Shown here: positions 1 to 64,000 of the stretch, piece after piece
Position numbering within the stretch: the stretch's first letter is position 1
Layout: every line of letters starts with the position of its first letter
NCBI GenBank assembly: GCA_016748015.1
Contig: JAAOMT010000470.1
Location: 87,655 to 151,654 of the forward strand
Length of the DNA stretch: 64,000 bases
Direction: 5' to 3'
Origin: Geosiphon pyriformis uo1
Lineage: Eukaryota > Fungi > Glomeromycota
Translations under genes and position numbers: made by a program
The notes under the pieces: generated by a model
What the model was told of the DNA's origin: nothing
Database searches by the model: none
Seen by the model: only the letters and a program-made list of their open reading frames with translations

Positions 1-1019
1 ATCAAAAATTACCACAAACTTGGGAATAGAAAAAGAACAACAAAGAAAAAGGAAAGGCAAAAGAAGAAAAAACGGTTCTAACTAACACCACTAATAGACC
101 ATACACCTATACCACATCATCACAGTCTTACTATTGTCAACCAAAGCTAATATGCATTGATTGTGGCAAGAAATTGTTGTCAATAGGTGTGTGCTGTGGC
201 GACAATAAGGAATACTCAACAGTGACCAAATTCTACTGCTGCATGTGCATTATAGAACACTTTGGATGACCAAAACAGTAAGAAAAATAGAACAACAAAT
301 CTTGTCTAGTGTGTGGAAAAACATTACTCAATGAAAGAATGTGAAATGACATTCCTGGTTAAGGAGAAATATGTGACACTTTGTGCCAGTACATAATCTT
401 CATCAGCAACTGGGTTAGAAAAGAGACACCAATAGAAGCTGTCTGGAGAAGGGCTGTACAGCGATTGGACAGTTGTTCACATAATAATGATGAGATATAA
501 AGAATGACAATTACCAAAATAGAAGGAGTGTCACTTGAAAAAATCAAAGAAATCAAAAACAACCCACCAGAGCCTGTAAAACTTGTCTGGGATCCAGAAC
601 CAGTCATAAATCTCTTGAATCCAGAACAATTCTATGAATATTATCAAGAACTAGCACCTACAAGAGAAGAACAGGAGCAATACTTGGAAAAAATCAACAC
701 TTAATTATGTGACCACTGTTTAATTCCATGTGACTTCTAATACTGTAATGAGTATGACCTTATTTACAATCTACTATTATGCATGATTTACATGATCCCA
801 GAAAAGAAAGAACCAATCAGCAGCTGTGCATTAGAATTGGAATTAATTTTCAATCCTGATTTAAACTCTAACAACAATGATGACGAAAACAATGGTTGCA
901 ACTTCACTCAAAATAGCAACAATTTTAACTCAGATTCAAACTTAGATTCAAACTCTGAACAATATATTATGCTCCATAACCTTACCAAGGAGCAAGAACT
1001 AAAATAGTTTAGTAACAAT

Positions 1020-1450
1020 AACAAAGGTATTATACTAGAACACGCACATGATACTAATGCAAAATTTAATCTGAGATATCCAGAAAAAAATGCCATTAAA
1101 TTGGAACCATATTTGCACACATGCATCAATCTCAAAGTAGTATTAGAAATCTCAGCAACAACAATAATACAACTAGCATCGAGGAATAGCTTAAAGAAAA
1201 AAGAAATCAACATCAGAGGAAGAATAATTGACACAGGATATGTAGGAAATATTATTGCAATGCTACAAAATGATTCAAAAAAGGCCTATATTATAGAGCC
1301 AAATAAAAAAATAGCACAGGCAATATTCCTGTCTCTGGTGAAAGTAATTCAATTAGTATTAGTAAAAAACAGAGAAGAATTAGAAATTACAGCTAGAGAG
1401 ATACAGGGTTTCAGATCAATGGGTAGAATAGACATACCAGTTAATATGGC
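1020..1450 (+). pseudogene. Retroelement-encoded dUTPase domain (degenerate)
   Basis: Degenerate dUTPase motifs in order: AKFNLRYP, QLASRNSL, GRIIDTGYVGNI, KKIAQAIF, AREIQGFRS. Confidence 0.88.
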
Positions 1451-2878
1451 AGAGGAAAAAATTGTTAACAAAAGAGAAATTATCTCAATTCATCAATCAA
1501 TTTCCATTCCACCATATAACCAGTACATGTTAGCTATAAAGAGAGAAGTAAAAAATCAAGTTTAGTTGTTTAAAACAGAAACCACCATTTGTAAATTAGG
1601 AGAGAATGGACTCATTAATCTTTACATATCAGCCAAAAGCCCCAAAAACATTAAAATTTCCATCTATAACACAACAGAAAATGTCATTGAGATACCAAAA
1701 AAAACTATCATTAGATACTTAACCACTAAAGTTGAGGATCAACCACCAAATTACATTCCAAATTTTTTACAGCTTTGTGGATATGTGGATATCACATCAC
1801 AAATCATTTATAGACAAAGCAAATGTTATCTGTTTTAACCGGAACAATTAGAACAGATGAATTTGGGAAACTTAGACCCATTTTAATGGATGCAACTCAA
1901 AACATTACTCAACAATTTCAATGACATTTTTGTCAGTGAAGATAAATTTGACAGAACTAACATAATCTAGCACCAGATCAAGACTGAAGATGCAATGCCA
2001 ATAAAACAAAGAGCATATAGAGTACCACCAGCCAGCCATGAGATTATTCATCAAGAAATTAACCAAATGCTTGACAATAAGCTAATTCAGTCATCAATAA
2101 GCTCATGGTCATCACCAGTGATAGTAGTCTGGAAGAAGAATGAAAAGATCTATTTTTGTGTGAATTATCAAAAACTGAATGGAGTAACTAAAGGTGATAG
2201 CTATCTAACTTTAAAAATCCAAGAACTATTTGATGCTTTTGGAGGAAATAAATGGTTCTCAATATTAGATTTAGATAGTGGTTACTGACAAGTAGTCATA
2301 AATCCAGCTAACAAAAAAAAACAGCATTTACCACAAGAAAAAAAAATTTTGAGTTTGAAGTCATGTCATTTGACTTGATGAATGCTCCAGCAACATTCCA
2401 ACAGCTCATAGAAATTGTCTATACTGGACTACTGTGGAAATTTGTAGTTGTTTACTTGGGATAACACTTGAATATTCAGAACTTATACACAAATAAAACA
2501 AAATGATTATTTAACACAACAATACTGCAACAACTAGAATAATTTGTGGGAAAAAACAATTTGACTACATAAGCAAGAGTCATCTATCAGCTATATATAA
2601 GATTCTAAGACAGACCAGAAATTTTACTTAATCCGGAAATGAACTCTATTACAGTTAACCAAATAAGAAAGATAATTAACACTCAATTTGAAGAATTACA
2701 AAACAAAATTACTTAAGTTATTCTCAAAAAAGAAGTTCAAGAAATACTTGAAGACAGAGAATTAGAGTTAGGAAATTTAGGAGATTTTGATGATGCTCAA
2801 TATTAAAAAGAAAGAAATAATGTTACTCATAAAATATAGGAAGTATATTAACATACAAATTAGCCAATCAGAGGTAGC

Positions 2879-3138
2879 TGTAGTAAATGTGGAATTCCAG
2901 GATTCCAAGAATTTCAGAATTCTTGTATAAGAAATTGCAGGATTCCAGAATTGCAGGATTTCTCTTAAAAAAAATTGCAGAATTCCAAGAATTTCAGGAT
3001 TTCTGGTGTGAAGAATTGAGAAATTGAGGAATCTTAATTATGTATATATAACAGTAGTATTAGAAAGAGAAAAAACAGAATTTTTTAGTTAAAAACCTCT
3101 CTATTTAGATGTAAATCTAAACAACCTTCCACATTACA
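2879..3138 (+). repeat. Candidate LTR (260 bp) with internal GAATT(C/G/T)CAG short repeats
   Basis: Starts TGTAGTAAATGTGGAA and ends TTCCACATTACA (TG..CA with imperfect terminal inverted repeat); TATA-like TGTATATATAA at about 3041; partner LTR not in window. Confidence 0.5.
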
Positions 3139-3649
3139 AATATTAAATAAATAATTATTTAATATCTCAAATTCACTTTCCACTATCAACATTTTATGTT
3201 GATAATAATTGATACTTAATTACACTAAAACAATAACTCTTGATCACGGCTATTGACAGAATACTAACTATTATTGCTTTGGCTTATTTTTTATTTTTTT
3301 TTCTTTCTTTATTTCTTTCTTTTGTTATTTCTTTTATTTATTAACTTGATTAAAGGATTCACATGCAGAGGTACTGATATCAGAATATAGTGACTGGTAA
3401 AAGACCCAGAAATAAAAATAGAACACTTAATTGAGGATAGTTTACCAGAAGGAATACTGGCCATGATTCTAAGAAAGAAATTGAAGAAACTGTGATTTTG
3501 GAAAGTGATGGATAACACAACTATTAAATCTCTGTCTATTATACAAAGAACTCTACACCAAAACCTTCAGATATCAACTCCAGAAATACTAATTAAGTAC
3601 CAAGTTATGGATTTGTTATTTGACTTAAGACCCCAAATAATTACTTGTA

Positions 3650-4560
3650 ATATTGTGTATGCTGGGAAGTTGGTTCTGGTTCCAAGTTTTTGGCAGACAA
3701 TTTGCTTTCTGAGGTTGATTGGTTCCATTCATCTTTGGTTTAGCACTCTAACTTGCATATAGCTGCCAGTTTTACCAGCAGACTTTCAGCTAATGCACAT
3801 ATTTATTTCATAAAAGCTTTGCACCACCAGCTATTAGTTGTCATTTAAAAGTGCCTTTATAATAGACTCTATCCAAGTGTGTTGTGCTTATATTGTAGTA
3901 ATATGGAGACATTAGATCATGTGTTCTCTTATAAGATTGATGATTCTGTTTAATGTCAGTTATTGGAATTCCATATGGATTTCTAAAAGGCGGTTTCTGG
4001 TTTTTCTCATTTTTTTTCAGGCATATTACAACTGTTGTCATCCTGTGTTTCTGACTTTTTTTTGTTCATGACTTTTTATAAGGGTTTTGTTTTTAATGAT
4101 TGGTTTTGTGAGGTGGTTGCCATCTTTTATAATTCCAAGATTGTTGGTTTGGAGATTGTTAAATTTGTGCACTTTCTTAGTCTTGCTTTTAGAAGTAATG
4201 TCTGATTGGTTTGTGCTAAACATTATGCTTATATGGAGAAGAATGAGTTGATTTCTCTTGATGGCTTGGTTTTTGTCTTGGTTTCTGATTTGGCCTTGGG
4301 GTTGTCAACTTGAGTGATCAAATTGCTTGGCATTGCTGATGCTTTTGGTGTTAATTTTGGCTTTTGCAAATCTTGTTTGTTTTTTTCAGGCATAGGTGAT
4401 TCAGTTTCAGTTCACATAGCTGCATAATGTTGTTTTGATCAGCCTAAGTGGCTGGTTACGTGTGGAAAATGCATGATTTATGCCTAGTTTAGATCATTTT
4501 TTTGATGTATAACACTAGGTAGTGTTTGAATCTTACTCGTAAAACAAATAAAAAAAAATA
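3650..4560 (+). mobile_element. 5'-truncated LINE, same family as 52.7-59.6 kb (ORF2 C-terminus, 3'UTR, A-rich tail)
   Basis: Colinear with 58670-59570: WEVGSG, SSLV*H, YFIKALHH, CLYC..DHVFS; 3'UTR GTGGCTGGTTAC; A-rich tail at about 4550. Confidence 0.88.
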
Positions 4561-4569
4561 AATATTGTG

Positions 4570-7140
4570 TTATTTATGTTTTTATTACTCTTTAATTTAT
4601 CTGAATTTACATAATAAATTTTTTTTATAATCAAATTATCTAAATAACCAATATTTAAAGTATTATTAATGCTGTTTATTTTGTTATTTACTTTATTTTT
4701 TTATAATTGTATAAATTTTAACTTATAATACTTAAAGTATTTATAACCAAAAAGCCAACAGATAAGTTAATCAGAATAATAAAAATATTGTTTGTACTTT
4801 TATAGATAAATATAAATAAAAATTGATTTTTCTTAATATTTAAATATATTTTTATATTAATTTTCTCTTTGTTTAAAATACCAATTAAAAAAACTATTAA
4901 TTTTATTATTTTAAAAAATTAATATTGGCAAAAATATATATGAAAAAAAAAAATACAAAAAAATTTTTTAATGTAATCTTTGGTTTTTATTATGGTTAAA
5001 GATTTATAAGAACAAAAAATATATTATAGTTTTTATATTATATTCAAATAAATTAAAACAAATATTTATTAGAAAAAATAATTTCTTAATATTTTATAAA
5101 ACAATTTATTAATTATATATTAATAATAAAAAAGTATTAATTAAATAATTAAAAAAATCAATTAATAATTAAATAAATTATAAATAAGCTAATTACAAAA
5201 ATTAATTTTATAATTACAATTAAAGCAAAGAGTAAAAAAATTTTAAATCTTACCTTTTTATAATAATTAAAAAGATTTCAACAAAAAAAACTTTTTTTTG
5301 TTATTAAAACAATTAAATAAAACATTTTTATAATATTTTTTTTAAATATTAATAATAAAAAGCTATTTTTAACAGCTTTTAAAGCATTTTTTTATTTATA
5401 ACTAAATTTTTTTTAATTAAAATTCTTTTTAAAAACACATTAAGATTAGTTTTAATATTGGTTTTATTTTTTTTAAAAGTTTAAAAATTTTTAATATAGA
5501 TTAATTAATAAGTTAATCTTTTTTGCTTTTATTATTATTATTTTTATTACTTTACAAATAGCAAAAAAAACCAAAAACTCTAAAAAACAGTAATAGTTAC
5601 TTGTATTTACTATTATAACACCAAATTTTTTTTATTATTTTACATTTAATTTAAGTTATTTATATTAAACTTTAATAAAAAATAATAATTGTTTTAATTA
5701 AACATAATAATAAACTTAAACTACTTTATATTAATAAAATTTTTAAATAAAAAACAATATTTACTAAATTATACTTGATAATAAAGAAAATATAGTCGAA
5801 TTTTTATTTAATTTATTAAAACTAACTTTATAAAAAACAAAAAAATTCTGATTGTTTTTATAAATATAAAATATAAAGAAAGAAATTATTAATTTATTAG
5901 TTAATTATTTTAAAAAAACAAAAACAATTTAAAAGACTTTAATTTATTATTATTAGTTTATTTTAAGAAAAAATATTATTAAATATATTAAAATTTATAA
6001 TATTTGTTAAAAAAAAAAACTTATAAAAAAAACATCTATTCTATTTTTATTGATTAATTATTTAATAAAATTAATATTTATATTTTTAAATCTTAAATAA
6101 TAAATTCTAATAATAATAAATATATTATAATAATTATTATCTATTTTATAAATTAAATAATAGTTTTTATTATTAATTTTATTTATAAATATATTTTATA
6201 TTATTATAATTGTTTTTAATAAAAAATATATTTTTTAATATATTAATTAAAAACTTTGTAAAGAATTAAAAAATTTTTTTATTACTTTTAAACAAATAAC
6301 TTAACAAAATATTTTAATAAAGCATTATATAAAATTTTACCCAAAACCAGATAAAAAAAAATTTATAAGACAAAATATTGTTTTTAATTTTGTTTGTTTA
6401 TAAAATTATAAATTATAATATTTGTTTTATAAAAAATAACAATTTTATTAATAAAAATAAATATTAAAACAGTATTTTTTAAAAAAAAATACAAAAATAC
6501 TTTGAAAAAAAAATTTATTATTATTTTTAACTTATTAATAAAAACATAAATAATTGCTTATAAAAAAATAAAAGTGTTTAAAATTTTTTTTTTAAGTATT
6601 GATAATTTAGTTTTAAAATACTATTTAAACAAAAATATTATTTATAATTAACAAAGTTTTGAATAATAATTTTATATCTTATAAAATTAATATAAAATAA
6701 TCTTTAATAATTAATTTTTTTATTATATATAACTTAAAAAATATTATAAATAATCTAATTAGTTATTTATTATAATAATATTAATTATAAATAATATAAT
6801 ATTTTTAAAAGAAAAATATTTTTATTTAATATAAATAATTATTTTTTATATTTTTTACAAGTATTAAACTAAAAATTATTTAAATACTATTTTGATTATT
6901 AAAAAACAAATTACTATAATTAAAAATAATAAAATATATACTATTATTAAACCAAAAAAACCATTATTAAAAAAAACTAATAATAAAATAGATAAATATA
7001 TATTTAAATACATAATAATAATAATTATATTATTGTTTTTCAATTAAATTAAAAAAATAATTAAAACTTATTATATAAAAAACAAATAAAGTTTTAAATT
7101 AACTTAATAAAATTATAAAAGACATAAAAAAACAACTATA
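4570..7140. other. Extremely AT-rich hypermutated block, probably eroded TE sequence
   Basis: Very few G/C, virtually no CpG, no ORF; grades into the eroded kelch copy. Confidence 0.6.
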
Positions 7141-7149
7141 AAGATACAA

Positions 7150-9960
7150 ATAATCTGATTTAATTATAATAAACTTTTAATATTAAAATATTAATATTTT
7201 TATTAGAATTAATTTATATTCAATATTATTATAATATTCTATAACATAATTTTTCTATCTTTTAATATAATTGCAAAATGTTTTACTCTTTTATAGAGTA
7301 TATTAAACAAATTAGAAATACAGTCAGACTTCTATAAAAGAACAAAAACATAATTTTATCAAACATTTATTCAAAATTTATCTTCATATAAGAATAAATA
7401 TTATGTGTTAAATATTAATTATTAATTGAAAAAAAAATTAAAATGTATTGAATTGATTTTATTTTAACTTTCTTTTAAATTAATTACATTAGATCTATTT
7501 TTTTTGATCTTGTTTGTTTTTATATACAACTACTTAACCATTATTGTATTCAAATTTAAGCTTACTAAAACCAAATCTAATATTATTATTATAGGCACAT
7601 TTTTTAACAGATTTGCTAAATTATTACAATATTAAAACTTTTATTCAAAAACAAAAATAAACAGCAGTTAATGATGCTCTTCATAAAAAAATTCATCAAT
7701 ATTTCAAAAATTACTATGGTATAAAACATAATAATATTATTGCTTACTTTATTTATAAATATTCAAAATTTTATATTTTTTGTTTAATTGTCTTTAAAAT
7801 AATTAAAAAATATACAAAGTAGTTGAATATTAAAATTAATAAAATTGATAAAAGATTTATTTGATACAAAAATATTAAATTTTATTATTAAACTAAGCTT
7901 TAAGTATTAGGTAGAACAAATAATTGCAGACACTATTGAATTCAATGATTAACTAATTAAAGAAAAAAGAAAAAAATTGTTAAACTTTTTAGTATACATG
8001 AAAATAAAATGTAATTCTTAAATAGATGGGTTTAAAAATTCAAAAAACAAAATCAATTACATGTTTACTAATTTTATGATAAAGCAGAAAGTGTATTAAC
8101 TGAAAATTTACCAAAAAAATAAAAAAAATTAAAAACCATTATATCCGAATTTAATCCTATTTACATATATAATACTGATAAAACAGAATTATTTTTTCAT
8201 ATGAAACAGAATCAAACACTTGCAAAATGTCGAAATACAGAAAAAAAATTAGTATATTATATTTACTAATTGTTATTGTTATATATTATTGTTATATTAA
8301 ATTAGCTGGGTTTTTTATAAAATAAATTTTAGATTACAATTTTTTTTGCTACAAATTCAACTGGATCTTACAAATTACAATCTTTAGTAATTTGACATGC
8401 AAAAAATTCAAGATGCTTTAAAGGAATTAATACTTTTAACTTACCTGTAATTTACATTCATTTTAATTAACCAATATTATTTTGCACTATTTTTTTCTAA
8501 ATACAGCATTATATCTTCAATTAATGGATGCTGGCATTATCAAATCTTTTAAACGAATATAAATATTTATATTGTCAATATATTTTACATCAATTTAAAC
8601 AAAAAATTAATATTAAACAGTTAAGTAATATAATATATAGTTTTATCTAATATTAATTTATTTCTAAAAAATAAATTAAACATAAAACAAGCAATTGATT
8701 ATGTTGTTCAATCATGATTTCAAGTAACACCTGTTACAATTCAAAACTGTTGGCAAAAAATGAATATTCTTTTCTATAAAATTAGAAATTCAAAAATACA
8801 AAACATCAATTGCTATGAATATATTCAACAATTTACCAACAAATACACAACAATTGGTCAAAAATCTCGAGGATTATACTGTAGCAGTTGATTGGCAACT
8901 GAAAATATTCTTAATGATAATAAAATTGTAAATATGGTTTTAGTCAAAGCTCAAATTGTAACCAATACAAATAATAACTCAGAAGAAGACTTAGAAGAAT
9001 CTCTATCTGCTATAATTATAATTACAAAAGCATATGAAGCATTAAAAAAGATAATTAGATTTAAAGAGAAATTAACAAAAGAAAATTTAGTATAAAAAAC
9101 TAACATTTACTTAGAAAAAAATTATATGAATACGAAAAAATGAAAGAAAATTCTAAAAAACAGAGTAACAATTAATCAATATTTTAATAATAATAATATA
9201 AATAATAATTGATTGATTTAATAAATAAATATAGTTTATTTAGTAATAATTATAAAACTTTATAATAAAACACCTCTATAATAGAACATAATTTGCATGT
9301 TCCAATTGTGTTCTTTTATAGAAGTCTGACTGTATAAGTAAAAGACCAAATATTTTTAATCATATTAAGTTGAGCAATTTCTTGATACAATAACTTATAT
9401 TGATAATTAATATAACTTTGACTATCAATAAAATAAAAAATTTTCAGACATTGGACTATTACTAAAATTTCATTATTTTTTTTACCATTTGTTGCTGAAT
9501 GTCAAGCTACTTTTGGTGCAAGATTTGAAGACATGATTTTTTTCCATAGTGGTGAGAAAACATCGAATAATTGGATTATATTAAAGGTCCAAAGGTCATT
9601 ATTATCTGTTGTATTGTTTATCAAAAAGTTTATCATCTTAGTTTTTCTATCATATAAATAAAAACTAAGAAGTGAAAGAGAAAAATAATTTAGAGAAAAG
9701 AATTGAATAAGAGTTCGACATTTTTGTGATTGAACTGAGTTAAACTTACGTTTTATTAATTAACGTAGCAAAATAGCAACTTTAGAAGTTTAAAATAAAG
9801 TTATGTTATATTAAAATGATTAATCTTGTGAAAATTGATTTTAAACAAAGAAGATGAGCCATCATTGATATGATACATCAACACTCTTGGCTGCCAAACT
9901 TATAATTAATAAAATCATCCATATCTTTACAAAAATTATGGAAAATTTTTTAAACATTAT
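7150..9960 (-). pseudogene. Third copy of the kelch membrane-protein gene, interrupted by pogo and hypermutated
   Basis: 9335-9960 and 7150-7320 align with the reverse complement of 21550-22500; the halves are contiguous across the TA target (ttagaaaTA[pogo]TAtaagta vs ttagaagTAtaagca). Confidence 0.9.
7321..9332 (+). mobile_element. pogo/CENP-B-like DNA transposon, degenerate transposase
   Basis: Perfect 24-bp TIRs CAGTCAGACTTCTATAAAAGAACA (7321-7344 / 9309-9332); TA duplication both sides; DDE_1-like remnants NTDKTELFF, NSTGSYKL, MDAGIIKSFKR, VTIQNCWQK. Confidence 0.93.
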
Positions 9961-10650
9961 GAAGAATTTTTTTAATTATTATATAAGCTAAATGTAAATG
10001 GAAATAGTTTCAAATTCAAGCTAAAAGTGTGAATTAAACCCTTTTATAAAAAAATTATAACTATGATTTAAATTTATATTAGTAATGATAATTAATATAG
10101 ACTTGAAAAAATCTGACATGTTCATCTAGATTGTTTAAATATGTAGAGATTATCTGGAATTAAAATGTCCATGTGTTTTTTTAATTTATTGAAAGTTCTG
10201 AAAATGCACAATCCTCAATTATATTATTTTAACAGGCAAAGATTGTCTAGAACTCAAACATGAGTCGCTGTAAAAATCTGAATGCATAATCCAGTTCTAA
10301 GGTTGCAGATGGTAATCATAACCCTCAGTTGCTTCCAAAAAATATTTTTTATGTCAAAACATGAAAGCTAAATATCTTTTATTAGTGATAATTTTAATAA
10401 TATGTTTAAGGTAAACCTTATCTTGAATTTCATGAGTTGATAATACTGATTTAATTAAACCATTATTTAGAAACTGTTTTATGAATTAATCTGCCAACTA
10501 ATTAATCTCAAGCAAAAAAATAAAAAGCTTTCCGGTATATATCACATTTTGGAAACCAGAAACAACTGATTTAGCCTTATTTTCTGCTCTATCAAAATGA
10601 CACAAATATGACCTCTTGGGAGCTTTTCTATTTGCTCCTCAAATGAATTG
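9960..10650. repeat. Direct-orientation duplicate of 41820-42500 (kelch upstream region plus membrane-gene relic)
   Basis: Colinear match to 41.8-42.5 kb; includes YITFWKPETT (about 10535, +), homologous to YVTFWKPEIT in the 31.7-35.0 kb gene. Confidence 0.85.
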
Positions 10651-11465
10651 TGTATTCCAATGGTTATCTAAGAGTGTTAAAAATAAAGAAAATCGAATTT
10701 TATTTATATATTTATTGTTTTGGGATATTTTTAATTTGTATTTTGCTTTTTAAGATTTTAAAAATTATTTGTATACGATAAATATGCTTATCGTTATCAT
10801 TGTTTAGAACTATTTTATAATAAAAAAATCTTATCATTATATAGATATTAATATTAATTCCAGAATAATTATAGATTATATGGAATTTTTGAAGATTTAA
10901 GGGTCTTTTGTTTCAATTCGTAAAATTGCAGTTAATTTTCACCAGTTCTAAAATCAAAACAAACCACATTTTTGCACTAAATAACAAAACTATGGAAAAC
11001 AAAAACCAAAATTCGAACTATTTGGCAATGTTCAGAACTACACTATTTAGGCCTGCGAACATGCAACTCGAAATATATGCTGAAAATCTATCCGTAATTT
11101 TTAATCCACTTGGTTCTAGCATGGTTAATATTATTCAAATTTTAATAGTTAATTTGATTTGAGGATTATGAGACTGGTAAAAAAGAATAAGCATCTTAAG
11201 TTTATTAAATTCATCAAAATATATTTTAAAATTTTAAATTAGATAAAATTTTTAAATTTATAAAAAAAAGCAAAGCTCTTTCGAATTTTCGAAACAATAT
11301 TTCAAAATTTACATTTAAATTTAAAAATTATGATAAAGTAAGTTTAATAAAATATTATTATAAAAATACTTGTAATTTATGTGATATTTTTAGTTAAAAA
11401 CATTTATGTAATTGTTAATATAGATAGTATAGATAGAAAAATAAATATGTAAAGTTGTTAAGCTC

Positions 11466-11484
11466 AGATGTGTATAAGAGACAG
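11466..11484 (+). other. Nextera/Tn5 mosaic end (library adapter artefact)
   Basis: Exact 19-mer AGATGTGTATAAGAGACAG. Confidence 0.95.
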
Positions 11485-11510
11485 ATATTAAGAGCTATAT
11501 TTTTATAGTA

Positions 11511-11825
11511 AAAAATCCAAGGTATTTATCTTTGCTGATAGTTGTTATTTATAGTTTTAAATAGATTGAATATTTAATAACTTTTTTTCATTAAGGTAAT
11601 AGTTTTACATTTGTTTTTTTTTACATTGGTTCTGAATTGATATCATAGTTAATATCACATTAACTACTTTTCATGAGTTAAATTTGAATCAAGAAATTTA
11701 TATTCTAAAATGCAAAAATGAGATTAAAGCAAAAAATATAATGCTACTAATAGTTTGAAAAGTATTTTTAATATAATTTCTTTTAAATAATCCGAATTCC
11801 AATTAGGGTCAATAAAAAAACAATT
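11511..11825. repeat. Apparently identical inverted copy of about 47535-47849 (BTB gene 3' flank)
   Basis: Reverse complement matches base for base as far as I can read; both copies abut gaps. Confidence 0.9.
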
Positions 11826-12521
11826 NNNNNNNNNNNNNNNNNNNNNNNNNNNNNNNNNNNNNNNNNNNNNNNNNNNNNNNNNNNNNNNNNNNNNNNNNNN
11901 NNNNNNNNNNNNNNNNNNNNNNNNNNNNNNNNNNNNNNNNNNNNNNNNNNNNNNNNNNNNNNNNNNNNNNNNNNNNNNNNNNNNNNNNNNNNNNNNNNNN
12001 NNNNNNNNNNNNNNNNNNNNNNNNNNNNNNNNNNNNNNNNNNNNNNNNNNNNNNNNNNNNNNNNNNNNNNNNNNNNNNNNNNNNNNNNNNNNNNNNNNNN
12101 NNNNNNNNNNNNNNNNNNNNNNNNNNNNNNNNNNNNNNNNNNNNNNNNNNNNNNNNNNNNNNNNNNNNNNNNNNNNNNNNNNNNNNNNNNNNNNNNNNNN
12201 NNNNNNNNNNNNNNNNNNNNNNNNNNNNNNNNNNNNNNNNNNNNNNNNNNNNNNNNNNNNNNNNNNNNNNNNNNNNNNNNNNNNNNNNNNNNNNNNNNNN
12301 NNNNNNNNNNNNNNNNNNNNNNNNNNNNNNNNNNNNNNNNNNNNNNNNNNNNNNNNNNNNNNNNNNNNNNNNNNNNNNNNNNNNNNNNNNNNNNNNNNNN
12401 NNNNNNNNNNNNNNNNNNNNNNNNNNNNNNNNNNNNNNNNNNNNNNNNNNNNNNNNNNNNNNNNNNNNNNNNNNNNNNNNNNNNNNNNNNNNNNNNNNNN
12501 NNNNNNNNNNNNNNNNNNNNN

Positions 12522-13401
12522 GATCTTCATATAAAGTTCCAGGTAAAATTCTCGCAAATGGTTTTACTTTGTGATAAAAGTCAACTGAAGATATGTTAAA
12601 GAAGCGGATTAAAGGTAGAAGTCTTTCAATGGATTCCTTAATGGTGTTAAATTTTTCATCTGTCCAGTTAAAAACGTTTTTCATCTGAATATTGTTATCC
12701 AATTTAGCAGCTCCCCATTCCACAATCTTTTCCCATATTTCAGATTCTTCTATATTTAGATCATCCCGCTTTAAAATTGAGGAAAGTGCATTTTCACTAA
12801 GGGAGGTAAAATCTTGCGAGTTGAAGACTATAGCTGGATTGTTAGCAGCTATTTCGGTGCAGAATTTTTGTAACTTTTTGAAAGAATCATGCATGAATGA
12901 AGTTTTCTGCAAAGTGGCGAAATTTTTTTCTAGCTCTTTTGCATGGTGTTTAATTAAATAGTCTTCAAGGGGATCAATGAGATTCTCTAGAATAAGCTCG
13001 TCAGCGGTAACAAGCAATTCTAAAATGGTAGATACTCCATGTTTATCAAGAGAGATTTCGCCGTTATAAATATATCTGTGCAGGAAAATAAAACATATGA
13101 ATTTATGTTTGTCAAAATACTTTAAAGCAAATAAACACCCTTACCTGAGAATTATTTTAAAAATTTTAGGTGAAATGTTAGGTTTATCAAAGATAATGGT
13201 ATTGTTTTCCCTTTTAACCCAATTACTAGAGAGTGCTACAGTAAAATACGGTGATCTTGCTGCTAAAATTTGCGAATGAGCAAGGAAAGTTCTGCTATTA
13301 GGCGCTTCTCCAACAACAATCTTAACATCAGAGAAATTCTGGCTATCTAGTAAATTCCCGAAATCTTTGGATAAAGCGTGAAAGTGTTGTTGGGGTGACA
13401 T
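12522..13401 (-). CDS. BTB/POZ-BACK(-TLDc) protein, copy A; 3' part lost in gap
   Basis: Exon 1 13401-13145, GT-AG intron 13144-13076, exon 2 runs into gap; FSDVKIVVGE, AHSQILAARSPYF, LLPLIRFFNISS; paralog of 45564-47059. Confidence 0.92.
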
Positions 13402-14449
13402 TAGTAAAATATATAAAAAGCTTTGAAATATTAATATTTCGATCTGTAGTGTTTAAGCAAAGGCATTTTCACAAAATCAAATCAGCGCTGAATTTTATAC
13501 TACATGTAAAATATGATCGACGGGTGATCTCATATAAGTTCTGCCATATTAACTTTCAAATTTTTTTTCATTTTTAAACAAAAATTTAATAATATTAAAA
13601 TATAATATAATAATCGAAATTTCAAAACAAATAAAACAAGATTAAACAAAAAATTGTAATAAAAATTTTATTTAAATCGGGTGTTCACATTTTGTAGATA
13701 TTATTATATTTTTGTTATTTTTATAACAACAATGGCCAATTAGTTTTTTCTATAATTTGGCAACTTACGAACAATTTAACAATATATATTGAGAGTTTGA
13801 GAACTTGCCACTAGTTTGGCTAAAATTTGTGTCATTGCTATTTTTATTGCCAAATTATAGAATTGAATAAGTTTCTAAATACAATTTAACAAAATTGACT
13901 TTTGATTTAATAAATAATTATGCATGTATAGCTTTCACAATTTGTTTTAATAAAATTTAATAAAAATTTTATAAAATAAAAATGTTATGCCATTTAAATT
14001 CACATCATGCTTTAAAACTTTTATTAAATTAAAAAATAAGTATCTATATATTATCAAAAAAAAGAAATTACTAATTATTCGAATAAAAATACATTTTAAT
14101 TGAAGAAAAAATTACATACATAAAAGATAAAAATAACACCTCAATTAATTTGAACCAAAGTAATGCTTAATTTTTACACGATAAAAATTCTATTTAACGA
14201 TTAATTTAATTTCTTAACTTTAAAGGAGTTTGATTTGATTTTGTGTTCTAAATACATTGCCAAACCCCAGAAAACGATTGAATTAAATTCATATAAGTAA
14301 ATTTTAGTTTGAATAATAATATTTTTTTATTAAGTCCTACTCTCAAATATATTATAAATACATGATGTATTTTATTTCATTAAAATTGAACCAAGAATTG
14401 ATAAGATTTTAAAATTGCTAATTTTATCAGTGATTACGGAAAGATCAAC

Positions 14450-16600
14450 AGATATTCTGACCAATAAAATCAGAGTAATACATAACACGTGATTACAATC
14501 ACTCAAACCCGAATAATCATCATCTCCAAAGAACATCTGATAGAAAATTCAGTTTGAAAAAACCTCACATTGTTCTAGATAGAAAAATATTGAAAGATAA
14601 TGAAGAGAAAGATTGGAGGGGTAATAAAAAAAGATAATGAAAAAAATAGGAAAAGAGGATTATTGGATAAAGAAGAAATATTCGAAAAGTGATGAGAAAA
14701 GAGATTAAGGTGATGATAATGCTAGCAGTGGGATAATAAAATTAATTTAGAAGAAGAGACTAAAATTCAAGCTAAATTAATAGCAATCATATTCAATTTG
14801 GTATGGAATAAAAATTCAATATTTGAAAAAGAAAAAACATGGGCCTTATTTAACAAACACGACCAAAAATTAACATATTATGAAAAATATAGGCCAAACA
14901 GATCTTGGACAAAAGCAGTCAGTAATACTGCCAATATTAACTACAAGCAATATTGAATCTTTTTTTTACATGAAATTGATAGTAAATCAAATTCGGAAAC
15001 TTGCCAAAAAGCCAACTAAATTAAACAAAAAATAAAGCGATTATGCAATGAATTAGAATAAACACAAAAAAGTATATTAGTAAATAAATACAACAAAAGC
15101 AAGCAATTTTTAAATATTTTCAAAAATTAAATAAATATTAATTTAAAAGTTTTAACAATAATGTTTATTAATGATAAAGTTTGTTATGCATAACAAATTA
15201 AATATTTGGAAAAAATTAAATAGCTAATAATATATTGCCAATATAATATTAAAGAAAAAACAAGAAAATAATTAGATTATTTAATAATAAAAATATGGCT
15301 GCACAGTGCAAAAAATGGTTAAGAACACAAAATTTTACTATTACTTCAACAAAATTTATTAATAATATAATAATTGCAAAAAAAATCTATTACAATTAGA
15401 ACTCTATTATACTGGCTTAATAAATTAAGTTATAAATTCAACAATATTACCAAAAATTTTTTTATAAGATTATAAAAGACTAAATTTTATTAAATATTAG
15501 TAAGAGCTTTACATCAAATATAATTAAAATTTTCTCTATTTTTTAAGATAAACAGAAAAAACATATATTAATAATATATGATGAATGCATATTTTATTTT
15601 AATAATAACAAAAAGAAATTAAATAAAAAATTGGTAATAATGCGAAAAAAATAGAAAATTAATTATGTTTAATAAATTTCTTACAAAATTAAATAGAAAA
15701 TACAACTTAAACTTGCTAATATTTAAAATAATTTAACAATTTCAAAAAAAAGTATTGATATTTAAGCCAGAACAATATAATAAAGAATATTAAACTGTTA
15801 AAAAATTAATTAAACATTAAAACAAAAAGCAATTCCAATTTTTGAAATGTTTTATCCAAATTATATGGGCATTTTTGTTTTAATAACAGTTCAAATTATG
15901 CGCCATACCAAAAAATGCTTCAATAGCACAACAAATAAGTCTTAAACTTAGTAAAAAACCACCAAAAATACAGGATACATATTTTAAACCAAATAACTAA
16001 TACTAATTAATAGTATTTTTATCAAATTATTCTAATAGAAAATTAAGAAAACAATCTAAAAGAATGCATTAAGTTTTATTTAAAAGAGAAAAATTACCAG
16101 TTAAAAAATTTTGACTGAATACAAAAAATGCAAATGTTTTAAAACAAGATTTTTTAGCACAAAAAGTACAATTGCAAAAGTAATTGAAAAAACAAGATAC
16201 AAGTATATTTTTTATTCTAGATTTTATCGAAAAATACTAGAGAGCAGCCAAATATTGTGCCAGAGAAAATTGTGATTATTTATGGAGAAAATTGCAACAA
16301 ATTGTATCTTAAAGTCTTAAATCTGTGCTTTTAATTACCATTAAAAAATTTGCTAAAAAAACTTGGTGTTATATAAATCTTTATAAAAAAAATTTGTGGT
16401 AAACTTGTGCAATATGCAGTTAAAATATTATATGTTCGAAATAATACTAGCCAAATTGTTTGGAATATTAACTAATTTGCAATTAAACTTATTTTTTTAT
16501 TGTATTTAATAAAATATATTCAAAACATAAAAAATAACAATTTGATACATTTGAAAACTAAAAGTCTCTGAAAAACAGTTTTCAACTTATTATATAAAAA
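14450..16600 (+). mobile_element. Degenerate IS630/Tc1-superfamily DDE transposon
   Basis: Remnants KAIPIFEMFYP, NNSSNYA, QDFLAQK, ARENCDYLW, IKKFAKKTWCY; same family as the transposase at 51.8-60.7 kb; boundaries approximate. Confidence 0.75.
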
Positions 16601-17339
16601 AATCTACTAAATATAATTGATTAATTAAAGATTTATATTAATACAAATATATGTATTAATTTTAATATACTTGTAATTATTTATTTTATACTTTTTTAAA
16701 ATATATTATATATATTTAAAAATAACAATTTATATAACTTTTTTTTATGTTATTGTTATCAGTTAAAGTAATAAACTAACAGATAGCAAAAAAAACAAGT
16801 ATTATATAGTGAGAAATTAATTAACTAAATTTTTTTCTAGTTATAATTTCATTATTTTAAATTATTTTTCATAATTAAATATTTTTATATTTAATTAGCT
16901 ATCTAATTAATTATATTTTTTTACTTATATTATAAATTAGAGTATTCAATATTATTTAATATAAATTTTTTAATTTGATCAAAATTAATAATAAAATAAC
17001 AAAATATACCATTTAAAAAATATAATATAAAAGATATCTAATGATAACAATAGAAAGTTTTTTAAAAGTACAAAAGTAATAAAAAAACAAAATTTAATTT
17101 TTAAAACATAAAAACCATTTTTAAAATATATAATTTATATTAATATTTTTTTAAAAGTCTTATAAAACAATTAAGTTTGTGGATAAAAAAGTTTTTTTTT
17201 TTTTACCAAATGTGTTGCTTTTTAAATTTTGACATTATCTGTTTATTTTAAATATTAAAAGATAAATTATAATAATTACAATATGTGAAAAACGATAAAT
17301 TATTTATGTTCAATAAGAAAATTAAAATTTTTATTTATA

Positions 17340-19037
17340 TGGAAGCTAATTCTCTTGTTTCTTGTTATTTAACTAGTGACTATGTTGTTTGAATGTGGAA
17401 CCAAATCAAGTCGAGTAGCTAAATTAAAATTTTAATATTATTGACCTCATTACCAAGCCCGTTAAGGGAATAAATTTATAGAGAAATGTTTTATGTTAAA
17501 AAACGACTTGATCGAAAATAATTTTGTATACAATTAAGTATGAAAATGCTCATTTATTTTAAAAGTATCTGAAATATAAATTGTGGAATTTTCTCAATGA
17601 AAAAATTACAAGCACTATCCTAAAAGATTAAATCTTCACATTTTTTTTGTTATTTTCCATAAGTATGATGTCAACTTTAATGTCGACTAGAATTAATGTG
17701 AAAAATGACTGCAAAATTATTACGCTAAATTATTAATATTTAAATATCATTATTTAAAATAATAATAATTGCTGTAATATAACTATGAAAAGATATATAA
17801 AATATTTTGAGATCATTCTTTGTAATCATAGCAATTGTAATTAACTTGAATTTATTTTCTTCCAAGAATTAGCTAACTAATAATAATAATAATAGATAGC
17901 ATTTGATTTCATAAAAATTATATGCCAAAGATCAAAATACATTCACTCATTTTGCTAAATTTCTTTCAACTGGAATGATTAAAGCTAATTAATCTTCAAG
18001 TATCTCAAAAATTCACTCTTTCTTGATTAAAGCGCAAATAGTAGCTTAAATTATTTTAAGCAAATGAGTGAATGAATGAATCAACATATAATTAATCTTT
18101 AAAAATTAAAGTTCTCAGAAAGCCAAAAGTGAAAAAGATGTATCTGTTTTAAATTGCCAGATATTGCTACAGATTTCCCAATGGCTTCTTTATACTCTGA
18201 ATCATTTACAAATTATTGTCGAGGACAAAAAAATTTTTTATTCGGTTGATTTGAATATGCTTTCTATTACTGTTCTACTATAACGGCTTTTTTTATCCAA
18301 ATCCACAAGACTATTGTTTTTGGATGATGAGATTGTATTGGAATAAGTAATGTTTATTTCGTGCAGCCCCAATAGTATTATCATGTTATGATAAGCAGAA
18401 TTAAAATTTCGATAAAAAAGCATTTTCATATCCAGTGTCTGTTCAAATAAAAAATTAATAATTAACATAAAAATCTACCAAAAACAACATTCTATTAAAT
18501 TTTACTTTGTTTTGAGAGATGTAGTATATTTTTGAAATATATTGTAACATAGTTCTCCTCTAATGCAACAGCAAAGAAAGTATTATTTGATAAGATAATC
18601 TATAAAAAATTTGGTCACATTACTTTATATTTGTTATTTCCTTATTATCTGATCTCTTAGTTAAAGTCAATTTTCTACTATAAGGCGGTGAAAGTGTAAA
18701 ATTTGACTGATAAAATTCTGTTTTTAATATTGCTCCACTTTGGAGAAAATCATATTCCAAATTCTCTTTTCGTTTGCAATAAAGAATAATATTTAACCCA
18801 AGTCATTCGCTTGTTATAATTTTCAAATTATTTGCATCATATTGATCGAGTAGAAAATGAGAGCCAAAATGAGCTGTTTCTGGCTCCCAAAATGGGACAT
18901 TTACTCAATATATTGTCATGTTTGTACAAAAAAATTATTAACAATTTATCCACATTCAAAGCCTTCTTCAATTGTGGGAAATCCGAATTGCAATTTTGAT
19001 TTATTGAACTCTTACTAATTGAGATAAAAAAACCCAT
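17340..19037 (-). pseudogene. Deleted/frameshifted paralog of the 31.7-35.0 kb membrane-protein gene
   Basis: Colinear blocks: 18130-18480 with 33230-33660, 17780-17880 with 32500-32590, 17670-17735 with 32340-32410, 17340-17470 with 31650-31810; start MGFF vs MEFF. Confidence 0.8.
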
Positions 19038-19544
19038 AACAAAATAAATAATAGTGTAATGATTAAAAAAACGGTTGAAAAAAAAGGTACTTTTCTTTGA
19101 ATCTTTTATTATGGGAAATCTTAAAGTCTAAAATATATTTAAGACTACATCCATATAATCCTGGCTATTTTTTAAATGAAAAAGATCGCTATCAAATTTC
19201 AAAATATTGATTACCCTTGAATATTACCTTTTGAAGTTATCTAGGGCCCGGGTTAGAATTTATGAAAATTGGCCAAATTAATTAGATTGAATCAATCAAC
19301 TAACTAAAAATGGAAATATAACTGTTTGATATTAACATTAAAGGATTAAATCCAGTCCACCCTCAATTTAGATATAATTTTAACCATTCAAACATTTTCT
19401 AAGGTGAAAATATTAAAAATAATAATTATTCATTTTAGTTATTTAAAACAATTGTTTTTATTTATATTTAAAAAAATTGAATATCAATATTTATTACAAA
19501 ATAAAAATAAAAAAAATTTATGCTCATTTCTAATAAATTATATA

Positions 19545-20490
19545 GAGTGGGTGACAAAAAACTTAAAGTCCATGTGATAAGCTTCATTTCTATTATTTCC
19601 AAAGTGGCATCTTTCTTTACAATTCACATTAAAAATGAATTTGTAGGTTAAATAATGTAGCAAGCAAAAGCTGATCTTTTCCTAAAGTGATGGTGAACGT
19701 TTTATTCCCAAAATCACTATGATATAATGGTCGTCATAAGAAAATTACGGGGCATGTATCGAGAAAAGTAGATCTTTGTTTCTGCAAAAAATCGCTACTA
19801 AACTAGATACAGATGGAGTAGAAATTTCATATCGCACAATTGGCAAACATTTAAAATCACTTGGATATAAATGAATTACTACGCCAAAGTTCAAAAGCAA
19901 TATGGGCCAAATTCATTTTAAAAACCCCTTATTTTCGGATAAAACAGCATTTCCCGAAACACTATTGACCCTTAGTACAAGAGAAAACGGTCAATTCGTC
20001 CAAAGACCAAAAGATTGTACAAAAATATTTGCATGGGGGAGCTTTTGTATAAATAGAAAATCTAGCCTATATTGTTTTCAGCGTATCATGGATGCGAAGT
20101 TTTATATTGAAATTTTGTCTAACCATACAAATTAAGTAGCTAAGGCGTTTCTTGCAGAAAATGTACCCAAAGTTATTGAATGGCCGTTGTGTATTCCGAT
20201 CTAAATTCTATTGAAAATCTTTGGAAAATGGTTAAACATGAAGTAGAAAAAACAAATGATGCAAAATATGAATGATTTAGAGCGATATATGGTTAAAGAA
20301 TGGAGTTCTTTGCCAATCAATTAAGTAAATTCAATGTCACGGCGTTACGAGTTGATTATCGAGAGTAAAGGCGAATAATTGCGCATTAAATTTTATATTC
20401 ATAAAATAAGTGGCTTTTAGCCTTTCTAACAACATACGAATCCGTGTTTGATCTTGGTAGAACTGTGATCCTTTAATTTTTTGGATTTTT
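19545..20490 (+). mobile_element. Tc1-like transposon remnant
   Basis: KIFAWGSFC, IMDAKFYIEIL, VIEWP, DLNSIENLWKMVK; internal deletions; TIRs not convincing. Confidence 0.8.
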
Positions 20491-21551
20491 TTCGGTCCTT
20501 ATATCTTTAATTTTTCCTTTTTATCTGATAAAACTAGATAAAAAATGTTATTTTCAACGAGAAATATTTATTTATTCTATTTCAGTAACCGGGAAAACTA
20601 ATTAAAATTAATTATATTTTCACTCGATTAAAGGTAATATCATTGCAAATTCTTCGCTCATTATTATTTTGTTGCCATTTTCAATACAAAATAAAGCTGC
20701 TTTTATATTTAAATTTAAATCATTTCTCATACTATTTAACAACTCCGAAAAAGATAATTGCTTGAACAAATTTATGAAATGACAGGGTTCTAAGATAGAA
20801 AAAATTATAGAAATATAGAAGAGCTCAAGATGTTTATATAACTAGCTCTAATTATCTTTTCATGGAATAGGAATATTATTTTAAATAAAAAATTAGCTTA
20901 ATATAATTATGATGTTTTAAAATTTTATAAAGTAATATAAAATTAGTTAGAGAAAAGAAATATATATACAAGAAGCTTCTTTGGATTAATGAAATAGATG
21001 ATAATAAAATACAAATAGAGGAGATTTTAATTTATATTCTATTTCAATAAAAATATTAAGCTGACACATAGTTCTATAAAGTTTAAATTAAAGAGATTTC
21101 ACTGGGTCTTTCTTTACAGTTTTCATCTATTGAATTACCTATCTTACAATATAAACAATTAATTTTACAAAAATCAAATAATATAATTTAAAAACAGAAA
21201 TTCTGACATATTAAATTCTGCTAAAAATATCTTTAAAACTAACCAAGCCAAAAGCTCACCTTTGCCGTCTTTTTTCAGTGTAAAAGAGAGAAAAATTGAC
21301 GTTTAAAGATAATTCCGGACGATCTGTACCCGTTTAAGCAATCTAAAGAGGTATGTGGTTTCGGGGCGTTTCAGATTTCTTAAAGGTTTAACCGAGTTTA
21401 AATTAATATTGTTACAATAGTAAATAAATACAAATTTAAAAATAGAATTAGCGTTTTTTTAAATTTTTTATAAAAGGTACTTAATTGCAAACTTTTAACT
21501 TAAAAGTTCAATTACATTCAACTAATATAATATTCAAAGAAATTTTTTATA

Positions 21552-23525
21552 ATGTTTAAAAAGTTGTCCACGATTTTTATAAAGATATGGATGATTTCGT
21601 CGATTGTAAGTTTGACAGCCGAGAGTGTTGATGTATCATATCAACGATGGTTTGTCTTATTTTTTTTAAATCAATTTTTCCCAAGATTAATCAATTTAAT
21701 ATGACTTGACTTTATTTTAAACCTCTAAAGTTGCCATTCTGCTACGTTAATTGATAAAACGTAAGTTTAACTTAGTTTATTTCACAAAAATGTGGAACTC
21801 TTATTTGATTCTATTCCCTAAGTTTTTTTTCTCTTTCACTCTCTAGTCTTTATTTATACGGTGGAAAAACTGATTTCGGAAAGAAATTAGTAGACAATAC
21901 AACAGATAGTAACGACCTCTGGACCTTAGATATAACACAATCATTCGATGTTTTCTCACCACCGTGGAAAAAAGTCGAGTCTTCAAATCTTGCACCAAAA
22001 GTAGCTCGACATTCAGCAACATATGGTGGAAAAAATAATGAAATTTTAGTTATATTTGGAGGTGAAACAGGGACTAGCCCAATGCCTGAAAATTCTTTAT
22101 TTTATTTCAATACCACTTCATCAGAATGGTCAAATCCAGATACGACTATAATTGATAAATCAGACTCACCATCTGTGCGTCGTCTTGCACATGTATCTAC
22201 AACAAGCATAAATAACTCAATGATATATTTTTTTGGTGGTCAACGTTATAATAATTATCAGTATGCAGAATTGTATCAAGAAATTGCTCAACTCGATACA
22301 ATTAAAAATACCTGGTCTTTTGCTTATACTTCTAAATCGTCTAATTTGCTCTATGGAAGAATAGGACATTCTGCAACCCTATTAAGAGATGGAAAAATTT
22401 ATGTTATTGGAGGTTATAACAACGGTGACTATAAATTAATCCCTATGGAGAATGTTGATATTTTTGATACTAAGAATTTATTGTGGTCGAGTCAGGTACT
22501 GGATATGAAGAAATTTCATGAATATACATAAAGTTTTCATTTTCTCAAATTTGTTTTTAACAATTTTAGAAGGTTGATGGAGATATCCCACTACCTCGTA
22601 GATTTCATGCAGCTGTTGCAAGTAAGCAGTTTAAAAACCTGATTCCCTTATTTTTTGACATTTCAGTCATTTAATTATAGAAAACTTTGAAAATCTTTTT
22701 TATAGATTCGAATAGCACGTCTATAATAATATTTGGTGGTGCAGATGTTTATTTATTAAACTGCTACAATGATCTTTATACTCTAGACACATTAACTTCA
22801 CCAATGAAATGGTCTTTTCAATCAATGAAAGGAAAAATACCTGGTGGAAGATCTGATTTCAGTATGACATTGGTGGGTACTAATATCATTCTTTTGCATG
22901 GTAAGTAAAAATAAATTAATACTTTGTTTTTTGGAAATTTATTTTTTCCAATTCTAATTATGCTTCTTTTTCATGAATATCTTTTTAAAAAAAAAAGGAT
23001 ATGTGGTAAGCATCTAAATTTTCCACTGTTTTCCAAATAATTAGATATTTAATATGATTTTTTTTACCTAAATTTAAACTTAAGCCTAATCCTACCACAG
23101 CACAATATTTTTTCGTCTTGGATACGACAACTTGGGTCTGGGAAACTTCATATACACCAAAAAACCTAGAATTGACATGGCCACCATTTAAATCTTTGCT
23201 CACGCCAAACTCTACGTCAAATTCTACATCAAACTCTACGTCTCAAAACGCAAATTCATCAAAAAATATTCCTCCTTCATCATCAACAGCAAAAAATAAA
23301 GTTATAATAATAGCGTTGTCAATCGCAGCAGTAGTGATAATAATTTTTACATTAATTGGGATATTTTATTTCTTTATAATTCGAAAACCCCATCGTTCCA
23401 CCCTACCTACAAACCTCGATCATTCCTATGTTGATCACAATTCGGCACATCAACCACTTTCGGATCGCACACAGACGGGCAGGGACCGAGTATCTGCACA
23501 TGAAATTCGAAATAATAATAAATAG
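21552..23525 (+). CDS. Kelch-repeat (galactose-oxidase-like beta-propeller) type-I membrane protein, copy A, about 490 aa
   Basis: Seven exons joined in frame via GT-AG: 21552-21649, 21731-21760, 21847-22495, 22570-22621, 22706-22900, 22998-23005, 23085-23525; signal-like N-terminus; repeated HSAT/YxxGG/W kelch motifs; S/T/N-rich stalk; TM helix; short tail. Confidence 0.9.
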
Positions 23526-24599
23526 CACTTTTGAGGAATAGATTCTGTATTCAGAAGATAGAATTTCATCACTAATATAGAAATACATTCACACGATGAT
23601 GAATAATATTCTTGTTCAATATTAGTCTCCACATAATTTACTTATCCTAATAAGTAGCTTAAAATTACAGGTAGCCATGCAGTTAGTACCAATATGGCAT
23701 TAAAAATTTTAGAGAATGTTAAAAGTTTTTTGCCTTAATAAAATTAACTAGTATTTTTGAAGTAAAAAAGAACAAGTTTATATAAAAGATTATTTTAATT
23801 AATAACCTCACTAAACTGCTTAATAATTATACATGATAAAATTTTAATGATCTGTAATTTTCATTTTAACACACTATTAGCCCCTGATAAATGTAATATC
23901 AATATTTCAAAATTCTATAATCGTAAAAGATAAAAAGCTCATTGATACATAAAAATCATTAGTATTTTATTTATACACATCAGTTTTTTACGAAAAATTT
24001 AATCACCTACATCATTTATATATCTGTAAGGATAGATATGGATTCAAGATAAATTTTATTTAGAATATAAAGTTTATCATATAATACTGAAATCTCGAGA
24101 TTTGATTGAATATTATAGAAAATCACATTCTAATATTCAACACTTTTTTGGTCATTCTTTTGAACACTTAATGAATAAAAATAATTGATGTAACTAAAAA
24201 ATGATAATATGACTGAAAAATTAAAGCAAGTAAAAAATATTTTGATAATTTTCTTAAAAACATGATTAACAATTGCAGATAGTGATATTTTTTTAAAAAG
24301 TGTCAATTTTTAGAAAAAAAGGCTTTTAGTTGGTTTGTGTATTTTTTATAGAATTGACTATTAAATTTGCACAATTGATAAAATTTTTACCAGACTTAAA
24401 ATATTTAATAATGTTATAGCTTATTTAATCCATCAAATAATAAAGTTTAACTTGAAAAGGTTAAAAATAAAATATTTGACCAATTTTGATTATTGGAATA
24501 ATAACAAGTGCTAATGGTAAATTTTGACGTAGAAAAATAATAATTTAATCATATATTACAATTTTATTACATAATTACAGCTGCAAAATTTGTTGATTT

Positions 24600-25031
24600 A
24601 AAATATTTTTATTATTAAATTTAAAATAATAATTTGTTTGAAAAGAACAAATTAAATTGTAAATAAATTCTGCCATGTATAATAATAATTAATTATGCAT
24701 CTAAATATTATCTGAAATTTAGAAACTATAATAAAAAAAATTTTTTTAAGTAATAAATTTGAATTGATTATAATTATTTTTAAAGTTGGTTGGTTTATTA
24801 AGTTTAATTAATTATTTAAAAATATTAAAAACTAAATTTTTAACTAGCAATTATATTTTATTTTTTTTAATAGTTTTATATCTATAAAGTAATAAAAAAA
24901 ACTTGCAATTTCAACTAATTTCAATTAATTATTGTTATTTTTGTTAACTTAATATTCAACATATTTTAAAAGAACATCTGATTTTTTGTTTTATAATAAG
25001 TTTTACAATTTATTATAAACTTAAGGCTTTA

Positions 25032-25064
<33 letters not shown>

Positions 25065-28000
25065 TAATAAGCTTGTTTTTAATTAAGTACAAATACAGTA
25101 ATTTTAAATGGTGCTTTATTTAAATAATAAACTATTTTTTATAGATTATAAAATAATTAAACGTTTTTCTTATAAATATTTTAATTAATTTCTGCTGAAA
25201 AAATTTCACGTTAATAAAAACTAGTCAATTTAAAAAAACTGCATGCAAATTTAATGAAAGCATTTATTTTAATTATATATAGTGTTTCGAATTTGCATGT
25301 TTCTTTTTTAAAGTATTTCAAATGCTTTATTATTTCATCATTTTACTTAAATAGTAATTGTTTTTAAAAAACTACTTAACAAAATAACGTAAATTTTTGG
25401 ATTTATTTTAATGCTATTAATTGTAATAAAATATTTGAAAAATTTATAAGTTTTTAACTTAATTTTTGGCGTTCTTTTCGTATCTTAGAATTTTAAATGT
25501 TAAAATATAATAAAAAATAAATTTTAATAATATAACAATATATTTATAATATTTATAACATCTGTTTTCTATTTATAATTTAATTTAATTTAATTTAAAC
25601 AAAATTATAAAAACTTAAATAAATAAATCTTAATATAAATTTAAAGGGTTGTTCAATAAAATTTAACATTATATACTTATTAATATATTTACAAATAACT
25701 CTAAAAAAATTTTATATATTGTTTAAATAATAAAAATTATATTGTTTTAATAAATCAAAATATTAATTTTAGCTTAATTATTAATAAGATGCTTATCATT
25801 TGTGTTTTATTTACATATTGTAAATACTTGAAGTTAATTAAAACAATTAATAAATTTTTTTTTTTACTATTATTTAATTATCTTATTATTTTTTTAGTTT
25901 AAAACCGGTATAATATTTATTTATTATATAGTTGCAATTAAAATAATATTAAATTAATTTAAAACCAATTTAATATTTAAATATTATAGAATTACAACTT
26001 CAAATTACATATTAATAATTAGTTGTAATACTTATTTGTTACATTTGTTATAAATAAAATTTCAGATTTTAAAAATAAAATATGTTATAGTTAACAAATT
26101 ATTTATTTTTGATAATAATAATAATAATATAATTAATTAGTAATTAAAAAACAATTAAATAACCAGATAAATTAATTATATTAAAAATAAATTGTTCTTG
26201 CGAAATTTCAATTGAAATTAGTAAAAGATTTGTTAATTAAAAATGGATTTAAATAGTTTAAAAATATTGCTTAAAATTTATAAATTTTTGATATTGTTTA
26301 AATATGAAAATAAAAAACTAAAACAATTATTTATCATAACAAACCGTTTATAAAATAGTTTTTTACTTAAAGTTATAATATTTTTCTTAATTAAAAATTT
26401 TATTAAAATTAATTAATTGAAATTTTTTATTTCAAGATTAATTATCTATTCCAAGATTTTGGTTGAATATATATATGAAAATGGTTTTTTATTAAAATTA
26501 TACAATTATTAAATTTTTCTAAAAAACCTTTTTTTGGGGTGTGTTAATTTTTTGATTGTAAAAATTGAAAAATTGAAAAAATAATTTATATAAACAAATA
26601 AAATAAGAATAATTTAATGCTTAAAAAGAACTAAAATGAAAACAATTAAATCAAATTTTAAAATTTCAAATAACACGTTTATTAAATAACTTGTGTGAAA
26701 AGTTTAAATATATGCTATTGAATTATTATATTTTAATAAACCAAGAATATTTACAATTTTTTAGCTTTTCAATTTGTATATATTAAAAATATTGGAAAAT
26801 TATACCCAACAAAAAGCAATATAAAAAATTTTATTAAAGTAAATAAAAATATATCAAAATAAAAGATAATAATTAATGTTTACCAAATTAAAATATTTTT
26901 GAAAAAATTGTTATGAATCAAAATAACAAGTTAACAGATAGCAAAAAAGAACAAATATTGTATGATAATAAATGAATTAAAGAGAAATATTCAATAAAAA
27001 GTAAATTAAATTAAATTACAAAATAAGTCTCATAAATATATTAATTACTATTCTTTTAATTGAAATCTAAAAAAGAATAGGCGGTATTATTAACAAAAGA
27101 TAACATAGCTAAATGTAATTCTATGCCGCAATTGATGCTCTTAAAATTCAATGACCGATAGTTTTGATATTTTTCAATAATTATTTATTCAAAAATATTT
27201 TTTAAAGACTAATACAATTACAAATTAAGAAATGAAAAAGAAAGAGAATTATAAATTTTAATTTAAAAGGTTAAAAAAAAATTGGATTGTTATATTTGAT
27301 GAATTATTGTCTTAATTAATTCTAATGTGAATTGATTTTGTAAGATTGATAATTTTTACAGGTATAAAAAGTCTTGTTTATATATATTCTAAAAAAAAAG
27401 ATTGATTAGGTCAATAACCAAGGTAATAGTCAAGTTAATAATTATATTAACTAATTCTAAAAATAAGATGGTAAATATATATAATATTAATGGCTGATAT
27501 CAGTGACTAACTAAAATTGGGTAATTATTAAAAATAATTACGAAAAAATCTAATAAGTAATCAATTAATATAATCAGTTTTATAAAATTACAGTTATGAA
27601 TCTTTTTAAAAATTAAAAAATAACACAACCGCTATGTCTTAATTGACATTCTTAGAATTTAATACTTGTTTATTTAATAATTTTTTTGACTAATACCAAT
27701 CATAATACCAATTCAAAAGAGAATAATGAACTAAAATAAATTATAATATTTTCAAATTTATTGTATATATTATTTATTTTGAGGTTTATTTAAAGTTAAG
27801 GATATAAGTAATTTGAATTTAAATTTCTATTATTAATTCAACATAAAATATTTATACAATTTAATATATTTTATTTCTTATTATTTTCAATCGTTAAAAT
27901 ATTTAAATTTAAAGTTAAAAAAATTAAGTTCGTTATTTTTTTGGATGCTTATTGTAAATAATTATTTTGCATAATTATTTTAAAAATTGACAGATTTAGA

Positions 28001-28850
28001 AATATGAGCACAAGAATATAAAGTAAATTAATAATTTAAAGTTTTTTGAAATAATAATTTCATATAAAATAGTTTTAATTTGTCTATAATAACCAATTTG
28101 AAACCAATAAAATCAAAAAAAAAACTAGAAACAAATTTTATATAAATTCTTTTACTTTTAAAAGTGGTTTTGACATTAAGCCAAAAATTATTCATTAGTA
28201 ATAATATCGAAAGTTACATATGAATTTTTATAATATTACGTATTAATTGACAGAAATATATATAAAAAAATGCAATATGTTTTTGTTTTTTTAATGAATT
28301 ATTATTGATTAAAACAATTTTAAGTCAAGCAAAACATTCAAATATTGGTCAATTTTACATTGAAATATGTTGTTATTTATATTTTCATTAAAAAAGTCTG
28401 AATCAAAAAAACATTTTTAATATTGTTATTTGGAAAAGTTGAAAGTTTCCAAAAAACATAATTTGTTGATGTTTTTCAAATGAATGATAAAACTATTGTT
28501 TAATATTACATTATTGCTTTTTGTTGCCATTTAAGAAGCAATTATAAGTGTTGTTATTCATGTCTTTATAAAAACAAACATTTTGTTACAAATTTAATTT
28601 TAAAAAAATATGCTTCAACACCGAATAAAGACTGGTTAAGATTTTATTACTAGAAAAATGCTTTTGTAACATTTTGTTTAACTCTTTCTAAAATTGAAAA
28701 TTTTTTTTAGCTTATTTAACAAAATAATATTAAATGTTAGTTTTTTTCTTTTATTCTAAACATGAACAAGATATTCATAAGGCAAAATTTCAAAAAAAAT
28801 TCAAGGATTTTCAAAAAGTGACTACAATTAATTACTATTTTTTTTTTGTC
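24600..28850. other. AT-rich hypermutated block, probably eroded TE sequence; includes (AAT)n at about 25032-25063
   Basis: G/C-starved, no ORFs, no recognisable motifs. Confidence 0.55.
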
Positions 28851-29649
28851 TTTATTATTTTTTACCTATAACTTTCCTTTTTGATAAAATGCGGGAATTA
28901 TCACAGGGATAAACATGTTTTATGGCTTCGGTAATATGCAAAGCCCAGTGCATTATTTACTCTGCTTTATGCTGCCGATATATTCGAAGTATGGCAACTT
29001 TAATTTTTTAGTGCCCCAATATCTAAAATAGTTGAAATCTTTGGGGTAGCTCTATCAATCTTTTAATTGAAGATATTCCGCGATTAGTAATTCAGGTTTG
29101 ATTGCAAATATATTGATTTTTAAGTTTTATGCTTTATCAAATCAAATATTTTATATGTACTTATTTCTTCTAACTAAGTTTATTTGTCATGAATAGACCC
29201 TCGCCTACGATATTATTCCTACAATCAGTCTCGCTATAGTTTTAATAATCCATTTAATTTCATTTTATAGCGTTTGATTTAGGTCCGTATTTAAAGTATA
29301 AATGTACATTGCTACCGGTAAAAACCATGGGAAATGAGTGAAATTTATTAAATTCAAATATATATTTATTTGTTGTTAGAATTTATTATAAATTTAGTAA
29401 TATAATAATCTTAATTAATAACAAATACATGTATTTGATTGGCTATGTAAATAATATTCTATCTCATAAAACCATCAACCAGGGCTTGGATACGCAATTG
29501 CTTAATTTATATTTGTCGAAAGACTTTGTATGAAAATTTACTTAAATAATGAAATATATTTTTGCGCCTGAAAAACTCAAATTAATGCCATTTTTCCTTA
29601 TTTATACATTTCAATTATAAATATTTTATTTTCTTTAAGGCTTTTTGTA

Positions 29650-30450
29650 GTAAATCAACTTTTTTTATCTGTAACAAGAAACACACCTTTAATGGCAATA
29701 TCCAAAGTCGATATTGTGATTCTACGTTTCCCTTTTCAAGAGTCTCATTAACATCGTACCCATAATAACAACAATATCCAAGTTGATGTTGTGCTTCGGC
29801 GTTTCCCTATCCTCCTGCTTTGGTATACAATCTAGCCGCTTCTTCAAAATTCTCGGTAACACCTTCCCCATTATGATGACAATATCAAATTGATTTTTTG
29901 CTTCTGTATTTCCCTTTTCTGCTGCTTTGGTATACCATCTAACCACTTATTCAAGATTCTCATTAACACCGTACTCATTGAAATAGCAAGTCCAAGAGGG
30001 AATTCAATGTTGGAGCTATTATCAGGCCATCCCAACATTTTTTATAAAGTGCAACATATTCACTTGGTGTGTTATCGATTGGCTTTTCTCGGTAACCATA
30101 AAGAATTTTTCCTAAAATGGAAATTTATTTTAAGATAAATATAAAAATGAATAATTTTCTTACACCCAATATTAGAAGGTATAATACTTTTGAAGGGTGG
30201 GTGGTTGCCCACTTGTCAATTCCCATAAAGAACCCCAAGAGCGTAAATGTGTATCTTGTATACATTAAATGCAACTTGTCCCATAGGCTGGGTGGTTGAG
30301 CCGAAGAGGTCATCCAAATTTTATTGAAATGCCAAAGTCAGCTATTTTTATTGTTTTATTGTGCACCAAAATATTAATGAATTTAAAGAAATTAATCTTG
30401 TCATAGAATCAAATTTAAAAAATTTTTGCATGTCGACATTTCGCTGCAAC
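29650..30450 (-). pseudogene. TKL-type protein kinase plus Sel1-repeat pseudogene
   Basis: NILVHNKTIKIADFGIS (about 30330-30375), IYALGVL/WELTSGQPP, REKPIDNTPSEYVALYKKCWDG, then Sel1 units (VRWYTKAAEKGNTEA); frameshifts and deletions. Confidence 0.88.
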
Positions 30451-31661
30451 TAAATTCTCTAGAATAAATATTCGACAATATGTTCTTAGCTATGATGTTT
30501 ATGATAATTTATGTTCTTTATTAACCTATTTTTGGACTCTGTGATCGCATTGCTCTTGTTAATTGCCTGTATGATGACTTAGAGATTTCGTCACATCTAT
30601 GTTTTCCCAAAATCTAAAATCTATCGTTACCAAGATCTTCAAATTTCTAATTAGAGATTGAAGCGCATTTTTTAAGGTATCAGCGAGAAAATAGCTGGAT
30701 AAATTTGTGTTCTAAAACTTGATATTGTAATTTCAAATAATTAAGAATTTAAAATAAAAAAATAAATTTTTAATGACAATTTAAATAATAAAATTCTACC
30801 AATTTTATGTGTTTATAACAAAATTTAGAATTAAATAAAATAATTTTTTAAATAAAAGATGATTTTTCTTATTTCATTAATTATTATTAACCACTAATAT
30901 TATTATTTATATTTTTATCTTAAATTAAAACCAAAACTTGAAATAAATTATATTAATACATTTTATTCTTACAGTAAAAATATATATGTACTTTTTTCTA
31001 ATAATCAAAAAAAACTTACTCAATATAAATTGAAGTAAAATCTTTTCAATTATTTGAAAAATTAAAAGTTTTTAAAAATATCTTGAAACTGAAAAAATTC
31101 AACACATGTTTCAAAAAGAGTTTGTTTAAATCTAGATTTGTTTCCAAATTCTGATCATGTTTCGGTTTAAAATGAATGATGCAATTTGATACTTTTTCTC
31201 AATTTATTCCTGATATTTTTATCACACTAGCAAATTGTTTTATAATAAAAATTTTCTCTATCAAAAGCCTCTTTTTAAAGACAATATTTGATTTTTGAAA
31301 AAGTTCGAAATTGAATTTTTTTTTCTGAAATTCAGAATTCTTTCAAAATCGGAAAAACTCAAATATGTTTGATAAAAACACATGATTGTTTTTCCAATTG
31401 TGAATCAACGTATTGAAAAAAAAAGCAAATTTGAAAGTCAACCATTGTTTTATTTGATAAAATATTTGCAAATAACAAAATTATTTTATATTCATAATTT
31501 TAAACGTTATAATTTATATTTAGGAATTTTATAAAATAATTGTATTTGTTGGCAATTTTATATTTTCTCTTAATCTTGACATTAACTTTGAACCATCGGT
31601 TTAATTTTCATACATAATAGCATAATAAAAATAAAATAAAATTCGAAGCTGAAATTTCCGT

Positions 31662-34600
31662 TTATATCGAACTTAACTCACTCATCTCTTCGGGTTTGAC
31701 GTGTAACCATAGGCTCTTAACACGAAACCAAAGAAAGACGCTATAAAGTCGAGATATTAAATTCATCGATAAAATTATTGAGCTCATAGTGAGACTCATT
31801 AGAGGAATATTATCAAAGGCCAAAGTATGATGCTGATATAAAACCTAGTTGAAAATTATTGTATAAGAGAGATTGAATTTTATCAAGCATTGAAGTGCTT
31901 CATTTGATTAAAAAGTACCTGAATTGTAAACTGTCCAATATCCTCAATAAAAATATTCAAAAAACCACCCCAGAAGATTAAATTTTCAACTCTCTTAGAT
32001 ATTGGGGCACTAAAAAGACCAAAATTGGCGTACGCTGAATATAAAATATTCAGAGCACCAATATTAGCGCCAGAGAGTAAAGTAAATAACGCAGTGAGCT
32101 TTCCGTATTGCCGAAACCATGCAGCATATTCATTATTTGTGATAATTTCTGTGATTATAGTGTACCCTGCGAATCCACTATTGAAAAGTAAAGATATAGC
32201 TAGAACTGATATGCTGATTGATAAAAAAAAATTATTAACATTTTTGCCGATTTTCAAGGAATTTACTAAAAATTTAAAAACCTTGAGGTACCTTGGTAAT
32301 ATATAAAAATCTTACAACTCTTCCGTTGTTTATAACGAATGCGATGTCGAGTATCAAATCCATTAGAGCCAATGTAAAAGAAACGACTGCAAAGCTGTTA
32401 CCCTAAATTAATAGTTATCAAATATTCTTTTAATTATAAGATTTGTAATAATAATTCGTATAGTATAGCTGCAAAAAAAGGTAAATACCTGAGGATTTTT
32501 TTTTCTTCCTATAAAATATAGAGCCATTAGAGTAATAGCAATAATAGCGATCCCAATTAATTTAAATTTGATTTCTTCCCAAAGATTAGCTGCAAATTTT
32601 AGTAGCTAAAAAAGTAAATAGATATAAATTTCATAAAACTCAAATTTTAAAACTAAAAATATGCCTCACGTGTAACTTGGAATCCGAATTTCTCATCTAA
32701 GAAAGCCGTGTGTGGATATTTGGAAAAACCAGTTGCCCATTTATTCTCGAGTATTATCTTGAGATCTTCTGCAATTTTCATGGGATTCCTTGAATTGCTT
32801 TCTGATAAAATCCGAAGTTGTAATATTTCCCAACTTTTTGAATCTGATCTATCAGTCTTATGATCCATGATTTTGATACCCTTCCTTTCAACTGGAATGG
32901 TTAAAGCCAATTGATCTTCAAGTTTTCCGAAAAATTCTTTCTCTTCAGTCTTCGTGAAATTCTCAGTTCCCTCTTGATTCAGACGCAAGAGTCCAGTTAG
33001 GTCTTAAAATCAACAATAAAATTGTTATGTATTTAGTTGAATGGCTACATTGAAAATTTTCTAACAGAAATAAACGATATACTCTTACTTCTATGAATTA
33101 TTTTTTGGTTTTTTAGATCTTTCAAACAAAAGCAATCAATGAATCAATGAGTGAATGAAGGAATGAAGGAATGAGCAATTAATTAAACTTAAAAAATAGA
33201 TTTCTCCATAAGGTAAAAAAATATGTACCTTTTTCTGTTTTAAATCGCCAGATATTTCTACCGATTCCCCTATAGGCATCATTATGCTCTAGATCTTTAA
33301 CAAAATTATTATCGACCACTATAAAATATTCTGTCTCAAGTTCATTAAATGTGCTATTAAATAAAGTCACTGTGACGGTTTTATCATCCACACTACAATA
33401 GGGTGGATTTCCAGAAAGAGTCTGCCTCAGAATTGGTGCAGTAAGATTGACTTGATAAACTGAAATATTATGATTGTTGTTGTTGGATAATGTAGTTTTA
33501 TTGTAATAAGTGATGTTTATTTTGTTCCACCTCAATGAAATATTTTTTGCGTTAAGTGAAGGGTAAGTAGTGTTAATTAAAAAATTTTTATATCCATTGT
33601 TTCCAGTGTCTGCTCAAATAAAAAATTAATAAATATCATACAAATCTACCAAAAATACTACATTTCAATTCAATCTTACCATTTAAGAAATGTGGTAAAT
33701 ATCCGGAATATATTGTAAGATTGTTCTCCCCTAGTGTAGCAACCAAGAAAGTATTGTTTGGTAAGACATTCCAATTGGATTTCGAAAATTCTGGAATGCT
33801 CAATGAATCGTTATAGCTTCCAGATTGGTTATATAAACATAAAGTGGGATACGTGGTTATTGTCCGATCCAAAGGTTTCATTTATTTTTCCGCCAAAAGC
33901 CAGTGATATCGATTTACCACTGTCATAGAGCTCGTCATATTTTAATACTCCTCCATTCCTAAGAAATACTATTTGAAATTTAGGGTTTTTTTCTGTCACA
34001 GGTTTATTTTTTATTTTCAACAGGTTACAATAATAACCCAAATCCGCCGTTTGAGCACCACATTCTATAATTCTCAAATCGTTTTCATCGTCTTCATCGA
34101 GTAGATAATGAGGACCAAAATAAGTTATTTCTGGCTTCCAAAATGTAACATACATCAAAGATCGCGTTATGTTTGCATCGAGAGAATTATTAACAACATA
34201 TGCAAATCCAAAGCCTCCTTCAATTGTTTGAAATAATTGACAGGAATCTAAATGCGATGTCAAATTTCTTTTCAATCCAAACTTTCCATCATAAATCTGA
34301 TTGAACGTTTCATTTGATTTAGTCCTAGATGTATATAGAGAATGATTTAAGAACCATATTAAATTGTTCCGAGATCTTATATGTACCAACTTACGGATTA
34401 TTATAAATAGTCCACTTTATCATGTTCTCATACGGTAGATAATTCGCAATACAGAATTTATCGTGGATATCATTTCTTATTGATATAAGGTTTATGCCTA
34501 ATTCTATACCACTGTATAAAGTGTTGTGAATTATCAATAAAACTTTTAGTTTTAAAATTCAGCAAGTTTTTATCTTTGAGAGTTATTTTAAAAAAAAACC

Positions 34601-34994
34601 TTTGAATTAGTGTTCCATTCCACGAAAATATTTTTCCCAATTTTCCCTTGCTACATTCACATTCATATTCCACCAAAAGATAATCAGCGTTAAGAATGTA
34701 AATATGAGTTATTTTACTCGTGTCTCCATAATTTGTTTCATTATTTTGAATAAGACTGCCGTTAAATGTAAGCTGGAAGTATGCTCCATAAGGTTGTTTA
34801 TCACATTTTATTATGATTTTTTCATCTTGGATGAACGTTTGTATGTCGACAACCGAATTAAGTCTCTTTGGAACAATTATGAATGCGCTTTGATTTAAAT
34901 GTAAATTACTTTTAATAGTTGAAATAACAAAACTCAAGGATATCAAAATAATTAATTGATAATAATTGAAATAAACGGTTGAGAAAAACTCCAT
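31662..34994 (-). CDS. Large-ectodomain multipass membrane protein of a glomeromycete-expanded family; two apparent +1 frameshifts (recent pseudogene or homopolymer errors)
   Basis: About 10 GT-AG exons traced (34994-34600, 34511-34395, 34324-33680, 33609-33229, 33118-33089, then five more to TAA at 31662); N-terminal hydrophobic leader; Ig-like NISVYQ..LRQT..YFIVVDNNFVKD; GLLRLNQEGT; several TM helices with IEDIGQ; frame breaks near 33835 and 32305. Confidence 0.75.
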
Positions 34995-35244
34995 AATTTT
35001 TTAAAAGTTATTATGTTTGCAGAATAATTTTTAAATGGGTTGGCTCTTTTGTTTTCCTAATTTTTCAATTTTTTATATCTTTTATTATCGAAATTATTGG
35101 AATTTAAATCCAGTTAAGATTATATCCATCTCATACTAACTAGTTTGCAAAAAAAAAAGATTACTAGAAGGATCTAAAAATACTAATTCTTTGATATTGC
35201 CTTTTAAAGTCGACCAATAGAGTTTATGCAAATTAGCCTAATCA

Positions 35245-35850
35245 CAAGCACAAAATTAACTTGGATGTTACTATTATAATGGGAAAGGTGTTATCGAGAA
35301 TTTCGAAGAAGCAGTCGGATGGTATACCAAAGCAGTAGAAAAGGTAAATACAGAAGCACAATATCAACTTGGATATTGCCATTATAATGGAGAAGGTATT
35401 ACCGAGAATTTTGAAGAAGCGGCTAGATGGTAGCCAAAGTAGCAGAACAGAGAAATGCAGAGGCACAACATCAACTTGTATATTGCTATTATTTTGGGTA
35501 TGGTGTTAATGAGAATCTTGAAGAAGCAGTGAGATGGTATACCAAAGCAGCAGAGCAGAAAAACATAGACGCCTAATGTATACTTGGGATTCTGTATTTC
35601 AGGGGCATGGTGTTACCAAAAATTTTGAGAAAGGAATTGAATCGAAGAAATGTGAAGGTGCAATATGAACTTGGGTCTTGCTATTATAATGAGGAAGGAG
35701 TGAAACAGAATAATGAAATAGCATTTGAATAGATAACTAAAGCAGCCAAGCAAGAAATGAACTTGCCCAATATGCACTTGGATGTTGCTATTATAATGGG
35801 TATTGTGTTGCCGAAAAATCTTGAGAAAGCAATTGAATGGAATCAAATAT
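35245..35850 (+). pseudogene. Sel1-repeat pseudogene fragment (about 5 repeats)
   Basis: 36-aa units AQYQLGYCHYNGEGITENFEEAARW*, AQHQLVYCYYFGYGVNENLEEAVRWYTKAAEQ with stops; inverted homolog of 29700-29990. Confidence 0.88.
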
Positions 35851-37399
35851 TGAAATAAAGCTTGTTAAAATTTTAATAGTCTTCAAATTATTTTGAATAT
35901 ATATTGAAGGAAACGAAAAATAAAAAGAAATTAAGGAATTTCGACAATAGTTTAAGAACAAATATCTGCAATTGGAATAACATATTGCTTCACGTATCAT
36001 GAAAAAAACATTTTTAATCACTTTAAAATATATTTATTCTCAAACAATTCAGTGCATATTAAATTTATTCCACGTACTCTTTCAATTCATAAACGATTCT
36101 AATCATAATACAATTCGAAGATACCTATTTGCTAGCAGTAACTTTCTTTTAAATAAGCATCTTAAATGAAATATAAGCACAATTTGAAATAATCTATCCT
36201 AAAAAACATTTTGAGTATGGACTACCTTTTTCTTCTCCCCCCACCTCCTCCATAAATTTATCAGCGCTTGAGAAAAATATTTCATCATCATTATGGAAGA
36301 AGTTCAAAGTCTAAAAATTTACCAATTTTAAAATTAAGCAAAAGGATCGTATATTTCTAGATGGGGAGCTAGATCCTTATTACTTAATATCTTATGTATC
36401 GCTGGGATTATATTGAATTTGAGTATTAGTTTTTTATACATTATGTGAAGTTATAATTTAAAAAGCACCTGTGCATAATTAATAGTTGAAAACTTGTAAA
36501 AATGCCGATTATCTTCATACTAAATGCTATTTTTTGAATCCTTCTGACCCACATATGTTACTCATACCAGTTACAATTTATTCATATTTCAGAATTATAT
36601 ATATTATTAAATGTATTTAATTTTCTAGAATTGCTGTCAATTATTAATAGATTTTATTTATTTTGAATACTAAGTTTAATGAAAAGATCAAAGGAAAATA
36701 ATACCGTTAACCATATTGATCTGAGAAATTATAACCTATTTTGGACTTGGGTTAATTTGTGTAATTTTTTGGTGGCTTGTAATATTAATTTATCATAAAT
36801 ACATAAATATATATATTTTCTCTAATAATTATGTAAAAAATTACAGTTTAATCCCTTTAGATAAATAAATATTTCGATAAAAAACGCTTTAGAATTGATA
36901 ATCTCACTTAATATTGAATCATTTTTATATCAAGATCTTGAATTTTACAAATATATAATTATACAAAACTTGGTGATAACAATATAAAATCAATTCGAAT
37001 ACAACTTCAAGTTACCAATATTATGAGTTATTTATTCACAAATTAAGTATTCTTTCATATCAAATAAATTTTAATCAATTATAATATTGAATTTTTTAGT
37101 TTTTTTAATAATGTATTTTTAATATTATTAGAATATTTTCCAATTATAATATTATTATTTTACTTTTTTTTGTATAAAAAAACATAAATTAATATTGAAT
37201 ATATTGTTAAAATTACATTAAGTTTTTAATTAATAAAAAACCAAATATTTTTAAGATAAAACTTTTTAATTGACATATATTTGCTAATTTTCAATATATT
37301 TTATAAACGTTATAACTTTATTTCTAATGCATAAACCGAAAAAATTGTCATAAAAATTTTCAAGTTTCTAGAAATTTTTTCAATTTTTTTTTTGAAATT

Positions 37400-38950
37400 A
37401 AGTAATTAATTTAATAAACAACTATTAAATAAATAATTTATCACAACTTTTTTAGCATAACACTTTAATAAAAGTTTTATTTAAACCAAAATAGATAGTT
37501 TTTCAAATTAAAGCCAGGTGTTTTAAACTTTAATACTTGTAACAACACCAAAATTTATGAATTTTTTACCAAATATATTTTTTTTTTAAATACTAATTTT
37601 AACAATAACAATATTAAAAACTTTCTGAAACTTAAAAATAATAATAGTGTATTTTTTTTAATAATTTAACTTAGATAATTAAAAAACAATAATATGTTTA
37701 AATAGTATTTCTATAATTAAATTAATAATCTTATAGACTGTATAGTTAAAAAAAAGTTTACCAATATAGTCTTAAAATTATTTTTTCTTCTTAATAATAA
37801 TTAATAATTAACAGCATAGACAATAAGAGCAAAGTTTTTAAAATAAACAATAGCATAGTGCTGCAAACTAGTAAACTTTAATTAAGCAACAACAATAATC
37901 TTGCCCAATACTTCAAAAGCATCTTTAATGTTATTAAAAATGTGTTAAATAAAATATTAATTAAAAAATATTTTTAATATAAGCTACTTTAATTTTAATA
38001 AAAGCATTGAATACTAAACAAAAAACTATTTACTTAAAGAATTTCTAATAACTAGTAATAATTTTTTAGTGAGTAGATACAATATTAGAGACTATAACTA
38101 TTTTAGAAAAAAAAAAGATGTTTGAATTTTATAACTTTGGTAATTGATAAATGTATTTTTAAAACAAAAAATAATTTGCTAAAAATGACTGTATTAAACA
38201 ATAGAGTCAAATTTTAATCCATCTTTATCTTAATAAACAAAATATGGTTGTTAATATTCAAATTAAAAAAAATTGTTGCTTACAGCTAAATTAGAACTTA
38301 TTGCCATAATTGGTGTTAATAAGATAAAACTGTTAAAAACATCAAAAGTGGATAAAAAACCAAAGCGCTATTTTTAAAAAAGAAAAACCAGATTTAAATA
38401 AATATATAATAGACTTAAAATTCTCAAAAAACGCAGAACTGGTGAATTATGTAATTCTAAGAGAAATTTTTTTTTTTTGGTTTTATCTTTTATAAAACAT
38501 ATAATGGTAAACCTACTTTAGTTTTTTTAGGCAATGTAATTAAAATCTCAAGTTCAATCACTAATCTTTAACCAATTTTGACTTTGTTTACACTATTTAT
38601 TTCTCAATTATATTTTTACTGATGTCACAATTAGACGGTTTGCTTTCAGAAAATGTTCAAGCATGTTTGTTGTTACCATATTCTTTAAAACTTTTAACAA
38701 GTTTGAGTATCCTATCGGTTATATTCATGATATCTTGTGTTTTGCTATTTTATCTTTTTGTTGTCATTTCGAATTGTTTTGCTGCTAAAAAAATTCTGAG
38801 CAAAAGGCTTTTATTTTTGAATTATGTGAGATAATTGGGATAATAATTTTAAATAATTAACTAAAGAGAATAATTAATAAACTAGCAACTTTGCTATAAG
38901 CTGCATTTTTAAGTGGTTTTTTATTTTTTGATGTTTAAGAGATCAAGCAT
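37400..38950 (-). mobile_element. Hypermutated LINE ORF1 relic (second family)
   Basis: Eroded RRM-like stretch (LKFTSLQHYAIVYF) and CCHC-knuckle-like remnant (CCYKY*SLKHLALI), matching the ORF1 layout at 53.6-54.1 kb. Confidence 0.6.
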
Positions 38951-40418
38951 TTTTTTAATGGTACTTATAAAATTATAACATAATAATTTTTAAACTAATT
39001 TTTTTTTAAAAACTCTTATTTTTTGATCTCTTAATAGTGTTTATATATTAATTATTTTTACATGTCAAATTTTACCACTATTTGTTAGTATTCTAAAAAA
39101 ACCAATAATGAAATTGCTCAAAAACTTTATTTCTATTTATTCAAACAACTTTAACATTTGATAAATTTACTATTTGTGCAAAAATAATTAACCAATTTTA
39201 TAAACAATATTTAAACAAACCAAAAACTCCATTTTTATAAAGTAAGCACTTAAAAAAAATAATGTCGCTATTTAAAATTTTTAATCATTTTTTAAAAAAC
39301 AATAATCAAAATTTTTTTACGTGCTTTAGTTTCTCTATTATTTTCAGTCTCGTTATCACATTATTATTTTAGTCACATTGTTATTTTTTATTCATATTAT
39401 TTTTTCAGTTATCTCAAATTATTTGATTACATTATTAATTATTTAGTTGATTTTTCATTTTATTAATCATTTTCTAATCATATTATTATTTAACAATTCA
39501 TTTGTTAAATATTTTTGATATATATAAAATCAAATTTTTATCTTTTTCCTGAGAATATTTTTTTAGGGGATATTGAATTTATAGATTTTTAGCTTTAATT
39601 CTAATTCATTTATTTACCAGTCAGAATTGTATTAAAATAAAAATAAGGATTATTTGAAAATTTGTACTTTCTTACTATTATTTATTATTATATTATCTAA
39701 TCGATAGAAAAACTTTAAAATTAAGATACTTTTTTTAATCTTTGAAGAACAATTTTGTAATCAATAAGTGTTCAAAATAAAGGTCGCATTTTTGACTATC
39801 AGGATATGATTCTCTATAATATTTAATTAAATTTCGACATTCCAGTATTACAATAGTAAGCTTTAATATGATAGATATTTCACAGATAAACTTTATCTTA
39901 AATCCGCATCAGATACATAATAAATATATAAAGGATCCATGTCATCGCATTTTTGTTGAGAAATCAAATATATGTATAATATTTAACTAATAAATATTAT
40001 TTATCAATATGCTTTCCATAATATTTTATTTCTTTTGGGATTCCATTTATCATTGGTTCATAGTGTGTTAAAATGGCAATTACCGATTTACAAATTTTTA
40101 TTATATACAGTTATTAATCAGTTTAATTATATTATTAAAATATAATTACTGTAATTAATAACTAGTTTTAAGGATTAAAGTAATCTTTTATATAATGCTA
40201 TTCTAATTAACTATTTATTGGGACTAACTACATGGCTACCAGTAATTTCAAACTACTTAATAGGATAAGAGAAACAAAGATATTTAAATTCTAACAAAAT
40301 TTTGCAAATTCAGTTTATTCATTGTGTGAATATATATCTATATTAGTGATGAAATTTTATATTTGAAATTTAGAATCTATCATTATTTATGATTATTTCA
40401 AATTTCATGTGCAAATTC

Positions 40419-41822
40419 TCAGTCCCTCCCTATCCGTATACTAGCTGAAAGTGGTTCTTGTGCCGAACTGTGATCGAGATAGGATTTACCGAGGTTTGTA
40501 GGGGGGCTGTAACGAAGGGGTTTTCGAATTTTGAAGAAGTACAGTAACCCACTTAGTGCAAAAATTATTATCCCTCCTGCGACTGATAATCCTATTACTA
40601 AAGCTTTGTTTGTTGTTTTTGTTGTTGAATGAGGAATACCTATTGATGAATTTGAAATTAATGTGGAATTTACGTTTTGAAACGTAGAGTTTGATTTAGA
40701 GTTTGACGTAGAGTTTGGCGTGAGTAAAGATTTAAATGGTGGCCATGTCAATTCTAGGTTTTTTGGTGTATATGAAGTTTCCCAAACCCAAGTTGTCGTA
40801 TCCAAGACGTAAAAATATTGTGCTGTGGTAGGATTAGGCTTAAGTTTAAATTTAGGTAATCAAATCATATTAAATATCTAATTATTTGGAAAATAACCGA
40901 AAAACAGTGGAAAATTTAGATGCTTACCACATATCCTTTTTTTTTAAAAAAGATATTCATGAAAAAGAAGCATAATTAGAATTGGAAAAAATAAATTTCC
41001 AAAAAACAAAGTATTAATTTATTTTTACTTACCATGCAAAAGAATGATATTAGTACCCACTAATGTCATACTGAAATCAGATCTTCCACCAGGTATTTTT
41101 CCTTTCATTGATTGAAAAGACCATTTCATTGGTGAAGTTAATGTGTCTAGAGTATAAAGATCATTGTAGCAGTTTAATAAATAAACATCTGCACCACCAA
41201 ATATTATTATAGACGTGCTATTCGAATCTATAAAAAAGATTTTCAAAGTTTTCTATAATTAAATGACTGAAATGTCAAAAAATAAGGGAATCAGGTTTTT
41301 AAACTGCTTACTTGCAACAGCTGCATGAAATCTACGAGGTAGTGGGATATCTCCATCAACCTTCTAAAATTGTTAAAAACAAATTTGAGAANNNNNNNNN
41401 NNNNNNNNNNNGTGGTGAGAAAACATCGAATGATTGTGTTATATCTAAGGTCCAGAGGTCGTTACTATCTGTTGTATTGTCTACTAATTTCTTTCCGAAA
41501 TCAGTTTTTCCACCGTATAAATAAAGACTAGAGAGTGAAAGAGAAAAAAAACTTAGGGAATAGAATCAAATAAGAGTTCCACATTTTTGTGAAATAAACT
41601 AAGTTAAACTTACGTTTTATCAATTAACGTAGCAGAATGGCAACTTTAGAGGTTTAAAATAAAGTCAAGTCATATTAAATTGATTAATCTTGGGAAAAAT
41701 GATTTAAAAAAAAAGAAGACAAACCATCGTTGATATGATACATCAACACTCTCGGCTGTCAAACTTAGAATCGACGAAATCATCCATATCTTTACAAAAA
41801 TCATGGACAACTTTTTAAACAT
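40419..41822 (-). CDS. Kelch-repeat type-I membrane protein, copy B; most of exon 3 lies in the gap
   Basis: Same exon structure as copy A; exon 5 peptide identical; divergent stalk, TM and tail; about 570 bp missing at the 20-N gap. Confidence 0.88.
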
Positions 41823-42099
41823 TATAAAAAATTTCTTTGAATATCATATAAGTTAAGTGTAATTGGTGATAGTTTCAATTTTAAGCTAAAAGTGTGAATT
41901 AAATACCTTTTATAAAAAAATGCTTTTAAATTGATATTAGTAATAATAATAATTAATATAGACTTGAAGAAATCTGATGTGCTCTTCCAGATTGTTTAAA
42001 CGGGTAGAGATCGTCCGGAATTAAAATGTCCATCTGTTTTTTAATTTAAAAATTAAATAAATCAAAACGATAGAAAGTTCCGAAAACGCACAATCTCAG

Positions 42100-43150
42100 T
42101 TACATTACTTAAATAGGTAGAGATCGTCTATAACTCGCCGTAAAAATTTAAATGCATAATCCAGTTATAAGGTTGCAGATGGTCTTAATGGACTTCCAAA
42201 AATTATTTTTAAATGTCAAAACATGAAATATAAAATCCTTTATTAGTGATAATCTTAATAATGGGTTTAATGTCAGGTTTATTTTGAATTTCATGAGTCA
42301 GTAACACTGATGTAATTAAAACATTATTTAGAAACTGTTTTATAAAAAAATCCGCCAAATATTAATCTCAAGCAAAAAAAAAGACTTCCAGTATATATCA
42401 CATTTTGGTAACCAAAAACAACTGATTTGGCCTTATTTTCTGCTTTATCAAATGACGCAATATGACCTCTTGGGAGCTTTTCTATTTGCTGCTCAAATGA
42501 ATGGTGGTGTGTTGTATCTTTTGTAGGACAAATCTAAAATTGTAAAAGATTAACAAATTCAAATATTATTACTTCGAATTAAATATAACACAGCGTATAA
42601 TAGTGCTTTATGGTAGATCATTTAACAGAACTCTATATAGAGGAAGAAAATGCACTTGTTGTGAATTTTAATAATCAAAATGGAATCTAAAATGATGTAT
42701 TAAATGTCTCGAATTGAAATTGAAATTGAAATTAGAATGCATATTATGGCGCTGATTTTACTACCTTACAAGCCAATACTTTTTAGCTGCTACATTAAAA
42801 AAAAAAGATTATAGTTTCTATCAAGATTTTTTAATGAAAGGTTATTAAGATCGAACTGAATAAAGGAACCGCTATTTGGGTAAAAATTTGTAGCTTTAAT
42901 TAATTCTTTGAAAATTCATTTTTAATACTACTTATCCCCTTATTATAAAGAAGCAATTTTGATCAGAGCGTGAAATAGAAATTACTTATTTCGAAATAAT
43001 TCCATTCCCCAATAATAATATTTCCATCTATCATCTCGATTCGGATAAGAAAACTGCGATAGTAGAAATTATATTTAAAAATAATATTTTATTGTCGCTC
43101 AATACAATCTTATAAAAGATTAACAGCATAATGAAATCATCAAGAAAATA
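42100..43150 (+). pseudogene. Relic of the multipass membrane gene family, divergent from kelch B
   Basis: YITFW*PKTT, LQANTF, TYPLII, EITYF..NNNISIYH, FIVAQYNLIKD correspond to motifs at 33.3-34.2 kb. Confidence 0.65.
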
Positions 43151-44329
43151 TTTGACAATTTAAACTAGATAAATGTGCATATTTTTGAGTTTTATAGTTT
43201 AATTATTCAATTGAGATCAAGAACTTTTAATATTTTTATCAGCCTTTGGTTCTGTGTTTAAGCACTTAAAAATATTAAAAAACTGGTTTAGGGAGAGGTT
43301 TAAAAGATTTTTTTAATAAAAAATAAAAGCAGAAAAGAAAACCAATTTTTTTAAAGAAGATTTTAGATGTTAAGGTTTGGAAAAAAGTTTTGAAGACTTT
43401 GAACCATGAGGCTTTGAGGAATAATAATAATATGTTGAGATTTAAAAATGTGTTTACAAAAATATTTAATATGATATTAAATCAAATTTTTTTTTGATAA
43501 TAATATCAAATAAACATATTTGTATTATATTTAAAAACATTAAAAACTTTCTAGAAAATAATATATATTATAAAACTTTGAAAATAACAATTTTATTTTT
43601 GTTAAAATATTCCTTTCTTTTCCAATTGTATTATTTAAACACAGATGTATAAATTTCATGTAATGTGAAAATCGGTCTTTCAAATAGGTGTGTAAAAGAT
43701 TACGACAAAAATATTGTATTTAAAAAGCTTTTTAGTGTTAAGGCGGGATGAAACTAGAAGGAACCAGGTAAGGCGGAAATAAAACAAATGAGCTCATCTA
43801 AGCTTCTATAAATTTTTAAAAAAAGAGAAATCTATGTGAATGTTCCAAATCATAATTTATATGCATTTAGCAAAAGACGTGTCAACACAGCAATATTAAA
43901 TAATTCTGATAATAAAAATATAAAAATTTTAATTATCAAACTATTTTAACTTACAGAATTGGGCTTTCACTTATAGGTAATAGGGATGAATTCTAAATCT
44001 GTAGCAGATTTAAAAAAAACTTTCCAGATTATCAAAAAATCTAAATTATTTTATTTTTATTATTAAAATTGAAATAATTTTTATTATTAATTATCAAAAA
44101 TATATCTCATATCAAATCTTTTACAATAAACTTTCTAGCATAACTAACCATCACACTTTAAAAATTTTTAAAGTGTACTAAAAATCTGTTTGCTCTTATA
44201 AATATTCTTTTACCTAAATTTTTTTCTCAATTTTTGTGCCAAGAATTTTTATCATTTATATAATAGTGGCCGACGTATTTAATTGAGAAAGTTTTAGGTT
44301 GCCTCAAATTAATATATTTATCAGATATT

Positions 44330-44600
44330 GAAAATTTGCAAAAAAAATAGTTGATATAGTATAGCTGTAAAAAAAAGGTAAATGCCTTAGGAATTATATT
44401 TTTTTCTATAAAATATAGAGCTATTAATATGAGTGCAATAATAACAATCGCAATTGTGTTCTCAAAAATTACATGAAAGAATCAATAGGTAAAGAAATAA
44501 GTATTATATGATGCAAATTGATACAAGTCAAATATTTCCATGGGTTCACTTAATGGGCCTGCATCTTTTACAAAAGTATTATCAACAATAACAGCCACAA
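44330..44600 (-). pseudogene. Further fragment of the multipass membrane gene family
   Basis: 44357-44455 matches 32461-32558 at DNA level; VIVDNTFVKD at about 44560-44595. Confidence 0.65.
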
Positions 44601-45563
44601 TACAATCTTTATCTTTTTGACTAAATTTGCTTGCTTTTTAATACTGCTTCCACAATGACATTTCTTAAAATGCTCTAGTTTTTTAGAAAAAATGATATAA
44701 AATATAACACAACTTTTTATATAAAAATTTAAAAGTTAAATCCCCAATTTACCAAAAAATATTGCCGCAATGTAAAATAACAATTATCTATCAACTAGAG
44801 TTAATTTTTAATATAGATATATAAAATAAAAATTAATAGTAATATATTATGAAAATAATTTTATGCAAAAATTATCTACGTTTATTCCCAACCGATACTG
44901 TATATGCTTTTTTTTCTTTCTTATTTTATTTACATCATTATCATTTATACGTTCCATGCCATAGAATCCGTTCAAAATAATCCATTTGACTATATCTAAG
45001 TCTTTAAATTAGATTCTTAATCATTTGTTGATTACTTAAAAAATCTTTATTATTCGTTGTCAGTTACTATATTTTTATTTCATATCTGCTGTTAAAACTA
45101 GATTGAAGATATATTCAGCAACGAAAAATATTTTTTTTATACTATTTAATTCCTTCCCTAATCAGGAAACTAATTAAAAAATAATTTATATTCCTATTTG
45201 CTTAGAGGTTCTTCCTTAGTGGTGAGAGGGAGAAATCATTGCAAATCATCACTCATTGTCTTTTTGCTATTTTTCATATAAATAAATAAGTTTTTCTACA
45301 TCACTTTTCAAATTATATGCTCCTATAATTAGTTGGGTGATGATTTAAATTCTAATCCGATCGAAAAAGCAATTTTAACGAAAATAATTAAGAATTCCAT
45401 TTCTGATTTCGATTAGCCTGAAAAAAGTTCCTTGTTCCCCTACATGCACGACAGAAATCTTGTTAATAATAACAAATCACCTGCCGATCACATATTTGTA
45501 TAAAAGTCTCTAAAAACTGCATATTGAAGTATTAATATTTCATAGCTTTTTTATATCTCACCA

Positions 45564-47059
45564 ATGGGACCCCAACAATACTTTCACGCTTTATCCAATG
45601 ATTTCGGGAATCTATTTGACAGTCAAAAGTTTTCTGATGTTAGAATTATAGTTGGCGAAGCGCCTAATATTAGAACTTTTCAAGCTCATTCACAAATTTT
45701 AGCAGCAAGATCACCCTATTTTGCTGTAGCACTCTCTAGTAATTGGATTAAAAGGGAAAATAATACCATTATCTTCTCCAAACCAAATATTTTCCCTAAT
45801 ATTTTTGAGATAATTCTCAGGTAAGGATTTTCTTGCTTCAAAAGTATTTTGATCAACAAAAATTTATGTGCTTTGTTTTCCTGCATAGATATATTTATAA
45901 TGGCGAGATTTCTCTTGATAAACATGAAGTAACTACCATTTTAGAATTACTTGTCATCGCTGACGAGCTTATTTTGGAAAACTTTATTGAACTCCTTGAA
46001 GAATATTTGATTGAACACCATGCAAAAGAGTTAGAAGAAAATTTCGCCACTTTACAAAAAACTTCATTCATGCATGATTCTTTCAAAAATTTACAAAATT
46101 TCTGCACCGAAATAGCTGCTAACAATCCAGCTATATTCTTCAACTCGCAAGATTTTACCTCCCTTAGTGAAAATGCTCTTTTCTCAATTTTAACCCGGGA
46201 TGACCTAAACATAGAAGAATCTGAAATATGGGAAAAGATTGTGGAATGGGGAGTTGCTAAATTGAATAACAATATTCAGATGAAAAAAGTTTTTGACTGG
46301 ACAGATGAAAACTTTAACGCCTTTAAGGAATCCATTGAAAGCCTTTTACCTTTAATCCGCTTCTTTAACATATCTTCAGTTGACTTTTATCACAAAGTAA
46401 AACCATTTGCGAGAATTTTACCTGGAACTTTATATGAAGATCTTTTACATCATTATCTCGTACCGGGTAGTCATCAAAAGTCTGTAGATGCTCAACCATT
46501 ACGATCAAATGTTGATTCAAAGCTTCTTCAATCGCATAATATAAAACAACTTGATCATTGGATTGAAGGCAAAGACGAAAATACTCCTTTCGAAGATCAA
46601 CTTGGAAATGATTTCCAATTGTTACTTCGAGGCAGTCGAGACGGATTCACTCCAACCGATTTTCATCGATTATGTGATAATAAAGGAGCAACAGTAAGCG
46701 TAATAAAAGTGAAAGGGACTGGTCAGGTAATTGGCGGCTATAACCCACAGTCTTGGCACTCTCGGGGAGAACTAATAGATGGAAAAAGAAGTTTTATTTT
46801 TTCCCTTGGAGATGGCAAAGCTGAAAATGCTAAACTTAGCAAATTTATTGGAGGATATGGACCTTATGGTGAGCCAAATCATGGACCCTATTTTGGAATT
46901 AGTAATTTGTTTTTTTATGGCAATGACTTGAAAAGTAGTCTAGTGGGCTATTGTGAAAAGACAACAGATTATGAGCTTGCTATAATGCCTCGATCAGAAA
47001 ATCAAAGGGTGAATTTCTCTTTGGAGGAATATGAAGTTTTTCAAATTTTAAAAAGATAA
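45564..47059 (+). CDS. BTB/POZ-BACK-TLDc protein, copy B, about 475 aa, intact
   Basis: Exons 45564-45820 and 45889-47059; BTB and BACK motifs; TLDc motifs FQLLLRGSRDGF, FHRLCDNKGAT, IGGYNP, SFIFSL, GPYFG, EEYEVFQI. Confidence 0.95.
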
Positions 47060-48949
47060 ATTCGCTTTTATTTAATTTGATTATACATAATCTGAAGACT
47101 CTGTTACCTATTTAAAAATTTTTCACTGGGAATATATTCTATAGCCGACTATTTTAAGCCCCACAATAGAGTTAAAAGAATAACATTTTCTATTTTAAAC
47201 ATCAAAAAATTATAAGTTGTTTGACAAAAAGTGATTTTTGAAGTTGATGTTTTTATCACAGGCTAAAACTATAAAACGCTCTTTAGCAGAATAGCATTAA
47301 AAATATAACTTTTAAATATTTGTATTTCCTCGCTAATTAAAAATATAAATTTTTGGATGGTGTTTTTAATATTTACTGTGCGATAATATAAAAAATACTT
47401 TGAATATAGAAACTTTGAGAGATTCGAAAAGAGTAAAAGTTTTCAAACAAAATATAAAAATAATAACTCTTTAATAAAACAGATTTTTATTAAAAATTCG
47501 ATGATTTTCTTCTTATATATTTAAAAAATTGTAAAGAATTGTTTTTTTATTGACCCTAATTGGAATTCGGATTATTTAAAAGAAATTATATTAAAAATAC
47601 TTTTCAAACTATTAGTAGCATTATATTTTTTGCTTTAATCTCATTTTTGCATTTTAGAATATAAATTTCTTGATTCAAATTTAACTCATGAAAAGTAGTT
47701 AATGTGATATTAACTATGATATCAATTCAGAACCAATGTAAAAAAAAACAAATGTAAAACTATTACCTTAATGAAAAAAAGTTATTAAATATTCAATCTA
47801 TTTAAAACTATAAATAACAACTATCAGCAAAGATAAATACCTTGGATTTNNNNNNNNNNNNNNNNNNNNNNNNNNNNNNNNNNNNNNNNNNNNNNNNNNN
47901 NNNNNNNNNNNNNNNNNNNNNNNNNNNNNNNNNNNNNNNNNNNNNNNNNNNNNNNNNNNNNNNNNNNNNNNNNNNNNNNNNNNNNNNNNNNNNNNNNNNN
48001 NNNNNNNNNNNNNNNNNNNNNNNNNNNNNNNNNNNNNNNNNNNNNNNNNNNNNNNNNNNNNNNNNNNNNNNNNNNNNNNNNNNNNNNNNNNNNNNNNNNN
48101 NNNNNNNNNNNNNNNNNNNNNNNNNNNNNNNNNNNNNNNNNNNNNNNNNNNNAGCCTTTTAATAGAAAATAAACAAATAAATCTTTTTACTTGAATGTTT
48201 GTTTACTCGTTGTCATGATTCTAAAAGATTCAAACAAAATAAATAAATAAATGAATAATCTTTTAATAAATTTCCCAACAATTAAAAAAAGTTAAAAAAA
48301 TGCTTTAAATTGGCAAATATTTTTAATATTGTACATCCATCACAAATTATTATCGAGGATAATTTTTATCTGGTACTAGATAAAAAATATGAAACAAGCA
48401 TTGAAGAAAACTGAATATGAGTATGACAACTGCATAGAAGAGTTTATAAAACTTTAATATATTGGAGTTTCAAATTTTTTTAATAGGCAAACAATATTTT
48501 ACTTGGGTTTTAATCTTTCTTCTAATCTCTTTAAAAATTCTAAACCTTTTGCTTAATTATCTTCAATGTCTGCTTTACAATTTTTCTTGAGCTTGAGTCT
48601 ACATAATAGACCATTAACTCAAAAAAAAATACATGAATATGTAATTGAGAGAAAAATCTTAATCCAGTAACATCATAAATTTGCCAGCAGAAAAATTGAT
48701 TGAAGTTACAACTACAACAAAAAGATCATTCCAATTAAAGCTGAGTGGTTTTTACTAAAAAATACAAATTTAATCGAAAAAGCTATTAATTAGGAGATCC
48801 AAAATAAAGAGCAACCAGAAGATAAAAGAAATAAATTATTAAAAGAACTGTTATAGAGGATGCCAATAATAAACAGCTTGCTAAAAATTCACAAAAAGAT
48901 TGTGAAGCTTTAAAAATTTTGAACAATAAAGATGAATTTAATGAATACA

Positions 48950-49166
48950 ATAGAATTTTTGGTGTTTATCTTTCATATTAGGAGCAATTAATTTAGAATT
49001 TGCTGAGGTTTTCCGGGAAAGATAGAATTTTTGGTGTTTATCTTTTATATTAGGAGCAATTAATTTGGAATTTGCTGAGGTTTTCAGGGAGAGGTAGGAT
49101 TCTTGGTATTTATCTTTTACATTAAAGGCAATTAACTTGGAATTTACTAAATTTTTTTGGGAAAGG
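48950..49166. repeat. 72-bp tandem repeat, three copies
   Basis: Units start at 48950, 49022, 49094; minus strand reads as an open 24-aa repeat LSRKTSANSKLIAPNMKDKHQKFY. Confidence 0.9.
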
Positions 49167-52100
49167 TTGAATGTTTTATTTGTGACATATAGTTTACTTC
49201 ACAATTAGAATTATTCTAAAAATTGAAGCATTAAAAATAGCAATGAGTCTCCAAATCCAGATAATCAAATTTAAAGAGGTATTATAATATTTTTAAAGAA
49301 ACCTCACTATAACCTTTTCATGTAGAATACCTCTCGTGCATTATTAATGGTTTTCTTAATTAGTTATTAGTAAAGAATATTAAATCTAATTTTTTCATTC
49401 AAGTTTTTCTAATCACCTGTGAGGATTACTTATAATTCTGTCAATCACACGTCAACTCACTCCATATTATATTTGAAAGCTTTTCTACCAAGATCAAAAA
49501 TTATTTGACTATTAAAAGTAAAACCCCTTCGGAATTGAGGACCTCTAATTAATTAGTCTTTACCTACACAACCTTTCAAGTTAGTTAATTCTTTTATATT
49601 AAGCCTCACGGTTTTATCACAAATTGTGAAGCCCACTCATAAACTTTTCCAAAATCCAAATATTTTGATAAATGATAAATAATAAAATAAACGGTTTTTC
49701 TTTAACAATGGTTCTTTAGCCTTAGATCAGTTCAATATGTGTACGATTTAATTAAATTGAAATAATTTATTAAAATTTACAATATCAAAAATAATGCACA
49801 TTAGTTAAATCAATTTTGATTAAATCACTCTTTAGGGAAATATATAATCATCAACTCATAATAATATATTGGTTTTAGCACTTTAACATTTAAATAATCT
49901 AGATCATTGCTAAAAAGTTATTACTAGATCCTAAGATAAAGACCTTTAGACAGTTGAGTAATTGTAAAAGGAGCAAATTGACATTCATAACTTAACAAAG
50001 TTCATGAAACTCTTTTCTCAAAATATTTAAACTTTAGAGTTGTCATAATTCTAAATGTAAAATTCTTAATGATTATTCCGATGACGGGGTAGTTCAAAAA
50101 CTTCATATTTTTTATATTTCTGTATATTTTTTTGAAATATTAAGTTTCAAATTCATGGGTCATTTTTGCTACCTAAAACTTTTTTTAGAAAATATTATAC
50201 ATATAGATTACCCAACATATTTTTTCTTATAGATAAAGTCAAAAAATTCGATTAAAGAAACATGGATGAAAATTTTTGTAAGAGAAATTTTAATTGGGAA
50301 TTGTATATATTCTCTACTCAACCAGAACGGGAGTGTCATTTGTCTTGGTTCTCTTTGACTGAAATAATTCTCTATTAAATGATTTAACGTGCTCAAAATG
50401 TTGAGGACGAAAATTTGAACATGCTCTAATTTCAATGTAGAAATAAAGACTTGAGATTCATTTTTTCAACCATATCTAGTATGTAATTTCTTTTTCAATA
50501 ATCTATTGGTATAATATAGTAAAATTCTGCTTTAACAGAGTTAAAAAAATCTGAACTTGACCAGAAATTATAAGATTTGAGATTCCCTAGTTGATATTTC
50601 TTGGATTTTAATTTTTAAGCTGTTCACCTTTTTTCTTTATCCAACAAAATTCAATGATCTTTTATAATAGTACAAAATATTTTATAACACAATTACGCTT
50701 AATGTTCAAAATCCATGGCAAAACAGATTACAAATTTTTGTTTAAATAATCGAAATTTATTCAAATTTAAGTTTAAGTATTTTTTAAGAGCCAAAAATAC
50801 TCTGAAACCATATAATAATATTTTCCTCAATCTTGTATTAGATAATTAGCAATAATTGAATCAAATTATTTAAAACATAGTCTTTTGTTTTCAAAAACCT
50901 TCTACTCAGATTTTTTCAAAAATATTTCGCTATTAAATTTAATTTCCTATTTAAAACTATTTTATTTTAAATTTTATGTTAGAGTATAAATTTTATCTAG
51001 GTTTTAAAACCATGAGCTCAATCTCTATAATAAATTGAATTATCAAGCTCGAGTGATTTTCTTAATCGTTTCTCGATCGAATTCCTTTCCCAATTTGATT
51101 TTAGCATTTTGATGGCAATTTGGGAACTTTATCATAATAGCCATTTATTCTAAAAATAATTTATTTAAGTTTTTATCCAAATAGTCAAAAAATATTATGG
51201 TCATATTTTAATGTTTCTTCTAATATAAAAATTTTCTGATACAATTGAAAGCCTTATGAAGACCTCTTTAGGTTTTAGAACTCCTTCGAAAGCGCTCCCC
51301 AACAAGACACGCGTTAGAGCATGCCTTATTAATCTTGCGGGTAAGAAATTTTGAAAAACCAAAAATCAGTCTTTTAATACTATACACCATTACTAAGGTT
51401 ATTTTATCTTTAGAACGGGTTACTGGTAAATCTTCATGAATTCAATCAGATTTTATTAAAGAAATCTAGGTCAGCCACCGAACAAAATGATTCCTCCGAA
51501 GAAGATTCTACTATCAGAACCCCATAAAAATAGAATTTTAATGCGAATCTTTTTTAGGATATTTTTTATTTGTACCAGTTGTTTAGGCAACATTTTTACT
51601 GTGTAAATAAAACAATGACACATATTTAATGATTTGAAGTATTAAAGGGACGTATGGTGCAAACCATTTATAATCATCAAAAATGTAGATCAGTTCGAAT
51701 TTTTAATATATTATTTATAATAAAAAATAAAATTTTATTAAATTTTATATAATATAAAACCAAATACAGTATTACAAAGTTTGAATATTATTTAATTTGT
51801 CTAATTCTTCAAAAATATTATTCGGAATTCTTCTATAAGATTTATACTTTTTTATAGCATATTCTATTAATTTTCTATTAAGATCTTTTCTATAAAGATT
51901 TATATAACACCAATATTTTCTTGAAAATTGTCTAATAGTTATTAAAGATACTGATTCAAGACTTTTAGACACTGTTTTTTGTAATTTTTTTCATGAATAA
52001 TCGTATTTGTTACATATATATCTTTTAGCAGCTTCTCAATATCTTTCAATAAAATTTAATTTGCAATGAAATTTTGGAAAAAAAATGCATTTATGTTCCA

Positions 52101-52808
52101 TACTTTCAATTAATTCTTCAATTGCATTTTTTTGAGCAAGAAAATCAGATTCCAAAGATATTACTAAACATACACAACAAAAAATTCTTGAAAAATCTTT
52201 GATTTTTTTTTTGTATTTTTGGCATTCTAATACTAATTCTTTTAATAGCCATTTTTCTCATTCTATTAATACTTGTTTAATTCCTTTAGGCAATCCTTAA
52301 AGTTTTTTATCTGAATATATTTTTGAGAAGATCATTGATTGTAATTAATTATCTAATCCAAAAAAAGTATCTCACATTAATAATTGCTTTCCACTTAGAC
52401 TTAAATTCATCCTGCTTGCAATTAAAGCATCTTTACTAAATACTGCATAATTAGAGCTATTATTAAAAACAAATATAGCTGTACAATCTGAATATAATTT
52501 CTCAAAAATTGGAATTGCTTTATATTTAATTTGTTTAAAAAAATAGTCTGCTATCCAATAATTATCTTGATTTATATCAGATTGCAAAAAGCATTTTGCC
52601 TCTTCTGGTATATTAGAATAGTTTTTTAAATCATTTTGTTGTAAATATAAATGTCCACCAAATTTTATCAAAATATAATAATTCTTTCTCTCGTCAATCC
52701 TCTGGCCACTACGAGAGCATAAGATTTTTTTGGGGAAATTACTTTATTTTATTCTTTTCCCCTTTGTTTGTTCAAGTCATTTCTTTTAATATAACCCCTT
52801 TCATTACA

Positions 52809-54751
52809 ATGGAACCAGTAGACTTGTCTGTTGGAGGATCTGGCTCGGTTTCAGCTGATTTGGGAACTCATTTAAGTGCTAAAAAGAATTATTTGAATAC
52901 AGTCTATTCCTGTGATACATCCTACAAGAAACCAAAGAAGCATGTAGCTGGTATTGTGGTTGATTTGTCTGCAAGTCCTCTGAGTTTGGAAGATATTGAT
53001 GGTGCTGGCGTCAAGCCTATGGTGTCTTGGAGCAGTAAAGTTGGTAGCATTGCCAGCAGCATAAGCAATCTGTTAGATGTTAAGAATATGATGAACACAG
53101 TAGCTGAAAAAACCAGCTACGTGGAATCTGGTAAGGACAACGGTATGGACAAAGCTACACCAAGGAAAACCCATACTTAAACGTATGTGTTAAGGAACCT
53201 GCCAAAGCAATCTTCTTTCAACTATATGAGCGATGATAATAATGGGCTGATACTTTCTTCTAGTGTGATTTTGGAATCCAATGAGCTGCTGCCAATTAAA
53301 TTATGTGTCATAGAAAAATGGAGCTTCAATTTGTCGAAGTTTTTTGCACTTGACATTGAACTTTTAGCTGTGCCTGGTAAGACTGTTGGTAATAAGTTAA
53401 TCTGTATGAAAAAATTTTTTATTAAATAAATGGTTTTGAGAGGGCGTCGACTCCCTCAAAGTTTTCTAGGATCATTAGATCTTCCTTCATATCTGAATTA
53501 AGTCTAAAAAAGGCTAAGAATTTGGCTGTTTATGAGAAAATTGTGGTGAATGTTGATGTTAAACAGGTAAACAAACTTTCAGATTGGGTAATTGTTGTCA
53601 AAGAGATTCCAGTCAATCTTTCCAAATTGGCTGTGGAATCTGTTTTTTCTAAATTTGGAAAGATTACATCAATCAAAATGCACTTGATTAGTCTATAACA
53701 AAAGGTTTTTGTGAAGTTTGAGTCATCTGAAGTAGCTGATTTGGTCATGATTAAGTGGTCTGTTTTTATGGAAAAGAATTCCATTCATGTGGCGAAAGCT
53801 ATTGAAGATAAACAATTGTGGATTTCCAGAGATTTGCATTGAGCATTGCTCTACACTTTTCCAATTGGTACAATAGCTCATGATCTTTCAGATTTGTTGG
53901 AATCATATGGTGGAAAAACTTGTTTCATTGGCCGTAATCCCATTTCATATGTGCATGATAGATGTGCAATTGTGTGTTTTGTTGATAAAACATCCAAATT
54001 GGCTGCTATTGGTTCCATTCCAATGTTTAAGGGCATAAATTTGTGCTGGGCTGGCTTTTTTCTGGCCTGTTGTGCTCATTGCAAACAGTTTGGTCATATC
54101 TCTACAGAATGTTTGTTGGGTAGGGATTCTGGTACTTGTGGTAAGTGAGTGGTAACTCCTTAAAATCAGGTCCATTTGGCAAACATATATAAGAAAAAAC
54201 AAGTGCTGATTGTTTGCCCAGTTTTTTTTGGTAGGAAAACTTGGGCCCAGGTGGCTGGTGGTTCTTCTTTTCATGAGATTTTGTCAAAATCTTCTGGTGT
54301 TGGTTTATCTTCAGGTGCAAAACCTGTCTCATTGGTTTCTGAATCTCTTGGTAATTCCTGTTTGGCTGAGTGCTTGGCTTTTCTAGAATGCTCTTTGGAG
54401 CTTTTAGTGGACCAGGTTTTGGATATTTTGAAAAAATTGAGTTTTGTGAAATTGGTGCCTCTGGCATCTAGTTTCCATGTATCTTATCCAGTTGTTGTTG
54501 CGTCTGTTATTACTAATATGGATTCAGATATGACTTGTGATGATATGATGGTGTTTTCTCCTCCTCTTTTTTCAGCTGTTGCTAATTTGGTTGTTGACTT
54601 AAGCTCAAGTAGTTCTAAAGTTTTGACCACCAAGGTGGGTGGATTGGAGTCTAAGATGGTGGCTTTGGAGATGTCAGTGGAATCTGTTTTAGAGAGATTG
54701 GATTGTTTGTGCTTGGGTTTGGGTTCATTAGCTTTATCTTCTTCTCAATAA
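52809..54751 (+). pseudogene. LINE ORF1 (RRM-like plus CCHC knuckle)
   Basis: FSKFGKITSIKM, CAHCKQFGHISTEC, coiled-coil-like C-terminus; several stops. Confidence 0.85.
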
Positions 54752-54764
54752 GTGATCTTGTCTG

Positions 54765-57700
54765 AAAAATTGCGACGTGTAATGTAAAAGGCTTAAATAA
54801 CCCAGCCAAATAGGCTGATGTTATTCAATGGCACAAAGATATGAACAATCTGGTTTCAATTTTCACTGAGATGAAACTAAGGGGTAAGATTCGCCCATGG
54901 ATAGTCAACAAATTCAATGGGATTCAGGTGTTTACATCTGGTCTGAATTCTGGTTACATAGGTTCTGGGATTGCTATTGCTATGAACAATTTTTTAGCAA
55001 AGCATGTTTACAAAGTTTTTGAGGTGCCTGGTTGGCTTCTATCTATTAAACTGTTGTTTAAGAATAAACTTTTTGTGTCAATTTTGGGTCTTTATGTTGG
55101 TGCTTCTGCATTGGTTTGGTTCTTTCAAGCCAGTGAAATCAACTCTTTCATTGCAAAGACTGTTAATGAGTCTTCTTTTTTTGTTCTTGACAGTAACTTT
55201 AATGAAAATAGATCTCGAAAGTGTGCTAGTTTTAAAAAATGCTTTGATTTGGACTTGATAAATTCTTTAAATAGGAGCCCTGCTATGAAAACACCTACTT
55301 GGTGCAATTTTTATGGTGTTTCAAAAATGATTGATTATGTATTAGTTTTCTCAAATCTGGTTAATGCTGTTGTGGACTGTAATATGGCTAATATCATGGA
55401 CCATTTTGATACTGATCACATGGCTGTTTCTGTATCTGTGGGTTTGGGTGGTTTGTTTGATGTTTGACTAAACTTGCTGCGCAAACAAGCAAATAAGGAC
55501 CATTGGAAATTTGATGTCAAAAATACAAGTGATGCCAAAAGGTGTGAGTTTAGTGTATTTACGGTGGCTAATACTGCCTTGTTTTTGGATGATTTCTCTT
55601 CAGCCAGTAAGTTTTTGGATCTGGATGCTATATAAAACATTATTTGCAAGGTCATGGTTTTCTCAACAAATGGAACATTCAAAAAAAGGTGGTTCAAGGA
55701 GTTTGAAAGTGTTTTTACCAAGGTGTCTTCCAGGTTTTATAAGCTGGAATTGCTAGTTTCTAAATTGGTTAAGGCTTTGTATTCAGTCTTTAGTAATGAT
55801 TTTGCTTCTTTGTTGGAAGTGTAGAACAGGCTCAATTCTGCTGGTGCATCAGCAGTGAAGTCTCTTTTTCTCTCAGATTTTAATTTTGATATTATTTATT
55901 CTGCACTGGCCAAGGCAAGAAAGTTGTACTGTTCTACCAAGTTGCTCGAATTCAGGTGTGCTAAGGAGTCCTCTATCAAGCAGGCTATTAATAAAAGAAT
56001 GGAGAGTTTTGAGTTAAACAAAGACCATACTATCAGGAGTGTGTTGGAGCATCCTTTTTGCAAGGTGGTATTAGACTATTTGGTTTTGAATAATGAGCTG
56101 GTCTTGGAGCTTGAGTTGGTCAAGTTTAAGGTAGATGTGATAATGGAGGGATAGACTAAGAAGTGTAGAGTGGTAAATGATATCTCAGATGATTAGACTC
56201 ATCAATATCAGCTCTTGGATTATGTTTTTGATGGTGTTTTTTCTAACATTATGAGCTCAATTGGTTTTGATGAGATGTTTGCTGTGGTTTCGAATCTGCT
56301 TAATGGGAAAGCAGCTGGCCTTTCTGGCATCTCAAATGAATTATAGAAGTGCTGTAACAAGTCAATTTTAGATATGCTTTTGGTGCTCTTGAATTGTTGT
56401 TTGGTTCGTGAGTTTGTTCTTGGTCCTTGGAGAGAAGCCTGGGTCTCAATAATTCCTAAACCATATGAATGGGAAAGTGTTCTTATGAACACTTGTCCCA
56501 TTGCCTTAATAAAAACAGCCTACAAAGTTCTTTCCAAGATTTTCTTAGACAGAATCTCTTCAGCTTGCAGCACTTTTGATATTCTTTGTGAAAACAACTT
56601 CTCTGTCTTAAAAGGTACATCGACACAATCTCCTATTTTTGCCATTGGTTTTGTGATTGAAAATGCTTTAGAAAAGAACTAGAAGTTGTGGCTGGTGCTA
56701 TAGAACATGTGTAAGGCCTATGATTTTGTTGGGTGGGTTCATCTCAAGGAAAGTCTAGTTAGAATCAAGATGTGTAACAGGTTTATTAGATTTTTTGGTG
56801 GAATTCACAATAGTCATGTTAACAGGGTGATAACAGACTTTGGTCTAACTGATGGATATTGTGTTCATGATGGTTTAGATCAAGGGCAGGTTTTCTCACC
56901 TCTTCTCTAGTGCATTTTCTATGATTTGCTTTTGTGTGAGATCAAGAGACAGAAGTGTGTGTATGGGTACAGGTTGAATTCTCATTTTGTTTCCAAAAAT
57001 GGCCAGGCAGAGTCTCAAGCTGAGTTGACATTATTTTTTGCTGCAGGTGCTTTTGTTGATGATACCATTTGGGTAGGTAGTAGCCAGACTGGTACACAAC
57101 ACATTTTCGACATTGCTGGTGAATTTTTTAGATTTAATAACATTTCCATAAACAATGACAAAACTGTGGCCATTTCTATTAATTGTCAGGTAGCGTCCCC
57201 ACATCTGACTATTAGTGGTGCACCAATTACTATCGCAAAGAAAAATGAATCTCACCATTATCTGGGTATTTTTTTATCAACTGAGGGCTTGTCAAAGTCT
57301 AGTATGGCTAAGGCTCATTTGGATGTGCGTTTTTTAGTTAATCTTGTTCTGAGAAAGGCAATCTCAAATAAGCAGTTTGTTTATTTGGTGTTGGCTGTTC
57401 TGTTTCTAATTATCAGCTATAGGACTCAGTTTAGTTATATTCATCTCAGTGTGTGTAATAAGTAGAATGCTCTGATCCACAAATGTTTAAAGTCTAGATC
57501 TGGTCTCTCTTATGATTTTCTCAGTAATGCACTTCATCATCCATCCCTATACAATTTGAAATCTTTTGAGCAAATTCAGGCTAAGAGCAAATCTGCTTCT
57601 GCAGTTTTTTTTGCAAATTCAGCTGGAATTTCAGGTTGGTTGTTCTCTCACAGATTTCATGATTTTCAAGTTCTTAGTTAGAACTTTTGTCATCTTTTAC

Positions 57701-59436
57701 AGTTTCCAGTTCATGGTAGAATGGATTCTTCAAACAATTTTTTGGCTGGTATAGTCTGTATTTTTTCTGGGTGTGATTTGTCTCTGGGTGGCTCTTTGGT
57801 CAGTGCTTTTTTTCTTCATGGTAGGACTCTTTTGTTTTTTGTTTTAGGTGAGCCTGTTTATTGTAAATATGTTGCTTCCTTTCAACGTTATGGTATTGTT
57901 TTTGTGGAGCAATTGTGTAATCAGAATGGTGTTGTTTTTGATTGGAGGATGTTTAAGCATTGGAAGCAGTTGGATTTTTGTGGCCCAGTTCCCTTGTGGT
58001 TTGAGCTTTTGGTTCACTTTCTTGTTGGGGTGGGTTCTTCATTTGTCTACCCTCCATCTATGGATGACTGCTTCTCTTCTGACATTTTTCAGTCTGATGA
58101 GTTTGGTATTGTTAGTAATAGTCTTTTGTGTATTGATGCTAGTTGTCTGTCTGTGTATACAAATGGGTTTCTTAGTGAGTTGAGAACTTTAGATATGAGG
58201 GCTAGTGCTGCTGTTTTTTTTGAAGATGTGGGTTTAGGTTTGGGTATAGGAGTGTCTGGTTTGATTTTGTCTACCATAATAGAGTTACAGGCCATTGCTT
58301 TGGCTCTTGAGTGTGTTCCTCTTTTTCATCATGTGGATTTGTTCTCAGATAGTCAAGCTGCTCTGGATGCATGCAAGATGGAGTCTTTATTGGTTTGTCT
58401 GGATTTTAAAAATTGGTGTTAGATCAAATATTGTCACATCTTAAATGTTATCTGTTGTAAGAATTTAGTTGTTAATTGGGTCAAAATTAAAGGTCACTCA
58501 GGTGTCTCAGACAATAAGCATGCTAATAAACTGGCTAAGGATGTGGTATTTTCAGATTGGTTTCTGTCTCACTTGGTTGGTGAGTGTTTTCTAAAAGCAA
58601 GTGGTACTGCAGTTTCTGGTAACTCTAGATATTTTGTTCATAATGTTTTTAGGTCTGTTCATTGAGCACATTATGAGATTGGTTCTGGTTCACGGATTGT
58701 GGTAAGCAGCTTGTGTGCTGATATTGATTGGTACAAATCATCTTTGGTTTGGCACTCAGATTCCCACTTAACTGCTGATTTTACTAGCATGTGGACTACT
58801 GGCTTTCAGACATATTTTATGAAGGTCCTATATCATTGGCTTCTTGTTGCTGTATGCAAATAACTCTATGATAAGTGTTATCCCAGTGTGGTATGTTTGT
58901 TCTGTGGTGATATTAAGGTCTCAGACCACATCTTTTCTTGTCTTTTTGATGCTGCTGCATGTGCTTGGCTGTTGGATGCTTATGTTTCTGTTTGGTTGGT
59001 GCATTTTGGTTTGTTTTGTTCTTCATTGCACATTGTACAGCTGTTGGCCACTTGTGCTACTGACAAGGTAGTTTGCTTTGCTTTATGTAAAGGTTTTGTT
59101 CTTAATGATTAGTACTATAAATTTGTTACTGTTTTCAAGAACTTGAAAATTGCAAATCTTAATATTGTGAGTTTTATGTATAAGCTTTGTCTTGCTTTTT
59201 GGGAGAATATTTGGTTGGTTTGTATTAAACACCAGGCTTTCATGGAGAAAAACAATCTGATTCCATGTGATGGTTTCATTCCCATTTCGGTTACTGGTCT
59301 TTCTTTGGTGTTTTCAGCTGGTGTAATTAGATTGTTAGAAATTGCAGATGCTTTGGGTGTTGGTTTTGGGTTTTGTAAATTTTGTTTGTTTTTTTCAGGT
59401 ATTGGGAACTTGGTCTCTGTTAATATAAGAGTATAG
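54765..59436 (+). pseudogene. LINE ORF2 (AP endonuclease, RT, RNase H, zinc knuckle)
   Basis: IATCNVKGLN, IDYVLV, DTDH; KAAGLSGI, PIALI, MCKAYD, GLDQG, AFVDD, YLGI; VYTNG, ELQAIALAL, SDSQAAL, WVKIKGHSG; CLFC..DHIFSC; mostly one frame with many stops. Confidence 0.93.
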
Positions 59437-62400
59437 TGTTGTTCTGATTGGTCTGAGTGGCTGGTTACATGTAAATAATGCATAATTCACACCTAATTTA
59501 AATCATTTATATGATGTATGGTACTAGATTGCATTTGGACCTCACTCATTAAACATAATAAAAAAAAAAATGTCCATCAATTTTAGTTAGAAATTCATTA
59601 ATTATAATTGATCTTCTATTTCCTTTTTTTCTTAGTGACAAATTTCTATGCTTAGCTCATATGTTATGCTTGCTATTATTTGAATAAAAAATGCTTTTAT
59701 TATAGACTACAAGAATTTTTTCTTTCTTTTTATTAAGTAAATTAGGACATATTTAATTCATAAATTTAGCTTCATATTTTAACATATATTTTTTATGCTT
59801 ATATATATTTTTTAAAAATTTTTTTCGAGATTACAAGACATTATTTCTTTTATGTTCATCATAATATAAGTCTTAATAATGTTGTTAGAATAAATAACCA
59901 AAAATTTTGAGCCATCTTACTGTAGTTGTAAGACTAATAATTTTTTTATTTATTATTTTAATCATTTTTTGGTGTTTTTTATGTTTTGATATTGAAAGCT
60001 TATTATTAAGCATCTAATACTTTATAAGATATTAAATTTTTTGTGCTTTTCATATACTACCATTAATAAAAACTTTTTGAGTAGTTTTCAAACTGGCATT
60101 AATTTTTTCATGTTTATTATTATCATTTAACAAAATAAGATATTTAAAATTAGCTCTTTTTTGATTATATTCAAAAACAGTTAATTGAACATGTTGTTTT
60201 TTTAAATGTTCTTTTAACTCTTGTCTTTTTTTTATTTGATTAGCATACAAATCAATTTTATTTTCTGAATTGCTTAAAGATTTATTAGATTTAAACCATT
60301 GTAAATTTGTAGTTTAAGCATCACTAATATTAAAAAAAGTGGTAATTTTTTTAGTTTTGGCTATTGTTTTGGTAAATAAACTATTTGGTCTATATTTATT
60401 ATAATAGATTGACTTTGGTATTTTTTATGTCATGTAAAGATCTTACTTTTTTTTTTAGATGATTGTTATTTTTCTATACTAAACTGAGTTTTTTTAATTT
60501 TGTATTTATTCTAATTATGGCTTCTATATCTTCTGTATCATTCTATTTACTGTCATTATTATTGCTCCATTCTTTATTACTAACATCCAGTCTGTTAAAT
60601 TCATTTACTTCAATATTATGATCATTTATTGAAGTCGTATAATGTGTTTTTTTATATGATCCTTTTGTATTTTTAACTTGATCTTTAGCTTTTCTTTTTC
60701 TTTTAGAATAAAGTGGCATTTTTTTATGTAATGTGATGTTAATCTAATATGTAATTGGTGTTTGGACAGAATTAAAGAATTTGAACCATGTAATATTGTA
60801 CAACAAAATTGTATTACAATAGAAATTGCATTTTTAATTTAGATATATATCTATTCTTTAAATTTTTTTGGTTCCAATTTAAACTTTAATTTTTGTTTTG
60901 TAGTTCTGAATAAGTAGCAATCAAAAAAAACTCCTTTGGCATTCATTAAAAAAAATTTTTATTGGAATTAAGGAGATCATTTGAGCTGAAAATTCAGATA
61001 ACATCAATAAAAATAGTTATCACAAAAACTTTTTTGACTTATAATAAGGAATTTGGAAAAAAAAATCTAATATTAACAATTAAACAACCAATTCAAAAAA
61101 AACCCAATTTTCAAATTGAAGTTGATCTTTTAAAGCTGATGAAAAATTTATTACAAATAATTATTAATCAAAAAAATAATAAATAAGAATATTTGAAATA
61201 GATTTCAATTTTAGTATTATAACCTAGTTGTAACTTCTCATTTTTATATTTAGTAGTTGATAATATGCTAAATTATTTATAGATTTATCATTTAAAGAAG
61301 AATATTCAGAATATTATAATGTAATCAAAAAGCCAAGATTTTTAAATATGATCGAGATTAGTACTATGTATTTTTTTTCCATTGGTTACTTAATACTTAA
61401 TATATGTTTTCTATATTATTTCAGTAAAAAATTCGAAAAAAATATCATCTATTAATGAATTCAATCAGAACTTATAATTGATTTTGAAAATGTCATGTAT
61501 TTTCAAAAATGCCAAATTCTTACAAGTGAGAAGTTTATTAAGTTTTTTCAAAAAAATCTGGGTTTATCTACTTGAACTAATATATTTTATATATTTTTTG
61601 CATCAAAATAAACTCATTAGAAAATATACAACACTAACAAAAAAGAGCTATTCAAAGTTATAGGTTTTAAGACAACTTTAGTTCTCTCAATTAAGAAAAA
61701 GCCAAAAATTTTTTAATTCCAATCTAATTTCTTTAAATTAATACTAATTGATATAAGTTTTTTGATTATTGTAATAAGTTATTATATATTATATTCTAAT
61801 AAATTGTTGAAATATTCAACAATTAAAATTTTTTTTACAGTTGAAGAAACCAATTCTAAAACTAGATTATAATTTAATCGAATACACAATAAGTATTTTA
61901 GTTATTATATTTTTCTTTAATATAATTTATTATTCAAATATTAAATTTAACCAGAAACTTTTATTACAGAGAATTTTATATATATTTCTTAAATCCAAGC
62001 AATTTTTTGAAATGCAACATTATAGTCATTGAAAAGTTATTTGTGAATTTAAAATAAGTATTCATATTATAATAAAAATGATACTGGTCAAAATTTTCAA
62101 AGTTGTTTACAGTTTTTTATCTTTTATAAATTACAAAAACAATTTACAGGCTCTTTTTTTTTTTTTAGACCTAATTAAATTAATTTTTAATCATAAATAC
62201 TACTCTTATGTTTTACATTTTTAAGCTTTTAATCATTTCTTTTATTAGACAAAACACAATTTATTTCTAAGATTTTATGAAAAAAAGTGTTCAAAACATC
62301 AGTTATTAAAGAATATATGTTGCATATATAATGCTACAAAAAAAATAAGCCATTTATAATTTACTACAAAGTCCATTTATTAAAAAATTAATTGTATTAA

Positions 62401-63277
62401 CTTTTTTCATAAATTTTAAGCCATGTTCTTGTTTCAAAATATAGAAGTTGAGGTAAGTAATCAATCTTTTGCAATGTCTCTTAATATTAAACATTTTGTC
62501 CATAGTATTATTCTTGGGCTGACAGCCAATTATGTCACAGTTATTCCAATTTTTGCTGCTTTTAGCACCAAAGCCAGTTGTTTTCAATGTTTATTAAAAG
62601 AAACACAAGGTTACAAATAGAGCATAAATAATATTCCCAAATTTTTTAACAATCACTTATAGTACTTTTATAATTCTTTTGACATTTGGTGTGAACAATA
62701 TTAATATTTGGGTTTTTGTCCTGATAATGACAACTGAATATGGTAGTAGTGTGAATGAAATATTCATGGTTAATGGTGTCATGTTATCAGCAAAAGACAT
62801 ATAGACCAAGAAATACTATATCTTTATAAAAAAATGACTATCTAAAGATTAAATTAATATTAATTAAAAGTCTTTCTAAAAATAATAATACTTTAATGAT
62901 TTATCATGTGATAATGTGACTTTAATGATTGCTGATTGGCTAAAATTTGATTGATTGGCATCCAAAAATTAAAGATTAATAATAAAAGCAGCTAATTTTA
63001 AACTTTAATAATTTTATAAAATATAATATAATTCAAAAAATTAAATCATAAATGTGAAAGAGAAGAACTTAATCTATTATATTTACAGTTTAGTTTTTTA
63101 ATATTATTAAAATTAGAAGACTAGATACAATTTAAAATTATATAAATTGTTAAATAACTATAAATGGTTTGCACCATAACCGCTCACATGATATTTTTTA
63201 TTTCATAATATATTAATGACGTAATAATATTTTTTGACCCTGGTCGTTATATCATATAAAATCACGTTAACTTTTGC

Positions 63278-63526
63278 ATGGCAAAAGTGATCGGCGTAAT
63301 CATGACTTCTCACGACGAACTCGACCAATTAAAATTTTTTTTACAAAACGAACCCTTAAATAAAATTACTGTTGCTAGAGCCTTTCATGAACTATGGAAG
63401 TGTAAAGATGTACAAACGGAAGAAAGTGATTGTAACTGTCTTTTGGAGGTCTTTAAAGAGTTGACTGCAGAAACTCTAAATAGTGATAGAAAGGAATACT
63501 TCACTTCCTTACAAGATATAGACAAG
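63278..63526 (+). CDS. Probable first exon of an unidentified gene; no open continuation before the satellite
   Basis: CpG-retaining 83-codon ORF followed by a short GTAC..CTAAT..TAG intron-like stretch; next frame stops at once. Confidence 0.35.
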
Positions 63527-63605
63527 GTACATGTAATTCACTAATATATGTTGTTTTTATAGATATGAGGATAATATAAATTGAACCACTCGTTAGTCGG
63601 TTAAT

Positions 63606-64000
63606 CATTTGCGGGAAGTTTCAGCTTTTGTATTACTGGATATGAAGAAGATCTGTAAGCGGTGGTGACTGGCCATAAGCCATTTGCGAGAAGTTTCAGC
63701 TTTATATTACAGTATACAAAGGAAGATCTGTAAGCGGTGGTGACTGGCCATAAGCCATTTGCGAGAAGTTTCAGCTTTTGTATTACTGGATATGAAGAAG
63801 ATCTGTAAGCGGTGGTGACTGGTCATAAGCCATTTGCGAGAAGTTTCAGCTTTATATTACAGTATACAAAGGAAGATCTGTAAGCGGTGGTGACTGGCCA
63901 TAAGCCATTTGCGAGAAGTTTCAGCTTTTGTATTACTGGATATGAAGAAGATCTGTAAGCGGTGGTGACTGGCCATAAGCCATTTGCGAGAAGTTTCAGC
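63606..64000. repeat. 75-bp satellite with alternating A/B monomers (150-bp higher-order unit), runs off the window
   Basis: Units start at 63606, 63681, 63756, 63831, 63906, 63981; 57-bp shared core plus an 18-bp segment alternating TGTATTACTGGATATGAA / ATATTACAGTATACAAAG. Confidence 0.95.

Follow-up and report, generated by a model that had tools for sequence, protein, structure and literature searches.

One-way C-to-T erosion of a gene copy and its transposon in Geosiphon pyriformis resembles RIP, yet probably tracks chromosome neighbourhood and not repeat homology

In Neurospora crassa and other Pezizomycotina, the RID-dependent process known as RIP leaves nearly pure C:G>T:A changes on both strands, makes nonsense codons in duplicated genes, drives repeats to very AT-rich blocks and leaks damage into the adjacent DNA. 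C>T hypermutation has also been described outside the ascomycetes, in basidiomycete transposons, in a context that differs from that of Neurospora; the signature found by Horns et al. in 2012 is reportedly centred on CpG-containing trinucleotides. A kingdom-wide screen found a RIP-like signature in ascomycetes only (PMC12543289). Heterochromatin-related RIP in Neurospora uses Dim-2 together with the H3K9 methyltransferase Dim-5 (summarised in PMC12543289); it mutates non-repeated DNA within and between repeats, with chromatin state rather than target sequence being decisive, and is set off by a nearby duplication in the sexual phase. Zymoseptoria tritici has a Dim2-dependent mitotic mutator, which acts during vegetative growth and raises C>T more than tenfold; the excess is linked to methylation and limited to transposon regions that carry it, with more than 98% of the events at CpA and with CpG spared (PMC8016269). 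Finally, 5-methyl-CpG decay in animals, plants and fungi with CpG methylation of the Rhizophagus type (PMC8647823) makes CpG the most mutable context and depletes it.

The locus described here was found in a window of 64,000 nucleotides of the Geosiphon pyriformis genome, with a GC content of 24.8% and a CpG observed/expected ratio of 0.57. A dead kelch gene copy and the transposon inserted into it have lost between a third and two thirds of their C/G through one-way C-to-T change, and equally old copies elsewhere are almost intact. The erosion resembles the RIP defence of moulds, yet it appears to track the chromosome neighbourhood and not repeat homology. Its closest protein clusters belong to Mucoromycota, and for Geosiphon, a fungus of the Glomeromycotina type, neither a sexual cycle nor a RID is known. 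The damaged locus and the two other kelch copies of the window contain the following features.

4563–7153, no strand assigned: AT block of high-copy AT-rich repeats, GC about 9%, left neighbour of D-left
10652–9335 and 7320–7154, minus strand: dead kelch copy (D1), split by a 2012-bp pogo-like element at 7321–9332
7154–7320, minus strand: D-left, a dead kelch fragment of 167 bp, homologous to kelch A 22495–22330
7321–9332, plus strand: hypermutated pogo-like DNA transposon of the HTH_Tnp_Tc5 + DDE_1 family, identified from its TIRs, its TSD and Pfam domains on intact family members
9165–9400, no strand assigned: boundary of post-duplication hypermutation in the window copy, from counts of D1-derived transitions
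9335–10652, minus strand: D-right, the dead kelch 5' part and its upstream region, from alignment, with two internal deletions relative to kelch A
21286–23600, plus strand: kelch copy A, the intact template, with kelch-repeat exons and a transmembrane tail; Pfam kelch families on ORFs 22082–22531 and 22687–22908
40300–42506, minus strand: kelch copy B, in which a 20-N run at 41392–41411 hides about 580 bp; its private changes are balanced

The pogo-like element has the TIR CAGTCAGACTTCTATAAAAGAAC and is bordered by a TA target-site duplication at 7319–7320 and 9333–9334. The string CTGACTCGACCACAATAAA occurs a single time, on the minus strand at 22477–22495 in kelch copy A, and its eroded counterpart is located at 7154–7172. 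D-left and kelch A differ at 44 positions, of which 34 are C>T or G>A changes, spread over both strands and every dinucleotide context. A sequence-only reading of this DNA had described just such AT-ward transitions at CpA, CpC, CpG and CpT, with all coordinates correct, and that observation is confirmed; its interpretation is partly supported, as set out below. The transitions occupy 34 of the 54 reference G/C sites (0.63), which makes D-left the most heavily eroded host-derived piece, and its CpG count is 0. In the remainder of the dead copy, the share of G/C sites of the reference (copies A and B) with C>T or G>A is 0.27 at 9599–9335, 0.27 at 9899–9600, 0.33 at 10199–9900 and 0.15 at 10652–10200. 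Reverse transitions affect only 1–4.5% of A/T sites, and polarisation with outgroup paralogs places the changes on the dead-copy lineage.

The pogo-like family, which consists of 20 copies, provides an age control; private changes were scored where the "normal" copies are unanimous. The hypermutated window copy has a GC content of 18.5%, against 28.5% for the family consensus, with 36% of the consensus G/C sites transitioned (C>T.33, G>A.39) and T>C at 0.9% of the A/T sites. From left to right, its thirds have rates of.49,.35 and.19. Thirteen normal copies, 2.1 kb long and 97–98% identical to the consensus, have private C>T at 1.5–3.9% of G/C sites and other changes at 0.4–2.0% of sites, with about 7-fold more GC>AT than AT>GC transitions per site. 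Their clock age, measured as 0.8% private changes other than C>T, equals the time since the split of D1, D2 and D3 (0.7–0.8%), with C>T at only 2–4%. Loss of G/C sites reaches 32–36% in the window copy and up to 63% in other copies, and all other substitutions are similar in number; the earlier view that this is not ordinary neutral AT bias is thus borne out. Copy L029 combines 0.74% other divergence with 21.6% C>T, the D1 transposon 1.7% with 32% and copy L034 2.2% with 53%. In the hypermutated transposon copies, C:G>T:A changes account for 84–89% of the substitutions, and for 74% in the oldest copy, L026; GC across the family ranges from 28% down to 10.9%.

The immediate flanks of all heavily mutated copies have a GC content of 16% or less, except for the right flank of D1 (23%); for L026, one of the two flanks was not long enough for scoring. 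A steep internal fall in damage is present in D1 alone, the copies flanked by AT-rich DNA on both sides differing only 1.0–1.7-fold. The left-to-right gradient in damage is known from this one locus. Copy L028 was considered as a counter-example to spreading, with a gradient intrinsic to the transposon and a GC-normal 1-kb left flank, and was rejected as such, both of its immediate 500-bp flanks being AT-rich. The unmutated copies L032, L039 and L052 also adjoin AT-rich flanks, so either position alone is insufficient or these insertions are too young.

The locus is present as three paralogous copies, in the window, on C45 and on C696. That C45 and C696 might be haplotigs or one locus was considered and rejected, as their overlap shows 94% identity and the arrangement of the neighbouring BTB genes differs between them. 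The public short Logan contigs of one sample mix paralogs and carry no information on how nuclei differ. With an outgroup, D-left shows 54% C>T common to C45 and a further 11–15% private to each copy. In D-right, shared C>T is found at 25–27% of the G/C sites, with about 1% private to D1 and 12–13% private to the C696 copy, and D-right is moderately eroded, for the most part from before the duplication of the locus. After the split, the window copy acquired about 10% further C>T over D-left and the transposon, and about 2% past the right end of the transposon. D1-derived transitions number 38 at 8012–9164 and only 10 at 9400–10912; on either side of 9206, 20 of 172 versus 10 of 518 G/C sites have transitioned in the D1 lineage (Fisher p=9e-7). 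The C696 sister copy gained 14–16% throughout, with no step. Over the 2.2 kb from 9206 to 11455, the window copy has 10 transitions at 518 G/C sites (1.9%) and the C696 sister 83 at 518 (16%), an 8-fold difference. The private changes of the C696 sister, in the part that was polarised, comprise 18 GC>AT transitions, no AT>GC transitions and 5 transversions.

The damage had earlier been described as heavier to the left of the transposon and as fading towards 9.5–10.6 kb. It is indeed stronger beside the AT block, falling from 63% to 15%, but the part that D1 acquired after duplication ends in a step at the right end of the transposon. The asymmetry between the sister copies supports a process that is not homology-triggered and, together with the nearly untouched transposon copies of the same age, agrees with the earlier suggestion that repeat homology alone is no explanation. 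Mutation tracks a domain and extends to DNA other than the repeat itself: the kelch fragment and BTB paralogs inside domains are hit, and the edge is present on one lineage only.

The BTB paralogs of the window are located as follows.

11513–13455, minus strand: BTB/BACK/TLDc paralog 1, with 696 N at 11826–12521, across which the reading frame cannot be judged
45511–47849, plus strand: BTB/BACK/TLDc paralog 2, in which the 408-aa ORF (45833–47059) is intact; Pfam BACK and TLDc domains

BTB paralog 2, which is unmutated, was the sequence against which the eroded C696 BTB copy was read. Relative to it, the C696 BTB copies have C>T or G>A at 29–44% of G/C sites, and one of them contains 12 premature stops, 11 of which are of the TGG>TGA, CAA>TAA, CGA>TGA/TAA or CAG>TAG type. 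In the intact paralogs (kelch A, kelch B, the C733 copy, BTB1 and BTB2) the changes are balanced. Kelch A has 6 private GC>AT versus 6 AT>GC transitions and a CpG observed/expected ratio of 0.86, while the differences between BTB1 and BTB2 show symmetry (transitions per 300 bp: 4/4, 10/16 and 12/16) and include many transversions. The sparing of near-identical kelch and BTB pairs, which the sequence-only reading had offered as evidence, turns out to carry little weight. Kelch A and B are 100% identical only at 22542–22841 and 98% identical up to 23141, after which identity drops to 85%, 73% and 65%. The fully identical blocks (22542–23032 versus 40901–41391, and 11513–11825 versus 47537–47849) stop exactly at the N runs 41392–41411, 11826–12521 and 47850–48152, so part of the near-identity could be due to gene conversion or to an assembly effect. 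Both pairs are old paralogs, and kelch A and B are near-identical only over a tract of about 1 kb beside an N run.

The mutation signature is broad. In the transposon, the rates by 3' context are.31 for CpA,.35 for CpC,.56 for CpG and.38 for CpT; in host-derived DNA they are.21 for CpA,.21 for CpT,.30 for CpC and.55 for CpG. Non-CpG events number 288 of 359 in host-derived DNA (80%) and make up about 87% in the transposon, in keeping with the earlier claim that this is not decay of CpG only. A 5' pyrimidine is preferred in both kinds of DNA, with TpC at.31–.56 and CpC at.29–.47 against.20–.35 for ApC and GpC. In short, CpG is hit about 2-fold and 5' pyrimidine sites about 1.5-fold more, CpA is not preferred, and the mutated sites show no CHG preference of the plant chromomethylase-like kind. 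The background in the normal pogo copies is.064 for TpC versus.033–.042, and.10 for CpG versus.05. Non-CpG cytosines are raised 6–15-fold over this background, and the relative excess is larger at non-CpG than at CpG sites. Runs of same-strand mutations are seen in several copies, at z values of -1.4 to -3.2 that are significant in some of them, as well as among the changes private to D1 (z=-2.2), while the C696-private set, the largest unsaturated one, gives z=0.

Set beside the described systems, the locus differs from RID-dependent RIP in its lack of a CpA preference, with CpG and 5' pyrimidine sites mildly preferred instead, and in that numerous long, near-identical repeats have escaped despite being equally old, and the two sister duplicates have been damaged to unequal degrees. 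It shares with the Dim-2/Dim-5 pathway the mutation of non-repeated DNA; here, unlike in Neurospora, no Dim-2 orthologue has been identified. For a fungus that lacks regular sex, the Zymoseptoria mutator offers the nearest functional parallel, although at this locus CpG is the 3' context hit most and CpA one of those hit least. Four fifths of the events are non-CpG, in contrast to the basidiomycete signature, and CpG accounts for only 13–20% of events, in contrast to 5-methyl-CpG decay. The process had been called distinct from both RIP and CpG deamination, which was overstated: the Neurospora Dim-2/Dim-5 pathway and the Zymoseptoria Dim2 mutator already act via heterochromatin or 5mC, and not through homology alone.

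Seven PF00145 loci are present in the genome. One of these, C371, has the DNMT1 replication-foci domain (RFD), two are DNMT2-like and the rest have DNMT1-like catalytic domains, at least three of them in the absence of an RFD; DNMT1-like loci lie on C657, C666 and C702, and some of the extra DNMT loci contain stops. In Rhizophagus, CpG methylation alone has been surveyed (PMC8647823), and non-CpG methylation is unproven in the group.

The comparisons presented above show that C-to-T hypermutation operates in this genome at the level of chromosome domains, which span about 5 to more than 12 kb. Inside such a domain everything is hit, transposons, AT-rich repeats and host-derived DNA alike, on both strands and in all contexts, and paralogs and family mates of the same age outside the domains are left alone. 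The domain in the window starts with the AT block (at about 4.5 kb) and takes in both the kelch fragment and the pogo-like element; since the last duplication, it has had its right end at 9.2–9.4 kb. We infer, and only infer, a heterochromatin and 5mC step; the heterochromatin guidance put forward by the sequence-only reading has the same standing. The domain would be heterochromatin, with the AT-rich repeats and the transposon as its seeds, and its cytosines would be deaminated at a high rate, most likely by way of dense cytosine methylation beyond CpG, introduced by one of the genome's own DNMT1-like enzymes. With every C>T change the AT content would rise, making the state self-reinforcing and letting it creep outward; such creep would yield the fall in damage from left to right and, in time, blocks of 7–10% GC. 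The trigger would be position and not repeat pairing. We regard positional C>T hypermutation, linked to heterochromatin or methylation, as the best explanation of the locus, and a somewhat probable one. The 1.5-fold 5' pyrimidine preference is not a feature that the methylation model predicts.

Classical RIP would act before meiosis, through a RID-type enzyme, on repeats recognised by their homology; the kelch damage would be leakage from the AT-block elements and the pogo-like transposon, and the unmutated copies would postdate the last sexual cycle or have escaped by chance. The nearly pure C>T and G>A changes on both strands, the stops made in a duplicated gene, the AT block that passes the standard RIP indices and the presence of DNMT1-like loci that lack an RFD all fit with this. 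So does the end of the post-duplication tract of D1 at the point where homology to other pogo copies ends. The mutated sequences seen all count as repeats too, whether as transposon, AT-rich repeat or segmental duplicate, which leaves some room for a homology component. However, RIP is expected to strike all co-occurring repeats above its length and identity threshold and to mutate duplicates together, and here thirteen coeval 2.1-kb pogo copies have only 2–4% C>T and sister copies of one duplication are 8-fold apart; CpA, moreover, is the least or second-least mutated context. RIP signatures and toolkit are reported as confined to ascomycetes (PMC12543289), and signatures were not detected in Gigaspora or Mucoromycotina (PMC8647823). 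We consider classical RIP unlikely. A deaminase of DNA cytosines with unmethylated C as its substrate (AID/APOBEC-like or of another family), recruited to transposon chromatin or working on transient single-stranded DNA, would account for the 5' pyrimidine preference, for the same-strand runs and for the greater relative excess at non-CpG sites. We judge it quite unlikely: the context preference is weak compared with the strong motifs of known APOBECs, the strand runs are absent from the larger C696-private set, and neither of the two Pfam families searched, APOBEC_N (PF08210) and NAD1 (PF18778), has a match in the genome, the NAD1 model being uninformative, as it was also blank in 14 of 14 control genomes.

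Two further explanations invoke damage of an ordinary kind. A regional repair deficit would leave common C>T damage, from spontaneous deamination or, in this light-exposed fungus, from UV photoproducts at dipyrimidines, unrepaired in AT-rich chromatin that is compact and not transcribed. In context profile, the hypermutated copies come near the normal-copy background scaled 6–15-fold, including the TpC and CpG preferences, the dipyrimidine bias would suit UV-type damage, and the boundaries coincide with the passage into gene-bearing DNA. A rate gap of 10- to 20-fold between adjacent kilobases is nevertheless large for repair heterogeneity alone, and some of the unmutated copies adjoin AT-rich flanks; a repair deficit thus seems to us very unlikely. 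Ordinary decay of a pseudogene and transposon, with an AT-biased neutral spectrum plus CpG deamination and with the eroded copies merely older, draws on the AT-rich genome and low CpG ratio of the window, on the bias towards GC>AT already present in normal copies, and on the pre-duplication erosion of D-right, which exceeds the clock-normalised neutral expectation by a factor of only about 2.4. It is contradicted by sister lineages of identical age that differ 8-fold, by a load of other changes that does not scale with C>T (L029, against 0.8% other and 2–4% C>T in normal copies) and by the 80–87% of events that are non-CpG, and we consider it hardly credible.

A broader proposal may be made, plausible but short of probable: that an early-diverging fungus without known sex runs a self-propagating, domain-targeting cytosine mutator, with neither repeat pairing nor meiosis, that makes transposon islands and trapped host gene copies into outwardly expanding deserts of 7–10% GC. 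Such a mutator would mean that RIP-like defence either arose separately outside Dikarya or has an ancestral version there, with a signature of its own (all contexts, CpG 2x, 5' pyrimidine 1.5x). C-to-T hypermutation at this locus bears on the view that RIP-like hypermutation is confined to ascomycetes, on transposon control in fungi of the arbuscular-mycorrhizal type without regular sex, and on the origin of AT-rich isochores and the turnover of large BTB/kelch families in such fungi. The locus is an unusually clean internal control, as its three paralogous copies, the intact gene template and the 20-copy transposon family separate age from mutational process and pre- from post-duplication damage. 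From it we see that a domain destroys the host genes trapped inside it, and that the domain has edges.

The AT block itself has a GC content of 0.07–0.10 and is common to the paralogous contig C45, with 82–89% identity; part of it has thousands of first-look candidate matches in the genome, at 74–83% identity. That complete erosion of the kelch gene's 3' half gave rise to the block left of 7154 was considered and rejected, as a local alignment in a purine/pyrimidine alphabet scored 34 versus 27–35 for controls and 121 for the positive control. The block is the only segment in which the classical RIP indices are positive (TpA/ApT 1.11, (CpA+TpG)/(ApC+GpT) 0.74), the composite index being negative in all other segments. 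With rising damage the indices shift towards RIP, passing their thresholds in the AT block alone, and they are poorly suited to a process that is this broad in context.

The window has a GC content of 24.8% and a CpG observed/expected ratio of 0.57, and is a mosaic of 25-39% GC blocks interleaved with 7-17% GC blocks; the source assembly comprises 128.3 Mb in 792 contigs, with the window at C732:87655-151654. The BTB/BACK/TLDc protein encoded at 45833-47059 has its nearest protein clusters in Mucoromycota. A 75-bp tandem array (63606-64000) reaches the window end, three 72-bp tandem units lie at 48950-49165, and a 107-bp repeat array has an inverted partner 5.3 kb away (35243-35842 with 29735-29996). 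The kelch copies and the inserted element are:

21286-23600, + strand: kelch copy A, encoding kelch repeats and a transmembrane tail
42506-40300, inverted: kelch copy B, in which a 20-N run (41392-41411) conceals ~580 bp
10652-9335 and 7320-7154, - strand: dead kelch copy D1, interrupted by the pogo-like element
7321-9332, 2012 bp: pogo-like element whose 23-bp TIRs are perfect, flanked by a TA target-site duplication

Intact members of the pogo family contain HTH_Tnp_Tc5 and DDE_1 domains. Two internal deletions in D1 relative to kelch A are both common to its sister on contig C696 (D2). The homology between D1 and A stops at 7154, matching an exon-intron junction of A (22495|GT; CAG|GTACTG). 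The AT block to the left, at 7-10% GC, was rejected as the remainder of the gene: aligned to the gene's 3' half in a purine/pyrimidine alphabet, chosen because transitions leave its letters unchanged, it scores 34, with controls at 27-35 and a known homologous kelch fragment, the positive control, at 121. Within the AT block is a high-copy AT-rich repeat (5050-5650 and 4404-4563), with 5540 first-look candidates genome-wide and scored matches at 74-83% identity; one copy adjoins the most eroded pogo copy (C718:2071021-2071629). A private deletion at about 8456 (element position 1136) has removed from the window's pogo copy ~120-140 bp that both sisters (on C45 and C696) and most family members have. 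The C45 sister (L054, about 5230-5320) has ~70 bp extra just inside the element's left TIR, followed by a second partial TIR-like string.

Erosion was measured in D1 against kelch A and B, as C>T or G>A changes per reference G/C site.

Share of G/C sites changed along D1
7320-7154: 0.63 (34/54)
9599-9335: 0.27
9899-9600: 0.27
10199-9900: 0.33
10652-10200: 0.15

Transitions in the opposite direction are found at 1-4.5% of A/T sites. When changes are polarised with the C662 paralog, the outgroup to the clade of A, B, the C733 copy and the dead copies, transitions on the dead-copy stem have altered 54.5% of ancestral G/C sites to the left of the element and 25.5% of those to its right, against 1.7-1.9% of A/T sites, so the sequence-only reading was correct in describing C:G>T:A erosion of this copy. 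Kelch A, kelch B and the C733 copy keep their CpGs and have balanced private changes (3-6 GC>AT versus 4-7 AT>GC). Further kelch paralogs (L007, L008, L009 and L012, on C716, C675 twice and C362) share internal deletions, look degenerate and are AT-shifted (e.g. GGAGGT>AGAGTT); they may be additional eroded gene copies.

Age was separated from a specific process by aligning the pogo family (20 additional copies, along with both sisters of D1) and scoring private changes at sites where all other normal copies agree. The normal set consists of 13 copies at GC 25-28%, the intermediate L035, L041 and L050 also being counted as normal. In these 13, private C>T/G>A changes affect 1.5-3.9% of G/C sites, and private changes of every other kind average 0.8% of sites (range 0.4-2.0%).

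Private changes in eroded pogo copies
D1 copy: C>T 32%, other changes 1.7%
L029: C>T 21.6%, other changes 0.74%
L028: C>T 31%, other changes 1.8%
L034 (GC 10.9%): C>T 53%, other changes 2.2%

At the same or almost the same clock age, the C>T class thus shows a specific 7- to 10-fold increase. Per site, GC>AT transitions exceed AT>GC transitions about 7-fold in normal copies and 36- to >100-fold in eroded ones.

Two paralogous sisters of the D1 locus, each ~93% identical to the window, allow the damage to be divided into parts preceding and following duplication. D3, on the 6.8-kb contig C45, carries the AT block together with the left-hand portions of the dead kelch copy and of the element; D2, on C696, carries the right-hand portions of both plus the next 0.8 kb. 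They are separate copies, being 94% identical where they overlap. Derived states in the three-way overlap (43 common to all three, 20, 17 and 7 private, 2-7 shared by pairs) place the branching close to a trichotomy. Shared damage amounts to.51-.55 in the left fragment, and falls through.38-.40,.31,.28 and.23 to.10-.14 across the element. The right kelch part, at.25-.27, presumably started decaying ahead of the insertion. Damage private to D1 covers ~10% of G/C sites over the left fragment and the whole element and then drops, with 38 events in 8012-9164 and 10 in 9400-10912; the step (20/172 versus 10/518 G/C sites) has an odds ratio of 6.7 (p=9e-7), and the D2 lineage is without it (25/172 versus 83/518). 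Over 9206-11455, C>T change differs 8-fold between D1 and D2, which are of the same age by definition. In the polarised part, D2-private changes comprise 18 GC>AT transitions, 0 AT>GC transitions and 5 transversions.

The C696 domain extends beyond the dead kelch locus. Relative to the window's BTB1 and BTB2, C>T/G>A changes affect 23-44% of G/C sites in the domain's two BTB paralogs, with 3-10% in the opposite direction. One (L055/L021, C696:32343-34199), homologous to the 408-aa ORF of BTB2, contains 12 premature stops, 11 of them made by C>T/G>A (TGG>TGA, CAA>TAA, CGA>TGA/TAA, CAG>TAG). Differences between BTB1 and BTB2 are symmetric and include many transversions. Since the C696 copies are eroded, and BTB1, BTB2, kelch A, kelch B and the C733 copy show balanced or symmetric changes, the process strikes host-derived DNA inside a domain and spares paralogs lying outside.

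Damage had also been said to be heavier beside the AT block and to fade rightward. The fall holds within the D1 element (.49/.35/.19), though the D1-private part instead drops past the element. The element's flanks are unequal (9% GC left, 23% right), whereas all four unrelated, heavily eroded pogo copies have immediate flanks of <=16% GC (one L026 flank being too short to score) and internal profiles from flat to 1.7-fold; this supports a real left-to-right effect at D1, a single case. Three unmutated copies (L032, L039, L052) also touch AT-rich flanks, so either position is insufficient or these insertions are recent.

The contrast drawn earlier with near-identical but spared linked duplicates stands in that kelch A and B keep their CpGs, but their near-identity is confined to a short tract at an N run.

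Identity of kelch A to B
22542-22841: 100%
to 23141: 98%
next three 300-bp bins: 85%, 73%, 69%
by 24.3 kb: 65%

The window's N runs lie at 11826-12521, 41392-41411 and 47850-48152, and the 100%-identical inverted-repeat blocks (22542-23032/40901-41391 and 11513-11825/47537-47849) each stop exactly at one, which suggests gene conversion beside gaps or collapsed or duplicated contig ends; the long BTB1 'ORF' passes through 696 N. Kelch A and B are old paralogs in which one short stretch has been converted or mis-assembled, and therefore test a homology trigger poorly. The pogo-family rates and the 8-fold sister-copy difference argue against such a trigger much more strongly, and the process is not explained by it alone.

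The erosion observation is thus confirmed and extended. What fits best is a C>T hypermutation that is context-broad and restricted to domains with edges, takes in host DNA and is not triggered by homology alone. Both strands are mutated about equally and, as had been noted, CpA, CpC, CpT and CpG are all hit. Rates per site in five eroded pogo copies are T.56, C.47, G.35 and A.31 by 5' base, and G.63, C.46, T.43 and A.40 by 3' base. In host-derived DNA (359 events, unmutated sister as reference) they are T.31, C.29, G.21 and A.20 (p=3e-4), and G.55, C.30, A.21 and T.21. No CHG preference is seen.

Classical RIP is unlikely to be the source. The classical indices shift RIP-ward with damage, but pass their thresholds only in the AT block. 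A kingdom-wide screen found RIP-like signatures in ascomycetes only (PMC12543289), and in Gigaspora and Mucoromycotina RIP signatures reportedly went undetected (PMC8647823). Neurospora has a second, Dim-2/Dim-5-dependent pathway that mutates single-copy DNA flanked by repeats (summarised in PMC12543289), and in Zymoseptoria a Dim2-dependent mitotic C>T mutator acts in methylated transposon regions, with >98% of events at CpA (PMC8016269). The methylation survey of Rhizophagus covered CpG sites alone (PMC8647823), and the literature searched gave no link to such hypermutation in Geosiphon or arbuscular mycorrhizal fungi. A recruited deaminase is rather improbable. Same-strand runs are in excess in several copies (z -1.4 to -3.2), as they are among the D1-private changes (z=-2.2), with no excess in the larger D2-private set (z=0). 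The APOBEC_N and NAD1 profiles had no match in the genome, the NAD1 model matching no control genome either. A regional deficit of repair seems somewhat less probable still. The context profile of normal pogo copies has a matching shape, with rates roughly one tenth as high.

The most economical mechanism would be a heterochromatin-linked methylation/deamination loop, which may drive C>T change across the domain. PF00145 matches seven loci in the genome. At the C371 locus a DNMT1 replication-foci domain lies 3.3 kb upstream, and the loci on C646 and C692 are DNMT2-like. DNMT1-like catalytic domains without a detectable replication-foci domain, some stop-interrupted, are located at C657:788280-789372, C657:820713-821336, C666:681025-681548 and C702:1327528-1327926; these four loci are candidates for a non-canonical cytosine methyltransferase.

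Follow-up and report, generated by a model that had tools for sequence, protein, structure and literature searches.

A probable old inverted duplication of a kelch, membrane-protein and BTB gene module, with patches of near-identity among its paralogs, in Geosiphon pyriformis

Introduction

The arms of mammalian Y palindromes are >99.9% identical over their whole length. The locus described here, from Geosiphon pyriformis, a fungus in which to our knowledge sex has not been observed, resembles the mammalian Y and X palindromes (P1-P8) in having two inverted arms, a short unique spacer, multi-copy genes and features that a non-reciprocal exchange between its two arms could explain. Unlike them, it lacks whole-arm identity of >99%: about 75% of the arm is unalignable, the rest is 67-95% identical except for two tracts of 0.3-1.3 kb, and one of the near-identical tracts is shared with another scaffold. 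The locus also has the hallmarks of ectopic gene conversion and concerted evolution, i.e., mosaic identity, identical tracts sharply bounded within diverged alignments and a nearest partner that differs from one part of the alignment to another, and nearby copies tend to be sisters here too (scaffolds C404, C384 and C361). It differs from described cases of ectopic conversion in that the tracts, as seen in the assembled sequence, coincide with assembly gaps.

BTB, Sel1 and kelch genes form high-copy expanded families in Glomeromycotina, as described for Rhizophagus irregularis, where genes of expanded families occasionally lie in tandemly repeated arrays (PMC8647823). The domains, high copy number, clustering and repeat-rich surroundings of these families (for BTB, BTB/POZ) are the same at our locus (PMC8647823). 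A mirrored multi-gene module of a kelch gene followed by a membrane gene, together with a BTB-BACK-TLDc gene, was not found described in the literature searched, and for this repeat-rich genome the mirrored locus is fairly ordinary. The most similar arrangement in the same genome is a palindrome at C514:58-89 kb, which has a homologous outer module (flank, the non-coding element X, BTB, relic) in head-to-head inverted copies. Its arms, in contrast, are at least 8.7 kb long, 93% identical and almost fully alignable, and the C514 palindrome must thus be much younger or better homogenised. It is also devoid of kelch genes. The probable origin of our locus is an inverted duplication, long ago, of a kelch/membrane/BTB module that recurs in the genome; patchy gene conversion among dispersed paralogs would have been superimposed on it.

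The mirrored layout and its centre

The window, i.e., the whole stretch of 64,000 nucleotides analysed, contains the following features of the left arm and the spacer:

11513-11825, plus strand: X_L, the non-coding DNA 3' of the left BTB gene, which makes up the final 313 nt of contig A
11826-12521: left assembly gap, 696 N written, about 1.1 kb expected from the right arm and C514
12522-13455, minus strand: BTB_L, the 5' part (BTB-BACK) of the left BTB-BACK-TLDc gene, with a BACK domain match
13746-14383: segment S, 78-79% identical to C733:182952-184427 and 86% to C514
14.5-16.4 kb, 19.6-20.5 kb and 26.9-27.6 kb: dispersed repeats
17797-18983, minus strand: membrane-family relic, 73-77% identical in direct orientation to 33154-34234
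21464-24385, plus strand: kelch_L, a kelch-repeat gene with a transmembrane segment and about 0.86 kb of 3' non-coding flank (Pfam kelch and TM-like matches, inverted homology)
28896-29220, plus strand: last exon and flank, relic of a lost left-arm membrane gene, mirroring 32147-31803
29735-29996, minus strand: Sel1 relic, inside the 2.6-kb spacer

The right arm contains:

31803-35050, minus strand: membrane-family gene, intact as judged from its open reading frames, the right-arm member of a mirrored pair
35242-35850, plus strand: Sel1 relic with internal repeats
37.4-38.1 kb: dispersed repeat
39163-41919, minus strand: kelch_R, broken by the 20-N gap 41392-41411
42373-44300, plus strand: membrane-family relic, within a 2.15-kb stretch 85% identical to C733:180347-182529
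45511-47536, plus strand: BTB_R, an apparently intact BTB-BACK-TLDc gene (BTB exon 45564-45824, BACK and TLDc reading frame 45833-47059) with its 3' flank
47537-47849, minus strand: X_R, 100% identical to X_L, adjoining the gap 47850-48152

The original prediction described four gene families (BTB-BACK-TLDc, membrane relic, kelch, Sel1) as inverted, nested pairs with midpoints of 29.5 to 32.7 kb, mirrored around one membrane gene. DNA homology and strands bear out the inversion and nesting of all four, and the DNA alignments give the same range of midpoints. The centre is not a clean mirror, however, because the Sel1 pair is interleaved with an innermost pair that had been missed, 28896-29220 versus 32147-31803 (67-72% identity, E 1e-10 to 1e-14). 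The left member of this pair resembles the final exons of membrane genes at more than 10 loci and is the mirror image of the last exon of the supposedly central membrane gene. The latter gene is therefore the partner in the right arm, which places the centre near 30.5 kb. The left arm thus spans 11.5-29.2 kb, the right arm 31.8-47.85 kb and the unique spacer about 2.6 kb (29.2-31.8 kb), with X, BTB, membrane relic, kelch and membrane last exon all mirrored and each inverted.

Summed over all alignments, about 23-25% of each arm is alignable at 67-95% identity, and 100% identity between left and right is restricted to 313 nt of X and to 234 and 491 nt of kelch. Homology reaches into non-coding DNA: X itself is non-coding, and the predicted inverted homology inward of the kelch genes extends about 0.86 kb beyond the kelch stop codon at 23525 (23526-24385 versus 40380-39163, 70-80% identity). 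The claim that the arms carry different transposable-element insertions agrees with the distinct dispersed repeats found in the two arms. Non-coding identity of 70-80%, the unalignable three quarters of each arm and the differing repeat insertions indicate that the duplication is old. The identity of 67-95% outside the identical tracts rules out that the arms are allelic haplotypes, and the symmetric left-right substitution spectrum rules out directional, RIP-like erosion of one arm.

Protein searches were run exon by exon, without joined spliced models. The intact membrane gene, the downstream same-strand partner of kelch_R, has a predicted signal peptide, an N-glycosylation-rich ectodomain and a C-terminal transmembrane exon; its family, scored at a minimum of 40 loci in the genome, has no Pfam match, and an Atlas search gave nothing useful on its identity. 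The two membrane relics show no direct DNA similarity to each other in alignment, but each resembles family members: the left one is 76-77% identical to genes on C716, C675 and C708 (purine/pyrimidine-collapsed score 271), and the right one is 67% identical to the C708 gene, with a collapsed local score of 88 (shuffles 45 +/- 6, antisense strand 40). The AT-rich filler at 24.4-28.9 kb was considered as a C-to-T-decayed left membrane gene and rejected (collapsed score 46 versus 49 +/- 7 for shuffles); the last-exon relic at 28.9-29.2 kb is the sole survivor of that gene. The Sel1 relics lie on the claimed strands, carry WYTKAAE motifs and are 83% identical (29735-29996 versus 35522-35260), the next-best copy, on C568, reaching 81%.

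With families this large, independent members could fall into a mirrored layout by chance. BTB has more than 200 candidate copies in the genome, 40 or more loci were scored for the membrane family, the Sel1 probe picked up 21 candidate loci, and when thousands of windows are scanned, a post-hoc mirrored pattern is occasionally expected. By simple arithmetic, however, five near-mirrored, all-inverted units have a probability of about 1e-3 under random arrangement, and a chance layout explains neither the homologous non-coding flank next to kelch nor the module-level colinearity with C733 and C514. We consider chance very improbable.

Related loci and closest paralogs

The right arm at 38598-47313 is colinear with C733:176601-190354 at 72-90% identity, including non-coding DNA lacking in the left arm, and its similarity to C733 far exceeds that to the left arm; BTB_R is 89% identical to C733:188593-190354. 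Segment S of the left arm sits in the C733 module copy in the orientation that the mirror predicts. Together with the five or six mirrored and inverted markers and the non-coding flank homology, this upholds the predicted ancient inverted segmental duplication, in degenerate form. In each arm the outer flank is colinear with the palindrome on C514. A same-strand cassette of kelch then membrane gene also occurs on C716 (two copies, tail to tail), C362, C675 and C708; an apparent colinearity of the left arm with C675:469-477 kb was dropped since the orientations disagree. A third kelch copy, a dead relic with its upstream flank that had been overlooked, lies outside the palindrome:

9332-10652, minus strand: kelch relic, 82% identical to 21457-22329 (inverted) and 81% to 41412-42506 (direct)

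This relic, X and BTB_L are together colinear with C696:29.3-34.2 kb.

The mirrored partners were expected to be each other's closest paralogs, and for BTB they are not. The mirror partner of the BTB_L 5' part ranks 14th of 40, 13 other genome copies scoring higher, and in a tree of 8 BTB copies BTB_L groups with the C404 pair (support 82/94). The right arm as a whole is nearest to C733, and for kelch the mirror partner and the C733 copy are tied.

Head-to-head BTB-BACK-TLDc pairs, 20-35 kb apart, occur in the window and on C384, C404, C361 and C514, with the 5' ends pointing inward in all five; inversion was confirmed for three of the pairs outside the window, that on C384 among them, and in the 8-copy tree the two members of the C404 pair are sisters, as are those of the C361 pair. 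The interiors of the C384, C404, C361 and C514 pairs hold ordinary genes (kinase, aminotransferase, Sel1, aspartyl protease, alcohol dehydrogenase) and have no homology to each other or to the window, which rules out a giant mobile element with BTB terminal inverted repeats. A bolder idea, to which we give little credence, is that such pairs are active recombination substrates that exchange tracts and possibly flip the segment they bracket between two orientations.

Identical tracts and assembly gaps

All three gaps in the locus fall at near-identical tracts, and every 100% tract in the window adjoins a gap. Gap sizes were judged by colinearity with paralogs. What belongs in the left gap is the TLDc half of BTB_L together with the 3' flank; about 579 nt of kelch core, missing from kelch_R, are expected in the 20-N gap; and the right gap, 303 N as written, should hold about 415-426 nt. 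Reading frames that span gaps are artefacts. An exact-protein look-up for an independent assembly returned no record. The G. pyriformis genome was assembled by a k-mer-binning method, which the same paper used on 125-bp Illumina reads of P. occultum, so that the assembly is most likely a short-read one (PMC9453076).

Around the kelch gap, 21464-21962 versus 41919-41412 is 94.9% identical, 22542-24181 versus 41391-39754 is 80.4% identical with the first 491 nt at 100%, and the flank 24171-24385 versus 39395-39163 is 70% identical. In a three-way alignment the identical core is common to the left, right and C733 copies; the left-right tract covers about 21704-23032 and the left-C733 tract about 21900-23246, and further downstream the nearest partner switches from one alignment window to the next. 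As this core is shared three ways with C733, any conversion of it probably took place between dispersed loci rather than from arm to arm. The X tract is arm-specific: 11513-11825 is the reverse complement of 47537-47849 at 100% over 313 nt, and the next-best genome copy, on C514, is 93% identical. Positions 30-154 of X_L are similar to the 3' region of membrane-family genes. BTB 12522-13455 versus 46442-45511 is 88.9% identical, the identity climbing from 80% to 99% toward the gap.

These tracts could be products of the assembly, with collapsed or mis-extended repeats giving rise to the 100% identity and possibly also to the position of contig C, and the true copies about 90% alike and free of recent exchange. 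The tracts flank all three gaps; X_L is the exact reverse complement of the final 313 nt of contig C (41412-47849), so that the ends of contigs A and C overlap; the kelch copy on C733 is interrupted at the corresponding position by 628 N; the genome assembly contains just one high-identity copy of the missing kelch core; and the reads were most likely short. Against this, identity falls gradually away from the gaps, the boundaries of the left-right and left-C733 tracts differ, and an inverted BTB pair on C384 has a 900-nt tract of 100% identity between flanks of 81-96% within a 47-kb stretch free of N. Moreover, a single contig (12522-41391) carries both kelch copies as well as the Sel1 pair, which makes the inner mirror independent of scaffolding, and the joins across gaps are colinear with the independent paralogs C514 and C733 (that across 47850-48152 with both C514 arms), flank order and orientation being correct at each of the three gaps. 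We regard an assembly artefact as unlikely. The short identical patches suggest copy-correction, a signal partly confounded by short-read repeat collapse.

The original prediction saw in the locus one ancient palindrome of about 36 kb whose arms can still pair, analogous to mammalian Y palindromes; on this reading they would correct each other by arm-to-arm gene conversion. The mirrored order and orientation across all families, the two 100% tracts between the arms, the arm-specific X, the rise of BTB identity toward X and the sister copies in other inverted BTB pairs all agree with it. However, only about a quarter of each arm aligns, the BTB 5' partner is 14th of 40, the identity of the kelch core is common to C733, the right arm is nearer to C733 than to the left arm, and all identical tracts adjoin gaps. 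The analogy with Y palindromes thus does not hold up, and arms that still pair are a decidedly unlikely explanation.

A possible history of the locus

An old inverted duplication with later patchy conversion accounts best for the locus. Its sequence of events, and the reading of the tracts as biological conversion rather than collapse, we infer from the mirrored homology, the third copy on C733, the mosaic identity and the positions of the gaps. The locus would be a degenerate inverted segmental duplication within a cluster of expanded gene families, in which two copies of a module (X flank, BTB-BACK-TLDc gene, membrane-family relic, kelch-TM gene, membrane-family gene, in this order) came to stand tail to tail around the spacer of about 2.6 kb. 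The second arm may have been copied locally or, given the C733 copy, may have arrived from elsewhere. The left membrane gene would then have been lost except for its last exon, and the module would also have been copied to C733, to which the right arm is today most closely related. Patchy, non-reciprocal ectopic gene conversion between paralogs, both nearby and dispersed, could have produced the near-identical tracts of about 1.3-1.5 kb, one covering the kelch core of the left, right and C733 copies and another the 3' half of the BTB pair with its flank. Such tracts are beyond the resolution of a short-read assembler, and this would explain why all three gaps are located there.

Concluding remarks

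Since the gaps of this assembly coincide exactly with stretches of identity among paralogs, any claim of 100% identity has to be backed by reads. If the tracts hold up in long reads, they would be a record of recent non-reciprocal recombination among copies that lie 18-36 kb from one another and on a further scaffold. Such recombination is relevant to the question of how a fungal lineage that diverged early and is putatively asexual maintains or reshuffles its very large sets of BTB, kelch and Sel1 genes. If the head-to-head BTB-BACK-TLDc pairs did act as recombination substrates, the fungus would have a mitotic means to homogenise or diversify candidate recognition genes (BTB-TLDc, kelch-TM and the surface glycoprotein family). 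The BTB, kelch and membrane families travel as a linked multi-gene module, and this linkage may hint at a functional connection between them.

Mirrored Gene Families and Contig Structure

Inverted blocks were searched for on the window by blastn, tblastx and repeat finding, and these confirm the predicted arrangement of mirrored, inverted gene families in nested order.

Mirrored blocks (left copy, inverted right copy, identity)
11513-11825, 47849-47537: X, the non-coding 3' flank of the BTB gene, 100%
12522-13455, 46442-45511: BTB gene, 88.9%
21464-21962, 41919-41412: kelch gene, 5' part, 94.9%
22542-24181, 41391-39754: kelch gene, 3' part, 80.4% (first 491 nt, 100%)
24171-24385, 39395-39163: kelch flank, 70%
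29735-29996, 35522-35260: Sel1 relic, 83%

In protein searches run exon by exon rather than on joined spliced gene models, the right outer gene shows Pfam BTB, BACK and TLDc domains, the assembled part of the left outer gene shows BACK, and the inner genes carry kelch repeats and a TM-like segment. The strands of the Sel1 relics are those originally stated, and the insertions said to differ between the arms were found as distinct dispersed repeats in the left and right arm. Only about 23-25% of each arm can be aligned to the opposite arm. The possibility that the arms are allelic haplotypes is rejected because their divergence is too great. Directional RIP-like decay of one arm was also rejected. 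A giant transposon whose terminal inverted repeats would carry the BTB genes was discarded as well, since the interiors are unrelated and contain ordinary genes.

The genome searched comprises 128.3 Mb in 792 scaffolds, the window being C732:87655-151654 with a local G+C content of 25%. The genome of Geosiphon pyriformis is reported to have been obtained by a k-mer-binning assembly method, used in the same paper on 125-bp Illumina reads of P. occultum (PMC9453076), and on this ground the assembly is taken to be a short-read one. Three N runs divide the window into four contigs.

Contigs and N runs
up to 11825: contig A
11826-12521: N run 1, left gap, 696 N
12522-41391: contig B
41392-41411: N run 2, 20-N gap, 20 N
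41412-47849: contig C
47850-48152: N run 3, right gap, 303 N
48153 onward: contig D

The gaps were judged one by one through colinearity with assembled paralogs, which shows their written lengths to be unreliable. The left gap is bordered by the equivalents of right-arm positions 47537 and 46442, with about 1094 nt expected to be missing (about 1110 nt by comparison with scaffold C514) against the 696 N written; the 20-N gap is bordered by the equivalents of left-kelch positions 22542 and 21962, about 579 nt of the kelch core being absent; and the flanks of the right gap are colinear with both arms of a palindrome on C514, where about 415-426 nt are expected against 303 N. Since the flanks at all three gaps are colinear with paralogs, the order and orientation of the contigs are consistent. 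Contig B alone holds both Sel1 relics and both kelch copies, minus the 5' end of the right kelch gene, and thus the inner mirror is independent of scaffolding. ORFs that seem to cross the gaps were dismissed as artefacts.

Short tandem arrays lie at 48913-49196 (period about 72 nt) and at the window end, 63606-64000 (period about 75 nt, copies 91-99% alike). Dense overlapping direct and inverted self-matches of 64-75% identity fill 5000-6900, suggestive of a degenerate element with internal repeats.

The Membrane-Gene Family and the Centre of the Mirror

The membrane pair is the weakest of the mirrored pairs. The relic at 17.8-19.0 kb matches the "central" membrane gene (31803..35050, minus strand) in direct orientation. 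The stretch at 42.3-44.4 kb is 67% identical to a family member on scaffold C708, and its purine/pyrimidine-collapsed alignment scores 88, where shuffles give 45 +/- 6 and the antisense strand gives 40; from these two measures, it is recognisable as a plus-strand membrane-family relic.

A fifth mirrored pair links 28896-29220 to its inverted counterpart 32147-31803, which comprises the final (transmembrane) exon of the central gene with its flank. At more than 10 loci, the last exon of a family member also matches the left segment. The pairing implies that the central gene belongs to the right arm and that its left partner has been almost wholly lost; the arms then measure about 17.7 and 16.0 kb, around a spacer of 2.6 kb with its centre near 30.5 kb. 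The Sel1 pair interleaves with this innermost one, so the centre is no clean mirror.

Very AT-rich filler occupies 24000-28000 and 37000-38000 (13-17% G+C per 1-kb bin, no ORF of at least 60 aa) and carries pieces of high-copy dispersed repeats at 26.9-27.6 and 37.4-38.1 kb. That the left-arm filler is a decayed left membrane gene was considered and rejected.

Positions 30-154 of X resemble a piece found at many loci (11542-11666, 32338-32427, 47701-47794 and more than 10 others) beside the 3' part of a membrane-family gene, and thus the BTB 3' flank seems to carry a membrane-family gene fragment.

Copies of the Module Elsewhere in the Genome

Right-arm 38598-47313 and C733:176601-190354 are colinear at 72-90% identity. 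This match takes in 2.15 kb of non-coding or relic DNA (85%) to which nothing in the left arm corresponds, and left-arm 13746-14383 is present in C733 in the orientation that the mirror predicts. All three, left arm, right arm and C733, thus descend from a single module. A further kelch copy, the third and a dead one, lies at 9.3-10.65 kb; with X and the left BTB gene it is colinear with C696:29.3-34.2 kb. Here (9332-13455 and C696:29275-34199) the elements run kelch(-), flank, X(+), BTB(-). In comparison with the right arm and C733, BTB and X are flipped as a unit relative to kelch; therefore, two isomers of the kelch-BTB module exist in the genome.

The palindrome at C514:58-89 kb, whose arms are colinear with the outer flanks on both sides of the mirror, is much cleaner, having 8.7-kb arms at 93% and further inverted blocks between several gaps. 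Its arms, at 1230-12649 and 31496-19758 within C514:57001-92000, are homologous to the window's outer flank, X and BTB module, and pieces at its centre resemble window 13960-14178, 31917-32279 and 42505-43170.

A two-gene cassette also recurs, in which a kelch-TM gene precedes a membrane gene of the orphan signal-peptide/TM family and both are on the same strand.

Kelch-membrane cassettes
C716:331.0-341.7 kb: two, tail to tail
C362:12.2-16.7 kb
C362:58.1-60.3 kb
C675:353.5-357.0 kb
C708:642-646.7 kb

The inner part of the window is built like the C716 pair.

Identical Tracts, Probable Gene Conversion and Paralogy

Every 100% tract in the window abuts a gap, and X is an exact reverse-complement overlap between the end of contig A and that of contig C. 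The gaps would lie where a short-read assembler ran into identical repeats, and the "100%" values could have been inflated by de Bruijn bubble-popping. BTB identity climbs from 80% to 99% toward the left gap. When the three kelch copies are aligned together, the one on C733 matches the left kelch at 99-100% around its own 628-N gap, which lies at the same location. The tract boundaries differ (about 21704-23032 for left-right, about 21900-23246 for left-C733), and downstream of the tracts the closest partner switches between successive 100-nt windows. The best gap-free sign of gene conversion observed is an inverted BTB-BACK-TLDc pair on C384 (210.4-213.0 and 243.8-246.4 kb, about 32 kb apart), where a 900-nt tract at 100% lies within 81-96% flanks in 47 kb free of N.

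Mirrored partners were expected to be each other's closest paralogs. This fails for BTB: with a 934-nt segment, 13 other copies outscore the mirror partner, and in a maximum-likelihood tree of only eight copies the left copy joins the C404 pair (support 82/94), apart from the right copy. Inverted BTB pairs at C404 (98%), C384 and C361 (92%) are sister copies in this tree. Closest paralogy is refuted for BTB, although the family is clearly reticulate.

In Glomeromycotina, the BTB/POZ, Sel1 and kelch families are known to be expanded to high copy number, and genes of expanded families occasionally occur in tandemly repeated arrays (PMC8647823); for this group, our literature search turned up no account of either mirrored modules or gene-conversion palindromes. 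From the original prediction, the old inverted duplication stands, and the self-pairing palindrome analogous to those of the mammalian Y does not. Gene conversion within these families is probably real, ectopic and patchy, and would not be specific to the arms.
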